A stretch of 64,000 nt of DNA from Candidatus Poribacteria bacterium (GTDB lineage Bacteria; Poribacteria; WGA-4E; JAJDTR01): contig CBDCTK010000002.1 in the NCBI GenBank assembly GCA_965222225.1, positions 3,360,001-3,424,000 of the forward strand, read 5' to 3'. A program made the translations under genes and the position numbers. A model generated the notes under the pieces. That model made no database searches. It worked only from the letters and a program-made list of their open reading frames with translations, and had not been told where the DNA came from. Of this stretch, positions 1-64,000 are shown one piece after another. Every line of letters begins with the position of its first letter. Within the stretch, counting starts at the first letter, position 1.

Positions 1-264
1 CTACACGACATGGGACCGGGGTTAGCCGATAATCGTCCCGATTTCCGTGCAGACGGTTCCGAATGGCGGACCCCGCCGTTATGGGGTATCGGGCTAATCA
101 AGACTGTCAACGGTCATACGAACCTCCTTCACGATGGCAGGGCGAGGGGCATTCTGGAAGCAATTTTGTGGCACGGCGGAGAAGCTGATGCCTCACGTGA
201 GGCAGTCCAGCAGATGTCCACAAGCGAACGCGAAGCCCTGATCGCTTTTCTGGAATCGCTGTAA
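1..264 (+). CDS. C-terminal part of di-heme oxidoreductase family protein (DUF1111-like), truncated by window edge
   Basis: Open frame from base 1: LHDMG...WRTPPLWGIG...LLHDGRAR...EAILWHGGEA...FLESL, the typical C-terminus of this family. Confidence 0.85.
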   Translation, partial: LHDMGPGLADNRPDFRADGSEWRTPPLWGIGLIKTVNGHTNLLHDGRARGILEAILWHGGEADASREAVQQMSTSEREALIAFLESL

Positions 265-641
265 ATCTTTAGGTACAAGAGAAAGTTCTACGGGAAACCC
301 CAAGCACGTCTCCCTGCCCCACCCATTCAAAGAATCAACCCCTTCTTCGCAGCGTTCTGTCACCCAACTCGCCCAAAAATGGATTGCCGAACCAAATAAA
401 CCTGCAAAAAAAATCAACAGGAGTGTTTACTTACGAATAATAAATTGCTACAATTGTACAAGATGCGATGCATTGTGGGTTTCCCTTATACCGGGAAAGG
501 TGTAACGAAGCGCTATAATTCCGTGGCCTCTTAGCCAATAAACGCTGCGTCAGCTCTTGAGCGCTCGTTTCTTAGAACATTTAGGGCATCTACGAAACTA
601 CTTTCTCGTACTCCAACTCTTGCTTTTCAGGAGAGAAACGC

Positions 642-3600
642 ATGAAAAAAACAACCTCTTTCTCCTGGATTCTCACCATTTGCACAGCGGTACTTGTGAT
701 CGTAGCACACTCAGGTTACCGTACCGCCTCCGCCGCCATCACCGGAAAGATTTCAGGCATCGTCAAGTCTGAAGCAACTCAGACCCCCGTCGGGGATGCC
801 AAGATTACCGTTGTTGGAACAAGTGACACCGCCACGACCAACCAGAGCGGATATTATGTTATCGCCAATATCGCGCCGGGAACTTACAATCTGAAAGTTG
901 GACGGGCGGGCTACAGCTCGCAAACCGTTATGGGCGCTAAGGTGTTTGCCGGTCTAACTACAACCCTGGATCTCGCTTTGGGTACTACCGAAGTTTTCAC
1001 GCTCGAAGAAATAACGGTAACCGCTGCCAAACCGCTGATTAAGCGCGATGTCACCCAATCAACGAGGATTATTGAAGCGGAGGAGATTGCCGCTATGCCC
1101 CGCGATACCGTGAATGGAATCCTTCAAATTCAGGCAGGTGTCTCGCAACTCAATTCCACCGGTACGCTCCACATTCGAGGCGGACGTTCAACGGAAGTCA
1201 AATACCTCATTGATGGCATTCCCGTGAACGATCCCATCGGCAGAAGTCTGGGCGTGAACATTAGCACGAATTCGCTTGAACAGATGGAAATTATCACCGG
1301 AGGATTCAACGCGGAACACGGCGATGCGCAATCCGGTGTGATAAATCTCATAACAAAAGCTGGGGCGCAAAACTTCACCGGCAGATTCAGGTACCGCGTC
1401 GGACAGTGGGCTTCCCATCACGGCGACCCGATATACGGTCCCTGGCTAGATCCCGACAGCGGCTTCCGTCCGGTGGCACTGGAACCCTTCAGGGGAATCT
1501 TCCTCGGCCAACCCTACGATTATCAAACCCCGTATCGTGGGCAGAGAATTACAGTGGAGGAGTTGGCAGCCCGAGAGGGCGATGCTCAGGTCGTCTTCAC
1601 GGAGATTGTCCCGGGCGTGTTTGCCGACAGGATGGAAAACCCGCTTCTTCCCGTCATTGATCCGGAGACCAACGAACCCAAACTGAACCCTGATACGGGC
1701 GAAGTCATTACGACGCCCCAACCTTATCGCGATACCGACGGTACCGTTATTGACTATGAGAACAAACAGGTTACCCTGTTAGACGGTTACATCGTAGATC
1801 TGAACCAGTACAACGGGCTGTTCAACGATACCAAGAAATACGACCTGCACCCAAGCCATATCGGGGAATTTTCGCTCAGCGGGCCGCTGTGGGGGAATCG
1901 GTTGACATTCGCCGCCAGTAGTCAGTTTCGGCGAGATGAGGGCTACCTGCCTAATGCCGATGGAAGGGGATACACAGTTCAGAGCAAACTCAAATTTGAA
2001 GTTACGCCTGACATCAAACTCACGGCAAGCGGGCTGTTCGATCGACGCGAAGCCGATTCCTATGGCGGTTCCCTTCGCTTTTTGCCCGGCGCGATCCCGG
2101 TTGCAGACAGGGATGGGCGGAGCCTGTCCCTGCAGCTTTCGCATAATCTCAACTCCGGCACTTTCTACACATTGACGCTCGGACAATTCCATCGCTCGTA
2201 TGAGAGCGGTCAACCGGGCAAACTATGGGATCCCTTGAACAAAACATTTGACGAAAACGCATGGGATTCGGAAAAATCCTATGAACAGAATCAGGAAGAG
2301 GGAAGAATCAGAAACCCGACCCGGCAGGCGTACAACGATACAAACTATTTCATTGCTGGAGATGACAACGCGTGGACAACCCGAGAATCAACTGCAAACA
2401 TATTTAAGGCGGATTTTTCCAGCCAAGTAACGGAGAATCACCAGATTCGCACAGGTGTTGAGCTATCGACGCACGAAATCTATAATCTCGGCACGACAAA
2501 TAATGGGAGTTCAAACCTCTACATGGAGTTTTATGATGTGACTCCTAGCTCCCTGAGTTTGTATGCGCAAGACAAGATGGAATATGAAGGGATGATTGTC
2601 AACGCAGGACTGCGGTACGAACTCTATAGTCCGGACGGTGCCTCCCCCGCCGATCCGTTAGATCCACTTGAACTTAACCCCGACGGGACAATCAAGTTGG
2701 ATAAAGACACCTACAAAGTTGGGTTGCCCATCATCAAAGATCCGGTCGATGCATCAGTCAAACAGATGCTCGCTCCTCGTCTCGGCATCTCATTCCCGAT
2801 TACCGATCGCGCAAAATTGCACTTTACCTATGGGCATTACTACCAGATTCCGCCTGGCGACGATCTCTATGAAAACCTTAATTTTGATATGCGGGGCGCC
2901 ATCCGAAGAAGAGGGAATCCCGATTTACAACCCGAGAAAACCGTCGCCTACGAAGTCGGGATAGCCCAGCAACTGACTCACGACCTGACGGTTGATGTTA
3001 CGGGGTTCACCAAGGATATCGACAAGCTGGTGAGTAGCGTCCATGTTGATATTATCAACGATTACAGCTATTTCATTAACGATATCTACGGTCGGGTTCA
3101 AGGATTTGAGCTTACCGCGCGCAAGTGGCGCATCGGACGCAGCCCAATTTCCGGCATGATTAATTACACCTATTCCGTCGCGAAGGGGAAGGGCTCCAGC
3201 CGAAATTTGGGCTATCTGACCTATTATCGGCAACAACCTGAAGTCACTGAAAGCCACCCTTTAGCCTGGGATCAGCGGCACGTAGTTTCCGGGACGTTGG
3301 ACATTCAATTGCCTTTTGATGCCGGTATCAACTTGATTGGCAACTACGGCAGCGGCTTGCCCTACACGCCAAATCCGAGTGCGCCGATTAAACCCGACGT
3401 AAACTCCAAGCGCTACCCGCCAACCTACAATGTTGACATGCTTCTGAGCAAGCGAATCCGGATTGGCGGGCTGACGTATACCTTCTTTGCCGATGTCCGG
3501 AATATCTTCAACACCAGAAATCTGGATGACATAATCGATCCGGTGACATACGACCGCTACGGCATCCCGCTCAACTCCAAGAAGCACTCAAGCCCGCTCT

Positions 3601-3650
3601 CTTGGAATTCACCACGTCTGATGATGATGGGGGTGAGTTTGGATTTTTAG
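642..3650 (+). CDS. TonB-dependent receptor with N-terminal carboxypeptidase-regulatory-like domain
   Basis: Signal peptide, GKISGIV domain, plug motif HIRGGRSTEVKYLIDGIPVND, TGGFNAEHG, GNPDLQPEKT, C-terminal Phe (VSLDF); AGGAG RBS upstream. Confidence 0.92.
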   Translation: MKKTTSFSWILTICTAVLVIVAHSGYRTASAAITGKISGIVKSEATQTPVGDAKITVVGTSDTATTNQSGYYVIANIAPGTYNLKVGRAGYSSQTVMGAKVFAGLTTTLDLALGTTEVFTLEEITVTAAKPLIKRDVTQSTRIIEAEEIAAMPRDTVNGILQIQAGVSQLNSTGTLHIRGGRSTEVKYLIDGIPVNDPIGRSLGVNISTNSLEQMEIITGGFNAEHGDAQSGVINLITKAGAQNFTGRFRYRVGQWASHHGDPIYGPWLDPDSGFRPVALEPFRGIFLGQPYDYQTPYRGQRITVEELAAREGDAQVVFTEIVPGVFADRMENPLLPVIDPETNEPKLNPDTGEVITTPQPYRDTDGTVIDYENKQVTLLDGYIVDLNQYNGLFNDTKKYDLHPSHIGEFSLSGPLWGNRLTFAASSQFRRDEGYLPNADGRGYTVQSKLKFEVTPDIKLTASGLFDRREADSYGGSLRFLPGAIPVADRDGRSLSLQLSHNLNSGTFYTLTLGQFHRSYESGQPGKLWDPLNKTFDENAWDSEKSYEQNQEEGRIRNPTRQAYNDTNYFIAGDDNAWTTRESTANIFKADFSSQVTENHQIRTGVELSTHEIYNLGTTNNGSSNLYMEFYDVTPSSLSLYAQDKMEYEGMIVNAGLRYELYSPDGASPADPLDPLELNPDGTIKLDKDTYKVGLPIIKDPVDASVKQMLAPRLGISFPITDRAKLHFTYGHYYQIPPGDDLYENLNFDMRGAIRRRGNPDLQPEKTVAYEVGIAQQLTHDLTVDVTGFTKDIDKLVSSVHVDIINDYSYFINDIYGRVQGFELTARKWRIGRSPISGMINYTYSVAKGKGSSRNLGYLTYYRQQPEVTESHPLAWDQRHVVSGTLDIQLPFDAGINLIGNYGSGLPYTPNPSAPIKPDVNSKRYPPTYNVDMLLSKRIRIGGLTYTFFADVRNIFNTRNLDDIIDPVTYDRYGIPLNSKKHSSPLSWNSPRLMMMGVSLDF

Positions 3651-4124
3651 ATGAAGAATATGAACTGGGATCCCGAACAAATTAGGGATGATTTTTTAAG
3701 CGTTGCTAGGGTGGCAGGAATTGACATTCGGCGCGACGCTATCTGCATTGACCCTCTGGAGATGCCGCACACCCCCCCAAGTCTACCGCGGGGAAAAATG
3801 GCGGTATATGTCTTCTGCGATACAAGGAACGTTCTGAAGGTGGGGAGAGCCGGACCGAAATCTGGAGCTCGGTATAAGAGCCATCATTACAGCCCGAGCA
3901 GGGCGAAAAGCACTTTGGCGGCATCACTGCTGAGAGATGAATGCGCAGTGAAGAGATATAACCTGAATGAGGAGAACGTGGGCGGCTGGATTATGAAATG
4001 CACAGACCGCGTAAATTTCCTACTTGATGCCAACATCCCCAAGAGGAAGTGGGGGCTCAATTTGTTGGAGGCGTTCGTCCAGTGCAGGTTGCAACCGGTC
4101 TATGAGGGAAAGCAAGAATCGTAA
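3651..4124 (+). CDS. Hypothetical protein, possible GIY-YIG-like nuclease
   Basis: AVYVF-x7-LKVGRA...R...LLEAFV...LQPVYE resembles the GIY-YIG layout; starts immediately after the receptor stop codon. Confidence 0.5.
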   Translation: MKNMNWDPEQIRDDFLSVARVAGIDIRRDAICIDPLEMPHTPPSLPRGKMAVYVFCDTRNVLKVGRAGPKSGARYKSHHYSPSRAKSTLAASLLRDECAVKRYNLNEENVGGWIMKCTDRVNFLLDANIPKRKWGLNLLEAFVQCRLQPVYEGKQES

Positions 4125-4127
4125 AGG

Positions 4128-4436
4128 GTGATAATTATGTCAACAACCATACAAGGCGTGTATCGCGACGGTAAGATTGAACTCTTGACAACGCCCCGCG
4201 ACGTGTCTGACGATACCCCCGTAATCGTAACCTTTCTGGCGTCCAATTCCATAAATTTAAGGGAACGCGGTATTGACGAAGCACAAGCGGTAGTTTTGCG
4301 TGGGCGTTTGGAATCCTTTGCCGAAGACTGGGAAAGTCCTGAGATGAATGCCTATGACAACTATGAAGAGGCAAAATCCAACCTACAAATTAACGAGCAC
4401 AGTAGAAAAAAGCAGATTGTCTCGAAAGAGTTGTAA
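4128..4436 (+). CDS. Small antitoxin-like protein (AF2212/DUF104-like N-terminus)
   Basis: TIQGVYRDGKIELL...VIVTFL and acidic FAEDWESPEM tail; similar in plan to 6903..7115. Confidence 0.5.
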   Translation: MIIMSTTIQGVYRDGKIELLTTPRDVSDDTPVIVTFLASNSINLRERGIDEAQAVVLRGRLESFAEDWESPEMNAYDNYEEAKSNLQINEHSRKKQIVSKEL

Positions 4437-4475
4437 TGGTCTAGTAGAATGCAGACACTCGCAACTCTCGCTCTT

Positions 4476-4541
4476 GCGCTCCAGCGGAGTGCGATGTCTA
4501 TAGCACGCGTAGAACTTCTTGCCTTCTGCTCCAGAGGAGTA
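4476..4541. repeat. Pair of REP-like short palindromes
   Basis: GCGCTCCAGCGGAGTGC (4476-4492) and TGCTCCAGAGGAGTA (4527-4541), intergenic. Confidence 0.5.
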
Positions 4542-4650
4542 GCATGTTTGTAAAAATGGACACAGCCTCCTCCATTGTTCCAAGTCCACACAGAAGGCAA
4601 ACTCTATTCTTAAATTTGCTCAAGATTTCGGTTCGGGTAGAAAATTCGAA

Positions 4651-5388
4651 ATGAAGCAACCTAGAGAGTCTGATATCACCGCTTTAACGGCGAAGTTGGA
4701 ACAGATTGCACCGCATGTAAGCAAGCGCGATGATCCGGGTAGGTCACATCCTCCTGCTGTTCAAACCATTGACTGCGTCCTCTCACTCAATAGACCGTAC
4801 GACAAGTTTGTGGTTCCCCGACTGAAGGTATTCATGAATCGGCATTCTGAGATACGCCGTGTCACACAATTGTCCGACTTGATGGCTGGATATTCAACAC
4901 CTCATGAGTTCGTGGTAAATGAACTTAAGTACAATCATGAAGATCGCGCAAGGATTCTTCAGTCCGTCGTAACCTTCGTTCGTTCAGTTGTTGAACAATC
5001 ACCAACAACTCCCGAAGAAGATACGCTCAAACTCTGGGCAATGTGCGCCGAGCCCCAGGATTTCCAAACACTGAACATTAAGGGTTTTGGACTTGCGGGT
5101 TTTCAGTATCTCCGAATGCTCTTCGGCGCAGAGACCACGAAGCCTGACATGCACATTCGCGGATTCATATCTGAAGTTTTAGACCGAAATGTGTCCGACC
5201 TTATGGCACTTGCCCTTCTGGAAGCGGCTTCGGAACGTGCCGGCCTCTCCGTGCGAGATGTTGACAAGTACATTTGGAGGAGTAGAGCGCGGCGGGACAA
5301 ATCCAAATTATCAAAGCGCGAAGAAATGACAGACACCACCTCACCAAATGACGAATTACGTCCCGAGTACGACAAAACATCGCTGTAA
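4651..5388 (+). CDS. Hypothetical protein with helix-hairpin-helix / HhH-GPD-like motif
   Basis: LNIKGFGLAGFQYLRMLFGAETTKPDMHI and downstream VRDVDKYIW; last 20 residues coincide with the start of an antitoxin-like gene. Confidence 0.5.
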   Translation: MKQPRESDITALTAKLEQIAPHVSKRDDPGRSHPPAVQTIDCVLSLNRPYDKFVVPRLKVFMNRHSEIRRVTQLSDLMAGYSTPHEFVVNELKYNHEDRARILQSVVTFVRSVVEQSPTTPEEDTLKLWAMCAEPQDFQTLNIKGFGLAGFQYLRMLFGAETTKPDMHIRGFISEVLDRNVSDLMALALLEAASERAGLSVRDVDKYIWRSRARRDKSKLSKREEMTDTTSPNDELRPEYDKTSL

Positions 5389-5559
5389 AATGGGATTCGT
5401 GGAAAATATGTGGGGCAATATGCTGCGGGTACAAACATTGTTCGTCTCGCACCAGATGTTGCCGCCGCTTTCCCTAACGAAGAAGCTGTGAATGAAGCGT
5501 TACGATTCGTATTGAAGCTAATGGAGGACGCAAGACATCTAAGCCGCCATCGCGATTGA
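5326..5559 (+). pseudogene. BrnA/CopG-like antitoxin interrupted by in-frame TAA at 5386-5388
   Basis: Reads MTDTTSPNDELRPEYDKTSL*NGIRGKYVGQYAAGTNIVRLAPDVAAAFPNEEAVNEALRFVL in a single frame. Confidence 0.7.
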
Positions 5560-5640
5560 TGGAGATTCCCGGTTCGTCGGGGGCTTTCGCCAAACCCAGT
5601 CCTCGCACGATCTATACCTGACTTTCAGGAGAAGTAGAAC

Positions 5641-6229
5641 ATGAAATTTGATTACTTCACCACTCTGTTTCCAATCCTGTCAGGGGTAATGGGAATTTTT
5701 ATTCTGATAACTGGACTTAAAGGGCTCTTGACCAAGCGGCCTTTTTTAATCTCAAATCGCTGGCTGCTCGCGATGATGTTTGTCTTTCTCGCACCGCAGG
5801 GTCTTTCCCCCTTGTTCATTTTGGATGGCGATCCCATAAGTTGGGTATTCCCGTTTCTATACGGGGCAATTCTGGTATTGATGTGGTATCTACTGAAAGG
5901 CTATGTCGCATTCGCTGTCACAGAAACCTCCGTTCGTGAGGCGCTGCTCGCAGCACTCCAAAGGTTAGAATTACCCTATGAAGAAAGTCTTTCCCTAATA
6001 CGGCTTACATCTGTCAATGCCGATTTGCAAGTAGCTGTCCAATCCTGGATGGGAACGGGCACGTCTGGCGGTGCTTAGAGAGATTGTTAATACGATGAAC
6101 GAATACTTCCGCACGTCATCCGTATCGACAAATATGGTTACCTGTATTTTATGGGTAGTCATAGGAGCGGCACTTCTTATCTTCTCCGGAATTTACATGT
6201 TCTTCATTTTGAAACCTCTTAATCTCTAG
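5641..6229 (+). pseudogene. Frameshifted paralog of the adjacent membrane protein
   Basis: Collinear with 6242..6856 up to SWMGTGT; a short deletion near 6064 shifts the homologous tail (REIVNTMNEYFRTSSVSTNM) into another frame ending at 6229. Confidence 0.75.
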
Positions 6230-6241
6230 GAGACATAGAAC

Positions 6242-6856
6242 ATGGAACTCGACTACTTCGATACGATATATTCGGTTCTCTTTCCAATAATGTTTGGAAT
6301 CATGGCAATCTTTTTCTTGGGAATTGGGCTTAGGGCTATCTTAACCAAGCGACCCTTCTTGGTCTCAAACAGATGGTTGCTTTCAATGATGTTTGTTGTT
6401 TTGGTGCCGTGCATTGTATTGTCCTTGACGTCTTTATCTAGCGATATCATGGATTGGATAAGCCCTCTGCTCTATGGGGTTATCCTGCTGATGATGTGGT
6501 ATCAATTGAAGGGTTACGTTGCATACGCCGTCACAGACGCCTCGTTTCGTGAGGCGCTGCTCGCTGCGCTCCAAAGGCTACAGTTGCCCTACGAAGAAAG
6601 CCTTTCCGTGATACGGCTCACATCTGTCAATGCCGACATGCAAGTAGCCGTTCAATCCTGGATGGGAACGGGCACGATTAAAGTCAAACAACGCGAACAC
6701 CGAGCCGTACTCACAGAGGTCGTCAAGGCGATGAACGACTATTTTCGAACGTCGTCTGTATCTACGAATATGATTACTTCAGTTTTTATGGTCGTTCTAG
6801 GGGTAGTCATGACTATTCTCGCACTCGAGCGGACCTTCTTCAAAGGCATCTTCTAA
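6242..6856 (+). CDS. Hypothetical integral membrane protein (about 4 TM segments)
   Basis: AGGAG RBS, hydrophobic segments, tandem paralog upstream. Confidence 0.8.
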   Translation: MELDYFDTIYSVLFPIMFGIMAIFFLGIGLRAILTKRPFLVSNRWLLSMMFVVLVPCIVLSLTSLSSDIMDWISPLLYGVILLMMWYQLKGYVAYAVTDASFREALLAALQRLQLPYEESLSVIRLTSVNADMQVAVQSWMGTGTIKVKQREHRAVLTEVVKAMNDYFRTSSVSTNMITSVFMVVLGVVMTILALERTFFKGIF

Positions 6857-6902
6857 TCGGATGATGGCGGAGATTCTTGGCTTTATGAATGGGAGGTAAA
6901 CA

Positions 6903-7115
6903 ATGCGACAATCTATTGAAGCTACAATTGATGAACAAGGCAACGTGCGATTACTAGAGCCAATCCAATTGTCAGAACCGCGACGAGCCGTTGTGACGAT
7001 TCTCACCGATGAGCGAGATTGTTCTGAAACCGCATTGCTCAGTGAAGCCGCGCTCGCTGAAGACTGGAAGCGTCCGGAAGAGGATGCCGCATGGTCGTAC
7101 CTACAACAGGAGTAG
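6903..7115 (+). CDS. Putative antitoxin upstream of PemK/MazF-like toxin
   Basis: GGAGG RBS; IEATIDEQGNVRLLEP...LSEAALAEDW-x-RPEEDAAW; overlaps toxin start. Confidence 0.7.
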   Translation: MRQSIEATIDEQGNVRLLEPIQLSEPRRAVVTILTDERDCSETALLSEAALAEDWKRPEEDAAWSYLQQE

Positions 7116-7434
7116 TTGTCTTAGTTCCTTTTCCATTTTCTGACTTATCACAAGCGAAGTTGAGACCTGCGGTTGTGTTGGCACACGCGGGTCGGGGGAT
7201 TGGATTCTCTGCCAAATTACCAGCCAGCAATATGAGGATCGCCAAGTGATTACGCTGTCTCACGCCAGTTTTGCTGAGGGTTCGTTGCGTGTGGAAAGTT
7301 ATGCACGTCCAGGGAAGTTATTCACTGCCAACCGTAATCTAATGGTAAAAGAGGTCGGCATCTTGAAATCGGATGTGTTCGGGCAGATTATCAGTGCGGT
7401 TATCAACATTCTCAGTGGAGGTCTTACTCCATGA
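7091..7434 (+). pseudogene. PemK/MazF-family toxin with 1-nt frameshift in G-run 7194-7198
   Basis: MVVPTTGVVVLVPFPFSDLSQAKLRPAVVLA then, after adding one G, DWILCQITS...SYARPGKLFTA. Confidence 0.8.
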
Positions 7435-7499
7435 ATGAAATAGTCGTTGATTCACCTAATGTAAGCAAGGAATCCTCACCTCATATTTTACGAGCAAAT

Positions 7500-10400
7500 A
7501 TGAAACTCACGAAACAGGGCCAAGGCGCAAATCTCTCCCAGATAACACGGCTCATAGCTGCGTTATTCATCATTTCAAACCTGCCCGCAGTGGCGGGCGT
7601 AGATTGGAAGGCGCTTGATGTGGGCAACCTATCCTCTGCCGTCTATAACACCGCGGTTGTCGGTTATCCAAGCAACCCGACCCTAAACCCTTCGGGATGG
7701 TGGCCCGCCGGAACAAACGACTCCTACATCTACGAGGGTGACATCTGGATCGGCGCCAAGAAGGGCGGAGAGGTTGGCGTCTCCTTCTCCGATGGGCGGC
7801 AGTCCGAAATCTGGCCCACCGATGATGCGCCGGAGATTATTTCAAACAAACCGGGTGTGACGACAAAAGGAACACCGACGGGTCAATCAATCTGGTTCAA
7901 ATGCACCGACACCAACCCCGAGGCGAATCGCGAACTAATCCTCGGATTAGAGATTGAGGCCAACGGATTCCAATGGAGTTACGCGCCGCTCTACGATTTC
8001 TTCATCCTGGAGTACAAAGTCACCAATGTGGGTAGCGACACCTTGGAAGATGCATTCATGGCGTTCCGCTACGATGTGGACGTCTCTAGTAGTGAAACCG
8101 GCACGGCGAACTACTCCGCTGATGACTTTATCGCGCTGGACCAGACTCCCGACGCCCTTAATCCCGACGCCCACCCGAACCGCTACCTATCTTACGGATT
8201 CTCCAACGCTTCGGCGCCCGGCTATATTGGCTTGCGTGTTTTGGACGCTTACGTTGGCGATAACCCGCAGAACGCTAACGCGAAGATTCCTTTTACAGCC
8301 CACAAACGGATTACGATTTCCACCGATCCATCGACCGCTGCCGAGATGTACGCCTTAATCAGTACTTCCGGTGTCGATCCTCTGCCCGCAAACTACGACG
8401 ATCAGCGTTTCATTCAGTCTTACGGTCCCATAGAGTCGCTTGCTCCCGGTCAGACGTTTAACATCATAGCAGCGGTGGCAATCGGCGAAGGACTTGAGGG
8501 GCTGCAAGCATCGTCGGACTGGGCACAGAAGCTGTATGACGATGACTATGTCGCACCGGCGCCGCCGCCGTCCCCGAAGGTAGCGGCATACCCCTCCGAT
8601 GGACAGGTGACGCTCGTATGGGAGAGCGCCGGGGGCTGGGTTCATGAAGGAGTCAATAAGAGTATTGAGGAATACATTGATATAACCGATCCGGAGAAGA
8701 TATTCGAGGGCTATAGAGTCTACCGGCGAGATACCTCTTACGATGAATCCACGGGCGACCCCGTGCAAGACTGGATAATGCTGGCGGAATTTGACAAACC
8801 CAGCGCAACCGGCAATTTTCTCACCGTGGCGCATGTCGGTAAACAGTCAGATGCTACGATTGTGGCGATGGGCGATGAACCCTACTTTGCCGATTTCTTC
8901 AAAAATGCTATTTATGTAATCAAGTTCAATTCTAGCACCACCTATGAGGTAATCAACACGACGCTTTGGGAAGTGATGGCGTATAATCCTCAATTCCCGG
9001 CAGACGGCGGCGGGTACGTCGTTTTAAAGGATCCTGCAACAGGCGAACCTTATCCCGACGGCGAGTATCGTTCCGGCGCTCTTATCTACTTTGGCGGGTT
9101 GTACGTACAGATTTCGGATGGTCCCTCGGGGCCCCCTGTCGCTGGCGACATCTTCCGCATTGTTTCCACGCCCTCACAAGCGCTCGGCGAAGACGCTGGC
9201 ATCAAGACTTTCTATACCGATGACGGATTGACGAACGGGATTCAATACACCTACGCCGTTACCTCATTCGATACCGGCAACCCCAAAACCGGGCTTATCG
9301 CGATGGAGAGCAGCCAGATTGAGACTATGGTTCACGCGACTCCGCGCGCGAATCCCGCAGGGCATCGTCACGCCACTGCCGAGTTAGAGGACACCGCCTT
9401 TCAGCGTACGGGCAGCGTCACTATCGAACCAATGCTGCTTGCCCCCAAGAAGGTGACGGGACATCAATATAAGATTGTTTGGTATGGAGCTAAACCAATT
9501 GATGCCGGCGCATTTATCACGGGACCCGGCTATCAACCCCCCGCTTATGAAATCATTGACACGACTACGAATCAAATAGTAGTACAAAAACAACCCTTTG
9601 AGTGGTATGATCCGGGGCACGGAGCTGTTGAAGTGCTTTCCCCGATGTTCGATGGAATCGTCCTGAGGATAAAAGGGGTTGACGTGACCTACGAGAGTCC
9701 GACCGAAAATCCAATCAATAATGTAGAATTATCGAACGGCTCGGTGACAGGTTGGAATGTGGACGTTCAGTCTCCCGGCGCCGGGGAGAACACCTGGCCG
9801 AACATCTTTTGGGCAACCTATTATCGTCCGCATACCTACTCGATAACCTTTGTCGACGATACACATGTCAAAGTGGTGGATGAAGATACAAGCGAAGAAA
9901 TTCAATTCAATTCCGAGCGTGCCGATGGCTACGCCATTCTGACAGGCTCGGGTTGGCTTGACGAATATATCCCGGACGACACTCCCGGTTTCTTTCGGAT
10001 CTTCATACGGGGTGCATACGTTTTCATCAGAGATCCCAACGGTGACATTTCCGCCGGGGATGAATTCACCGTTGAAATGGGCGGGATTGGCGCCCCTCAA
10101 GACGGCGACGAGTTGCTGCTCAATACCGGCAGCGAGACGCTCATCGCCGATGACATTCGTGCTGATCTGGATCGAATCCGCGTCGTACCGAATCCTTACT
10201 TCGTCACGAACCGGGCTGTGATTTCTGAAGGAACGGACAAAATCTTCTTTACCCATCTCCCGCCGAGATGCACGGTGCGAATTTATACCTTGGCTGGCGA
10301 GTTGGTGCGAGAAATTGAACATGAACACACCTCGCCCTTCAATCCCGATGAGCGATTGGCACAGGGTGACAAGGGCGGCACGGAAACGTTTAATCTTCTC

Positions 10401-10514
10401 AGTTACAACAACCAAGCGCTCGCCAGTGGCGTCTACATTTATCATGTTGAAGCACGTGATGAAGGGAATGCTGTGGTCGGGAATAAGATTAGTCGGTTTG
10501 CCATTATTCGGTAG
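7500..10514 (+). CDS. Large secreted protein with FN3-like segments and T9SS type-A-like C-terminal sorting domain
   Basis: Signal peptide; PAPPPSP...FEGYRVYR; YTYAVTSFD; C-terminus IRVVPNPY...IFFTHLP..CTVRIYTLAGELV...LASGVYIYHV...RFAIIR. ORF is open from 7431; ATG 7500 is the likelier start. Confidence 0.8.
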   Translation: MKLTKQGQGANLSQITRLIAALFIISNLPAVAGVDWKALDVGNLSSAVYNTAVVGYPSNPTLNPSGWWPAGTNDSYIYEGDIWIGAKKGGEVGVSFSDGRQSEIWPTDDAPEIISNKPGVTTKGTPTGQSIWFKCTDTNPEANRELILGLEIEANGFQWSYAPLYDFFILEYKVTNVGSDTLEDAFMAFRYDVDVSSSETGTANYSADDFIALDQTPDALNPDAHPNRYLSYGFSNASAPGYIGLRVLDAYVGDNPQNANAKIPFTAHKRITISTDPSTAAEMYALISTSGVDPLPANYDDQRFIQSYGPIESLAPGQTFNIIAAVAIGEGLEGLQASSDWAQKLYDDDYVAPAPPPSPKVAAYPSDGQVTLVWESAGGWVHEGVNKSIEEYIDITDPEKIFEGYRVYRRDTSYDESTGDPVQDWIMLAEFDKPSATGNFLTVAHVGKQSDATIVAMGDEPYFADFFKNAIYVIKFNSSTTYEVINTTLWEVMAYNPQFPADGGGYVVLKDPATGEPYPDGEYRSGALIYFGGLYVQISDGPSGPPVAGDIFRIVSTPSQALGEDAGIKTFYTDDGLTNGIQYTYAVTSFDTGNPKTGLIAMESSQIETMVHATPRANPAGHRHATAELEDTAFQRTGSVTIEPMLLAPKKVTGHQYKIVWYGAKPIDAGAFITGPGYQPPAYEIIDTTTNQIVVQKQPFEWYDPGHGAVEVLSPMFDGIVLRIKGVDVTYESPTENPINNVELSNGSVTGWNVDVQSPGAGENTWPNIFWATYYRPHTYSITFVDDTHVKVVDEDTSEEIQFNSERADGYAILTGSGWLDEYIPDDTPGFFRIFIRGAYVFIRDPNGDISAGDEFTVEMGGIGAPQDGDELLLNTGSETLIADDIRADLDRIRVVPNPYFVTNRAVISEGTDKIFFTHLPPRCTVRIYTLAGELVREIEHEHTSPFNPDERLAQGDKGGTETFNLLSYNNQALASGVYIYHVEARDEGNAVVGNKISRFAIIR

Positions 10515-10595
10515 CCGGTATCTCTCAAACGAAGTCCGAAATCTCGTCGGAAACCACGAGAAACATTCGCGCAATAAAAGAATATTGTCACTCGT

Positions 10596-11677
10596 ATGCA
10601 AATGAACTCTAGACACTTTAAGACGGTCTGCGCACTCCTATTCACGGTCATGCTTTTATGGTCGGGGCACGGCCACGCTGTGACCAACGTGGGAACGAGC
10701 GGCGCCCAATTTCTGAAAATCGGCCCCGGCGCCCGTGTCGACAGTTTGGGAGGCGCGTTTGGAGCAATTGCCGACGACGTCACCGCCATCTACTGGAATC
10801 CGGCAGGCTTAAGCCAACTCGCCGCGACGAGCGTCTCCGGCACACATACTGTTTGGCTCGCCGACACACGGTATAACTTCCTCGCCGTCGCCACACCGGT
10901 CGAAAAAATCGGCACACTCGGAGCAAGTGTGACCTTCCTCTCAGTTCCCGACATGGAAATCACAACGCTGGCAAAACCGGATGGTACGGGGCTCTGGTTC
11001 TCCGCATGGGATGCGGCGGTCTCACTGGCGTACTCTAGACAACTCTACGAGAAAGAGTCCGGCGTCAAACTCTCCTTAGGCCTCAATGCCAAGTACATTC
11101 ACCAGCAAATCCATCGGGAAAACGCTAGCGGAATGGCGATTGATGTCGGCCTCTATATCATACAGGTTGGAACAGTTTGCGGATTGGGATGTGTTTCTCG
11201 AACTTCGGACCAGAGATGCGCTTTGGTGGGCCAGATCTTCAGGCGGGAGCTGAAGAAGCGGGTGATCCGCGAACCGCCGACTATCTGCCGTTTCCCGACA
11301 CCACAAATCCCGCCCGCAAGGCGGAGTTGGAAACGGTAGAATTTCCATTGCCATCCAACTTTCGCCTCGGAATCGCGTACGACCTCATTGATGACGCCAA
11401 CAACCTTCTCACTGTTGCAATCGATGGCAATCATCCCACCGACAATAATGAGCGGCTTCACTTCGGGCTAGAGTATTGGTACAAGAAGATGGCGTCCGTT
11501 CGAGGAGGCTACAAATTTCGTCTGGGGCCCGAATCCGCGAAAGATGAAGAGGGAATCACACTCGGATTCGGAATAAATACCAATGTTTCGACAACGGCAC
11601 TGTCTCTCGATTACGCCTTCGCGGACTTTGGGCATCTGCAACAAGCGCATCGGGTTAGCTTGGGGTTGAGATTCTAA
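10596..11677 (+). pseudogene. PorV/PorQ-family outer membrane protein, 1-nt frameshift near 11151
   Basis: GTSGAQFLKIGPGAR...AIYWNPAGL; restoring one base in GGC(A)CTCTATATCAT gives DVGTLYHTGW joined to the 11177..11677 frame, which ends DYAFADFGHL..AHRVSLGLRF. Confidence 0.85.
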
Positions 11678-11760
11678 AGCGTCGTCGTTCTGTTGCACGG
11701 CTTCCTGTACTCGTTGATGTTAACATTTGATGAATCCCAACTGTTAACCTGTAGGCTGGG

Positions 11761-11796
11761 ATCAAGCGAACGGATAGTGAGAGCGATAGAGATTCC
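11761..11796 (+). repeat. 36-nt GA-hairpin element, single copy inside a GTAG REP-like hairpin (11751-11818)
   Basis: GTAGGCTGGG|ATCAAGCGAACGGATAGTGAGAGCGATAGAGATTCC|ATAGAACGCAGTGAAACCCAAC. Confidence 0.85.
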
Positions 11797-11893
11797 ATAG
11801 AACGCAGTGAAACCCAACTATTTAACTTCCGTTCCTACGCTCCAGTCGTCTAATCTATATACTGAGACTCAATCGCAATAATGAGAGGGTTCC

Positions 11894-12250
11894 ATGATTA
11901 CCGTTGCAAACCGAATCTATGTTGATCCAGCATACGCTGAAGCCTTCGAGGAGCGATTCTACCACCGCGCTCGACTCGTTGACGGAATGCCCGGATTCGT
12001 CTCTAACCAAGTCCTGCGTCCGGTTAATGATGGCGATCCCTACGTCGTATTTACGCTTTGGGATTCACGTAAAGATTTCGAGAACTGGGTGGAATCGGAT
12101 GAGTTCCGCAAAGGACACGCGCAATCCGGAACGCTTCCCAAAGAAGCCTTTACCGGATCGAACAAACTTGAACTTCACGAAGTTTTCTTGGATTCATCCC
12201 GTCCTGACCTCAAGGAGGAACCAAGTGGCGGTCCGTTCAATGTTCACTAA
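11894..12250 (+). CDS. ABM-family monooxygenase, IsdG/HmoA heme-degrading type
   Basis: MITVANRI...FEERF...MPGF...YVVFTLWDS..DF..WVESDEFRKGH. Confidence 0.8.
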   Translation: MITVANRIYVDPAYAEAFEERFYHRARLVDGMPGFVSNQVLRPVNDGDPYVVFTLWDSRKDFENWVESDEFRKGHAQSGTLPKEAFTGSNKLELHEVFLDSSRPDLKEEPSGGPFNVH

Positions 12251-12577
12251 CACAATACGGATGTCACACCGTGTGCTGATAGTGAGACTCATATTCATAA
12301 ATCGGCAGCAACAGAAAAGGCGAACCTATAGAAAAAGAGACAGCGTTGAACCCCCAAAGGTTCGCAGTGGGATCTTTGATCGTCAAGTCCCCGATTTCCG
12401 CTCGTATCTTTCAAGGTATAGGGCAACTTGAATGACCAAAAATGGCTTTGCCACCATTACTCAAACAGGCTCTAAACTGCCGAAATCCTGGTTGATTGGC
12501 AAAAAAGGTTTTGCCCTCTTGCAGGAAACAAAATATAATAGGGACTAACAACAATTGCTGGTTCCTATGAATTATAG

Positions 12578-14635
12578 ATGATGAATCACCATTACGAGGC
12601 ATTAAGGCATTCAACTGCATTAGTCCGAATGAGACAAGAGGAGCAAGCACCAATGCATACTCAAGTTCCTCGTTTCGCTTCCCAACTACGACTTGGACTA
12701 TTCGTTTTCATAATAACCTGCCTTTCTATTGGCACGGGAATCTCGTTCTCGCAGATAGCCGACCCCCAAAACCCTCCATCTACAAATTACCAAGATATTC
12801 GCACATGGGAATTGCCGGATGGCGCCATCCGGCGCCTAGGTAAAGGTGTCCTCGGTGGTTCAGACAGGGCAATTGCCTTTTCGCCCGATGGAAAACACCT
12901 CGCGGTTGCAAGCGGTATTGGCATCTGGATCTACGATGTGGAGACAAGGCGTGAGCTTGCGTTACTCAGCACGGACGAAGTAAGATTAATCAGATCTGTG
13001 GCGTACTCGCCGGACGGGACGATACTCGCCGCAGGAACTGGGAATGGAGTGGTTCAACTATGGGAGGTCAATCGTGGACGACTTCTCGCCCCACTCCGTC
13101 TACCTACATCTTGTTGGCATGGGGTCGATGCCCTTGCGTTTTCACCCGACGGCAGAATCGTCGCGTCGGGGTCACGGGATGAAATCCAATTGTGGGATGT
13201 CGAAAATCAAAGACACCTTAAAACGCTGCAAGGGCATAAGGGCCAAATCTTCTCTGTGGCATTTTCACTCGACGGGAAAACCCTCGCTTCAGGGGCGGAG
13301 GACGCTGCCATCAAACTGTGGGAGGTAGCGACCGGAAAAGACCTCGCTACATTAAGGCACACCAGTAACGTTAAGTCTGTGGCGTTCTCACCTGATGGTG
13401 CAATACTGGCTACCGTAGAATCCAAAAGTGTTAAACTTTGGGAAGTTTCAACAAAGACAAACATCGCAGCACTTGAGCACACGAATGGTGTACACGCGGT
13501 AGCATATTCGCCAGATGGAACTATGCTTGGTATGGCGTCACGCGACGGAATCATATTGTGGGCAGCTTCCACGAAGGAAAAAATCGTTACGCTTGAGCAT
13601 GAGGGCTATATAGGCGCGGTCACGTTTTCCCCTGACAGCAAGATACTCGCGTCAGCGAATACAGATCGCTTTGGCGGCACAGACGGAACAGTGAAGTTAT
13701 GGGAAGTCTCGACTCGTGAACACATCGCCACCGTCAGAGGGCATACGGAGCGAATCACTACAATAGCACTTTCGCCGGATGGGATTACACTTGCGGCGAC
13801 GTTGAGAGACTGGACAGTTCGGTTCTGGGAAGCTGGGACAGAGCAACCCGTCTCTACGGTACGTAAGATAAAGGCCTGGTCTGTGGCATACTCGCCAGAT
13901 GGGAAAACTCTCGCCTTAGGCAGGTCCGATGGGACGGTCCAGCTGTCGGATGTCAAAAGTGGACGACGAGTGGCAATACTACGCGGGCATGGCGGAGGCA
14001 TCGTATCCCTCACGTACTCACCCGACGGTACGATGCTCGCTGTTGGAGCACTAGGCGCGGACGAGCCCTCACACGGAATGGTAAAAGTATGGACAATGCC
14101 GCCTGATCCATGGGAAGTCTTGATGCGACGGGGGCTCCATGAAATTGACGCGGATACTTTGATGGGCGCCTCCGCTATATTTTCGCCCGACGGTAAATTG
14201 TTTGCTGTGAGGTCAAAGGACGGCGTAAGGTTGTTTGATACCGAAACAGGAAAGAGTATCGCCACGCTGCAAGAATCTTATAGTATCTCTGTCGCATTCT
14301 CGCCTGATGGGGCAATGCTTGCTGCCGGGTCAGATGATGGGCTCAAGCTATGGGAGATTTCCACAAAGAATAATACAGCGACACTAAGGAAAGAGACAGA
14401 GTTAGGTGCCTACTCTATCGCGTTTTCGCCGGACGGTAGGATACTAGCGATGGGAATGCACAGAAAGATTGAACTCTGGGATTCTTCAATCAAACGGAAT
14501 ATCACCACGCGACATGGGCATGGCGATGCGGTCTTCGCTGTGGCGTTTTCGCCGGATGGAAAAACACTTGTAACGGGATCGCGTGATGGCACTGCTCTGC
14601 TGTGGAACACGGCTGATTTAACCAAGCGCCAGTAA
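12578..14635 (+). CDS. Secreted WD40 repeat protein
   Basis: About 14 (V/I)AFSPDG..LA...D..(V/I)KLW repeats; hydrophobic N-terminal segment; true start may be downstream (about 12653). Confidence 0.92.
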   Translation: MMNHHYEALRHSTALVRMRQEEQAPMHTQVPRFASQLRLGLFVFIITCLSIGTGISFSQIADPQNPPSTNYQDIRTWELPDGAIRRLGKGVLGGSDRAIAFSPDGKHLAVASGIGIWIYDVETRRELALLSTDEVRLIRSVAYSPDGTILAAGTGNGVVQLWEVNRGRLLAPLRLPTSCWHGVDALAFSPDGRIVASGSRDEIQLWDVENQRHLKTLQGHKGQIFSVAFSLDGKTLASGAEDAAIKLWEVATGKDLATLRHTSNVKSVAFSPDGAILATVESKSVKLWEVSTKTNIAALEHTNGVHAVAYSPDGTMLGMASRDGIILWAASTKEKIVTLEHEGYIGAVTFSPDSKILASANTDRFGGTDGTVKLWEVSTREHIATVRGHTERITTIALSPDGITLAATLRDWTVRFWEAGTEQPVSTVRKIKAWSVAYSPDGKTLALGRSDGTVQLSDVKSGRRVAILRGHGGGIVSLTYSPDGTMLAVGALGADEPSHGMVKVWTMPPDPWEVLMRRGLHEIDADTLMGASAIFSPDGKLFAVRSKDGVRLFDTETGKSIATLQESYSISVAFSPDGAMLAAGSDDGLKLWEISTKNNTATLRKETELGAYSIAFSPDGRILAMGMHRKIELWDSSIKRNITTRHGHGDAVFAVAFSPDGKTLVTGSRDGTALLWNTADLTKRQ

Positions 14636-14697
14636 ATTCGCTAAATTTGTCTCACGGCGCACAACTACACTCGAGTCGTAGGTGGGAATTAGGCACC

Positions 14698-15261
14698 TCA
14701 ATCGAAGTATTCATCCTCCTCAAATCTCGCACACGATTCAAATAAGGGAAACGGCGGCGGCAAATTTTTACTTGGATTATTCAGTCTGAAGGAAATCCTG
14801 TTGTTGTCAAGAGGACTTCTGATTGAGATGGAGAACTCTGAGACTTCAATGCAGTTTTCGCACTTGGTAGGAAACTGTTGTGTGGATCTTGGATTGTCAA
14901 AATAAAACATAAATTCCGTATCATACCCTCCTCTTCCAATGCGACGATTGTTTCCTATCTTTAAGATACGATAATCTTGTGCGGAAATCTCCCACTCGTT
15001 GACCGCGTGGCCGTCCTTTGAATACTGCGCCCAAACGCGAATTCCGTCAAAGAAATCAAGGATAACCGCCTTTCTCGGACTCGCATCTTTGGAAGGCACA
15101 AACTGACGAAACGAGCGATCATCCAACGCATCTTTTATCTGTTCTCCCTCGTCTTCACCTACCGGCTGAAATAGACCGTCAGAACCGCATGAAGATGCGA
15201 GAAGAAGAACGGATATGAGAAAAATCGATGTTAGATGGAATTCCACCCTAGCGAATAACAA
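14698..15261 (-). CDS. Hypothetical lipoprotein
   Basis: GGAGG RBS; hydrophobic stretch ending LASSC-G. Confidence 0.65.
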   Translation of the reverse strand: MLFARVEFHLTSIFLISVLLLASSCGSDGLFQPVGEDEGEQIKDALDDRSFRQFVPSKDASPRKAVILDFFDGIRVWAQYSKDGHAVNEWEISAQDYRILKIGNNRRIGRGGYDTEFMFYFDNPRSTQQFPTKCENCIEVSEFSISIRSPLDNNRISFRLNNPSKNLPPPFPLFESCARFEEDEYFD

Positions 15262-15413
15262 GATTCACCTCCATGTAGGTAGGATTGAACGGGAATAAGC
15301 ATGATTCATCTTTGCGAACCAATAATTCACTGCTTCTCAAGAGGTCTGTCTTGTCAGATATCTAAAGTGAAACCCAACTATCCACTAAACGGCATCTCTA
15401 ATTATTAACACGA

Positions 15414-16163
15414 TCAATCTGCACTCGAGTTCGTCTTTAGGGCATAAACTTCTTCTAAAAATACGTCGTGATCAATCTGGCCGCCGCCCGCCATCCTCTG
15501 GGCAATCGGTGTCCCAATTGTCCGAGCGAGTTGCAATCGGCGCAATCTTGGAAGGCTTTCCCGGCGCGAGAGGTACTCCCGTATCGCACCCAGTTCGGCG
15601 TCCGTCACCTGTTCAGGCTGAATCCGGTCCGCATAGACAAGAGTCTGCTTTCGCACAGTCGGCGTCTTCGCCGGATGGGGGGACGCCTTGGCGTCCTCTT
15701 TAACGACAAGCGTGCCGGCAGCCAAGTCGCCCAGCCGCTGCCAATTTTTGTTTAACAGCATGGTAAGTAATCCGACGCCGTAGGCAAAGGGAAGCATATC
15801 GACAATCCGCACTATATTGCGAATCGCCGAATCGGAAAAGCTGATCGGATACCCTTGTGCTTTGATGACCCGCAAGCCAAGGACACGTTTACCCGGTGAT
15901 TGACCATTCGTCGCGATTTCGAATATCATGTAGTAGCCCCATTGGAGCGCGAAGGTAGCAATCCCTGCAAGCGCCGCTAACCAGTTGCCAAGTCCCTCAT
16001 CTAGGTCAAGTATCGCACGTATGATAACGTAATAACCTACGAGAAGGATTGGGAGCAGCAAGGCGATATCGATAAGTGCCGCATAAAAACGCGAACCGAT
16101 GCCTGCGACACTATAGGAAATTTTTATCTGTTCGGGGGTTTCAATGGATAAACGTTCGCTCAT
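15414..16163 (-). CDS. RDD family protein
   Basis: IETPEQI...AGIGSRFYAALID...GQSPGKR..GLRV...QRLGDLAAGTLVV. Confidence 0.92.
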   Translation of the reverse strand: MSERLSIETPEQIKISYSVAGIGSRFYAALIDIALLLPILLVGYYVIIRAILDLDEGLGNWLAALAGIATFALQWGYYMIFEIATNGQSPGKRVLGLRVIKAQGYPISFSDSAIRNIVRIVDMLPFAYGVGLLTMLLNKNWQRLGDLAAGTLVVKEDAKASPHPAKTPTVRKQTLVYADRIQPEQVTDAELGAIREYLSRRESLPRLRRLQLARTIGTPIAQRMAGGGQIDHDVFLEEVYALKTNSSAD

Positions 16164-16273
16164 GTCTTTTGTAAGATTTTCTTGATTTTCAATGGCGTTA
16201 TAAAGAGCGGTACACTACTCAAGACAGATTCCGTACATTCTCCTAAGATAAACCTACCGACGAGGACGGAAAT

Positions 16274-17254
16274 ATGACGCGAGACGAATTTCTCAACAAA
16301 AATCGGCCCATCTGGTCAGAACTGGAGGAGTCGCTAAAGCGTACCCGTCGCTACCGCGCCAATAAGATGTCTCCGACGCAACTTGATCGGTTGGGCTATC
16401 TGTACCGCCGCGTCACCTCGGGCCTGGCGGTTGCTCGCCGTGATTTTCCGGATGACCACTGCGTCCCATACCTCAATGCGCTCGCCGCCCGCGCCCATGC
16501 CGGTATCTACCAATCCGCCCCTTTGAAACGCAACACGATACGTCACTTTTTCTTCGCCGGGTTCCCTGCACTGTTCCGAAGTAACTGCCGCTTCGTCGCG
16601 GCGGCGTTTCTGATGTTTGTCATCGGGTTTATTGCCGCATATTGGATTGCGTTGGAAAACCACGGGCTTGCCGAAAAACTCGCGCCTCAACACATCGTTG
16701 AGACAATTCACGATAAGGAGATGTGGACAGATGTTCCGGCGCTCCATAGGAATCTTTTTGCTTCCTTTGTCATGACGAACAACATCCGAGTGGCTTTCTC
16801 GGCATTTGCGCTTGGCATCACGTTCATGATTGGCACAATGTATATTTTGGCTTTCAACGGTATACTCATTGGCACAGTCGCCGGACTATGCCACGTTCAT
16901 GGGCTTGCTCTTCCACTATGGTCCTTTGTTTCACCACACGGTTATATCGAGTTGACAACCATTTTTATCGCGGGCGGCGCCGGGCTAAAAATGGGCTACG
17001 CCCTGATTGCGCCGGGTTTGCTGACGCGAAAACAGGCGTTGACGGACGCCGCGAAAGTTGCTATTCAACTCATCGGCGGTTGCGTCGTGCTGCTTGTCAT
17101 CGCTGGCGTTATCGAAGGCTTCGTATCCCCTTCGAGTTTGCCGTCAATCATCAAAATCGGATTCGGATTCGCCACGGGCGTGGTGCTGTTCTGCTACCTC
17201 TTCCTGATGGGGCGGCAGAAAAGAGCGCCGATCCCAACGGGAAAAGCCGATTGA
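16274..17254 (+). CDS. Stage II sporulation protein M (DUF95)-like membrane protein
   Basis: NNIRVAF..FALG...FNG..IG...PHGYIEL...AGVIEGFVSP; divergent from RDD as is usual for this cluster. Confidence 0.9.
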   Translation: MTRDEFLNKNRPIWSELEESLKRTRRYRANKMSPTQLDRLGYLYRRVTSGLAVARRDFPDDHCVPYLNALAARAHAGIYQSAPLKRNTIRHFFFAGFPALFRSNCRFVAAAFLMFVIGFIAAYWIALENHGLAEKLAPQHIVETIHDKEMWTDVPALHRNLFASFVMTNNIRVAFSAFALGITFMIGTMYILAFNGILIGTVAGLCHVHGLALPLWSFVSPHGYIELTTIFIAGGAGLKMGYALIAPGLLTRKQALTDAAKVAIQLIGGCVVLLVIAGVIEGFVSPSSLPSIIKIGFGFATGVVLFCYLFLMGRQKRAPIPTGKAD

Positions 17255-17410
17255 GCCACTGTCAGAGTCAGGACTCCTCGCGGATTTATGGATTACGCGT
17301 TCTGTTTGTGCACCTCTCCGTCCTTGTCCGCGTCATCCGTTTCCATCCGCTATTTAGACAATCTTGTAATGGTCAGGCTGATGTGCGACAATCATAGCCG
17401 TTTCCCGCTC

Positions 17411-17434
17411 GGCTTGGATTGCCAAATCCAAGCC
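17411..17434. repeat. Perfect 10-bp hairpin of a dispersed palindrome family; may also act as terminator between convergent genes
   Basis: GGCTTGGATT-GCCA-AATCCAAGCC; relatives at 31102-31124, 39755-39778 and about 58599. Confidence 0.6.
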
Positions 17435-17578
17435 TTGACTGATCAGGTTGTCAATCCGCGGGATCGGTGCGGTGCGTAAACCATCTCGTTGACTAATACA
17501 CTATTTAGACAATCTTGAGATAAATCTCCCAAGTCTTCGCTACATTTGCAGCATGGGAAACGTCAGGAGTGAATCGTG

Positions 17579-17752
17579 TCAATGCCGGACGCAACCGAAG
17601 GGTTGGGCGGTTTCGGATTTGCTCTTCCTACCGAGTGAATTCCTTTCGTCCTGATTGAACTCGCGGAGACAACTCATCGCCTCCCATCCCAATTCTGCAA
17701 GTAGGGCGATGGCGGGTTGTTCAATGAGTTGCCCTGAGTTGTATGGATTCAT
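17579..17752 (-). pseudogene. hsdR: N-terminal remnant of type I restriction subunit R
   Basis: MNPYNSGQLIEQPAIALLAELGW...LGRKSKSE resembles the HsdR N-terminus; stops after about 57 codons. Confidence 0.55.
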
Positions 17753-18240
17753 TTGAAAATCGTGTCCGTTGCTCGGAATTTGAGGTTGTCTTTTGCCTCG
17801 ATCTCGGCGACTATCTTCCTCACGTCGGTCCGCATCAAAATCCCAAGTTCCCATAGCGTGCGCAAAATATCTGCCAAGTTGACGCAATCTACTCCGTTAT
17901 CCCGACAGTGATGTTTGACCCGTCGTTGGTTGCTAACAAAAATTGCATTCAACCGTTTACAGATTGCGATCGATTCACGCTCTCCTGAACCGAGTGATGG
18001 TGACATAGTCGCCATGAATTGTTGGTCAGCGGCCGTCGGATGATACGTCCTGATTCGCCCCTGCGAGTGCAACGTTATGATGTCTTGTGTAAAGCTGAAT
18101 CCCTTAGCAACTCCTGTGCGTAGCTCGAGTTCCACGGCGGCGGAAATGTTGAGCGAGTCTTCATTAAACACCGTAAACAGTAGGGACACACGCTGAATTT
18201 TAGCGAAGATCGAAAGCACATCCGTATCAATGAAAACCAC
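17749..18240 (-). CDS. PIN-like DUF3368-type putative toxin
   Basis: VFIDTDVLS...AVELEL...LGSGERESIAIC. Confidence 0.75.
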   Translation of the reverse strand: MVFIDTDVLSIFAKIQRVSLLFTVFNEDSLNISAAVELELRTGVAKGFSFTQDIITLHSQGRIRTYHPTAADQQFMATMSPSLGSGERESIAICKRLNAIFVSNQRRVKHHCRDNGVDCVNLADILRTLWELGILMRTDVRKIVAEIEAKDNLKFRATDTIFK

Positions 18241-18242
18241 GA

Positions 18243-18593
18243 TTATGCCTCTTTTTCTCCGCCGTTGGGCTTGTGGAGTTTCTTGAGGAGCGAAACACCT
18301 GCATGCAAGTCATCCACCGATTCGACATCAACCGTTTTAGGGATGCCTTTCGTATTCAAAGCCGCATCAAATTCAAAGCGGTGGACGCCCGCTAATTCAG
18401 CCGCTCTGGCAAGCGTAACTTCACCATGTTGATAGAGCAAGATTGCGGCGTCAAGGCGAGAATCTCTTTTAGTAGTGACCAGTTTTTCAAGAGCATCGGT
18501 CATCAACACCGTCAGGTCGGCATAGAGTCCTGCATGTATTAAGGCGTTAATCTCTTTTTCGAGAGTGGGAGAGTCAATTTCAATCTTAAGCAT
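18243..18593 (-). CDS. UPF0175 family putative antitoxin
   Basis: AAILLYQHGEVTLARAAELAGV..FEF...L...GI; directly upstream of the PIN gene. Confidence 0.8.
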   Translation of the reverse strand: MLKIEIDSPTLEKEINALIHAGLYADLTVLMTDALEKLVTTKRDSRLDAAILLYQHGEVTLARAAELAGVHRFEFDAALNTKGIPKTVDVESVDDLHAGVSLLKKLHKPNGGEKEA

Positions 18594-19273
18594 GGCTATC
18601 TTTCCTTTCCGTTGCGATGCGGAAGTCGGCTACTTGAACTTCTCTCGCCTCGGCGAGTGCCGCATTGAGATTCCGCACCACTGTGTGTCTTCTGATGTAT
18701 TGGCAAAATCACTGGGTAACGTGTGATGATACGTTCTCATCCTGCCCAATCCGTTCCTTCGTGGTGTACCGTTCGAGAAGTGCGGCCACGGTTTACCATC
18801 TCAACCATTGTTCGAATCTTTCTTCCAAGGCTGTCTAGCGTTCCTTGCTAAGAAATGCTTCTTCGCCGGTTGAACCGGCATCAAAGAATGGTTAGCACAA
18901 CTATTGCTATCCCCCCACCGTATCCTGTCCACGTAATGAGAAGAACTACTGTCTGACCCGATGTTAATCTCCTTGCATTCCAGGTTGCAACGTTACCAGC
19001 GACGGTTGACAGTCCGCCGCTGACAGTAGTATGCCGCCGCTGCTTGGTATCGTGCTTGTTAACACCGAAGAACTGTCAACCATCTCGTCGTCATCCGCCG
19101 CTTCCTCATCGTAATCGCAGCCCAGTGGAAGTAACATCAGTAGAAGACTCATCGTCGGAAAATTTATGAGATAGACCGATTTCACCGGCAGGTATCACCT
19201 CTTACGAAGAAAAATTGTTGAGGCCGGGACAACCATTCTACAGGGACGTGGCCTAGTTGACAGACATCAACGG

Positions 19274-20389
19274 TTACTCACGCACTTCACCGGACCAATC
19301 CCGCCAGATATCGCCATTTGTGTTGTCCAGCACGAGTGGGTCGGGGAGTGACTCGGGTGTTTTCTTAAAACCGTAAATTGTCGCTTGACGGATAACGTCG
19401 TTAGACGCGTTCTGTCCCGCGATGTGCAGGATTTTGGTGTGCCACAGTATGACAGTACCACTAGGCCCATGACAATCGAACGGTTGGGTATCCTCCTTGA
19501 TTTGCCTAATGACAGGGTCGGTATAACCGCCCGCCCTGCGTACCGTCAGATGTTTGTCTGTATGCTTCTCACCAGCTTTGAAAGCCTTCCACTGTTCCCG
19601 CCAGATCGGCTCGTGGCTCCCGGGCCACACGGTAAACCCGCCGGAGTTCGGCGGCACATCGGAAATGTAGGCTGACATCTGCAGCCGCCATCGGCCGTAG
19701 CACGCACCGTCGGAATGGGCACCGGGGTAATCGGGGGCATGAGGCGGGCTATTCGGTAGGGTACAATATAATCCACGAGTCCCCTGCCCATTGAGCCACA
19801 CCGGTCCGGTTTTGGGCAACCGCAGCGCAGGCTCTGTCGTGAAGGCGCCCTTTGATGGCCAACCCATCGAGTGCCCCACATGGGAGTTTAGTCCTCCCAC
19901 GGTGTCGTCGCACATAAAGCACGGGCCTGTCGTGTAGCCCGACTCGTCAAGTCCGGCGGGCCACACTACTGACCCCCTCCCGAGAAGTTGCTCGGAGACT
20001 CGCCACAAGGCGCGGGGAGCTAGGTTGAGCATCAATTCCGACGCCCCATTGCGGATTGTGAACCGGTGTCCGCCGCCGCTGAAATACGACTCACCTCCGC
20101 TCTCGGGCCGCTGTGCCTGCAACTTGGCGCTCTCCTCCTCGGTGATGGGCACCCATGTGGAGGGGTCGTCCCTGTTCATACGCGGAAGGTGGGCTTGAAT
20201 CACCTCCCACGTTTCGTCCCGTGCCTGGTGGCAGAGCGCAGCGTCGAGAACCCCTTTAAGAACTAGGAATCCGTCACGCTTGAACTGGGCAATCTGGTCT
20301 GTCGTCAAGGGTTCAATCGACTTAATACTTGGGACTGACACGGTCATTTTCCTTTTACTGTTGACATACTCATTGGGTATTTCTGACAA
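19274..20389 (-). CDS. Phytanoyl-CoA dioxygenase (PhyH) family Fe/2OG enzyme
   Basis: LTTDQIAQFKRDGFLVL, H-S-D, GGFTVWPGSH, GTVILWHTKILH. Confidence 0.85.
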   Translation of the reverse strand: MSEIPNEYVNSKRKMTVSVPSIKSIEPLTTDQIAQFKRDGFLVLKGVLDAALCHQARDETWEVIQAHLPRMNRDDPSTWVPITEEESAKLQAQRPESGGESYFSGGGHRFTIRNGASELMLNLAPRALWRVSEQLLGRGSVVWPAGLDESGYTTGPCFMCDDTVGGLNSHVGHSMGWPSKGAFTTEPALRLPKTGPVWLNGQGTRGLYCTLPNSPPHAPDYPGAHSDGACYGRWRLQMSAYISDVPPNSGGFTVWPGSHEPIWREQWKAFKAGEKHTDKHLTVRRAGGYTDPVIRQIKEDTQPFDCHGPSGTVILWHTKILHIAGQNASNDVIRQATIYGFKKTPESLPDPLVLDNTNGDIWRDWSGEVRE

Positions 20390-20499
20390 TGCCCTTTGAG
20401 TTTACAAATCTCGTAGTTTCCCGAAAAGTCAAGGGACTGAAACTGAAAGTGTAACACACAATACATTTCTACAAATAAGAACCGGCACAATCCTGTAGG

Positions 20500-20535
20500 A
20501 TCAAAGGAGCGAATAGCGACTGCGATAGGGATCCC
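20500..20535 (+). repeat. 36-nt GA-hairpin element directly after GTAGG
   Basis: ATC AA AG GA GC GAATA GC GA CT GC GAT AGGGATCCC. Confidence 0.85.
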
Positions 20536-20609
20536 AGCGCGATCGATGATCGTCAAATCGTCGATTTCCCCTCTTACTGCGCACCAGCCTTTGAAAGCGT
20601 CGGCACGGG

Positions 20610-20715
20610 ATCAAACGAGTGAATAACGATCGACTGAGTGATGAACGAAGGATCAAGGGAATGGATAATGACCGCGATAGAGTTCCCATAGAAGATCCCG
20701 TGCGATAGAGATTTC
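20610..20715 (+). repeat. Triple-nested GA-hairpin elements
   Basis: Starts at 20610, 20629, 20652; innermost copy is complete (20652-20687), followed by the two outer 3' halves in reverse order. Confidence 0.88.
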
Positions 20716-20785
20716 ACGGGTAATAGTAAGTCAAATGCCCAAAAATGGCGCTACTATCTATTTTTCAAACAGGTTCTAAAGTCAT

Positions 20786-23700
20786 TCAACATGTCTGAAA
20801 CTGACAGAGATTTACTTCCCTCCACGTTACAAGGTGTTGCTTCAGGCTTCTTTTCAACCACTTGCGTTCGTACATTGTCACATGGTTTGCCGCGGCGTGC
20901 TGACGTGTTTGCTTGGCAAACTCGCGATTCGTGATAATAATCGGCTGAAAGATGGCGTTGTATCTTTCCTCATAAAACGACTTTGCCGCTAGAATCTCAT
21001 CCACAGCTTCATTTCCCGGTTTGCCCCCTTCTTTACGTTGTTTGACCTGTATTAGCAATCCGCTGGTTCCCTCTTGGCTATGGTAGGCAATGACATCTGC
21101 CCCTTTGTCACCGGAAAAGGGTGTTAATTCAACACGATATCCTTGGGCTTGAAAAAGGGTAGCAACGAAGGCCTCAAAGAATGCTGGATCGAGTGCGTCA
21201 GCATCTTCTATCGTCAGCGGTGGTCCATCTTGTGGTTGGGATCGCGTTCGTCGTAGTTCATCCAGAATCTCTGTGCGAGTAACTTCGGCTTGTTCAGTGG
21301 GAAACAGCGTGCCCTGCGAAAGCTGGCGTTTTCGTTCAAGAAGTTCGTGCAGAACCACATCAAACGTCGGAAACTTGGGATGCGTTGCCATTGGCAGGTA
21401 AATATGCACGGGGCGCGTTTGCCCTATTCGGTAGACTCGATCACTCGCCTGATCTTCTTTGGCGGGATTCCACCAACGGCTATAGTGAATGACATGGTTC
21501 GCTTCCGTGATATTGAGCCCAACGCCAGCGGCGAGCGGGGACATGATGATAGCGTTGAAACCCGGTATGGCTTGAAAACGATTAACAGCTTGTTGCCGAC
21601 TCATCTTCATCGAATTTCCCCGTTGTGCGCTACCGGGCGTGTCACCATTCACGATAGAGATGTTCGCCAATCCGAAACGTCCTTGAATGACACGCTTCAA
21701 TAGATGCTGTGTTTTTCGACGTTCCGCAAACAGAATCACCTTTTCTCCATCATCAGCAATCTTTTTGAGAAGCTTTACTGTCACGAGCAGTTTTGCCGAT
21801 TGTTCAATCAAGTCTGGTGTAGGAACTTCCTCCCATTCAGAATCGGCCAACAGTGGATGGTCGGATATGTCTCGCAACTGGTGAAGAACCCTCAAGATAC
21901 TGTTCGGAGATTCCGGGCCCGTTGATTCGCTCTCGTGTACGGATTGAAGCGTAGCCACATAGCGGTCTGCCTGATTCAAAGGCATCTCTAATTGGCACTC
22001 TTGAACATGGATGTGTTTTTCGGGGAGATCTTTTAGAATGTCGGTTTTCAGTCGTCTCTTGAAGTGAACCCCGATGCGCTCTCGAATCTGATCCCCAAGT
22101 GCGCGAATGTTGGTATCAGGATGCTTAAGCGGGCGGCAGAAGTCTCGATCGAAGTTTTTCGCGCTGTCAAGATATCCCGGCGCTACAAAATCCGTAATAC
22201 ACCACAAATCCATTAGCGAATTTTCAACGGGCGTTCCCGTCAACGCAAGCCGAAAATCGGTTTTAAGCGCTTTCACGGCATTGGTGACCAATGCCCCCGG
22301 TGTCTTGATCCGCTGCGCCTCATCAATCACAACAGCAGCCCAGGGAATCAACCCCAAGTCTAACTGAAAGTCGCGAACGGTCTCATACGTGGTGAGTACC
22401 AGCTTGGCAGTTCGCAGGCGGTCTACATCAAGTGCCCCGCGGCGGCGGCGAAGTTCCGAGATTCGTTCCGCGCCTTCAAGTTCAGGAATCTCGTGGTTGA
22501 TTTCGCGCTTGAAGGCTTGCAGTTTCTTTCCGTACAACGTGATGAAATCTAATGAGCCTCCGTCAAAAAACTTTGGATACTCTGCTTGCCAATTTTATAG
22601 GAGCGCAATGGGAGCAACTATCAGGTGCGGCCGTTGCAAGTGATATTTAGCGTGGTGCCACTCCAGAAAACAGAGCACTTGCAGCGTTTTGCCGAGTCCC
22701 ATGTCATCGGCGAGCAAACCGCCGGGGTATTTCTCCTCCCAAAGTTGCTGTGCCCATGCAATCCCCTCCTCTTGATGCGGCAGGAGTTCTACTTCCTGTT
22801 TTAAATTCGGCGAAGGTTCTAGTAGATGACGAAACGGTTCTTTGACCGGTGGATCGGGTGTTGGTTGGACGTAACCGGGATCCTCAATATTTTCCTCGAT
22901 AATCAAGACCGGGGGCTCCAGCTTTTCATCCGGGCACGGTGGTTTCTTTCGGCGTTTGAGTTGCTTTTCGATGAATGGAAGATATCGCTCAACCTCGGAA
23001 ACGGGGAGTTGCCCATCTTTCCACGTCACCATTTTTTTGCCGGTCCTGTTTGCCCGATCAATCAAACCTTTCAGTTCGTCTAGTTCTCGCTGATCTTTGA
23101 CTGGTATCTTCGTGCGCTTTCCATCCTTGTCTTCAACGATAATGCCGGGAATCCATTCACTTTTGTAGGGCGAAATGAACGGATAAACCTTTGGTTGGTA
23201 GACTCCGATCGCACGGACGCGATGACTGAAAGAAAGGGGCTCATCTGTAGTTGGATCCAGTTCAACAATATCCGGATTGAAGTATGCTTGTGGCTGTTTG
23301 GCAATCTCGTCCAGTTCCTCACGGGAGACGCGACGAAAACGCTTAACGGAATCTAGTGCCTCTCGCTGCTCTTTCCGGAAGAGCACACGGGTTCGCGCAC
23401 CTTCAGGTTGGGAGATGTTGTATACGGCCTCAGGGTTCGGAAACTTGTCAAAAACCTCTTCAAACTTCGCGCCGTCAACTCCATCTACGTCAGGGATAAT
23501 CTCAATTCCATCTCCCGCCTCACGCAGACGCAAGCGAACGGTTCTCGGCGCGACAACATTCTCCTGATTCAGATAACAATCGAGTGCAGCCCCAGTCTGT
23601 GTCGCCAATCCTTTTATCGTTGCAAACTTGAGTAGATTCGCTTCGAAAATTTTGTCGTGCGCTTCCTGTTTATTGAAGGCATCTAATTCCTCTAATAGTG

Positions 23701-24175
23701 AGAATTGTTCGCCTGTCAGGAGATATGCCCACTCTGCTGTCAAACGCAACACGCAGCCGATCCGTTCTGGATGCAAGGGTTTTCGATCCGGTTGTAGAAA
23801 CTGATAATTGTAACGAAACTCCGGCTCATTGAGTGTCCCGCGTGAACCAATCTCAAGGTCAAATGGATACGGCTCCGGCAAACCGAGCAAACTCTGTTCA
23901 ACGAAGTCGAGACGACACACTTCCTCACACGGCATGAGAATCTCCGTGTCTGAGGATTCTGCTTGACCATTATCGAGCAGTTCCTTAAGCAACACCCATT
24001 GTGCCTGAGCATGATAGGCATTCGCTGGCAGGTTCTGGGCGTGTTTGGTCACTGAAAGACTATCCAACGGAGCGGTAAACCGAATGCCTGTTGGAATTTC
24101 CTGCCAGTTGAATTGTGGCGGCTCAGATTTGCTCTTTCCAAACAGGTTTAACATAGCAATTACCCTTCCAACCAA
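20786..24175 (-). pseudogene. zorD: Zorya type I ZorD (SNF2 helicase/ATPase + C-terminal Mrr-like nuclease) split by one in-frame TAA at 22595-22597
   Basis: GGLLADDMGLGKT, VAPIALL*NWQAE, IDEAQRIK, LTGTPVEN, GVGLNI, WWNPAKEDQASDRVYRIGQ, then FEAFVA..F...GDKGADV...QVK; both ORFs are in the same frame. Confidence 0.88.
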
Positions 24176-25554
24176 TAACCTCGCACTGGATCAATTCCAA
24201 GTTCATCCGTGATCCACGATTCAAATTTTTCCTGCCAATCGTAGCCCTCTGATTTTCTGTGAATTACACGATCTCTAGCGAAATACATGTTACGTAACTC
24301 CGCCATGTTATACGCCAAATTACCCAAATCAAACGGACGCTCCGCGTTATCATAGACATAGCAAGCTCCCGCGGTGCTGAACTCAACAAAAGTATGGTCG
24401 CCCATCTGAATGATGAAGGCGTGTTGATCAGGATTCCCACCCGTCAACTTCGCGGGTCGTCGTTCCTCATAATATTTTAGGGCTTGTGGGTTGTTCCTGA
24501 TGAGGTTCTGTACATTGCCGCGCAGCACCGGCCGACAAAATGAAATTCGTTCAAGATACGCCAACCAAAAGGCTTTTCGGTAAGCAAATTTCCGGTCATT
24601 GCAGGCTTTCGCAACGACATCAAAGAAAAACCGAAGGTCTTCTTTTGTGATCCATCCCGTAAAAATTCGTCTCGCTTCATCGGAAACGCCACGCCAATTT
24701 GCAACGTTTCCCGTAATTCTCGGGTCTTTCCATTTTCCGAGAACGTAGGATTGAACTGGTTGCCGAAAATCATCGAAAGCGTCAATGCCAAGTCTTTCAA
24801 TAGTTCTCGACACGATAGCACGGCTTGCGTTGTCGTCTCCATGCACCTTAACAAATTCGATGATGTCTGCAACAGTCTCCCGATCAAGGCGATGGTTGCT
24901 CTCGAAGAGTTCTTCGACATACGCCATTCCAACGATACCGAAGTAACAATAGTCGTGCATTTGAGTGGGCAACTTAAGATGCGACCAAATATCCGATAAG
25001 TTCACCCCGTCCCGTAACAAACTCATTGCTAGCTGATTAGCTCCGCTCTCTTCACAATACCACGCTAAATTGGCTTTGAGGTTCTGAAAAAACTTCTGGC
25101 GTCCTTCGTAATTTGCGAGGTGTCTTCTGACAAACGCGCGCAACAACCCCGCTCCCCACGCATCCCATGCTCGCAGCAGGGCATTAAAAACGCCGTGCAA
25201 CTGGCGCATGCGGAACCGGTCTTCAATGAGTTGGAGCGCGTCGCGGAGCTCCGGTGTGTCCACAATCCGGTGAAGATTAACCTCGGAGTAGGTCAACGCC
25301 CACGCAAGCCGCCGGATGCGTCTAAGCGAGTCAAACTCGGTATCCAGCCTTCCAGTTCGGATGGCATTGAAGAAGAGGTGATAAATCTCACGCAAATCTT
25401 CCTTCGCGGGAATATTGCACATACTATTATGCTTCCTTTCTATTCCCTCCAAATCCGAAACTATCTTTGGTGGTATTGCAGTAGGCTTCGGCGCGCGACG
25501 AACGAACTCGTCCGCATCGAAATCGAATTGAAGCAATTCTCTGGCCGAATTCAT
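24160..25554 (-). CDS. zorC: Zorya ZorC (EH-signature domain protein)
   Basis: WKDPR...W, FF.......RKAFW..Y, FIIQMG..TFVEFS..GACY, H...WQ..F; lies between zorB and zorD. Confidence 0.85.
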   Translation of the reverse strand: MNSARELLQFDFDADEFVRRAPKPTAIPPKIVSDLEGIERKHNSMCNIPAKEDLREIYHLFFNAIRTGRLDTEFDSLRRIRRLAWALTYSEVNLHRIVDTPELRDALQLIEDRFRMRQLHGVFNALLRAWDAWGAGLLRAFVRRHLANYEGRQKFFQNLKANLAWYCEESGANQLAMSLLRDGVNLSDIWSHLKLPTQMHDYCYFGIVGMAYVEELFESNHRLDRETVADIIEFVKVHGDDNASRAIVSRTIERLGIDAFDDFRQPVQSYVLGKWKDPRITGNVANWRGVSDEARRIFTGWITKEDLRFFFDVVAKACNDRKFAYRKAFWLAYLERISFCRPVLRGNVQNLIRNNPQALKYYEERRPAKLTGGNPDQHAFIIQMGDHTFVEFSTAGACYVYDNAERPFDLGNLAYNMAELRNMYFARDRVIHRKSEGYDWQEKFESWITDELGIDPVRGYWLEG

Positions 25555-25576
25555 TTTACCTCCTGTGTACTCCTAT

Positions 25577-26299
25577 TCAAGGAGAACGTATTCCAGGTTC
25601 AATCTCCAATAATTTCTCCGCCGTCGGCGACACCATATCCCAATCCCGTAACCGAAACTGAAATTCGACGCGGCGGTTCTGGGCGCGCCCTTCTTCCGTA
25701 TCGTTAGGCGCAATCGGCTGGACGAAACTCCGCCCGTTTGCGGACAGTAATTTTTTCAAATCCTCCGCGTAACGAAACGCCCCAAACTCTTTTGCAAATA
25801 AATATGCGGCCACACTATTTGCGCGGCGAAGGCTCAGTCTGAGATTATACTCATACCCACCAACATTGTCCGTATGCCCCTCAATAATCACCTGTGCAAT
25901 ATGTTCCTTCACCAGGGGATCGGAGAGCAGAATCCCCACATATTGGGGAGTAAATTGTCGAAGGAACACCTTTCCCGTCTCCTTAAGTTCAGCTTTCCCG
26001 AAATCGAACAAAACGCCCTCAGTGATGCGGATTACCCCGGTGTCAGGGTCAACTTCAACATCAAAATCGGAAAGTTCTTGAAGTAATCGACTGATGAGTA
26101 GCTTTTTGATTCGTTCCCGGTCGTCAAGTAATTCTAATTCTCTTCGCTTTTCCTCCATCAGGTTTTCAAGCCGCAACATGACAAAAGAAAGCAGAAGCAC
26201 GAAAATCAGCAGTAACCCTGCCATCAAGTCACCCAACGATAGACTGAATGGGTTTTCGTCGGAAAGCGTCTTGGATTTCGGTGGTAATCTTCGCATCAC
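25577..26299 (-). CDS. zorB: Zorya ZorB (MotB/OmpA-like peptidoglycan-binding protein)
   Basis: TM helix SLGDLMAGLLLIF with conserved Asp; VLFDFG, IEGHTD, NLRLSLRRANSV, NRRVEFQF. Confidence 0.92.
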   Translation of the reverse strand: MMRRLPPKSKTLSDENPFSLSLGDLMAGLLLIFVLLLSFVMLRLENLMEEKRRELELLDDRERIKKLLISRLLQELSDFDVEVDPDTGVIRITEGVLFDFGKAELKETGKVFLRQFTPQYVGILLSDPLVKEHIAQVIIEGHTDNVGGYEYNLRLSLRRANSVAAYLFAKEFGAFRYAEDLKKLLSANGRSFVQPIAPNDTEEGRAQNRRVEFQFRLRDWDMVSPTAEKLLEIEPGIRSP

Positions 26300-28443
26300 C
26301 TATTGCCGGACATGGACGGTAGTCGATCAATCCGATCGTTCAACTCTTCAATATTATCACGTTGTTCTTGGATGCTTGCATCCAGTGACTGTACCGCACT
26401 GGCCAACTGAGTAGCTAACCGTGTGAGATAATCATTGATTGACTCACGGGTGGTTTCGGCGTACTCACTTAATCCTTTTTGAATCTCCGCGAATATATCC
26501 TTCAATTCATCCCGTATCTCAGGGAATTGTTCAAGGGTGTCATTAAGCATCCCGTTGAGTTGTCGAATTGTCTCACGATTCGCTGCGAGATAGTTCTTGT
26601 TTTCTTGATTAAACGCCTGGCTCGCTTGAGTCAACTGTTGACCCGCGGTTTCAAGGCGATTAGCGCCTAGCATCAACTGACTGGACAAAGTCTGGGTCGT
26701 CTCAATCATTTGGCTGACGCTTGTTACGGTTGTATTCATCTGTTCCAACATGTCGCGTCCTCTCGCGAGTGCTTCCTGCGAGTTAGCGATTTGAGCGTTG
26801 ATAGCTCTAATTTGATCGCCTTGTTGATTTAGTAGCGCGCTGACACTTTGCTCTCCTGCTTTAAGGATTGACTCAAGCCGTCCGGCTGATTGATCAACGA
26901 GTTGCCGCATTCGATCTGTTGACTCCGTAAAGGCTGCCGAAGTTTGCGAAGTGATGTTGCCGATAGCTTGCTGCTGCGTATCAAGGGTCGAAGTGAGTGC
27001 CTGTTGTAAGTCGGTAATTGCTGCTTCAAGCGTTTGGATGCTTTGATTAGAAACCGCCTCAATATCCGCCATCCGTCGATTCAACTGTTCGCCTGTCTGA
27101 TTTGCAGACGATTCCAATAACTCGCGCATCCGGGTTGTCATTGCCTCGGACTCTGTGGCATTTTGTGACGCAGTAGACGTGATTGATTCTTGCAATTGGG
27201 TAATTGTGCTTTGGAGCGCTTGAATACTCTGATTAGTTGCCTCTGACAGGCTGGACTGTTGTAGATCGACAGCGCTTTGAAATGCGTTGAGCATTCGGTC
27301 CATCAGGTTTTGTAATTGCCCAGTCTGTTCTTCGGATGTTGCGGACAATAATTGGCGACTGCCGTTAATCTGCTCCTGCACACCTGCCATCATGCTTGTC
27401 AACTGCTCGGGTAAAGTTGACAAACTTTCGCTTGCACTGCGGACAGTTTCCGCAAGCCCCTCCAATTGTGCAGTAGTTGACCCTGAGAGCGATTCATGGA
27501 ATTCTTCAACCAATCGTTGGATGGCATCTGTCGAAGATTCTTCCTTTTGTCGTTGCAATTCCTCTACAGCTTTGTTAAGGCTATCCAGACTCGGTGTCAA
27601 CTGTTCTGCCATCGCACTGCTGAAGGCTTCGGGGGCGTTGTGAAGTTCCTGAATGATTTCTTCGCGCCCCTGTGTCATCGCACTCTTAATCTCGTTTGCC
27701 AAATCTGTCGAGAATGATTTGAGCGCCGCTGTCTGTTGTGCGAGTTCGTCTTCTTGGCGAAACAAGATCGCTTCTTGTGTCGTCAGCGTGAACAACTTAT
27801 CGAGTGCGCGTTGTAGATTCGTGATGGCTTGACTTATCCGACCCATGCGCCGCTTTTCAAATAGATTGAACACAAGCGAAACAGACATTCCCCAAACGGA
27901 AGTCACAAATGCTGTTGATACACCCGATAGCAGCGTTTTGATAGCATCGCCAATTTCCTCAATCTCGGTAAAGTCAATCCCCGCAAAGGGTCTCAATCCC
28001 CAAACAAGCCCAACAAAGGTACCAAGAATTCCGAGTCCAACCAATAGGGCGGGCACGCTATTCCAAAACCTAAGGTTCAATTGTTGATCCAAGAGGCGGT
28101 CCTCGCCAAAGAAAAGTGATGAGTCGTCCGTTTTATATACAACTTCTGGGTCTTCACGAGGATGCTCAATTAGTGAATCCTCAAACTCCTGCCATGCTTC
28201 AGCGAGGTTATTGCGTTCAAAACTGATTTTCAAGTTGTGCTTAAATGATGGTTGAGCAGGTCTTTTGTATTTGTCCACCTCTTTGCTCAAGCTGTCAATT
28301 CGGCTCGCGCGACGAAAGGTTTTCCGCATTAAAATTATCGACAAGATTATAAAAGTCGAAAGGATTACAGAAATAAAACCGTCCATAATCTTATCGGTCT
28401 CGCCCCACCACCACGGGAGTAATAGATCAATAAATTCGCTCAT
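26296..28443 (-). CDS. zorA: Zorya ZorA (MotA/TolQ/ExbB-like membrane domain + long helical tail)
   Basis: PALLVGLGILGTFVGLVWGL...LLSGVSTAFVTSVWG followed by about 480 aa of Q/S/L-rich helical tail; overlaps zorB start. Confidence 0.92.
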   Translation of the reverse strand: MSEFIDLLLPWWWGETDKIMDGFISVILSTFIILSIILMRKTFRRASRIDSLSKEVDKYKRPAQPSFKHNLKISFERNNLAEAWQEFEDSLIEHPREDPEVVYKTDDSSLFFGEDRLLDQQLNLRFWNSVPALLVGLGILGTFVGLVWGLRPFAGIDFTEIEEIGDAIKTLLSGVSTAFVTSVWGMSVSLVFNLFEKRRMGRISQAITNLQRALDKLFTLTTQEAILFRQEDELAQQTAALKSFSTDLANEIKSAMTQGREEIIQELHNAPEAFSSAMAEQLTPSLDSLNKAVEELQRQKEESSTDAIQRLVEEFHESLSGSTTAQLEGLAETVRSASESLSTLPEQLTSMMAGVQEQINGSRQLLSATSEEQTGQLQNLMDRMLNAFQSAVDLQQSSLSEATNQSIQALQSTITQLQESITSTASQNATESEAMTTRMRELLESSANQTGEQLNRRMADIEAVSNQSIQTLEAAITDLQQALTSTLDTQQQAIGNITSQTSAAFTESTDRMRQLVDQSAGRLESILKAGEQSVSALLNQQGDQIRAINAQIANSQEALARGRDMLEQMNTTVTSVSQMIETTQTLSSQLMLGANRLETAGQQLTQASQAFNQENKNYLAANRETIRQLNGMLNDTLEQFPEIRDELKDIFAEIQKGLSEYAETTRESINDYLTRLATQLASAVQSLDASIQEQRDNIEELNDRIDRLPSMSGNR

Positions 28444-28477
28444 AACCCTCCTCGTTCATGATTGATTTGAGAGTGCC

Positions 28478-29842
28478 CTAAATCCGAGACTTCGCCTTGA
28501 GCTCAAGATACTTGTTCACCACTTCCATCGTCAACTGGTGCGCCGGAACATCAAGCGTGATGACGCCTCGACTCCGCAGAATCTCCAACATCGCCTGTTT
28601 CTCCTGCAGCAATCTCTCGGCAATTGCCCGTTGGTAGACTATTTTGGAACTCGTCGGCTTCTGTGTGGCGAGTGCGATGATGCCGGAGTCCGTCAACGTC
28701 ACACAGGCGATGAGGTGGTGTCTGGCGAGCGTCGTCACATAATGCGCCAGTCCTTCCGCCGCATCCCTGTCCAAGATATCCGTAAAAAGGATAACCAGCG
28801 CGCGTTTACGCTGCTTCGACGCCAAGAATTTGAAGGCGGTCTCGAAATCCGGCTCCACCGGATAAACCTGCAAGGCGTAGGTAGCTTCTAGCATGGCGAG
28901 GAATTGCTTTTTGCCCGGTTTGGGGTCTAGGTATCGGTGCACGGTGTCTGAAAAAGCGATTAAGCCCACCTTATCCCCTTTGAGTGTTGAAACGTAGCTT
29001 GTCATGAGGGTGGTGTTGATGGCGTAATCCAGTTTAATCATCGCTTGCCCTGAGTTCGACGCTGCATCCGGTGTGTCATCCTGTTCTTGCGCCTCTGTCA
29101 GAATCGGCGATGCCATCAGCCTGCCGGCGTCCAACATAATCACCACGTCCTGGCTGCGTTCTGTCTCAAACTCCCGGACAATCGGTTTTCGGTGTCTCGA
29201 AGTCGCCTTCCAATCGACGCGGCGGATGTCATCATCGGGTGTGTAATCACGCAGCCGCTCGAATTCCGTCCCCTCGCCAAATTGCCGTGAGTTTTTCAAT
29301 CCAAGTTGACCCAGCATCCCGCGTCTCACCAGCAATTCGTACTGTCGAATGGCGTGCAGGTTGGGATAAACCTTCACCTCTGCTGCCGCCTTGACCCGAC
29401 GTTGGCGGATAATCAGCCCCAAAATCCCCCAACACTGTACGTGGATGTCCCCAAAATGGTAAATGCCGCGGCGCGATGGCGTGAGTCGATAGACGACGTT
29501 TTCACCTTCGCCCGCATCCGCATAAATTTCGTGAATTACACGGTCAAACCGAAACGTCGGAGGAAAATCATCCTTCAGTCGCAACCGTAAACCATGGCGA
29601 GAACGGTTGATAACGCGCAGCGTCACGACGTTTTCCGCACCCAACGAGAACTTGGAGTTCATCAGGCGGGTAACCTCAACCCTTGTGAATAGCGGGGTTT
29701 TCACGTAATCGACGAGGCAAACGACCAACAGCAGCGTCAGATAGACGGCATCGACTACCAACAAATTGGGCGAAACCGAGTAAAGCATAATCGGAATCGC
29801 TGACGGCAACAGGAAGCCGAGAAGCCGTTTACTAAATCGCAT
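28478..29842 (-). CDS. DUF58 domain protein (MoxR partner)
   Basis: GEGTEFERLRDY.PDDD.RRVDWKATSR...VREFETERSQ.V.IMLD.GRLM. Confidence 0.92.
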   Translation of the reverse strand: MRFSKRLLGFLLPSAIPIMLYSVSPNLLVVDAVYLTLLLVVCLVDYVKTPLFTRVEVTRLMNSKFSLGAENVVTLRVINRSRHGLRLRLKDDFPPTFRFDRVIHEIYADAGEGENVVYRLTPSRRGIYHFGDIHVQCWGILGLIIRQRRVKAAAEVKVYPNLHAIRQYELLVRRGMLGQLGLKNSRQFGEGTEFERLRDYTPDDDIRRVDWKATSRHRKPIVREFETERSQDVVIMLDAGRLMASPILTEAQEQDDTPDAASNSGQAMIKLDYAINTTLMTSYVSTLKGDKVGLIAFSDTVHRYLDPKPGKKQFLAMLEATYALQVYPVEPDFETAFKFLASKQRKRALVILFTDILDRDAAEGLAHYVTTLARHHLIACVTLTDSGIIALATQKPTSSKIVYQRAIAERLLQEKQAMLEILRSRGVITLDVPAHQLTMEVVNKYLELKAKSRI

Positions 29843-29891
29843 GCGGGTTCCTACCTATTGTTTGAATCACGGATTAAACTGGTGGCACGAA

Positions 29892-30845
29892 CTAGCGCGG
29901 GATTTCCAATTCGGCGAGCAATCTCTCAATCACGTTGTCCGCGGACAGCCCCTCAATTTCCGCTTCCGGTTTCAGAAGCACCCGATGCCGATAGACATGC
30001 GGGGCTAAGCGCTTCACATCATCCGGCAAGATGTAACCCCGTCCCTGTATTGCCGCGTAGGTTTTGCACCCTAATAGCAGCGAGATTGACGCGCGCGGAC
30101 TGCCGCCCAAAATGAGGTCGTCCGAACTGCGCGAGGCTTCGGCAATATCCACAATGTAGTTGAAAATGGAATCCTCAACCGTGACCGCCTGAATCGCCGC
30201 TTGGCATTGCAGAAGTAAATCCCTATCAATGACACCTTCAACCCCGGCATCCGCAAGTTGAGAGGCATCGAAGCCGTTGTGATAGTTAATCAGCACCTGC
30301 TGCTCCATCTCTCGCCCCGGATAATCGACGCGCAACTTGAATAGAAATCGATCCAATTGGGCTTCGGGAAGCGGATAGGTGCCTTCGTATTCCACTGGAT
30401 TCTGCGTTGCCATTACCATAAACGGCGCAGCCAGTTCGTGGCGGACGCCGTCAATACTGACCTGCCGCTCCTCCATACATTCGAGGAGCGCCGATTGAGT
30501 CTTTGCCGGAGCACGGTTGATTTCATCTGCCAGCAAAACGTTGGTGAAAACCGGTCCCCGCTTTAGGTTGAATTGATGCGTCCCGAGATCATAAACGCTC
30601 GTCCCGACAATGTCCGATGGCATGAGATCGGGCGTGAATTGCACCCGGCTAAATTCACCCGACACCACCATCGCCAACGTTTTCGCAATGAGAGTTTTGG
30701 CAGTACCGGGGACACCTTCAAGCAGTACATGCCCGCCGGATAGGAAACCGACCACTACCAGTTCAAACAGTTCCTCCTGCCCGACGATGACCTTTCGGGT
30801 TTCCTGTTTCATTCTTTCAAATACGCCTTGAATTAAATCGGACAT
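29892..30845 (-). CDS. MoxR-family AAA+ ATPase
   Basis: [64 protein letters not shown]; AGGAGG RBS before ATG 30845. Confidence 0.95.
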
Positions 30846-30968
30846 AGTCCTCCTATTCTGAAACCGAGTTTTTCCTTGAAAACTCGGTTTCTTTTTCGCG
30901 CAACCGAGTTGGATGAGCAAACATCAACTCGTTGATTTCCCCTCTTCTCATTGCACATCCGGCGTGGG

Positions 30969-31038
30969 ATCAAAGGAACGAATAGATCAACCGAGCGAAT
31001 AGCGAGGACGATAGAGATCCCACTGCGATAGAGATCCC
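30969..31038 (+). repeat. Double-nested GA-hairpin elements
   Basis: Outer starts 30969, complete inner copy 30986-31021, outer 3' half ACTGCGATAGAGATCCC 31022-31038. Confidence 0.88.
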
Positions 31039-31124
31039 TAAAGCCCCAATTTATCGGGATTGGCATTATGCTTTTTTAATCGGCGCACTCCCCACCTTCT
31101 CGGTCTGATTGACGAATCCAGACC

Positions 31125-31221
31125 ATCAATTGAGCGAATAGCGAGTGATCAAGCGACCGGCAAGGAAGCGCGATAGAGCTCCGATAGAAAATCCCATGCG
31201 ATAGAGTTCCCATAGAGATCC
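31125..31221 (+). repeat. Nested GA-hairpin cluster with two 5' ends and four 3' ends
   Basis: Starts 31125 and 31148; 3' tails end at about 31183, 31195, 31211, 31221; followed by REP arm TTCCAGCCCGACCCTAC. Confidence 0.8.
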
Positions 31222-31278
31222 TTTCCAGCCCGACCCTACGAGAGATCCCACTTAGCCAATCCTAATCCGCGTAATCCG

Positions 31279-31314
31279 ATCAAGCGAGTGGTTAACGAGT
31301 GCGATAGAGATCCC
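31279..31314 (+). repeat. 36-nt GA-hairpin element inside a TAATCCG(C)G tandem repeat
   Basis: TAATCCGCGTAATCCG|ATCAAGCGAGTGGTTAACGAGTGCGATAGAGATCCC|GTAATCCGCG. Confidence 0.85.
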
Positions 31315-31477
31315 GTAATCCGCGATTCAGACAATTACTAAAATTCGCAAGCCTAGACCTTATTCTTTTAGCGAATGAACCACTTAATGTTCCAGCAGAT
31401 ATTGCCAAGACTCATCGTTAGCATAGACGATTTAGTCCACGTACGTCATCCGCTACGGTGGGTACGGACAGCTTCCC

Positions 31478-32248
31478 TCAAAACATCCGGGGGAAATCCG
31501 AAATGCTGTCAACAACCCATGTCGGATTTGCAACCGGGTTTTCCAACCGACTGGGTTGGAACTTCCCGGTCCTGACTAAAACGCTTCTCATCCCCATTCT
31601 TTCGGCACCCAGGATGTCGGTTGTGATTTCATCGCCAACCATAATAACTTCGTTAGGCGAAAACTGGAGACTATCAAGTGCAATTTCGAAAAAGAGCTTA
31701 CTCGGTTTGCCCATTACCTTCGCCGTCTTGGTTGAAGCATATTCGAGAAGCGCTACAAATGCGCCGCAATCCAACATAATACCTTCCGGCGAGACCCAAT
31801 AGGGTGACCTTTGTAACGCAATGAGTTCGGCGCCACCCATTAAAAACCGAAAGGCATGATTCAAGGAGCGAAAATCGAACCTGTCTCCATAGTCGCCAAC
31901 GACAACAAAATCGGGAGAATCATTATCTGTTGGTATCTCGTTGAAAAACGCTTTGACGAAATCATCCACCATAAAGTAGCAACGCGCTCGGGGTTGTGAA
32001 CGCAAATAAACGAGACAAGCGTAGCTCGCGTTGAAAATTTCACTTTCATGGACGTCAAACCCCAAGGTTCGCATTTGTTCATGGAGCATTTTCGGGGTCT
32101 TGGCTGTGATATTTGTAAGAAAACGAATCTGATACCCTTTCTCGCGCAGATATTTTACAGTTCGAACTGCCTTGGGGTAAGGTTCATTCTTGAAATAGAG
32201 CGTGCCATCCAGGTCGATTAGGAAAGCCTTGGGGTTTGCTGTTGTCAT
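31478..32248 (-). CDS. HAD-IIA hydrolase (LHPP-like)
   Basis: Own GGAGG RBS and ATG; FLIDLDGTL, FLTN, GKPS..FF, MVGDEITTDILGA, VRTGKF. Confidence 0.9.
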   Translation of the reverse strand: MTTANPKAFLIDLDGTLYFKNEPYPKAVRTVKYLREKGYQIRFLTNITAKTPKMLHEQMRTLGFDVHESEIFNASYACLVYLRSQPRARCYFMVDDFVKAFFNEIPTDNDSPDFVVVGDYGDRFDFRSLNHAFRFLMGGAELIALQRSPYWVSPEGIMLDCGAFVALLEYASTKTAKVMGKPSKLFFEIALDSLQFSPNEVIMVGDEITTDILGAERMGMRSVLVRTGKFQPSRLENPVANPTWVVDSISDFPRMF

Positions 32249-32360
32249 ACCTCCCTCCTCATCTTGTGCACGATCTTGTGCACGCGTGCGCAAGTCATTC
32301 CGCCAACGGGCTGCGCAGATTCCTTGGCAGAAAGATCCTCGGAGCAAACCCTTTCGTGCA

Positions 32361-33199
32361 TCATGGGGTCCAACACCCCTCTGTGTACGCTTCGCGGGTA
32401 AACAGCTTCTTACGCGTCGTGTTGGCGTGCGCCATCCATTCGGGCGGAATCTCTTGGGTGTAACGGTGTGGGGGCCAGCTTCCTTGAAGATATCGATATT
32501 GAAGATTCGGTACGGTTGTGGGGAATCTAACGCTTTCGCCTCAACCGCATGAAAAATACGGGCGTTAATGTAGACCATGCTACCCGGTGGCAGGGAGAGC
32601 CGTTTCTCTTTGAGCCTGCATCCAGCCTCGGCGTCGAATTCGCCCGTCAGCATCCGCTCCGGCGTCGCGGATTCGGTCGGCGCAACCCGGTGGCTGCCGG
32701 GGATGACTTTCAGATTGCGGTCACCGAGGGTGAATCCGTTGGGATAATACAGAATCTGCACATAATACTTGTCACGTTCGGCAAGATTGATCGGATTCTC
32801 ATGCTTCCAATGGTGATGGTCCTGATGGTACGGAACCGACCCAATGCCGCGTGGGGCGATATTCATCGCAGAATGGCAGAAATGATAATCGTCGCCGATG
32901 GTGGATCGTAGCAAGGAGGTTATGAAGGGATCGTCAATCAACCGATCACTATACGGTCGGCGTTCGTTCCAGGGGCGAATGAAATACGATTTCGGTTCCG
33001 CGCCATTTTGCTCCATTGCATCAAGGTACTGCCGCGCAGGTTCGTATTCCGTGATTTCCGCAATCAGGTTTTCCCTTGCCTCATCGGTGAGGACATCCGG
33101 ATAGACGATGTACCCATCGTTATGAAAGGAATCAATATCCGCTTCGGTTGGCCCCGATATGCGAAATAGAGATTCCAATTCAACTGTCATGAATACCAC
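32361..33199 (-). pseudogene. PhyH-family dioxygenase with 1-nt frameshift in G-run 32470-32474 (creates apparent fusion to HAD)
   Basis: FHNDGY, YHQD, VIPGSH, FHAV; adding one base gives EAGPPHRYTQEIPPEW...EGCWTP* ending at 32361. Confidence 0.75.
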
Positions 33200-33252
33200 T
33201 CCTTCCGTTCTCCCATCCTTCCAATCTTCCGTTGCAACGCAATTGAATTAAT

Positions 33253-34392
33253 TCAACGGTGTATTGGTCTTGCGCGTCCAACTTTCGCCTTTTCACAATA
33301 GGCCTCCACCTGTTTCGCAAGTGAAAGCAACCGTGCTTCCGAAACGTCACCACGTGGTTCCAGTTCCGTCAACAGCCTTTCAAGTTCTTCGGCATCAATC
33401 GGCTTCCTTCTGGCAATTTCCTCCACGAAGCTAGTTGTCTCCAGATTCGGGTTGATATGCCATCGTGCCGCAAGATCTGACCGAAATGTGTCGCGTATCT
33501 GCCTCAAAATTGCACGACGTGCATCTCCTTTCTGATACAAGGCGGTCATGGCGTGCACATACTCTGAACTGACGCGCCTGTTTGATTCCTCCACCGCTAT
33601 CGGGTTGCCGAATCGCCTGCCGCGAAGAATCAGAAACAGGAAAACAATCCCCCCTGTATAAACGACACCCAAACCACCCGATGTATTGAACAACAGATAC
33701 GTCAACGGGTTTGCTGGCGATGCCGAACCGGCAGCGTAGTAGCCGAATTGCGCGAGCCCGACACGCGCACGGTTGGGCAACGTCGTCATCAGGTTGTATA
33801 GGAATGTTGCGTTTCGATTATCTTGTAAGCCGTGACGGGCAAAAATCTCTGGGCAGGACATGAAAACGGCATGCCCGTCCCCCTCATGAAAAGTTACGAT
33901 CGAATAATCTGTGCCCTGTCCGTAAAGCGGTGCAACATCCCGTCCCGACGATTGGATGGCGTAATCCGTATTGGAGTAGATTTCGTCCACCGGACGGTTT
34001 GGAAAGAGGGGGTCTGTTGGAATTCGATGTGAGGTTTCCAACGAGTTTGACGCTTTATGCATCTCCAATCCGTAATGGTGCAATAAAGAATTAAGTGATT
34101 CGTGTTCCCCTGCGACAATCAGGGTGCCGCCGTCTTCAACGAAGCGGCGTATCTCCTCAATCTCCTGATCGCTTAATTCTCGACGTAGGCGCCACAGAAA
34201 TAGCGCGTCCAACCGATCTAGCCTAGCGGGTTGTGCCGCGTTAATCTTCGTCACGCGGAATTTTAACCTCTGCATGACACGGTAAAGCGCGCTTTCCTGA
34301 TCGGGCAGGCCGCACGAGGATTCAAGAAAGCAGAGTGCAATCAAGACGATGTAAAGGAGGCAAGACTTGGAGTTGCTCACAGAAAAATTCAC
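33253..34392 (-). CDS. DUF4350-like membrane/lipoprotein
   Basis: FVEDGGTLIVA, NATFLYNL, RGRRFG.P, EYVHAMTALY; position in the MoxR cluster. Confidence 0.75.
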   Translation of the reverse strand: MNFSVSNSKSCLLYIVLIALCFLESSCGLPDQESALYRVMQRLKFRVTKINAAQPARLDRLDALFLWRLRRELSDQEIEEIRRFVEDGGTLIVAGEHESLNSLLHHYGLEMHKASNSLETSHRIPTDPLFPNRPVDEIYSNTDYAIQSSGRDVAPLYGQGTDYSIVTFHEGDGHAVFMSCPEIFARHGLQDNRNATFLYNLMTTLPNRARVGLAQFGYYAAGSASPANPLTYLLFNTSGGLGVVYTGGIVFLFLILRGRRFGNPIAVEESNRRVSSEYVHAMTALYQKGDARRAILRQIRDTFRSDLAARWHINPNLETTSFVEEIARRKPIDAEELERLLTELEPRGDVSEARLLSLAKQVEAYCEKAKVGRARPIHR

Positions 34393-35033
34393 CCGCTCGA
34401 TACATACACTTTTTTCAACATCTCTCGGTAATAGGTAACGGTATCCGCGTCACACGGTTTGTAGCCGTACCAAACATCATCAAACACCTGAATTGCCGGC
34501 CGCAGCGCGCTCTGTAATTCAGCGCGCATCTGCAATGTGCGCAGATATTCCAGATTGGTCAAGCTCTTATCATAGGTGAGTATGCCGCGCTCCTGAAGGT
34601 GAAAAATTGCCGATAAATAGAGGAAGCGGAGCGCTTCCCTAAAGTTCTGTGATGCAACTGCTTTTTCAGATTGCGTGAGCGCCGCCTGCTCTGTCGCCAC
34701 GCTTTCCATTGCAGATTCGGTCATCTCATCCCGCGCCTCGGTAACCAGATTCCCGCGAATCTGTTGAATGAAAAAGATGCTTACACCAATCAGAAGGATG
34801 CAGCCTAGCACGAGAAGAACGTGTTTGAGATTGATATCCATGTGCCTACGAGGTGCGAGGAGCTTGCTCAAAAGATTCTCGTACTCCTCAAAGGAAACTT
34901 CCATCTTATCGTGGTTCGCTTCCACCTCTTCTCTAAATCGCTTCTCCTCTGTCTCGACCGCGAACAAAACAGGGATTGTCGTCAAAAAGAGTATCGCGCA
35001 GATAGCAGTTTTAAGGTTTGAGAATATCTTCAC
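34389..35033 (-). CDS. DUF4129 domain protein
   Basis: FREALRFLYL..I..L......YDKSLTNLEY...FDDVWYG. Confidence 0.82.
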   Translation of the reverse strand: MKIFSNLKTAICAILFLTTIPVLFAVETEEKRFREEVEANHDKMEVSFEEYENLLSKLLAPRRHMDINLKHVLLVLGCILLIGVSIFFIQQIRGNLVTEARDEMTESAMESVATEQAALTQSEKAVASQNFREALRFLYLSAIFHLQERGILTYDKSLTNLEYLRTLQMRAELQSALRPAIQVFDDVWYGYKPCDADTVTYYREMLKKVYVSSG

Positions 35034-35176
35034 AATGTCTAGGATTCGTGAAACTGGGCTAGCTAATACCTAAGCTTAGATAGGCTCCACGTTAATTGAT
35101 AGGTAAGGCTGGGGAGAGTTCGGCTAGGTCGACTGTGGAAACGAGGGTTGAAATGCCTGTTAGCCCACGACTGTTG

Positions 35177-36073
35177 TCACGCCCCTTCGCTAGTCACGCG
35201 CATCTCAATATCGAACCCCTCTTTCCGAATTCGACGGTCGAAGTAGACCAGTGTTGCACCAATAATGCCGATTGGCAGCATCAGGCTAGTGATGGCGAGA
35301 CTGACGAAATGCCGGATTGAATAAGCGATTAATTCTTCCCAAGTCGTCAGTTGCGGCATGAACATTTGTCGCAGTATTTCCACCAAATCTCCATCTCCAC
35401 CAATCGCTTGCGATAAGCCGAGCACGAACAGTAAAGAAAATTGTAGTATGGATTGAACAAAGAAAACCAGCAGAATAACCCCTATCATCATACCAAAAAC
35501 ACGCCACCACCCGCCTTTAACCAATTCACTGCTGCGTTTGAGTGCCCTGACTGCCGATTTTTCCTCAAACACTGCCGCCAGACTGCAAAATATCCAACGA
35601 AATCCAAAAAACAAAGCGAAAGGAATACCGATGAGAGTAACAGTCAATAACCCGACAACTAAAGCGTAGAGAAGATTGCTTTCAAGGTAGGGCCAAAACC
35701 TGCGTTTGGTTTGCTTGAATGCCGTGCCAGCGGTAATCCGTTTACCCAAGAAGGCTTGAGCGCTTCCGAAGACTAATCCGCCTATGACGAACAGCATAAC
35801 CACGGAGCTAATCAAGGTAAGGACACCGGTTATTAGTATCAACATGCTGGTTTCGCCAGAGCTGGCGGCGGCAACCGTGGAAATACTAATCAAAAGATTG
35901 ACAACGAATCCGCAGACAAAATAAACGCTGCAAATGCTCACAAACAGGCGGAAATGGTTGCGATAGAGACTGAACATTGAGTCTAAAATGTCCGTGAACC
36001 CCATCGGTTGAAGCGATGCCGCACCCGTCTCATCACCGCCGCTTACTCCAGATGAATCATTAGATTGTAACAT
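35177..36073 (-). CDS. Integral membrane protein of the MoxR cluster (GDPD-membrane-domain-like)
   Basis: LQPMGFTDILD..FSLYR, ALKRS.ELVKG.WWRVFG, YFDRRIRKEGFDIE; likely ATG at 36073. Confidence 0.8.
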   Translation of the reverse strand: MLQSNDSSGVSGGDETGAASLQPMGFTDILDSMFSLYRNHFRLFVSICSVYFVCGFVVNLLISISTVAAASSGETSMLILITGVLTLISSVVMLFVIGGLVFGSAQAFLGKRITAGTAFKQTKRRFWPYLESNLLYALVVGLLTVTLIGIPFALFFGFRWIFCSLAAVFEEKSAVRALKRSSELVKGGWWRVFGMMIGVILLVFFVQSILQFSLLFVLGLSQAIGGDGDLVEILRQMFMPQLTTWEELIAYSIRHFVSLAITSLMLPIGIIGATLVYFDRRIRKEGFDIEMRVTSEGA

Positions 36074-36476
36074 TTTCTCTCCCCATGTACTCAAATGGCT
36101 TGACTCACGCGGCAACAAGCGGCCCCGCGTTGGTAGACAGGGCATCTTGCCCTGCCACGCTAGGTGGTCACGATCGGGAGGCGCTCCTACAGGGATTGGA
36201 ACGTAGAAACAAGTAATAAACTGCTCTGCCGCGAGCCTGTAGTTACTCAATTGCACAAGTCCTATGGTAAATCACAGTTGATCCATGACGCACACATACA
36301 GGTGCAATAATAGCACACCCCACTACGATTGTAAAGAGCCGGCGAGAAAGTCTTGGTTGTCGTCTTCACTGAACAATCCGCCCGATACACCATCTATCTT
36401 GTCGAGGCAAGTCCTGCCTAGGGCGTGTAGACATTCATGTGAGTTGTGTCCACAATTCGCCGATAAATACCCAATC

Positions 36477-36607
36477 GTAGGGGCGAGGTCCCCTCGCCCA
36501 ATGACTTGAGAAACGCAACCCCTACGGCCTCTGCTCCGCCTACTCCCGTTTCCCGCTTCCGTTGGGTTGAGCATTGGGTTTCACGGTTCCCGTTCAACCC
36601 AACCTAC
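36477..36607. repeat. GTAG/CTAC REP-like hairpins
   Basis: GTAGGGGCGAGGTCCCCTCGCCC...AACCCCTAC, and TTGGGTTTCAC...TTCAACCCAACCTAC on the opposite strand. Confidence 0.7.
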
Positions 36608-36656
36608 GTGATGTCAAATGTCAACAGAACCTAGTAATTGTAGGGTACGCACTGCG

Positions 36657-36799
36657 ATCAGGCGACTGGACAAGGAGCGATCAAACGAGTGGACAGCGAG
36701 TGCGATAGAGATCCCCCTCAAACGAGTGGATAACGATCAACCGACTGAATAAGGAGGGCGATAGCAAATCCCATGCGATAGAAATCCCCTATAGATTCC
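36657..36799 (+). repeat. Cluster of four GA-hairpin elements, nested and tandem, after GTAGGGTACGCACTGCG
   Basis: Starts 36657, 36680, 36717, 36736; complete copies 36680-36715 and 36736-36772. Confidence 0.85.
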
Positions 36800-36913
36800 T
36801 CTCCCGATCGCGACTTCTTGAGCGTTTGTAGAATCAACAGGTCGCATGAGGCGACTTCACCAGCCAAGAAGCAGCCAACAAAAATCTAGTATGACTCGCT
36901 GTTTCCCGCACCT

Positions 36914-39487
36914 TCATATTCTCGCGCGTCGGAAATCTATACGACGCAGCGCAATGTCTGCGAGCAACAGCAGTAGAGCAATTATGAGGAATGGTCGCCA
37001 GAGATGAATCCGAAGAACGACCGGCTGATCGGGGGAACGAAATGTGTCTTCAGGTAGGACGTTGAATCTGCCGCCGGACACCGCCGCCAGTTGGGTTAGG
37101 CGGGCTTCGTCGGCGTTGTGAACGAGGTATTCTTCCGGATAGGAAACCACAGTGCCGGTTACTTGCGTATGCACGACCTCGCCGCTCCGCTTCTGCATGA
37201 TGTTGACGAAATACGGTCCGACATCATTCGTCGAGAAATCAAGTTCATACCGCCCCGGAGCAGTCTGCGCCACCCCAAGTTGCTTCTTCTTCAGGTCAGG
37301 CGCGATAAGGGAGATGTCGCTCTCCAACTCGTTCAGAAAATCTCCGGTCTCACCAAGGGCGTCAATCGCCAGGTGTGCGTTTCCCTTCTCCTGCTTGATT
37401 TCCGCTTGAAAATTGCTCAGCGTTGTTTTGCGCATCGTGTCGCGCACCAACTGTGCCCAAAACTTGCCGTAACCTGGCCACTCCAACCAATCGGAAGCCC
37501 AACGCGCTTTGGCGTCGGAGGTGAAGGCGACAGATTTGCCCAAGCCGTACTGCCAACTTGCCAATAGTGGATCGCCGCGATCGGAGACGGGGAAAATTTC
37601 AGCCGTTGGTCGTGGTTGTGTGGCGACGTAGCCGAGTAGAAATGGTGCAACTTGAAGATCGATCCCGCTCAAGACCTGCGTAGGCTTGATGAGTTGAGGA
37701 ATAAACGGTTCATCAATGATTGCCGACTTTGATGCGGTTATGGTCTCCTTTGCAAAAATCTGCGGAATATTGTAAGGATCCTGCGTAACGTAATCGCGTC
37801 CGCCTCCCCAGTTGGCGAGGTTGCCCAGCAGATTCATGTCGGCACCGCTGCCGATGCCGACTGTGGAAATCGTGATGCGCTCCGCACGCATTGAACTCGC
37901 GATGCCGTACCAATCCCCGGGTTGTGACATGCCGTCGCTCAGAACGATGACATTTTTTAGCTTGGCATTCGTCTCCGTCAGAGCGAGATACGCTTGTTCG
38001 AGTGCGGGGTAGAGGTTCGTACCGCCGTTCGCAGTGATTGAACCTATCTGATCGGAGAGGTACAGCTTGTCCGAAGCGGAATGCATCTCGGCAATCCAGA
38101 ACGGCGAGCCGTCAAAAGCGACAACACCGATTTTGTCGCGTCTGCCCAACAGTTCTACCGCCCCGCGCGCCGCCTCTTTTGCCAACTCAATCTTGATGCC
38201 GCCCATGCTTCCCGACTTGTCAATCACTAGCACCATTGCCAGAGAAGGCGTTTCCTTTTTCTTCTCCGTGTCGGTACGGACAGGCAAGATGGCTTCAATC
38301 GGCGTTTTGTAGTAGCCTCCAAGTCCAAAACTGTTTTCGCTGCCCAACATCATGAATCCGCCGCCGAGATCCTGCACGTATGTGCGGATAAGCTCCATCT
38401 GCTTCTTGGTCAGGCGATTGGCAGGCACATCCGCGAACACGACAAGATCGTAGTTATGCAGGTCGGCAAGTTCGTCCGGAACTCCCAAGCCATTGCGGAC
38501 ATTAACGCGAATGTCGGCATCCTCGAGCGCCTGAGTTAGATAGCGCGCTTGCGGTTCGTTCTCGTCAATTAACAACACCTTCGATTTACCCGATACTACG
38601 ACAATGCCGAGTGCCCGATTGTTGTCGTAACGGGTGTCCTGCGTTGAGCGGGCAAGGGCATCAAAGGTTAACGTTCCGCTCTCCGTTGATGTCTGTGTAA
38701 ACAGCACCCGATTTTCGCCCGCAACCAAGCGAACCTCTTGCGTTGCGGCCTCGAATTTGTTCTTGAAAAGACGAATCTCCGCGATGTCCTCATGGTTGCT
38801 GTGGACAAGCACCTCCAAACTGAACGGCTCGCCCTGCTTAACTTGCACCGGAGCGTCAATCCGCTCCAGCATAACTTCCGGCTCATCACTCGGATAGAGT
38901 GGCACTGTGTCTATCTGTACGCCAAAGTCCTGCCCGCGATGTCCCGTGTGAATCGCATCTCCCTGCGTCTCCACGCCGTCAGTAACGAGAACAATCCGCT
39001 TATTCGCATTCGCCGGAAAAACACCCCACGCCATCTCGACCGCCTGTGCGATGTTGGTGGCGTCGCCTGCCTCCTCATCAGCTTCCAACCAAGACTGCTT
39101 GATTTCAGCAAGGTCCAGCTCATCTTCGGATTCAACGCGAAAATCTTTGAGTATCTCTGCCCTGTCCGTGAATCCAATGACACCCGCCTGCTGCCCTGCG
39201 CCTTGTGATTCCAGAGCTTCGTTGATATAGTCCGTCGACGTTTCTAAACCGATCGCCGAAATACTATCCGATATATCCGCCAGAAAGATTACCGCCAGTT
39301 CGTCGTCGGTCTTCAGGTATTGAAGATAGGCAACGCTCAGGATAAGCAGCACGACAATGATTGCTCTCATAATCAAGCTGACAATCCGCTGTGTTCGCGT
39401 CAGGTCCACGAGACTGCGGCGGTCGCCGTAGTATAGAGCGGGCAGCAGAAGAACCAGGAAAAGTAGAAATGGACGCGCGATTTCCAT
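36914..39487 (-). CDS. Membrane-anchored double-vWA protein with glutamine-amidotransferase-like domain
   Basis: MIDAS motifs DISDS and DKSGSM, LVTDG and LSDG, GGGFMMLGSENSFGLGGY; TM segments at both ends. Confidence 0.88.
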   Translation of the reverse strand: MEIARPFLLFLVLLLPALYYGDRRSLVDLTRTQRIVSLIMRAIIVVLLILSVAYLQYLKTDDELAVIFLADISDSISAIGLETSTDYINEALESQGAGQQAGVIGFTDRAEILKDFRVESEDELDLAEIKQSWLEADEEAGDATNIAQAVEMAWGVFPANANKRIVLVTDGVETQGDAIHTGHRGQDFGVQIDTVPLYPSDEPEVMLERIDAPVQVKQGEPFSLEVLVHSNHEDIAEIRLFKNKFEAATQEVRLVAGENRVLFTQTSTESGTLTFDALARSTQDTRYDNNRALGIVVVSGKSKVLLIDENEPQARYLTQALEDADIRVNVRNGLGVPDELADLHNYDLVVFADVPANRLTKKQMELIRTYVQDLGGGFMMLGSENSFGLGGYYKTPIEAILPVRTDTEKKKETPSLAMVLVIDKSGSMGGIKIELAKEAARGAVELLGRRDKIGVVAFDGSPFWIAEMHSASDKLYLSDQIGSITANGGTNLYPALEQAYLALTETNAKLKNVIVLSDGMSQPGDWYGIASSMRAERITISTVGIGSGADMNLLGNLANWGGGRDYVTQDPYNIPQIFAKETITASKSAIIDEPFIPQLIKPTQVLSGIDLQVAPFLLGYVATQPRPTAEIFPVSDRGDPLLASWQYGLGKSVAFTSDAKARWASDWLEWPGYGKFWAQLVRDTMRKTTLSNFQAEIKQEKGNAHLAIDALGETGDFLNELESDISLIAPDLKKKQLGVAQTAPGRYELDFSTNDVGPYFVNIMQKRSGEVVHTQVTGTVVSYPEEYLVHNADEARLTQLAAVSGGRFNVLPEDTFRSPDQPVVLRIHLWRPFLIIALLLLLADIALRRIDFRRARI

Positions 39488-39778
39488 CGGTCTAAACCCG
39501 ATCAATTACGAGATTGAGGATTAAATGGCACTCACGATCGGCTTGTCTTGAAATCATTCAAATCAAAGAGCATCCAGTGTTAGTTACATCATTTCCATAG
39601 TTGTTTAGTTCGGTCCATAGAACCAGTCGGTTAGGATTCACGTATTTCGGTTTGTAGTAGTGCAATTCATTGCACGTCCGGCATGGACGTATGTGAACCT
39701 GCTTCATCCGCATTGGCATTGTACTTCCCTGCTTGACGCCCTCCCTAGCTTCTCGGTCTGGATTGGCAAATCCAGACC

Positions 39779-39831
39779 ATCAACCGAATGAACAGATCAA
39801 GCGACTGAATAAGGAGCGCGATTGGGATCCA
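39779..39831 (+). repeat. Partial plus complete GA-hairpin element after hairpin GGTCTGGATTGGCAAATCCAGACC
   Basis: Starts 39779 and 39796; inner ATC AA GC GA CT GAATA AG GA GC GC GAT TGGGATCC. Confidence 0.8.
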
Positions 39832-39958
39832 CACGTTCGGATATGCTATTCCGACCAATTCGCGCGCATTATTCACAGGGATTGCGGCATGTCAGCGCAG
39901 ACATCAAAGCCGTAATAATTTGCTGCTGACACCTTTTTCCAAAATGAGCCGTCAGCTC

Positions 39959-40585
39959 CTAACGAATCTCCTCGTAAACGTAATCCAACCACTTATCCTG
40001 CGGTGGTATAATTGGGGGTGTTGCCGAAATCGGTGCCCAAAATAGTTTGAAGACATGCTCTCGATCGCCATTTACCTCCCATTCCTGCGCCGTTTCTCCC
40101 AGCGTGGTTAGCAGGAAAAAATACCTAGTTTTCCGCGCACTCACGTGTTCACTTGGCACCCATCCCGCAATCTTACAGCGGATGCATGTCGGGTCGGGTA
40201 CTCTGTCGTATTCGATATATGAGACGAGCGTGAACTCTTTGTGTTTAGAGTTGTAATTTACGGTTAGCCCCCTAGTCAGTTCTTCCTTGTAGGCGATTGA
40301 GCTTAAACTTGGTCTGCTATAAACCTGGGTTGTTTTGGCGATTATTCTCTCATTCTCTCCCAATTCATTTTCAACACAGCCGAGGGACTTTTCAATTTTT
40401 ACATTCCGCAGGCCAGTTTCCTCATAGACTTCTCTCTTTACAGCAGTTTCGGGGTTTTCACCGTCCTCCACGGTTCCGGCAGGGATTTGTACACCTGCCC
40501 GCGGATGTCTGAACAGCAGTAATTCTTTCACCCCATTGCATTCCCGTGTGACAAATGCAGTAACTTTCTCGACCATGCTGGTCAC
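39959..40585 (-). CDS. Nudix hydrolase
   Basis: Nudix box GTVEDGENPETAVKREVYEETGL. Confidence 0.9.
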   Translation of the reverse strand: MTSMVEKVTAFVTRECNGVKELLLFRHPRAGVQIPAGTVEDGENPETAVKREVYEETGLRNVKIEKSLGCVENELGENERIIAKTTQVYSRPSLSSIAYKEELTRGLTVNYNSKHKEFTLVSYIEYDRVPDPTCIRCKIAGWVPSEHVSARKTRYFFLLTTLGETAQEWEVNGDREHVFKLFWAPISATPPIIPPQDKWLDYVYEEIR

Positions 40586-40659
40586 TTGAATATCCCTCGG
40601 TTTTCGCGCGATGTCTCATGCCAGAGAATAAATTTGAATGCGCCTTTGATTTTCCATTT

Positions 40660-40977
40660 CTATCTCACCTGAGGTTGGGAAGATTTCCATTCTCTCTGAG
40701 CATCTTTGCCGAAGAACTTGCCTTCAACCGCCTCCTCAATGTCAATCTCAAATTGGTCGGCTAAAGCCGCAAGTATCACGAAGGCGTCGGCAATCTCCTC
40801 TTTAAGCCGATCGGCGCGAAACTCGTCGTAGTTTTTCGACCAAAGCCGTTTGAGTTCCGACGCAATCTCCCCAACCTCCTCGGACAATAGCACCCCCAGT
40901 TTAACAGGGTCCGTAACAAAACCACGCTTGCTGCGTTCATCGGCGATTTGTCTCTGAAGATTCGTTAAGTTGGTCAT
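40660..40977 (-). CDS. MazG-like nucleotide pyrophosphohydrolase
   Basis: LSEEVGEIA...EEIAD motif, 105 aa. Confidence 0.85.
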   Translation of the reverse strand: MTNLTNLQRQIADERSKRGFVTDPVKLGVLLSEEVGEIASELKRLWSKNYDEFRADRLKEEIADAFVILAALADQFEIDIEEAVEGKFFGKDAQREWKSSQPQVR

Positions 40978-41094
40978 AAATTACTCCCTTGGCAAAAGAA
41001 AAAATGATAGCGGTGTTCTTCTGAGATTGTACCATCTTCCCGAAAATTGTGATAAGGAATCTACCCGAGCGCTAATACCGAATTAATAACAATT

Positions 41095-43065
41095 TCACCA
41101 GAACTGATAAATCCAGAAAACGTAGGTCTGCGTCTTGAAGATTATACTTATCCCGTTCAACACGGTAACGACGACATACTCTCCCAACACTAAACCGATA
41201 AAGAACGGAATTGCCTTGCGGTACAACCTCAACCCGCCATACCGGATGAGAGCCAATTTGACGGAGGAACTCAGCACCAAGCAAAACCAAATGTAGTCCG
41301 TGCCAATAAGGTTGGTCGACAGGGCGTATCCTGCCGGGTGAAGTGGCCACCAGATGAACTGTCTTCGCAGGAACATTAGAAACAGGGTCAGCGTAAATCC
41401 TGCCCCCATTCCGCCAATCGCGGCGAAATTGGAGCCTGTTGGATTGCTCATCCGCGCGTCCAGTTGACTGTATATCACACCTCCAAACCATTTCAATGGC
41501 AGATTCAGGCGCCGGTAGCAGCCGTCAAGCATGATCCAGAAACTGACGATGGTGCCAGCAAAAATTGCAAGTATCATGGCTAGGGCAATCCGTTTTGTCT
41601 GCATGCCAGTTTGCTCAGCCATTTTGAACCCCTCAAGCTGATGCGGCATGGGATGGCTGCGCCAGGACCGGTTAAACCACCAAAACATGGAAAACATCGT
41701 CAAGTTGCCCGCTCCAAGTGGGCGCGTACCCATCACATCGGTTAATATATTCTGAGGTGTTACGTAGGTGAGTTCATGGAATGGAGGTCCCAACTCCGCT
41801 CTCATGCGTGCGATGGCGGTGGCAAACGCAAAGTACAGCGCAAAGAACAGGATGATGATACTGATTGACATGCCCGCCCGATAAGAAAAGAATAGCAAAA
41901 ACGTCCCACAACATAAAATTCCCATGATTCCCCATCGGTAAGATGAGGACTCTTGAGATTCATCCCGGGCGGCTTTGTTATTGAAAGCGTTAAGCGCCAC
42001 TTCCTTCAGATGTTTTCGGGTCATCCAGATCAGTACAACCGCAAAACCGATCCAAGCGCCGGAGGATTGTTCGTTGAGATAAGGAAAATTCGGTATACTC
42101 TGTAAACCGAAGGTAGCTGTGAGAACCCGCTGTACCTTCCGAAACAGATAGAAAAACCAGATGGAGAACGAGAGATCCAGCGGCAGGAAAAAGCTGAGAC
42201 CAATGATAAAGGGATAGAATGTGAAGGGCATCCAGCCGATTGCACTCCACGGCTTGGATGTGAATAGATGACCAATGTCATTAAACTTGATTGACACATG
42301 TGGCAGCGTCGGGAAGAAAAAGTTCAGACTGTTCATGATGTCAACGGAAGCCGCCACACCGAAACCTACCCACAGCATGCCGTTCTTGAAAAGCGATACC
42401 GAGCCGCCGTCTTTCGTAATTGTCAAGGGCAATTGAATGATGGGGTACACCAGTTTTTCCCTTTGCGTCCACTGCTTCTTCACCAGAATATTGATGCACA
42501 GCATCATCAATAACAGCGCGCAAATAAACGTCGACCACCATATGACTGGTCTCATCCATGCGGAAAGATTTCGGGTTGTGTACAACGTTGAATCCGCGTT
42601 GTAAAATCCATTGAGCACGCTCCTGTCGTTCACCGTCAGCCATTCCGGGATGTAAGCGAACAATTGATGCCACTCATTCTCTGGAGTAGCGAACCAAAAC
42701 AGATGGGAAATCCCCGCAAAAAGTACCTGTATGAAATCGTGGGAGGCGATGGAAACACCAAGGTTCAACATGATGAATATGGTGAGGAGCTCCCCTTGGT
42801 TTAGTGTCGTTCTCGGCGAAATCCTTCGGAGACAGAGGTTAATGAGAATGATGACCAGCAAACTGATAGTCGTATTCATGAACAACGATATCAGTGTAAT
42901 CATCCCGGAATACCATACCCCCTCTATCTGTATCACCCAGTAGACGTTGACCGGTAGAAGGATGATGCCAATCCATATTGCTCGCCAGGTCACGCCAACT
43001 GGTTGCAGATCGCTCCCACGAGTCAAGTCACCCGGAGATTTTTGACTATTGCGGGATTTGTCCAT
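41095..43065 (-). CDS. DUF6785/DUF6784-like polytopic membrane protein (putative transporter)
   Basis: Many TM segments; ATPENEW, QW...EKL.YP.IQLP, RMRAELGPP, WWPLHPAGY; paralog at 61509..63404. Confidence 0.75.
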   Translation of the reverse strand: MDKSRNSQKSPGDLTRGSDLQPVGVTWRAIWIGIILLPVNVYWVIQIEGVWYSGMITLISLFMNTTISLLVIILINLCLRRISPRTTLNQGELLTIFIMLNLGVSIASHDFIQVLFAGISHLFWFATPENEWHQLFAYIPEWLTVNDRSVLNGFYNADSTLYTTRNLSAWMRPVIWWSTFICALLLMMLCINILVKKQWTQREKLVYPIIQLPLTITKDGGSVSLFKNGMLWVGFGVAASVDIMNSLNFFFPTLPHVSIKFNDIGHLFTSKPWSAIGWMPFTFYPFIIGLSFFLPLDLSFSIWFFYLFRKVQRVLTATFGLQSIPNFPYLNEQSSGAWIGFAVVLIWMTRKHLKEVALNAFNNKAARDESQESSSYRWGIMGILCCGTFLLFFSYRAGMSISIIILFFALYFAFATAIARMRAELGPPFHELTYVTPQNILTDVMGTRPLGAGNLTMFSMFWWFNRSWRSHPMPHQLEGFKMAEQTGMQTKRIALAMILAIFAGTIVSFWIMLDGCYRRLNLPLKWFGGVIYSQLDARMSNPTGSNFAAIGGMGAGFTLTLFLMFLRRQFIWWPLHPAGYALSTNLIGTDYIWFCLVLSSSVKLALIRYGGLRLYRKAIPFFIGLVLGEYVVVTVLNGISIIFKTQTYVFWIYQFW

Positions 43066-43265
43066 TAGGGCTTTCCTTGGTCTATAGGTCTGTAGTTTTG
43101 GGAGGCCGTTTGAAGTCTCAAGTGGGTTGAAGGTGGGAAAATGGAAAGGGGAGGATTGGAAGAAACGGCGCTGTTAAACTATTTCTTGGATTATCGCAAC
43201 CGGGAAATCGGACCTAGGAAGTGATAAAGCGACTCGGATTAAGAAACAATGTATACAGCTACCCG

Positions 43266-44429
43266 TTACCAATCCGCCACGCTACCGTCGGTCTCATGGT
43301 AGTATTCACCCCCCAGCTCCTCCTCATAGGTGTCGAGATTCCGTTCCGCCGCTTCCGGATTAATCTCGAAGCCAAGACCGGGTTTGGTCGGCAACGTAAT
43401 GTGCCCATCTTCTACAAGCCAATCCTCCGTGAACAACCCGGTGCCTACGGCTCTGTCGGTTTGTTCCTGAATCAAAAAGTTTGGTATTACCGCATCAACG
43501 TGCAACGACGCTGAAAACGCCACGGGACCAATCGCGCAATGAGGTGCCACGTGCATGTAGTAAACCTCTGCCATATTGGCAATCTTCTTGAGTTCCGTGA
43601 TGCCGCCGGCATGGGACACGTCCGGTTGGATATAAGCGACTGCTTGCTTCTCAAAGATTTCACGGAATCCCCACCGTGTCAAGAGACGTTCGCCCGTGGC
43701 AATCGGGAAGGTAACGCCGTCCGAGACGAGCTTCAGTGCATCTATATTTTCTTGGGGCACCGGTTCCTCCACGAACATCGGGCGCATTTCCCTCAATTCG
43801 TGGCAGATTTCGATGGCAAGCGCTGGAGTCATCTTGCCGTGGAAATCAAAGGCAAGCTCGACATCGGGCCCAACCCATTCTCGCATCAAATAGGCTCGCT
43901 CGACAAATGCATCAATAACCGCCGGTGGTTCATGACCCCGCCACATGCCGCCCGGACCTGACTTGAAAGCGGTGTACCCTCCCATTTCCCGCAGCATGTC
44001 GAGACGTTCCCTCGCACAGGCTTTTCCGTCGTCACTCATACTGTCAATCCCCCAGTGGGCGTAGACCCGAATCCGATCTCGTACTGCATCGCCCAACAAC
44101 TTGTACGTCGGCACACCGTAATGTTTTCCCGCGATATCCCACAATGCCTGATCTATACCTGACAAGGCGCTCATAAGGATATTTCCGCCGCGATAGAAAG
44201 CAGACCGGTAGATGTGCTGCCAGTGGTGTTCACTGAGCAACGGGTTTTGACCGATGAGGTAATCCGACAACTCTTCGACTGCGGCGATTGTGCTCTTGGG
44301 TTTACCCTCAAGCGTCGTTTCGCCCCATCCCACAATGCCGTCGTCCGTCGTGATTCTGACAAGGCGCGTCCGGTGACGCGGAAAGAATTGTTCAATCTTA
44401 ACGATTTTCAATGCGTGGGCTCCTTGCAA
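43266..44429 (-). CDS. dgoD: Galactonate dehydratase-like enolase-superfamily enzyme
   Basis: GWGE.TLEGK, FYRGG..LMSALSGIDQALWDIAGK, DFHGK, FVEEP, ATGERL, APHC, C-terminal DGSVADW. Confidence 0.8.
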   Translation of the reverse strand: MQGAHALKIVKIEQFFPRHRTRLVRITTDDGIVGWGETTLEGKPKSTIAAVEELSDYLIGQNPLLSEHHWQHIYRSAFYRGGNILMSALSGIDQALWDIAGKHYGVPTYKLLGDAVRDRIRVYAHWGIDSMSDDGKACARERLDMLREMGGYTAFKSGPGGMWRGHEPPAVIDAFVERAYLMREWVGPDVELAFDFHGKMTPALAIEICHELREMRPMFVEEPVPQENIDALKLVSDGVTFPIATGERLLTRWGFREIFEKQAVAYIQPDVSHAGGITELKKIANMAEVYYMHVAPHCAIGPVAFSASLHVDAVIPNFLIQEQTDRAVGTGLFTEDWLVEDGHITLPTKPGLGFEINPEAAERNLDTYEEELGGEYYHETDGSVADW

Positions 44430-44478
44430 CGTTATTTGCGTGTTAGCAATATGAAAACATCATTCGAATTGGTCAGAC

Positions 44479-45315
44479 TCAATTATCCGCTTGCAGCCTT
44501 TGGGAGGCGGAGTAGCCGCCGTCAACCGGCAGGATGGCGCCCGTAATAAAGGAAGCATCCTCCGAGACCAAAAAGAGATCGACTCTGGCAATCTCGTCGG
44601 GAGCTGCCAATCGATTCATGGGCATGACGGCAGAGTGTTTTTTGTAGGCCTCCTCAGATTCTGTAAGCGGGCGCCCCATGCCCTCCGTTGTTACCCAACC
44701 GGGAGCAATAGCATTGACGCGGATGTTGCGTTTCGCCGTTTCCATAGCAAAGTACCTGGTAATGTGGTTAACCATACGCTTGGATAGCAGGTAAGCTACT
44801 AGCGAGTCGTTGACAATCCCGATAAGCGGACACGACCAGTCATCAAGTTCCTCCTTCATTGCCGCCTTTAGTCTCAGAGATGCTTCGTCATCCTCGTCAT
44901 AAACTGTCCATGCCGTGGAGGTACTGATAATTGTGCCGCCATCTCCTGTGAGCATGGCTTCAACACCATATTTGCACCCATAGTAAACTCCTTGCACATT
45001 CACCCGAATCACCTCTTCCCATGAGGGGTAGTCCGCTCCCAACCCTGCGTTGTTGATGACGATATCCAATCTTCCATAGGAATCAAGGGCAGTTCCGATG
45101 CTTGCTCGCACGTCTTCCTCAACCGCCACATTGGTTTTCACAAACACAGCTTGTCCACCCATATCTATTATCTCTTTGGCAACTTTCTCTCCCCTCTCCT
45201 CATGCATATCCGCCACAATTATATTCGCCCCTTCAGATGCAAAACGTATCGCCACGGCTCTCCCCATTCCTGAACCGGCGCCGGTCACCCATGCAGTTTT
45301 CCCATCCAATTTCAT
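44479..45315 (-). CDS. Short-chain dehydrogenase/reductase
   Basis: TGAGSGMG, NNAG, YLLSK, IRVNAIAPG, VDGG. Confidence 0.92.
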   Translation of the reverse strand: MKLDGKTAWVTGAGSGMGRAVAIRFASEGANIIVADMHEERGEKVAKEIIDMGGQAVFVKTNVAVEEDVRASIGTALDSYGRLDIVINNAGLGADYPSWEEVIRVNVQGVYYGCKYGVEAMLTGDGGTIISTSTAWTVYDEDDEASLRLKAAMKEELDDWSCPLIGIVNDSLVAYLLSKRMVNHITRYFAMETAKRNIRVNAIAPGWVTTEGMGRPLTESEEAYKKHSAVMPMNRLAAPDEIARVDLFLVSEDASFITGAILPVDGGYSASQRLQADN

Positions 45316-45420
45316 CTCAAATCTCCCTTGGGTAAATCTTGATTTTCTCTCTGTTATAGACTACGCACAACCAATCTCGTCACTTGCTAATGGAATACGT
45401 CATTGGCCACTATTGTGCCG

Positions 45421-48234
45421 TCAACGTTTCATCAGATAACGAATGAGGCAATCCAACAGATATTCCGCCTCAGGCCGCGCTTCAAGTAAGCGCATCCCCG
45501 TCCCCAAAAGAAAGCCGGCACCCACCTTGGCTTCGAACAGATGGGCGACCAGTTTTGGAAGCGCTTCGGTGTCCCGTGTGCAACGAATAATTCCCGGCAC
45601 GACGGGTTCAATGGCGATGTCGCTTTCGCGCGGAAGCACCGCTTGGTCCAGGAGGAAGCGGAATTGCCACGAAGCATACCCATCATGGGGAAAATTCCCG
45701 AGTGCAGGATGGTGTTCCACGATGGCTCCAAGATTGCGATTTCCGGACACATACCAACCTGGCCAAAACCCCGTTTGTATATGCGAAAAGTCCCCAACCG
45801 ACAGCGCGAGGGCGCGTCCACCCGAATCCAAATAATCACGCACCAGATGTAGTTCCGACACGACTGCCAATGCTGCATCGTTAAGCGAATCCGCAAACCG
45901 TTTTGAAGGATAGAGACGCCGTAACGCCGTGCGAACGCGCTCATCGACAAAAATCCTCTCGGATTCCAGGTCTATGGGTACAGGCCTCGGAAAGAACCAC
46001 AGCGACCACCGATTATCGAGAACCTTCCCTTCTGTCTCAAGTCGAACGGTCAACTCTGCTTTGCAAGGTTGAGAACGGCGCACCGCTGGTATTGTCGTTT
46101 GTCCACACGTCGAAAGCGAAAAAGGGCGTACAGCCACAGACTCGAACGCTCCTGCAGCCAACACTTCGCCGTCGCTATCAAGCGTCCAATCCAAACGGGC
46201 CTTGCGGATGGGAAATACGGAGAAATCGTGGACGAGGAATTCTACTTCCACATCTTCGTCCATATAGTATGTATAGTTCGGAATGACCGGTGAACCGCTG
46301 CGACCACTCGTCGGAAGATTCACAAGAATAGAAGATGCGCTGTTGTAGCGGTGACTTTCTGCCGCAGTCGTCCCCTTCTCTTCGAGAAACTGGTTCAGCA
46401 CCCCCCAAGTCATCGCATTCGGTGTCGTATCGCTCCATGCACAATTGCTGTAACCACCTTTGTGTGGCTGTCTGCGACAAATCTCAATTCCCTCTTTAGT
46501 ATACAGTCCTTGCAAGGCGTAGGAGCTACGCAGATACCGCGGAAAGTCTTCGAGCAACCCTTCTCTCCCCAACCAGTCCTGCATTCCTTGAAGGTAGGTT
46601 GGCGCAATCATGCCTCCCGAATAATTGGTGATAATTCCAATATCTGGCAGTGTGGGAAGATTCAGGTATTCATGCATAACAACCGGCTTGAGTTTATCCT
46701 CCGGATGTACCTCGGACGTTTCTTCCATGTATTCCTGCCAAGATTTGCCGTGGTTGCGAGGGTGAACGAGACGGAGGTCGTTTGTTGGTCGGGGCGGATT
46801 GTCCGGCCATACGCCGTCGGAATCCATTGCAAGCCGTGTGGGATCCCACTCCTTCACCAGATGATAGAGGCGTGTGAGCCGCGGACTCCCTTCCCATGTT
46901 TCATTGCTCAGCTCGTAGGCGAACAAACTGGGATGGTTAAAGAAGCAACTTACAACCTCCGAGAGTTGCCGCGCGAGAAATTCATCCCCATACGACGCAA
47001 ACTTTGGATTGTTGCTCACGTAGTCAAGAGAAGGTTGAACGGCAATCCCGACCTCATCCGCAATCTGGAAGAATTCGTCCGGCAGAATCCACGGTGTGCG
47101 AAGGTAGTTGTAGCCGTATGCCACGAATTTGGAGAGGTACCGCCGCCATTCTTCTCTGTCGACAGGCGGAGAAAGCGTCCGTGCACAGAACCAGTTGCAG
47201 TGCTGACCACGAATGTAGAACGGCCGGTTGTTCAAATACACTTTATCTTTCCGGACTTCCAACTTACGCATACCAAATCGATCTGAATACGAATCAACTA
47301 TTTTTCCATCAATCCAAAGTTCCGAATCGATTCGATACAATTGTGGCTGCTCGGGGGACCACAAGCGAACCGGCTGAATCTTCACCGATGCCCTAACTTC
47401 CGTCGCCTGATTCGCTGCCATGTCAAGTCCCGTTTCCGCAGTGAACTGTTCCCCGTCAGTCAAACTCGTCAGTACGATTCGGAGTTCGCCCGTGAGAGTC
47501 GCAGATGTAGCGTTCAAGACACGAATCTCCGCCCGCGCACATTCGGCGTCAATGTCAGGTATTACGCGCAGAGATTCTATCCAGGAGGGACCAGCCGCTT
47601 CAAGTTCAACACTGTGATACAGCCCGCCCCAGCGCGAATAATGATTCAGGTGGCTGAACAGCGCCATGTTCTCCTCGCGGTTGTCAATCTTCACCACAAC
47701 ACGGTTTTCTTCGCCGTACGCAATCCAGTCGGTTACATCAAACCGCATTGGTGTTCCATTCGCCGAGCGCGCCGCAACGAATCGTCCATTGAGCCAAAGC
47801 CGCAGATTCGGCATAACGCCACCAAAGGTGAGGAAGGTGCGGCGCCCTCGCCAGTCGGCGGGCACCTTCACCTGCCGACAATACCAAGCAGCTCCAAAAT
47901 AGCTGCCTCTGAGCCTAACGTGCAGCGCCGGTTTCATCGGTCCGGTGGCTTGTGCCTTGAATGATGCCGTTGAGCTTCCTCCAACCCCTTGGGCGTTCCA
48001 ATTCCCGGGGACTTGAACCCGATCTGAAAATCGGTTCGGATCAATGTACCATTTGTCCTTCTCGCCTATATCGTCGGAATCGACCGCAAATGCCCACTCC
48101 CCATCCAGCCGTATCAACGGACGGTGCTCTGACTGCCACATCAAGCGCACTCGCCCTGCCTGAGTCAAGAATCCGTTCTCCCCGCCGATTCCAACTGTTT
48201 CTTGTCCCTGCATATCAGTCATTGTTAATTTCAA
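45421..48234 (-). CDS. Glycoside hydrolase family 2-like protein
   Basis: LDGEW.F, VPGNW, AWY.R.V.VP.DW, LWSPEQP.LY, FGMR, NHPS....ELSNE, PVVMHEY. Confidence 0.85.
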   Translation of the reverse strand: MKLTMTDMQGQETVGIGGENGFLTQAGRVRLMWQSEHRPLIRLDGEWAFAVDSDDIGEKDKWYIDPNRFSDRVQVPGNWNAQGVGGSSTASFKAQATGPMKPALHVRLRGSYFGAAWYCRQVKVPADWRGRRTFLTFGGVMPNLRLWLNGRFVAARSANGTPMRFDVTDWIAYGEENRVVVKIDNREENMALFSHLNHYSRWGGLYHSVELEAAGPSWIESLRVIPDIDAECARAEIRVLNATSATLTGELRIVLTSLTDGEQFTAETGLDMAANQATEVRASVKIQPVRLWSPEQPQLYRIDSELWIDGKIVDSYSDRFGMRKLEVRKDKVYLNNRPFYIRGQHCNWFCARTLSPPVDREEWRRYLSKFVAYGYNYLRTPWILPDEFFQIADEVGIAVQPSLDYVSNNPKFASYGDEFLARQLSEVVSCFFNHPSLFAYELSNETWEGSPRLTRLYHLVKEWDPTRLAMDSDGVWPDNPPRPTNDLRLVHPRNHGKSWQEYMEETSEVHPEDKLKPVVMHEYLNLPTLPDIGIITNYSGGMIAPTYLQGMQDWLGREGLLEDFPRYLRSSYALQGLYTKEGIEICRRQPHKGGYSNCAWSDTTPNAMTWGVLNQFLEEKGTTAAESHRYNSASSILVNLPTSGRSGSPVIPNYTYYMDEDVEVEFLVHDFSVFPIRKARLDWTLDSDGEVLAAGAFESVAVRPFSLSTCGQTTIPAVRRSQPCKAELTVRLETEGKVLDNRWSLWFFPRPVPIDLESERIFVDERVRTALRRLYPSKRFADSLNDAALAVVSELHLVRDYLDSGGRALALSVGDFSHIQTGFWPGWYVSGNRNLGAIVEHHPALGNFPHDGYASWQFRFLLDQAVLPRESDIAIEPVVPGIIRCTRDTEALPKLVAHLFEAKVGAGFLLGTGMRLLEARPEAEYLLDCLIRYLMKR

Positions 48235-50488
48235 TCGCCAACTACGTTGTCAGACATTTCTTCACCAAGTTTTCCCAAGATTTCAGTTCCGTAATCGTGC
48301 AGATACCTTGAGATGCTGGGCCACCACCCTCGGTGTTGGGAATTTCTCGAATCCATTGCCGCCTGTAATGCTTGCTCAAGTTGGACACTAACTTCCTTCT
48401 TATCCTCGGCATGTTCCGTTGCGGCAAATTCCGTTTTAAGTGATTCCGCCTTCTGAAAAAAATTATACATCAATTCTTCGTCGGCCATAACCCTTTGGAG
48501 TTCATTGGAAATGTGGGCTTTTATCCTCTTTATGCCTCCCTCGGTATTAACAAAACTTGATGCAGATTGGAAAAGCGCCAATACCTGTTCCATCGCCTCC
48601 TTGCTGGAATAAGAATATGAATTTTCTGATAATCAAATCGATCTCCGTATTTTTCTAGTATCGGGCGAATGTATTGCTTGTGAATCGAATCCCTCAGATG
48701 TGGACCATAGGTGCCATACGGCAAGTTTAATAAGCAGGAATGATCTTCAAGTAGAAAATAGGCTTTCACTAGGTAATCAATCCCTTTTCCATGAACGCCG
48801 TAGAAGTTCGTTACAAAATCTCTGAAGAAATCTTCCTCTGTCATCATGGGGTTCCAACTCGCCATTGAGATGTAGCTTGCCAGATGCTCGTATCCACATA
48901 ACCGCCAATATCCAGCGTGAAAGCCATCAAAACCGTGTTGAATCGCTTTGATAAACCCCAATCTCGCCGGGATTACCCCGCCCTGTGGGTAGTCCTGAAT
49001 CATATCAAAGCCAATCGCCGTATTGAAAATCCTGTCGTATGAACCCGTGAATCCCGGAACGGCGTCGTCTATTCTATCGGGCAACGCCCAATCTGAGTGC
49101 GAAAAGTTGGTCAAAACAATCATATCCGACGGCAAAATCTGATCCAGAAAAGGATACAGACTCGTCATGACCGTGGCGCCGAACCCAAGATGTGCCGGTT
49201 GTAAAGATGTCAAAAATTCGGGATGTTTCAACAAGGATTCATTCAGTAGAGCGACATGTTCAAACCGCTCATAACCTGTGAGATGATACCCGCCTTTTCT
49301 TAGCGAATCGTAGTCAATTCCGTAGGCATCCCTGTATTTGTCAATGAAACTGACGCAGTCCGAATTGCCGCACGCCGCGGGCGCCTCCCCCGACCACACA
49401 AAAAGATAATCTGCATCTGGAAAGGTTTCTCTCAATGTTCTGACCTTCATCCTTTCCATTTCTTGAAGCACCGGATCTGTCACATCACGCCAATCGGGAG
49501 TATCCTTATCGCTCAATTCGCCAAAATTGTCCCGTATCTCAGGCGGAACGTTCGTCAAATCGATGCCAACGGCAACCACAAATCCCCGTTTTTTTGCATA
49601 AGCCATTGCTTGTCTGAGAATACTCGTACTTCTTGGCAACCCTTCCTTTACCGTTCCAAGACCCTTGTATTCGAAATGCCAATACTGCGGGATGAAGTCG
49701 TGCCCTGGCAAATAGATGTAATTCAAGCCGAAGTGGATATAGTTAAATCTCAATTTTGCCATCTGATCTAAAAATCGCGCATAGTCATTCCACTGCACAA
49801 ACCCATAATCCATATACGGTTCTTTGAAAGGATAATCAGCAGGCTGTTTCTTCGTGTAGTCAATCACGTCCATGTTGAGAAAGTTGTTCAGACCCCTTAT
49901 TCTAAAGTATGGCTTCTCTCTGAAATCCAGGACTGGAAGTGAAAACGGGTTTGGGTTATCAGGCAAGACATCGCCAGTTGAGTAGAATCTGATGCCATAC
50001 AGTTGTAAGAATTCGTATACCCCATACAACACACCATTTTCATTGCTCCCGCCAATGAGAATGACATTTTGGTTTTTACAACAGGTTGCGCTCCTTATTA
50101 TGTAACCATCGCCGCCCGGGGTCTCTTCATCAAACGGCACGCTGTCACGAGCCAATAACTCCACCAGTAATGGATTCGATTGCGGAGTGCCGAGGATTAT
50201 CGCTGGCTGGTGTACCGAACCTTTCGCAAGGTTTCGCCCATGTTCCTTCGATATGTTGATGTCGAAAAGCAGTCTGAGGTATTTGACCAATTCATCTGAT
50301 GCGTATGATTCGAGATCCGTCGTCGCTTCACCAACCACGACTACCATGCGTTGCACGGGAATCGCCCTAGTCCAGTCTATGTTTTTCTTGCAGTTCATAA
50401 TTTGTAGCTCGCAAGATGCAGGTTTTGGAAATGACAAAGCCGTGATCAGTATGGGGATAAGCGACATCCCCGCCGCGATTTTCATCAT
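48231..50488 (-). pseudogene. Secreted glycoside-hydrolase-like protein (GH67/GH20 N-terminal-like domain), probably one gene split by a frameshift near 48600-48680
   Basis: DGYII...IGG.N..GVLYGVYEFL...P.F..RG...DQMAKLRFN; ORFs 48530..50488 and 48231..48593 overlap in different frames. Confidence 0.6.
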
Positions 50489-50606
50489 TCGTTATCGTTC
50501 CTTGATAATGCCAAGACCGAACACGTCAACAATGCTTATACCATTTCGCTTGAATTATGGCGCATATGATGTCTGAATTATATAGTTCACTTTCTCCGTA
50601 GGCGGC

Positions 50607-50669
50607 ATCAAGCGACTGAACAAGGAGCGCGATAGAAATCCCATAGCAAATCCCGTGCGATAGAGATTC
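50607..50669 (+). repeat. GA-hairpin element plus two extra 3' halves inside a GTAG...GCCCCGTAC REP-like hairpin
   Basis: Complete copy 50607-50642, then ATAGCAAATCCC and GTGCGATAGAGATTC. Confidence 0.82.
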
Positions 50670-50819
50670 TTTTGCCCCGTACTGGGTAAGATTTGATTAA
50701 CGCAACTAATCCACTGCAAATATAGAGAAATGGTATAAACACCGCCAATCAAGGCAATCCCAAAATCGTACGAATCATAGTTCAGACAATCTTCTGCCAA
50801 ACAATCAAGGGTAATCGTT

Positions 50820-51069
50820 TATAGTCATTGCAACTAAGAATTACACATGTGTTTATTAACATACCCAAATCCCCACCCATTCCCGTAGGTCGGGATCAAC
50901 CGAACGAATAGTGAGGGATCAAGGGAATGAAAAATGACCGCGATAGAGTTCCCATAGAGATCCCTTCCAGCCCGACCCGCTCAATGGGAAACGTCGCAAA
51001 CCGGGAGATTGTGAGCTAAGTCGAGTCAATCGACGCTCATATGTGTAAATATAAATGCAAACGACTATA
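50820..51069. mobile_element. Putative MITE with 32-bp imperfect terminal inverted repeats (TA ends)
   Basis: TATAGTCATTGCAACTAAGAATTACACATGTG versus reverse complement of 51038-51069, TATAGTCGTTTGCATTTATATTTACACATATG (23/32 match by hand). Confidence 0.55.
50895..50964 (+). repeat. Double-nested GA-hairpin elements splitting the hairpin GTAGGTCGGG(C)TTCCAGCCCGAC
   Basis: Outer starts 50895, inner 50918-50953, outer tail ATAGAGATCCC 50954-50964. Confidence 0.88.
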
Positions 51070-51094
51070 GCCCATCGTTTAGTTCGTAGTAGAA

Positions 51095-51149
51095 ATCAAG
51101 CGAGTGAATAACAATCAACCGACCGGATAGGGAGTGCGATAGAGATCTT
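51095..51149 (+). repeat. Partial plus complete GA-hairpin element
   Basis: Starts 51095 and 51114. Confidence 0.8.
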
Positions 51150-51247
51150 CTTGCCCTGCTTGGGAAGGCTTGATTGACGCTATTAACGCACTGCGAATAC
51201 AGAGAAATGGTATTAACAATCAAAGCAAATTCTACGAAGGCTCAGGT

Positions 51248-52636
51248 CTAATACAACTGTTCAACAAACCGACGCAACTGGAGTTCCAGCTCCCTGCCTA
51301 TTTCCGGGTGTTTATCCACAAGGTTGTTCAGTTCGTATAGATCTGTCTTTCGATTATAGAGTTCTGTTTTTGGCGGCGTTTCCAAACTGCCGACAAGCGT
51401 GCAGGAGATTGCGCCAAGCGTGCCCGGCATGCTCTGCTCAATCTTGGGAAGGGTTGGCAGCCACCAGATATAACTCCAATCGGGCGTGCGTATACTCCAC
51501 GATTTCAGGTAGAAGCCGGTGTAGGCATAATCCCGAATTGTTTCGATTTGGCCGGACATGATTGGAATTAGACTTTGGCCGTGCATGTGCTCTGGCCCGC
51601 CGATATCCAAGAAATCTAGAGTAGTCGGCATAATATCCGGCGGTTGCGCGAATGCTGACCGACGTTGACCGCTGCCGATTCCCTCAGGATGTCTAATCAT
51701 CAACGGAATATGCACAAGTTCCTCGTAGGGCCAAGGGCGTGCTTTTCGCATGATGCCATGCCCCCACTTGCCTTCGCCTAGCGGTTCGCCGTGGTCGGAC
51801 ATAAAGACAATCAATGTGTTATCGAACATCCCGAGTTCGCGTAACCGGTCTAGGAAGATACCCATCCATTTGTCCACCAATGAGATTTCGCCAGCGTATA
51901 GTGCTTGAACACATTTTAGGTCTTCCTCTGTGAGATACCCCTCCACCTCACCCGGGATTGGGTGAATGAGTTCTTTGCCGTTGTAGTCGGGCTGATACAT
52001 CCGATTGAAGGGCTCCGGCGGGTCCCAAGGTTCATGCGGATCAAAGCAGTCCATCCACAGAAATAGACCATCCTTCTTGGGTTGATGCTCAATCCAATGC
52101 AGAGATGATTTGACAACCTGCGCGATAAAGTGGTCTTCATCACTCTTCCAGTGCGATCGATTTCGCAGATATTGTTCGAGCTGGTCGCGAACGTTTGCAC
52201 TTGCTCCTATGTCGCCGCTTGATTTGTGATACGCGTCCACATCAACTTGAATCGTCCCGTCAAGAATATGTGGGTCACCCTCCTGCCCCCGGATGAAGTG
52301 GACGTAGTCGAAACCGCGCTCAAACGCCATCTGCGGCTTGTGCATGTGGTAGGTATCGGTAATCAAAGCCGAAGTGTAACCCGAACTCCAGAGTACCTCC
52401 GCTAAGAGAACATCGTCGTGCTCAAGACGTTGCCAGCCCCGAAAAGGAAAGGTATAACGTCCGGTGAACAGCGAGGTACGCGTTGGGATGGTTGGCAATC
52501 CTTCCGAAAAAGCCATATCGAAGACACAGCTTTCCGCTGCAAATCGATCGAGATTTGGCGTCTGAATCCACTCGTTGCCGTAGCAACCGAAATGGTCGAC
52601 ACGCCAACTGTCAGCCATGATGATGATAACGTTCAT
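51248..52636 (-). CDS. Sulfatase-like hydrolase (alkaline phosphatase superfamily)
   Basis: IIMADSWR.DH.G.YG...TPNLD, PTIPTRTSLFTGRY, FDPHEPWDPP, SDHG, ELY....D..E..N; likely ATG at 52636. Confidence 0.88.
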   Translation of the reverse strand: MNVIIIMADSWRVDHFGCYGNEWIQTPNLDRFAAESCVFDMAFSEGLPTIPTRTSLFTGRYTFPFRGWQRLEHDDVLLAEVLWSSGYTSALITDTYHMHKPQMAFERGFDYVHFIRGQEGDPHILDGTIQVDVDAYHKSSGDIGASANVRDQLEQYLRNRSHWKSDEDHFIAQVVKSSLHWIEHQPKKDGLFLWMDCFDPHEPWDPPEPFNRMYQPDYNGKELIHPIPGEVEGYLTEEDLKCVQALYAGEISLVDKWMGIFLDRLRELGMFDNTLIVFMSDHGEPLGEGKWGHGIMRKARPWPYEELVHIPLMIRHPEGIGSGQRRSAFAQPPDIMPTTLDFLDIGGPEHMHGQSLIPIMSGQIETIRDYAYTGFYLKSWSIRTPDWSYIWWLPTLPKIEQSMPGTLGAISCTLVGSLETPPKTELYNRKTDLYELNNLVDKHPEIGRELELQLRRFVEQLY

Positions 52637-52778
52637 AGTTTTGAATTTAGATTTGGTAAGCGTTGAGTGATACCAATTCACATTCGATTCGGTATCGTTT
52701 GGGGGGGAATCGGTGACAGCCATCCCATGGATAGGAAAACACACCGATAGGCTTAGGTTGAATTGGAATTACAAGTTT

Positions 52779-53729
52779 CTAGTTGGGTGGTGGGTCGCTG
52801 AGGAGGTATCTCTTCCCGCCATTCAGAAGGGAGGCCTTCGCATAGGTGAGAATCTTGGCAACTTCGAGCTGTTCATCGTAAGACACCGGCATGTTGCCTG
52901 TGCGAAACATTTCGATTGCCGCTCTCACTGTGCGGATATGGAAATGCTCCTCCGCGAAGTCGGGATCGTCGGGCAGAATAGAGAATCGAGCTACACCGCC
53001 GCTGCCGAAAAGGCTGAAGTGGAATCCGTAAGCCATTTGCAGGGAGCGGAAGCACACCGTTCTCTCGCCTTCGTAGCCAACGACAACAACGTGTCGCGTC
53101 TCTCCGCCCAAATGCTCTACCCATTGGGCGCCGGCCCCAACCAATGACGTCAACGGATCGATTACGTGCACGCCGTAGAAGAAAAGCCAAGCCAATGGTC
53201 CTGCGCCATCAGCGGCAATAATGTCACCCAAGTCGGCTATGCGAGCCTTCTGGTCTAATACAGCCTGCGTAAACCGAATCCCGGAGCAGCAGAGCACGGG
53301 TGTGTTCTTATTCCGCGCTAGGGAGACAATGTCTTCAGACTGCTGCGCCGAGTGGCTGAGCGGCTTGTCTAGAAAGACCGGAGTGCCAGCCGCAATATAG
53401 GGCTCCGCCCAAGAGGCATTCCGATCCGCCCACTCTTCACACCCATCGTCACTTGAGATAACAGCATCCACCTGTCCCACAGCCTCGTCCGGCCGATCAA
53501 GAACACCCGGGATCTTAAGCGCTTGGGCAATAACCCGTGTTCGATCGGGGTCAGGCGTCCAAAGCGCAACTACTTTGGCATCCTCGCATAGCTGCCCAGC
53601 GGCAGGTGCAATAAACTTTATACCTGCGGCCTCTGCACGCTCCGGGGTACATCCGTTAATAATCTGGCTAAAATTGACTCCGTGGCTCCAGTCGTACTTG
53701 GCGGCGGTCAACGCTGCAATTCTAATCAT
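52779..53729 (-). CDS. Gfo/Idh/MocA-like oxidoreductase
   Basis: SHG..FS..IN, PVFLDKPL, CSGIRF, FYGVH. Confidence 0.75.
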   Translation of the reverse strand: MIRIAALTAAKYDWSHGVNFSQIINGCTPERAEAAGIKFIAPAAGQLCEDAKVVALWTPDPDRTRVIAQALKIPGVLDRPDEAVGQVDAVISSDDGCEEWADRNASWAEPYIAAGTPVFLDKPLSHSAQQSEDIVSLARNKNTPVLCCSGIRFTQAVLDQKARIADLGDIIAADGAGPLAWLFFYGVHVIDPLTSLVGAGAQWVEHLGGETRHVVVVGYEGERTVCFRSLQMAYGFHFSLFGSGGVARFSILPDDPDFAEEHFHIRTVRAAIEMFRTGNMPVSYDEQLEVAKILTYAKASLLNGGKRYLLSDPPPN

Positions 53730-53943
53730 CGGTAAAGACTCCTTCTAGGCTTGAAACGTATGACGAGAGCACAGTTGCTAGGAAGTTGACGGCTGAAAAT
53801 AATAACGGCAAACAGAGATTTCCCCATACGTGTGACAGGAGTTGCCGAGTAGCGTTCAATACACCAAAGACAGAACGAAAAATTCCGCCTTCAACTGCAA
53901 TACGTCGTCGGGAATCTTCTCTTGGATTGTCGGCCCCGTCGGG

Positions 53944-54174
53944 TTATGCAAAAACTGCGACCGCCACCGGGCGTTTAATCCGCTCAATTTCGTGAAGTGT
54001 TTGTGCGGTCAGATAGCTTTCACCACAATGGGAGCAACTCTGCATCGGTATCCTTTCAATGACAAGAGGTGATTCGCCTTTCCCATAACTCCGTGAAATG
54101 TACCGCCGGCACACACCAGCATGCCCACAAACATCACACATCATGGTTTGATTCTTTGTTGCTTTATTCGACAT
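53944..54174 (-). CDS. YgiT/MqsA-type zinc-finger protein (no adjacent toxin seen)
   Basis: CDVC...SRSYGKG...VIERIP...CSHCGESYLT. Confidence 0.75.
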   Translation of the reverse strand: MSNKATKNQTMMCDVCGHAGVCRRYISRSYGKGESPLVIERIPMQSCSHCGESYLTAQTLHEIERIKRPVAVAVFA

Positions 54175-54249
54175 AGACGCTGCGGTAACGATGCCGACTT
54201 TCCCATCAACTCGTTGATGGCATTACGGATAATGAAATTGACGCTTGAC

Positions 54250-55008
54250 TCACTTGCTTTGCTTGATTGTCCCCCAGGTCGTCGTGAGTTTGTCCAATGG
54301 CGAAACCGCAAAAATCACCTGCTTGAGTCCCTCGTTGACGATACGGCTCACCTCCACCGCTCTCAGTACACGGTCAAAAAGTGCCACTTCGTCAATGATG
54401 CCCCTGTACCTTCCGTTGTGCCCTGCAGCGATGGTTGTATGTGCTTCCTCACCCTTACTCCCCGGGATTTTCTTGTTTAGCCTCTTTTCCGCTGCGATTC
54501 GCCCATCAAGATACAGTTTCGCAATTGTTCCATCGTACGTCGCGGCGACATGATGCCATTCCTTTAGCGGAACCACATCAACTGAATCAATGACCGGATT
54601 GCCCGGCCCCAAGCCAAAACGAACCGCGCCCTCCTTGCCGGCATCGGCAGAGAGTACTGCGAAACGAAAGCTGTCGGCGCGCTGAAAAAAGGTGCCTTCA
54701 ATACCGGCCTGCGCCTTGTATTTTTCTACATATATCCACGCCACAATGGTGAGCTCGCTCGTTGGATTCAAACTCTCGTCGGTCCCGAGATTGAGCTGAT
54801 CGTCTTCACCGTCAAATCGCAGTGCATTGCCCGATTTGCCCGGCACCCATTTCTCGCCGCCGTGGTATGATCCATCGTTACCGTTGCCCGAGGCGTCCTT
54901 GGTTACAACATTGCCTCTTCCTTCATCACAGTACCATATCCCTCGAGCGTTTTCGGGGTTGAATGCGGAAGTGGCTTGTCCCGTGGACAGTAGTTCTGGC
55001 ACAATCAA
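54250..55008 (-). CDS. LamG-like jellyroll protein, N-terminus possibly truncated
   Basis: DEG.G....DASGNGNDG, W..GK.G.AL.FDG, WHHVAATYDG, GIIDEVALF, C-terminal AVSPLDKLTTTWGTIK; no clear ATG or signal peptide. Confidence 0.8.
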   Translation of the reverse strand: MIVPELLSTGQATSAFNPENARGIWYCDEGRGNVVTKDASGNGNDGSYHGGEKWVPGKSGNALRFDGEDDQLNLGTDESLNPTSELTIVAWIYVEKYKAQAGIEGTFFQRADSFRFAVLSADAGKEGAVRFGLGPGNPVIDSVDVVPLKEWHHVAATYDGTIAKLYLDGRIAAEKRLNKKIPGSKGEEAHTTIAAGHNGRYRGIIDEVALFDRVLRAVEVSRIVNEGLKQVIFAVSPLDKLTTTWGTIKQSK

Positions 55009-55047
55009 ACTCGCAAATATTAATGATGCCCGCTAATCGATCGGGAT

Positions 55048-55881
55048 TTAGGATTCAAATTTCTGCAGTGAACACAGATAATCTGCACTTATCTGCGCCG
55101 CTTCGGCTGGCGCCATGATCTCGGCGAGCGCCTGGTGGACGGTCACATATCCGTCGTAGCCAACCGTTTGCAAAGCGTCGAAGACTTCACGCCAGTTCAC
55201 TCCGCGTGGATCGTGGAGCGGAATGTGGTCGAAATGGATTACCCCGCGAACCCATGTTTCGATGTTCGCTCTGCCTTCGGGATTCGGCAGATAATTCTGG
55301 AGGTAAACATTAAACAGATATGGCTTGAAGGCATTGAGCGCCTCCACACCGTATGCTTGACCACACATGCGCAGATTCGCAGGCTCATAAATGATACCGA
55401 AATTCGCGCGATCAATGCGGCGCAACACATCCACCGAACCTTCAATCGTCTCGAACAAACTTGCAACGTGGCATTGATGAGCCAGACGTATGCCTCGCTC
55501 CGCAGCTTCATCAGATGCGCGCTGCGCCCAAGGGATGTCTTCCTCTTTCTTCATGCAGATCCGCATCAGGTCACAGGGGAACGCTTCGGCAAGGTCAAGG
55601 TAGGGTGTGATGTTTCGCAGAGCGTCGGGCCCTTGCTCGAAATTCTCCGGGATGGCGAAGTCACCGGTGACCATTGAGACGTTTAGATTCAAGTGGTCGA
55701 GAATTTGGCGCACCTCTGCGACACGTTCCTTTGGCGACTGAATGCCGGCAACAGATGCTCGCATACAGATTGCATGATAGCCGTTGTCCCTCGCTAGTTG
55801 TGCCAGGTCTTCAAACGGTACGATAGACTCCTCTTTCTTGAAGAACGCTTCCGCAATCCGTGCGGAGAGTGAAAGTTTCAT
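55048..55881 (-). CDS. Sugar phosphate isomerase/epimerase (xylose isomerase-like TIM barrel)
   Basis: RLAHQCH..SLFET, NFGIIYEPANL, GYDGYVTVH. Confidence 0.8.
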   Translation of the reverse strand: MKLSLSARIAEAFFKKEESIVPFEDLAQLARDNGYHAICMRASVAGIQSPKERVAEVRQILDHLNLNVSMVTGDFAIPENFEQGPDALRNITPYLDLAEAFPCDLMRICMKKEEDIPWAQRASDEAAERGIRLAHQCHVASLFETIEGSVDVLRRIDRANFGIIYEPANLRMCGQAYGVEALNAFKPYLFNVYLQNYLPNPEGRANIETWVRGVIHFDHIPLHDPRGVNWREVFDALQTVGYDGYVTVHQALAEIMAPAEAAQISADYLCSLQKFES

Positions 55882-55904
55882 GTGCGATGCTCCTATCGGT
55901 CTTG

Positions 55905-56867
55905 TTACAGCCCAAAAGCGGTGTGGAAAGTGCCTTCCGTGCGCTGAAGCCTCATTAGCTCAATCGATCGGCACACTCCCGCTTTCACGTCAAATCGAGG
56001 CTTGAATCCCAGCTCATTTTCCACCGCTTCTGCTTGACAGTTCCAATCAATATTGGTTCGTCCAGGAAGTAAGTTAATTTGGGCTGAAGGGATAAGATCT
56101 TTGACGCAGTCCGCCGTGTACCGCATCGATTGGTAATCGCCGGGACAGTTGACAGATCTGCCTTCAAATTTGCCGGATTCGCTGGCGAGAACGGTTAACT
56201 CCGCAGCGTCCTCCACATACTGCCACGTATAAATTTCATCGCCGCACGGTGATTCAAACGGACAACCGCGTAGCGATGAGTCGATGAGGTGACTTCAGAA
56301 CACGCCGTTTCCTCGGAGTCTGCCCGCTCCATAGACAAACATGTAGCGCAAACCCACCGAATCCACCCGGAACTGTTTGTAGTAGTGACGAGCGAGGAAT
56401 TCTGCGTATGACTTCGACGCGCCGTAGACATTTTGAGGAAGGTGATCCGATGAATCTGTAACAGGCCCTTCATAACACCCAACGGGGCCAAACACCGCCA
56501 CGGAACTTGCCCAAACCACCCGCTCAATCTCGCACAGACGCGCCGCTTCAAGGACATTCACCATTGCCAGACAAATATCCTTCACAGCTACTGAAGGAAA
56601 CGGTTCAGTCACGGGATCGAGCGGAGAAGCTATGTGAATTATCTTCTCAATTCGGTTGTCTTTTACGGCACCGAGGAGACGATGAAAATCGCTTATTGAG
56701 CCGGAGATGATCTGTGCCTCTGACAACGTCCGAGAGTCAAGCAGCAGAGAAAGGGTATTGCCATGCAGGTGGGAATCGTAGACAAAAGGTTCATGTCCAC
56801 GCTTGAGCAATTCGTGGACGGTATAAGCGCCGATAAAACCACCGCCGCCCGTGACAAGGTAGCGCAT
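55905..56867 (-). pseudogene. NAD-dependent epimerase/dehydratase with in-frame TGA at 56295-56297
   Basis: LVTGGGGFIG, ASS.AVFG, YGASK; reading continues in frame after the stop to WQYVEDAA...ELGFKP.F. Confidence 0.82.
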
Positions 56868-57383
56868 TGTTGTATCTACCCTTGTTAGTTGTGGGGAAGG
56901 GTCCTAGCAAACCAAAATCTAGATATTGCGCAGGTGGAGGACGTATCGCAACACGGTGTCTTGCTTCTCGATCAGTTCACCACAGACTGCGGTGCAAAAG
57001 GCTTCTTTATGCAAACCGTGCTGTTTCGCGCCTTATCGCCACCCCAGATCTCACCCCTAACGAGTAGCCTTGGAACATACGCAACATAATTATAACTCTA
57101 GCACGATCAACGTTTTCTGTCAATGAAAATTAGCTCTCGATTCATCGTAGAGGACGGCCGCTGTGCCTTCCCATGCCGGTGATTTCACAATTCTCCCATC
57201 ACGTTTCCTGTCCTTCCATCCTTCCCCTCTTCCATCCTTCCCTCTTCGTAGTAGGACAATTCATTGCACGCCCTGACGTTCTTTTCTCACTTCTAATAGC
57301 GAATTCATCAGGCAATCAGGTATCATAGTTTCTGCAACCGGAACGGAAACTATGCCAATGCGCTCATCCGCTATAGCGAAAAC

Positions 57384-58490
57384 ATGGAGATATTCATGCA
57401 AGACCAAATGAAAATCGGAATCATCGGCTGTGGCAATATTAGCAGGGCATACTTTAGTGGCGCCCAGAACACGGACGCCTTGGAAATCAAATCCTGCGCC
57501 GACATTCGCATGGAAGCCGCCCAAGCGGCGGGGGGCAAGTGGGGATGCCAAGCGGTCAGCGTGGACGACCTCTTAGCTGACGAAGAAATTGAACTCGTCA
57601 TAAACTTGACCGTTCCAAAGGCGCATGTAGAGGTGGCGATTGCGGTGTTGGAATCGGGCAAGCACGTTTACAGCGAAAAGCCGTTCGGTGTGAACATCGA
57701 AAGTGGTCGGCAACTCCTCGCTAAAGCGGCTGAAACCAAGTTGCGCGTCGGTAATGCCCCGGACACCTTCTTCGGGGCTGGCATTCAGACTTCGCGGAAG
57801 GTGGTTGACGAAGGTGGAGTCGGAAAGCCCATCGCGGGCACGGCATTCATGTGCAGCCACGGTCCCGAGAGCTGGCACCCCAACTCCGTGTTCTATTATG
57901 ACATCGGCGGCGGTCCAATGCTCGACATGGGCCCCTACTACGTGACTGCGCTGGTCAACCTCCTCGGCTCCGTCAAACGTGTCGCTGCCGTGACCACGAA
58001 GGCGTTTGAAGAAAGAGTGGCAACCAGCGAAACCGCTTATGGCTTGCGCATTCCCGTGAACACGACCACACACCTGACCGGGGCGCTTGAGTTTGTAAGC
58101 GGTGCCGTCATCACAATGATTATGAGTTTTGATATGTGGAGGCATTGCCTACCGTGCATTGAGCTCTACGGCGAGACCGGCTCCATACAAGTGCCCGACC
58201 CGAACGGATTTGCAGGCCCAGTGCTTCTCGCCGAGAATCATGACGATTGGTCCGAAGTCCCGCACGCATTTCCGGCAAATGCTCGTACGTTTGGCGTAAT
58301 CGACATGGTTCGTGCGATTCGCTCCGGACGGCCGCACCGCGCTAGCGGCGCTCTGGCTTACCATGTTCTGGAAGTCATGCTCGCATTTGACAAGTCGTCA
58401 GAGTCGGGAGTGCATGTCGAAATTCAGAGCACGGTCGAACGGCCCGCACCCCTACCGCTGGGACTTGACGAGTGGAAGGTGGAAGACTGA
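57384..58490 (+). CDS. Gfo/Idh/MocA oxidoreductase
   Basis: IGIIGCGNIS, GKHVYSEKP, APDTF.G, GGGPMLDMGPYY. Confidence 0.92.
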   Translation: MEIFMQDQMKIGIIGCGNISRAYFSGAQNTDALEIKSCADIRMEAAQAAGGKWGCQAVSVDDLLADEEIELVINLTVPKAHVEVAIAVLESGKHVYSEKPFGVNIESGRQLLAKAAETKLRVGNAPDTFFGAGIQTSRKVVDEGGVGKPIAGTAFMCSHGPESWHPNSVFYYDIGGGPMLDMGPYYVTALVNLLGSVKRVAAVTTKAFEERVATSETAYGLRIPVNTTTHLTGALEFVSGAVITMIMSFDMWRHCLPCIELYGETGSIQVPDPNGFAGPVLLAENHDDWSEVPHAFPANARTFGVIDMVRAIRSGRPHRASGALAYHVLEVMLAFDKSSESGVHVEIQSTVERPAPLPLGLDEWKVED

Positions 58491-58815
58491 GAGATTTTCG
58501 GTGGGAGAGAATCGAAAAACGGGAACGATAACGCTCGTCCACGTAAGCAACTTTACCTTTTGACAGAGGCCACGGTGCACCAGGGCCATCCGCGCCTTCT
58601 GGATTGCCAAATCCAGCATATTTAGTATTTACGTAACTGAAAACCCAAAGGTTCACTGTAGGATAGCTTATTTTCTGTCTTGACGCTACGATCTGTGTAG
58701 GAGCGATCTCCTGGTCGCGACCGCCTATTCTTGGCAGGCCAAGATGCCCTGCCTACCGTCGTGACCTCCAGTTGCTGCGTAAGTTCTAATATCTTTATCT
58801 AATCTGTGGGTTGGG

Positions 58816-58887
58816 ATCAAGCGAGTGGACAACGATCAAGCGAACGGATAGTGAGCGCGATAGCAAATCCCGTGCGATAGAAATCCC
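58816..58887 (+). repeat. Double-nested GA-hairpin elements inside a GTTGGG...AACCCAAC REP-like hairpin
   Basis: Outer starts 58816, inner 58835-58871, outer 3' half GTGCGATAGAAATCCC 58872-58887. Confidence 0.88.
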
Positions 58888-58947
58888 ATAGAACACAGTG
58901 GAACCCAACTCCAACTTGAATACGACAACTTCCTTAAAGGCAATACA

Positions 58948-59790
58948 ATGAATCAGGGTCTCAAAGCGCAATGGCAGGAAGAATTCGATGAGGCAGACGT
59001 ACAGACCGTTAGACAGATGCTCGCCCAAGAGCCACAATTGGTTAATGTGCGGGTTAGGCGCAGCAATCAAGCCGTACCGCAATGGGGACCATTATTCGTT
59101 GCCAGCGTCAAGCTCAATAGTCTTGACAAGGTCAAAGCCCTTGTCGAAGCGGGGGCGAACATAAACAACAGTGAGCTTGGCACGCACTGGCCCAGTACCG
59201 ATTACGAAATCAACCGGTACTTCATTGAATGTGGTATTGATGTAAACCAGCCGAGTTATCTGGGGTTCCACGCCATCGGCGTTACAGGATTAGATTCCAT
59301 TCTGCTGATGATGAAAAACGGTCTCGATCCCAACTTCACTTGGGGCTACATTGGACAGACGATGTTGCATCTGCAAGCGTTGCATGATGCCGACAAAGAG
59401 TTGGCGTGTACCTTTATGTTGATTCGGGCGGGGGCAAATGTCAACGCGCAAGCGCTGACCGGTTTGGATGACGAACCGATTATGGAGAACGAGCACGGTA
59501 TCCGGTACGGTCGAGAGACCCCGCTTCACTCCGCCGCCCGGTCCGGCAGTAAGCTACAAGTGCGACTTCTACTTGATCACGGGGCGGACGCCTCGCTTAA
59601 AACAGTCAGCCGAATAGTCGAGCCGAAAAAACTCACCGAGTGGACCGAGGGGGTTACATCCTTCCTCTGGCCCATGACCGAGTTCAAACGAGTGCTGTTT
59701 GAGCCGTATGCCGGCGAAACGCCGTTGGAGATGGCAATCCGTTACGGCCATCATGAGGTGGCGGCAATCCTTGACGAGAGAACAGGTTGA
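58948..59790 (+). CDS. Ankyrin repeat protein
   Basis: ALVEAGANIN, ETPLHSAA...LLLDHGAD, GETPLEMA. Confidence 0.85.
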   Translation: MNQGLKAQWQEEFDEADVQTVRQMLAQEPQLVNVRVRRSNQAVPQWGPLFVASVKLNSLDKVKALVEAGANINNSELGTHWPSTDYEINRYFIECGIDVNQPSYLGFHAIGVTGLDSILLMMKNGLDPNFTWGYIGQTMLHLQALHDADKELACTFMLIRAGANVNAQALTGLDDEPIMENEHGIRYGRETPLHSAARSGSKLQVRLLLDHGADASLKTVSRIVEPKKLTEWTEGVTSFLWPMTEFKRVLFEPYAGETPLEMAIRYGHHEVAAILDERTG

Positions 59791-59884
59791 ATCTGGCTTG
59801 TGTCAGGTGCGATCTGCTATCGCCAAGTAGGACTCAGTCCGGTACTGTCTTCGACCGATGCTCAAGAAAAGAGGATTTCAATCA

Positions 59885-61483
59885 ATGCAGAAACCATTGT
59901 ATCTTGACACGGATGAACCACTTGACGGCGATCTGGATGTTGGTGGGCGTGGCAACGACGTATGGAGGATATGCGAAAGCGCGTACACGGGAGACGTTAA
60001 AACCGTACAAGAACTGATAAACCGCGACCCAAAATTGGTTTCTTATGAATACATAACCAGCCCGGTAGGCTTTGCCGTCGCCGCGGGAAACACGGAAGTT
60101 GCCAGAACCCTGTTGAGTCATGGCGCCAGTCCGTGCGCCTCTCTTCACGAGCATTCGCTTCTGAGAGTTGCCGAAATCCGGGGGTATTCTGAGATCCATC
60201 AACTCCTACTAAACACACTGAAATCCCGATTCGACTACTCGGAAAACCAGCGCTCCATGACCGAACTGTTTCAAGCAATCACGGCGTTGGATTCTAACCG
60301 AATCAGTGAGCTTCTCAAGGGGCAACCACAACTGGGAACGGAGGCAACTCTATCAGGTGATACCGCTCTGCACCATGTAGCGTCCCTCTCCACCGAGAAC
60401 GTGAAAGAAATCGTCGATCTACTGCTTAGGTATGGTGCACGACTCGATGCGCGCAATGGAGGCGAACAAACGCCCATTGACGTGGGGATGGATGGCGGGA
60501 AATCCAAGTTGGTTCGTTATTTTCTCGAAAAACATCCGGTCAACCACATCACAATTGCCGCCTTTGAAGGAGACTTAGACAGAGTAGAGGCCTCGCTGAA
60601 AGCGGATCCATCGCAAGCAAACGCGCTCAGCCCTGCGGGACAACGTCCGCTGTCTCTCGCTGCGAAAGGGGGTTATCTAACCGTTGCCAAATCCCTGCTT
60701 GAAGCCGGCGCTCAGATTGAGGCACCAGAACGAAAAGCGCGGCACGGGATGGCGCTGGCAGAAGCCGTCTCCGGCAACCACTATGAGATAGCGGAGTTGC
60801 TTCTTGAGCACGGAGCTAATCCAAACCATCAACCTCTGACGCTTCACGCCAATGACGACAAGATGGTTGCGCTGCTTTATCGCTATGGCGCCTACGTATC
60901 GTTCTGGGATCGATGTGGCGGAGACGATATTGAAATCGTGTCGTCAATGTTGAACATGAACCCTGCAATGGCACGGTGTGAAGCGCCAATTTTGCTTGGT
61001 CGTTCGCGAGGTGATAATCCGCTTACGACGGGCGGCAAAAACTTGGACATTATTCGACTGCTGCTCCGTTACGGCGCTCAACTACAACCCACAAGTAATT
61101 GGTGCAACAGCTATATGTGGAATGACTACGACAAAGCGCAGTTGCTGTTAGATTACGGAGCCAGCCCGGACATGCAAACAATGACGGGCGTACGTCCACT
61201 CCATTTTCTGGCGACGGAAGTGTGGGACGCCCAAAAACCGAGCACCGCCGAACTATTGCTCAAGCGTGGTGTAGAGGTCGATTCGGTTGAGGAACTTTCG
61301 GGGGCAACCCCACTCGGTTGGGCGTCAAGCTGCGGAGATACAGAGTTTATGGAACTCCTAATAGACCACGGCGCCGACGTGAATCCCCCGACACAACCGT
61401 GGTCAAACCCTTTAGCGTTAGCTGAGCAAAATAGCCAGAAAAACGCAATTATGCTACTAAAGCGTCATGGAGCAAGAGTCTGA
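59885..61483 (+). CDS. Ankyrin repeat protein
   Basis: GDTALH, GQRPLSLAA, LLLEHGANPN, GATPLGWA...LLIDHGADVN. Confidence 0.9.
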   Translation: MQKPLYLDTDEPLDGDLDVGGRGNDVWRICESAYTGDVKTVQELINRDPKLVSYEYITSPVGFAVAAGNTEVARTLLSHGASPCASLHEHSLLRVAEIRGYSEIHQLLLNTLKSRFDYSENQRSMTELFQAITALDSNRISELLKGQPQLGTEATLSGDTALHHVASLSTENVKEIVDLLLRYGARLDARNGGEQTPIDVGMDGGKSKLVRYFLEKHPVNHITIAAFEGDLDRVEASLKADPSQANALSPAGQRPLSLAAKGGYLTVAKSLLEAGAQIEAPERKARHGMALAEAVSGNHYEIAELLLEHGANPNHQPLTLHANDDKMVALLYRYGAYVSFWDRCGGDDIEIVSSMLNMNPAMARCEAPILLGRSRGDNPLTTGGKNLDIIRLLLRYGAQLQPTSNWCNSYMWNDYDKAQLLLDYGASPDMQTMTGVRPLHFLATEVWDAQKPSTAELLLKRGVEVDSVEELSGATPLGWASSCGDTEFMELLIDHGADVNPPTQPWSNPLALAEQNSQKNAIMLLKRHGARV

Positions 61484-61508
61484 TTCCGCATTGAGCAGGT
61501 TTATATTG

Positions 61509-63404
61509 TCAAGGAAAGAAACGATACCCATATCCCCCGACAATCTCACGTATGATTGTCCATAAACCGCCGATAACGTGCTGGCCCAAGATTACCCCCA
61601 AGAAAAACGGCACCATCTTGCGATAGAGTTGAATGCCCCCGAACTTCAGTATCACCCACTTCGTTAACCACGCAAGAAAGACCGAAAACCACATGGCGCT
61701 CATCACCCAACCGCAAGCCACCGCATACCCGACAGGATGAAACGGAAACCCGACAAATCGATGATGCAGCACCGTAAATAGCGCCGTGATGCCAGCCCCC
61801 ACACCGACCTCCCGAAGCATGAGATCGTTACCCTCGCCCGGGTTTTGCAACCATACTTCGAGCCGACGAAGCGCTTCCGACCCTAGATTGTATCGGGTTC
61901 CCGTGCCGTGACGATACATGGCGTCCGTGTACGCCCAAAAACCCGCGACCGTGCCGACAATGGAAGCCACAATCATCGCCGCCAGAAATCGTCGACTCGA
62001 AGCTCCCACAGACTGGGCAAGCTTGAAACCTTCTAGCTGATGCCCAACCGGGTGAGACCGATACGCCCGGCTCATCCAATAGAGCCTGGTGAACAACGCG
62101 ATATTGCGCGCCCCCGTACGGCGTGCCCCGAGTCCGTTCAGGATGAGTTGCTCGGGACCTATCCACTCGGCATCGTGCGCTGGCGGTCCGGTCTCCGCAC
62201 GGATTCGGGCAATCGCAATCATGTAGAGAAAATAGATTAGAAGAAAAAGTGCCGCAATCCCCACAGACATGCCAACGTAGTACAGCGCCAACACCAAAAT
62301 ACAAATGCCAGCCACCATCCCGACTAGCGCTGTTCGGTAGCGCATTGGCTCGTTCGCCTCGGCTCCTTCCGGGGGGTTACCGCGAATTCCCCAGCCCAGT
62401 ACCTGCTTGAGGTATTTGCGGCTTGCCCACAATGCGAGAATTGTAAGTACCATCCACGCGCCCGATGTCTGATAGCTCCGATACGGTCCTGGCGTATCCC
62501 AGACACCAATCGCTCGCCGAAAGATGAGTTCCGCCTTCCAGAATAGATGGAAAAACCACGCCGAAAACGAGAGATTCACCGGTAGAAAGTAGACCAACCC
62601 AATCACGAAAGGGTACACTGCCACCGGAGTCCAGCCAATAGCATTCCACGGCTTTGCCGTGAACAGCGACGCAGGGTCGTAGACAATTTTGAAACTCGGA
62701 ATAACGGGAAAAAGCCCGTGCAAGCCGTTGATAACATCTATGCTGCCGGTCAAGATAAATCCAATCCACAGAGCCCGATTCGAGAGTAGTCCTATGCCGC
62801 CTCTCGCCAGTTCCAGCGGCAACTGGATGACCGGGTAGGACAGTTTCTCGTTTTCCGTCCACTGCTTTCTGATGATAGCGTTCATACACAGCAGAACGAA
62901 GAGGAGTACGACCAAGAATCCGCCCCAAAACACCACGGGAAGTAACCACGCACTCAAATTCCTGTCACTGTAAAGCGTGGTTTCCCCTTTCTGGAAGGCG
63001 ATTAAAGCTCTCTCATCATATACGGTAAGCCATTGAGGGATATGCCGTCCGAACAGGACTGCCCACTCGTTTTCCGGCGTTGCGCCCCACAGAGATGTCA
63101 GCGTTGGAACCATGACATTCATCAGGTCATGTCCAAAGATGCCGGTGCCAATCGACAGCATCACATACACAATTAGGAGTTCGCTAGGTTGGAAAGCAAT
63201 CTGCGGAGCGGCTTTCTTCAGCAGTGCGTTCAGAATCGCCAGAACAAAGATGCTGAACGTCACGTTATAGAAAAGCGTGAAAAGCGTAGAATAGACGGCG
63301 GGATGGAGCGACTCCGCGTGCATTAGCCAGTAGAGGTTGATCGGTATCAATAGCGCTCCCAGAATCAGGGCGCGATAGAACGACATCTTCCTCTCTGTTT
63401 GCAA
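61509..63404 (-). CDS. DUF6785/DUF6784-like polytopic membrane protein (paralog of 41095..43065)
   Basis: ATPENEW, RKQW.E.EKL.YP.IQLP, RIRAETGPP, RSHP..HQLEGFK, FPFHPVGY. Confidence 0.75.
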   Translation of the reverse strand: MQTERKMSFYRALILGALLIPINLYWLMHAESLHPAVYSTLFTLFYNVTFSIFVLAILNALLKKAAPQIAFQPSELLIVYVMLSIGTGIFGHDLMNVMVPTLTSLWGATPENEWAVLFGRHIPQWLTVYDERALIAFQKGETTLYSDRNLSAWLLPVVFWGGFLVVLLFVLLCMNAIIRKQWTENEKLSYPVIQLPLELARGGIGLLSNRALWIGFILTGSIDVINGLHGLFPVIPSFKIVYDPASLFTAKPWNAIGWTPVAVYPFVIGLVYFLPVNLSFSAWFFHLFWKAELIFRRAIGVWDTPGPYRSYQTSGAWMVLTILALWASRKYLKQVLGWGIRGNPPEGAEANEPMRYRTALVGMVAGICILVLALYYVGMSVGIAALFLLIYFLYMIAIARIRAETGPPAHDAEWIGPEQLILNGLGARRTGARNIALFTRLYWMSRAYRSHPVGHQLEGFKLAQSVGASSRRFLAAMIVASIVGTVAGFWAYTDAMYRHGTGTRYNLGSEALRRLEVWLQNPGEGNDLMLREVGVGAGITALFTVLHHRFVGFPFHPVGYAVACGWVMSAMWFSVFLAWLTKWVILKFGGIQLYRKMVPFFLGVILGQHVIGGLWTIIREIVGGYGYRFFP

Positions 63405-63527
63405 AGGCGTCGAAGCTCCTCAAGTGTGAATTGGAAAGGGGGACATGTCTCTCACGATTCACGTGGGATGGTGTATGATTGGGCATCCTGAAATTCATCA
63501 GCGGCTGCCAGCTCCGTTAAACTCGTG

Positions 63528-63724
63528 TCAAGCGACAACGGATGCTTCTACGTGCGACTCACGGTGTTTGTCACCCCGGAAAACTGGTGCACCTGTATGA
63601 CACTCAATGTCGCTTGTGCAAGCGCCCCACGCGTCTGCTATCCGAAATGCCGACCTAACATTGACGGGGGCTTGCACATCCTGTACGATAAAAGCCAGTT
63701 TTCTTTCTGGCGCTTCCGCCTGCT
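63528..63724 (-). pseudogene. Possible SpoU/TrmH methyltransferase fragment
   Basis: LAFIVQDVQAPVNVRSAFRIADA resembles TrmH motif 1; the rest is missing and the 5' end abuts a MITE-like end. Confidence 0.35.
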
Positions 63725-63937
63725 TAGAGCTTGTTTGAACATCCATTTTTGTAGCGCTATTCGTCTCAAAACCAAGGTTTTTGTCAGCGTTTTTGTAGGG
63801 TGTGCACTGCGCACCAGCCTTTAGAAGCCCCAGCGGGGATCGAGCGAACGGATAGTGAGTGCGATAGAGATCTCACAGATAATTGCACTCGAAATGCCCA
63901 AAAATGGCTTTTCCATCTATTTTTCAAACAGGATCTT
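63725..63937. mobile_element. Putative MITE with IS5-like terminal inverted repeats, containing a REP-like hairpin and one GA-hairpin element
   Basis: Left TAGAGCTTGTTTGAA, right TTCAAACAGGATCTT; related right ends at about 12430-12475 and 20733-20778. Confidence 0.55.
63839..63874 (+). repeat. 36-nt GA-hairpin element, single copy
   Basis: ATCGAGCGAACGGATAGTGAGTGCGATAGAGATCTC. Confidence 0.85.
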
Positions 63938-64000
63938 CAGAAAATCTTTGAGCGGTTACCGCGAGGTTGTTTCATCTGAACGTCAAGCTGCTTTGTGCTG

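Follow-up and report, generated by a model that had tools for sequence, protein, structure and literature searches.

The stretch of DNA analyzed here (the window) comprises 64,000 nt of Candidatus Poribacteria bacterium (GCA_965222225.1, contig CBDCTK010000002.1, positions 3,360,001-3,424,000, forward strand) and carries numerous intergenic copies of a 36-nt repeat unit, hereafter the mini-element, with the organization ATCAA-xx-GA-yy-GNNNA-y'y'-GA-x'x'-GCGAT-AGAGATCCC. Its ends are exact (ATCAA...ATCCC), its length is 36 nt throughout save for one tail variant of 37 nt, and 28 of its letters hardly vary; the remaining eight are stem letters, forming four base pairs that vary freely while staying paired. 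Searches with the 27-nt core pattern, allowing up to three mismatches, recovered 18 matches in the window against a mean of 0.76 and a maximum of 4 in shuffled sequences; 14 of these have at most one mismatch, and all 14 lie on the + strand, spread over eight intergenic regions. The three-mismatch match at 39779 is the 5' half of a unit, and those at 17963 (-), 46412 (-) and 48113 (+) are taken as chance matches. The 12-mer of the tail is likewise found 14 times, in every case on the + strand (shuffle mean 0.23). The pattern of the 5' half (ATCAANNGANNG, at most one mismatch) has 56 matches on the + and 33 on the - strand of the window, chance ones among them; those inside repeat loci (Table 1) amount to 24 starts spread over 13 loci, every one of them on the + strand, and the count is the very one given in an earlier note on this DNA. 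The stem pairs that this note had quoted for seven copies (20500, 20652, 30986, 36736, 39796, 58835 and 31148) each read as claimed, with the copy at 30986 having A in place of G at unit position 23 and the copy at 31148 having AA in place of the second GA.

Table 1. Mini-element loci and one empty target in the window (window coordinates)
Position	Strand	5' half starts	Organization	Sequence context
11761..11796	+	11761	lone full 36-nt copy; outer stem GC:GA with mismatch, inner AC:GT	CTGTAGGCTGGG directly before
20500..20535	+	20500	lone full copy, AG:CT / GC:GC	CCTGTAGG directly before
20610..20715	+	20610, 20629, 20652	nested cluster; 5' parts of two outer copies at 20610 and 20629; full inner copy 20652-20687; outer tails resuming after it: ATAGAAGATCCC and GTGCGATAGAGATTTC	
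30969..31038	+	30969, 30986	outer copy (5' part 30969, tail 31022-31038) interrupted by full inner copy 30986-31021	
31125..31221	+	31125, 31148	5' part 31125; copy from 31148 (GC:GC / CC:GG); then three stacked 3' tails	
31279..31314	+	31279	lone full copy	within TAATCCG-type host repeat
36470..36510 (approximate)	+		empty target	REP hairpin GTAGGGGCGAGG-T-CCCCTCGCCC near 36488
36657..36788	+	36657, 36680, 36717, 36736	cluster; 5' part 36657, full copy 36680-36715, 5' part 36717, full copy 36736-36772 (37-nt tail variant), resumed tail 36773-36788	
39779..39831	+	39779, 39796	5' part 39779, then copy at 39796 with degenerate tail TGGGATCCA	
50607..50669	+	50607	full copy 50607-50642 and two more tails	flanked by GTAGGCGGC and TTTTGCCCCG (REP-C-like arms)
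50895..50964	+	50895, 50918	outer copy (5' part 50895, tail 50954-50964); full inner copy 50918-50953 after outer G22	flanking arms GTAGGTCGGG and CCCGACC
51095..51149	+	51095, 51114	5' part 51095, then full copy 51114-51149	
58816..58887	+	58816, 58835	outer copy (5' part 58816, tail 58872-58887); inner copy 58835-58871 after outer G18	flanking arms GTGGGTTGGG and CCCAAC
63839..63874	+	63839	lone copy, ATCGA variant	inside REP-B-type hairpin: AAGCCCCAGCGGGG/...insert.../ACAGATAAT

The earlier note had also claimed that the variable stem pairs change together, and an alignment of 105 distinct copies, to which the window contributed 9 and other Poribacteria assemblies 96, bears this out: 97.1% of its 735 cells are paired versus 79.7% in shuffles, and 153 cells are changed on both sides versus 28.1 in shuffles, with none of 500 shuffles reaching either value. 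Control alignments that had been slid out of register have just 12-49% of cells paired. In a larger set of 809 genome matches to ATCAA-N17-GCGATAG, a pattern that leaves the GA and G..A letters free, the letters of the GA/GA and G..A positions are nevertheless near-invariant, as had been claimed (G 94.4%, A 98.5%, G 97.8%, A 98.6%, G 98.0% and A 97.8%). The 3236 stem cells of this set comprise 2769 Watson-Crick pairs, 343 G:T, 41 A:C and 83 others. The preponderance of G:T over A:C, about 8-10 to 1, is seen whichever replication strand carries the copy (96:10 and 208:20) and shows that selection for pairing acts on the written (GA) strand, the only one on which G:T is tolerated, in agreement with the strand-specific fold proposed in the note. 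Eight outer and six inner stem types are found in 54 combinations; the letter 5' of GA is almost never A and that 3' of GA almost never T. Very strong stacking of tandem GA-AG steps in DNA has been described (PMC8163305). A further statement, that selection acts on structure rather than sequence, does not hold, since the near-fixity of all but the stem letters means that structure is not kept in place of sequence. Folding with DNA parameters never gave the proposed hairpin as the minimum (z-scores +0.5 to +1.3), and RNA parameters made it the minimum in two of four copies (z-scores -0.94 to +0.97) and never for the complement. As computed here, the standard energy models fail to predict a stable hairpin for the mini-element; perhaps these models lack tandem-GA bonuses for DNA.

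The source genome (G000) contains 721 exact cores, and 1106 when up to two mismatches are allowed, against 2 in a reversed-sequence control. All nine genomes of its genus carry the mini-element, with 477-1104 copies each, as do all four genomes of a second genus, with 148-171 copies each; two further genera, searched in 38 and 57 genomes, yielded no match, and a backward-pattern control gave zero in every genome scanned. Hence, among the genomes searched, only two Candidatus Poribacteria genera carry the mini-element; they belong to two families, a patchy distribution, and account for at least 13 genomes, of which several are closed. Contig loci bearing it were assigned to Candidatus Poribacteria in 80 of 80 cases among the matches listed. 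The 721 exact copies represent 293 distinct cores, the commonest of which (50 copies) resides in a single composite host repeat, and copy number is thus partly inflated by hitch-hiking with host repeats. The sets of copies differ between genomes that are ~93% identical.

Comparisons of filled and empty sites, many of which set paralogous host repeats rather than orthologous sites side by side, indicate that the unit inserts as a discrete entity. The REP-A repeat is empty (GTAGGGTGCG-CA-CTGCGCACC) in 71 copies and has the 36-mer inside in 15, and in REP-C the letters CAT stand where the 36-mer sits in filled copies. Between the source genome and its closest relative (G019) one unique-sequence site is filled in the relative and empty in the source, one copy that is single in the relative has two nested copies inside it in the source, and about 140 nt of the cluster at 36657..36788 are absent from the relative. 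In the relative the mini-element also fills the loop of the REP hairpin that is empty near 36488 (3396488/3396491 in G000, corresponding to 36488/36491 of the window). Nesting could be assigned in 55 of 435 complete copies, which lie inside another copy after its G11, G18 or G22, and 3-4 of 12 CRISPR repeats are split by the mini-element. Altogether, host repeats of at least five unrelated kinds contain the exact 36-mer, as do CRISPR repeats and unique sequence, with matching empty sites for several of the host repeats and for the unique sequence. These filled and empty sites, the self-nesting and the copies within REPs and CRISPR repeats uphold the claim of a very small non-autonomous mobile element. 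As judged from filled versus empty sites, insertion leaves the target unduplicated and takes the place of 0-3 of its letters. In the left flank of 196 solitary copies, position -1 is G in 91%, position -2 is C or G in 90% and position -3 is G in 73%. The insertion point lies directly 3' of a G, mostly the last letter of GSG (G-C/G-G). Frequent landing sites are the loop or 3' shoulder of hairpin repeats, namely GTAG-type REPs, CRISPR repeats and copies of the mini-element itself. The palindrome GGGATCCC is not enriched (69 versus 86 expected). With about 1000 copies in the genome of a sponge symbiont, this 36-nt repeat ranks among the smallest mobile elements known; to our knowledge mobile repeats below 40 nt are almost undocumented. 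The invasion of REPs and CRISPR repeats by a yet smaller element constitutes a second tier of genomic parasitism in this uncultured symbiont.

While crude ORFs cover 82% of the genome, 839 of 974 copies lie outside them. Between tandem genes 307 copies are in sense and 263 in antisense, and the orientation of the mini-element is independent of the direction of neighboring genes. It follows GC skew instead, with the GA strand on the negative-skew (C-rich) strand in 379 of 543 single-orientation clusters (Fisher 3.6e-20); none of 2000 circular shifts gave an association as extreme (~4.7 sd). The bias is present both with GT[AG]G upstream (326:139) and without it (338:171), and empty REP-A copies show the same bias (45:20). 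In 400 kb of the closest relative the association has the same direction but is weak (14:9 versus 6:8). With leading and lagging strands assigned from GC skew and gene-strand bias only, the C-rich strand that bears the GA strand is presumably the lagging strand, hence the leading-strand template. That orientation follows GC skew points to single-stranded DNA at the replication fork; the bias may stem from the choice of insertion site or from a survival advantage for copies in which the folding strand seldom becomes exposed.

Rfam gave no match over the whole window at the gathering score and none at E<=1 within 30900-31400, and our literature search found no described family matching the 36-mer. 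To this extent the earlier note was right in not recognizing a described family, but the SDRs of heterocystous cyanobacteria, above all SDR4/5/6, are a close conceptual precedent, and these elements together with REPs are the closest precedents of the mini-element. SDR4-6 reportedly maintain a common secondary structure via compensatory changes, SDRs are said to be nested in one another and inserted within other repeats, and SDR5 is said to sit between letters 3 and 4 of HIP1. No replication-strand bias is known to have been reported for SDRs, and their mode of movement is not known to have been settled since 2008. The eight families SDR1-8, small dispersed repeats of 21-27 nt in heterocystous cyanobacteria, are reportedly those of Elhai et al. 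2008 (Genome Res 18:1484). SDRs of cyanobacteria are cited in PMC5861425, PMC4390886 and PMC13756078, the last of which gives SDR5 as 21-nucleotide. Set side by side by description only, SDRs and the 36-mer both keep a secondary structure through compensatory changes; they are also alike in being very small dispersed repeats, well under 100 nt, nested in their own copies and inside other repeats, each confined to one coherent genome group and with no mover tied to either. They differ in length and host (21-27 nt in cyanobacteria versus 36 nt in Candidatus Poribacteria) and in target, which is the HIP1 palindrome for SDR5 and just a left-hand G or GSG, with 0-3 letters replaced, for the mini-element.

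With REP/REPIN-RAYT systems the mini-element shares an extragenic location, a size of 20-40 nt, hairpin formation, hundreds of copies and alternative complementary stems, and its strand bias matches that of a bona fide GTAG-REP in the same genome. Some REP families are also reported to have G.A mismatches and to insert into other palindromes (PMC3733652). In contrast to REPs, for which a 5' GT[AG]G (or CGTC) tag is integral and which form inverted doublets at a characteristic spacing and flank their RAYT in inverted orientation, the mini-element has no integral tag, is not arranged in inverted doublets and seems not to belong to the flanks that Y1 genes conserve; its stems are of 2-3 bp with fixed non-canonical interruptions, and it parasitizes REPs. 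IS200/IS605 elements and their non-autonomous derivatives (PATEs) resemble it in lacking target duplication, in inserting 3' of a short motif, in having an imperfect, strand-specific hairpin close to the end and in being tied to the direction of replication. However, IS200/IS605 elements have separate left and right ends, whereas the mini-element is a single hairpin and far smaller, and PATEs insert precisely 3' of a tetra- or pentanucleotide, whereas only G/GSG is conserved here and 0-3 target letters are lost. IS608-type elements have their active strand on the lagging-strand template, and the bias of the mini-element is opposite to that; this, and the replacement of 0-3 letters, unlike the clean cut-and-join of IS200/IS605, count against the explanation favored below. 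Integron attC sites are comparable in that a folded single strand is recognized (presumably so for the mini-element), in stems that vary while geometry and unpaired letters are kept, and in that orientation relative to replication matters; they differ in that the mini-element has no integron integrase context or cassettes, is of far smaller size and occurs scattered, not in arrays. A DDE-type MITE was rejected: simple sites show no target duplication, and the only inverted ends are (GGG)ATC/GATCCC, whose GGG is outside the inserted unit.

The window encodes no enzyme for the mini-element within its 64 kb, as the earlier note had stated. The note's suggestion of an HUH/RAYT-type transposase or a reverse transcriptase fared less well: Y1/RAYT genes do exist elsewhere in the genome, but none follows the distribution of the mini-element and each has its own, different REP. 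Of the five PF01797 (Y1) matches of the genome, one is a subclass-1.2-like gene and the other four are RAYT-like genes or remnants, with no canonical IS200-type TnpA among them. The subclass-1.2-like gene occurs in 94 of 151 genomes, also in genera that lack the mini-element, and is flanked by a different REP in all genera, while RAYT genes #3 and #4 each have their own GTAG-REPs. Copies of the mini-element stand on both sides of two of the five Y1 matches in the source genome, pointing inward; those Y1 flanks that show cross-genus conservation consist of other REPs, with the mini-element as an insertion in them. No Y1 subfamily common to all carriers was found. As for reverse transcriptases, the genome has a single RVT_1 match, a defence protein of the AbiA type (254.8 bits to PADLOC AbiA).

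On balance we lean towards the explanation that the mini-element is a 36-nt non-autonomous mobile family that acts via its folded single-stranded GA strand and a trans-acting protein. The form that is copied and recognized would be the single-stranded GA strand, folded into a stem of 3 bp, an A.C/A.G step, a stem of 2 bp, tandem G.A, a further 2 bp and a loop closed by G..A, with a tail of 9 nt after the hairpin. Given that orientation is linked to the replication strand, single-stranded DNA at the fork is the more likely form than RNA. Cutting and joining would be performed by a protein encoded elsewhere, for which the prime suspects are Y1 HUH enzymes, such as a RAYT-like or the subclass-1.2-like gene, none of them tied to the mini-element. 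The many copies, the exact unit, the insertion signature, the strand-specific fold and the strand bias render such a mechanism testable with oligonucleotides and a few Y1 proteins.

It is conceivable, though on the unlikely side, that we are dealing with an ordinary REP, the hairpin and an upstream GT[AG]G being the cognate substrate of one RAYT (Y1 HUH) and spreading as REP/REPIN. GT[AG]G is indeed found within 30 nt upstream of 59% of the 196 solitary copies versus 18% of control sites, with distance peaks at 1, 5 and 6 nt, and a tandem array of 38-nt units (GTAGG+core+TCTT) is present at G000:C2:1578380-1578600. The bracketing of two Y1 matches by inward-pointing copies and a strand bias equal to that of REP-A would fit as well, as would published REP families with alternative complementary stems, unpaired GA and insertion in other palindromes (PMC3733652). 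However, the GT[AG]G is part of host REPs that also occur empty, as in the 71 REP-A copies, and 41% of the solitary copies (80 of 196) have none within 30 nt upstream. The conserved cross-genus flanks of Y1 genes, being other REPs invaded by the mini-element, and the failure to find a Y1 subfamily present in all carriers also argue against it, as do the pairs of copies within 400 nt, which are non-REPIN in that 255 are direct versus 72 inverted (52 convergent and 20 divergent), with no fixed spacing.

Rather unlikely, in our estimate, is a new route in which the mini-element is a hyperparasite of hairpin repeats, with a free GA-strand copy or a copy-choice event being written into the nascent lagging strand. 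Insertion would then take place at pauses of synthesis that follow a G-rich step within the loop of a hairpin, and a dedicated transposase would be dispensable, or a Y1 HUH enzyme would merely be borrowed in trans. If this were true and SDRs were alike, there would be a general class of sub-40-nt structure-coded mobile DNA.

More doubtful still is a small-RNA copy returned to DNA through reverse transcription or RNA-templated repair, a route reportedly proposed for cyanobacterial SDR elements. The tolerance of G:U-type wobble, the behavior of the proposed fold under RNA parameters and an imprecise 3' junction with 0-3 letters lost, which resembles template-primed copying, are consistent with it. 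Against it stand the AbiA-type nature of the only RVT_1 match, the want of any relation between orientation and neighboring transcription, and the tie of orientation to the replication strand.

We regard as improbable that the mini-element is an immobile cis-acting site (a site for a nucleoid or replication protein, or structural punctuation) that was selected and multiplied with host repeats. Its nearly invariant letters, strongly extragenic placement and replication-strand bias would suit a replication-linked site, and hitch-hiking explains part of the copy number. Such a site is hard to reconcile with an exact 36-mer in unrelated host repeats, unique sequence and CRISPR repeats, several of which have empty counterparts, with copies nested within copies, with the differing copy sets of closely similar genomes and with the patchy taxonomy.

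An artefact of assembly, adapters or binning is scarcely credible for the family as a whole: in one genome (G127) all 21 copies are on 4 of ~130 contigs, which look mis-binned, but at least ten Poribacteria records, deposited by different submitters and assembled from long or short reads, carry the mini-element, as do contigs from four runs of three studies that cover window loci, and the copies are diverse and embedded in unique flanks. In practical terms, copies of the mini-element break short-read assemblies and can inactivate CRISPR units.

The 36-nt mini-element proposed in the earlier note was recovered in the window exactly as counted there: 13 intergenic loci together carry 24 starts of ATCAA-xx-GA-yy-G, all on the + strand, with all seven of the quoted stem pairs reading as given. 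Full cores with at most one mismatch make up 14 of the 24 starts, the remaining ten being 5' parts of copies, each interrupted by another copy. With up to three mismatches allowed, the core pattern has 18 matches in the window as against 0.76 in shuffled sequence. The genome as a whole, a two-contig assembly in which the window belongs to a 5.64-Mb contig of 50% G+C, holds 721 exact cores and 1106 with up to two mismatches, and its reversed sequence yields 2. A chance origin of the pattern is excluded, and the original observation is confirmed in full. Comparison of filled and empty host repeats defines the unit as 36 nt, from the ATCAA start to the ATCCC end, and a variant with a 37-nt tail is also found.

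For analysis of the fold we used an anchored set of 809 matches defined by ATCAA-N17-GCGATAG only, with the inner positions left free in the search. The spacing is fixed, there being 809 matches at 17 nt versus 2-7 at 15, 16, 18 or 19 nt, and the two GA steps, like the G..A closure of the loop, which had been described as near-invariant, are conserved in 94-99% of this set. Its four variable pairs give 3236 cells, comprising 2769 Watson-Crick, 343 G:T, 41 A:C and 83 other combinations. The covariation noticed at first reading holds when 105 distinct copies, drawn from several species, are aligned: pairing is kept in 97.1% of the cells versus 79.7% in column shuffles (none of 500 as high), changes on both sides are seen in 153 cells versus 28.1 in shuffles, and sliding the partner by 1-3 columns lowers pairing to 12-49%. 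When copies are separated by the replication strand that carries them, G:T exceeds A:C by 96:10 and 208:20; since the excess is the same on either strand, it is not a mutational skew but belongs to the written (GA) strand itself, in line with the strand-specific fold originally claimed. The stems are combinatorial, with eight outer and six inner types and 54 combinations, and the linkage between the two stems is small (0.53 bit, versus 1.9 bits within one stem); 293 distinct cores are present among the 721 copies. The letter preceding each GA is hardly ever A and the one following hardly ever T, which is the pyrimidine-GA-purine context that favours sheared tandem G.A pairs. Very strong stacking of GA-AG steps in DNA is described in PMC8163305. 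Nearest-neighbour models speak against a free-standing hairpin. With DNA parameters the proposed fold is never the minimum and the z-scores are positive, and RNA parameters return it as the minimum for two of four copies, no better than shuffles; it is never predicted for the complement strand. On these models the fold is read as a weak one, which would depend on the non-canonical steps, a protein, or both.

The reading of the 36-mer as a mobile element is well supported by filled and empty host repeats, nested copies, and insertions in REPs and CRISPR repeats. REP-A, a GTAG-type hairpin, is found empty as GTAGGGTGCG-CA-CTGCGCACC 71 times, and in 15 instances the 36-mer replaces the CA; at a second site within the same repeat it replaces a single C. 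It also lies inside REP-C (GTAGGCGGGG-CAT-CTTGCCCCGC), inside copies of a REP-B-type hairpin flanking a Y1 gene, and inside the REPs of two RAYT genes. Further evidence comes from comparison with the closest relative, G019, over 400 kb in which the syntenic genes are about 92-96% identical to those of the genome under study. Of 58 copies in this region, 13 could be placed in our genome: five are common to both, and three face empty counterparts that hold 1, 2 or 3 other letters. Of these three sites one is in unique sequence and one is syntenic, in the window near 36488. In one case a single copy in G019 corresponds to the host of two nested copies in our genome. In the reverse comparison, in which many pairs are paralogous host repeats, 64 of 974 copies were placeable, 26 being present in G019 and 13 facing gaps of 0-3 letters. 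Two intergenic regions of the window aligned whole against G019 showed large messy indels and no clean single-copy differences. Among 435 complete copies, 55 could be assigned to the inside of another copy, with nesting points after G22 (26), G11 (11), G18 (8) and elsewhere (10), and with 0-3 outer letters missing; this nesting accounts for the stacks of 5' halves and of 3' tails seen at first reading.

The element has also invaded a CRISPR array adjoining cas1 (TIGR00287, 225 bits) outside the window, at 2705500-2707800 of the same contig, C2 (locus L205, 5500-7800). The array has 12 repeats of 37 nt (GTAGCAACCATTGCC...GGACTGAAAG), of which 3-4 are split at one common point by mini-elements and eight are intact, and one insert is flanked by a 12-nt direct repeat from the loop region of the repeat. 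A lone stretch resembling the 3' part of this CRISPR repeat (...GTAGTTTCCCGAAAAGTCAAGGGACTGAAAC) occurs in the window at about 20415-20445, just upstream of the copy at 20500. Several other repeat families both nest and co-occur with the mini-element across the genome, e.g. at 63780-63960 and 20560-20790 of the window. They include the GTAG-type REPs REP-A (GTAGGGTGCGCACTGCGCACC), REP-C (GTAGGCGGGGCATCTTGCCCCGC) and those of RAYTs #3 and #4, as well as a composite repeat that extends from ...CCTGTTTGAAAAGTACA to ...GTAGCAGCCAACAATGAAAACATG; at up to two mismatches, its two end motifs match 68 and 41 times. At C2:1578380-1578600 a tandem array repeats every 38 nt and is built of a GTAG tag/mini-element chimera, i.e. 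GTAGG, the mini-element core through GCGATAG, and TCTT.

At simple sites target duplication is never seen. Of 196 solitary copies, 91% have a G immediately to the left, mostly as G-C/G-G, and the right junction is looser than the left. Complementary flanks of at least 5 bp surround 15.3% of these solitary copies versus 2.7% of controls; hence hairpin-loop targeting is an enrichment and no rule, and loops as the sole target are rejected. A self-splint, in which the 3' CCC would pair with a GSG flank, is unsupported, as flank and tail show no covariation. A target palindrome, GGGATCCC, conceived by analogy with SDR5 in HIP1, was rejected: it occurs 69 times versus 86 expected and is absent from empty sites.

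The copies are predominantly extragenic, with 839 of 974 (86%) outside crude ORFs that cover 82% of the contig. Between tandem genes 307 are sense and 263 antisense, indicating that orientation is not set by transcription. Along the chromosome, orientation comes in patches (agreement in 358 of 542 pairs of neighbouring clusters versus 51% expected, with runs of up to 29 clusters), which accounts for all window copies lying on the + strand. It tracks GC skew: with elements masked and skew taken in 50-kb windows, the GA strand lies on the negative-skew strand in 379 of the 543 clusters with a single orientation (Fisher 3.6e-20). This link is not accounted for by gene-strand bias, and in a circular-shift test that respects the patchiness none of 2000 shifts reached the observed value (-215; null sd 47); in the 400 kb of G019 the association has the same direction but is weak. 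Since the G-rich strand is the one favoured by genes (r 0.4-0.5), we take it as leading, which places the folding strand of most copies on the leading-strand template. The same bias is found in empty REP-A copies (45:20). This replication-strand bias is a DNA-level property, which may come about at insertion or, alternatively, through loss of copies that expose their folding strand on the lagging-strand template. The latter pattern of loss is that of attC sites in chromosomal integrons, and the orientation of IS608 is opposite to that of the mini-element. Contigs from two metatranscriptome and two other runs were compared over 29500-41000 of the window: those from RNA libraries extend over both genes and repeat loci, at similarly low depth, their summed depth at repeats reflects copy number only, and as contigs they do not show starts or ends. 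All four runs have one contig in which 30 other letters replace the 71 nt at 39680-39752, an intergenic strain variant just upstream of the copy at 39779.

Among 151 genomes sampled from the phylum, the element is present in all nine genomes of its own genus (477-1104 copies) and in all four of one genus of another family (148-171 copies). Four genomes have 1-2 copies each, and the remaining 133 have no match; the backward-pattern control gave 0 in all 151. One further genome, G127, of an otherwise element-free genus, has 17-21 copies, all on four contigs (C72, C83, C91 and C116) that are probably mis-binned from the element-rich genus; the reading of G127 as a newly invaded genome was therefore dropped and its copies left aside. 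No matches were obtained in a viral contig collection, and 12 stretches from a metagenome contig collection, all with 0-3 of the four pairs and no tail, are taken as chance matches. All 80 of the public records listed with the motif are Candidatus Poribacteria assemblies, and the source organism is accordingly taken as a sponge-associated poribacterium. The earlier note did not recognise a described family, and Rfam likewise gives no match; among the papers that literature searches listed, none connects Poribacteria with repeats of this sort.

We consider it somewhat probable that the element moves as single-stranded DNA, in a fork-coupled manner, by means of an enzyme supplied in trans. The HUH/RAYT-type and reverse transcriptase genes suggested for this role are both encoded in the genome, but none follows the element as a specific partner. 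Of five Y1_Tnp matches, one agrees with subclass 1.2 as tabulated in PMC6006769 and the other four are RAYT-like genes or remnants. Inward-pointing mini-elements bracket two of the five. What is conserved on either side of the subclass-1.2-like gene is a set of inverted arrays of a different REP, AAGCCCCAGCGGGGCGACAGGTGTATAG (29 loci in 6 genera; L098-L127), which flank it in every Poribacteria genus sampled in a REPtron-like layout; the mini-element inside these arrays is a mere insertion, found in its own genus. The table of PMC6006769 gives no REP for subclass 1.2, although the paper's supplements on REP types per subclass may bear on this point. This gene was rejected as a specific partner, being present in 94 of 151 genomes, including genera without the mini-element. 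RAYTs #3 and #4 each have their own GTAG-REP, and no Y1 family is common to all five carrier genomes compared. The Cas1 beside the invaded array has close orthologues in many element-free genomes and was not found in two carriers; a seven-copy tyrosine recombinase occurs widely across the phylum (63 of 151 genomes), and the sole RVT_1 match in the genome is an AbiA-type reverse transcriptase. All three were rejected as specific partners. A 383-aa ORF with no assigned function adjoins a copy of the tyrosine recombinase at two places.

Coordinates of candidate partner genes and interrupted CRISPR repeats in the genome under study (G000; C2, contig holding the window)
Feature	Position	Strand or orientation	Description
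Subclass-1.2-like Y1 gene	G000:C2:3080258-3080728		157 aa, motifs DHIHIL and YIKNQEAHH
Tyrosine recombinase	G000:C2:460255-461199 and six other places		315 aa, 7 copies, 5 at at least 83% identity
AbiA-type defence reverse transcriptase	G000:C2:4499560-4501572	-	670 aa, PADLOC AbiA 254.8 bits
Split CRISPR repeats	starts L205 5796, 6078, 7307	inserts in both orientations	break after ...GATGAAAAG, 200-1000 nt inserted
CRISPR repeat	L205 7748		without 3' part

In its workings the mini-element most resembles the SDR elements, the small dispersed repeats of heterocystous cyanobacteria, and REPs. SDR elements are reportedly tiny, structure-conserving and nested; the mini-element shares their small size, conserved structure and nesting but departs from them in length, host group and target rule. 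REPs, as described in PMC3733652, form hairpins outside genes and have alternative complementary stems; G.A mismatches occur in some of them, and some lie inside other palindromes. In contrast, the mini-element has no integral GTAG tag, cognate RAYT flank or REPIN doublets. It differs from IS200/IS605 derivatives in lacking clean, loss-free insertion and an autonomous partner. As the mini-element lacks defining features of each of these three kinds, we file it among the very small structured mobile repeats, outside the named families. Separately, a Zorya-like anti-phage gene set occupies 20786-28443 of the window on the - strand, with a ZorA subfamily match of 150.9 bits, above the cut-off, and the C-terminal part of a ZorD-like helicase at 337 bits, under the equivalog cut-off.
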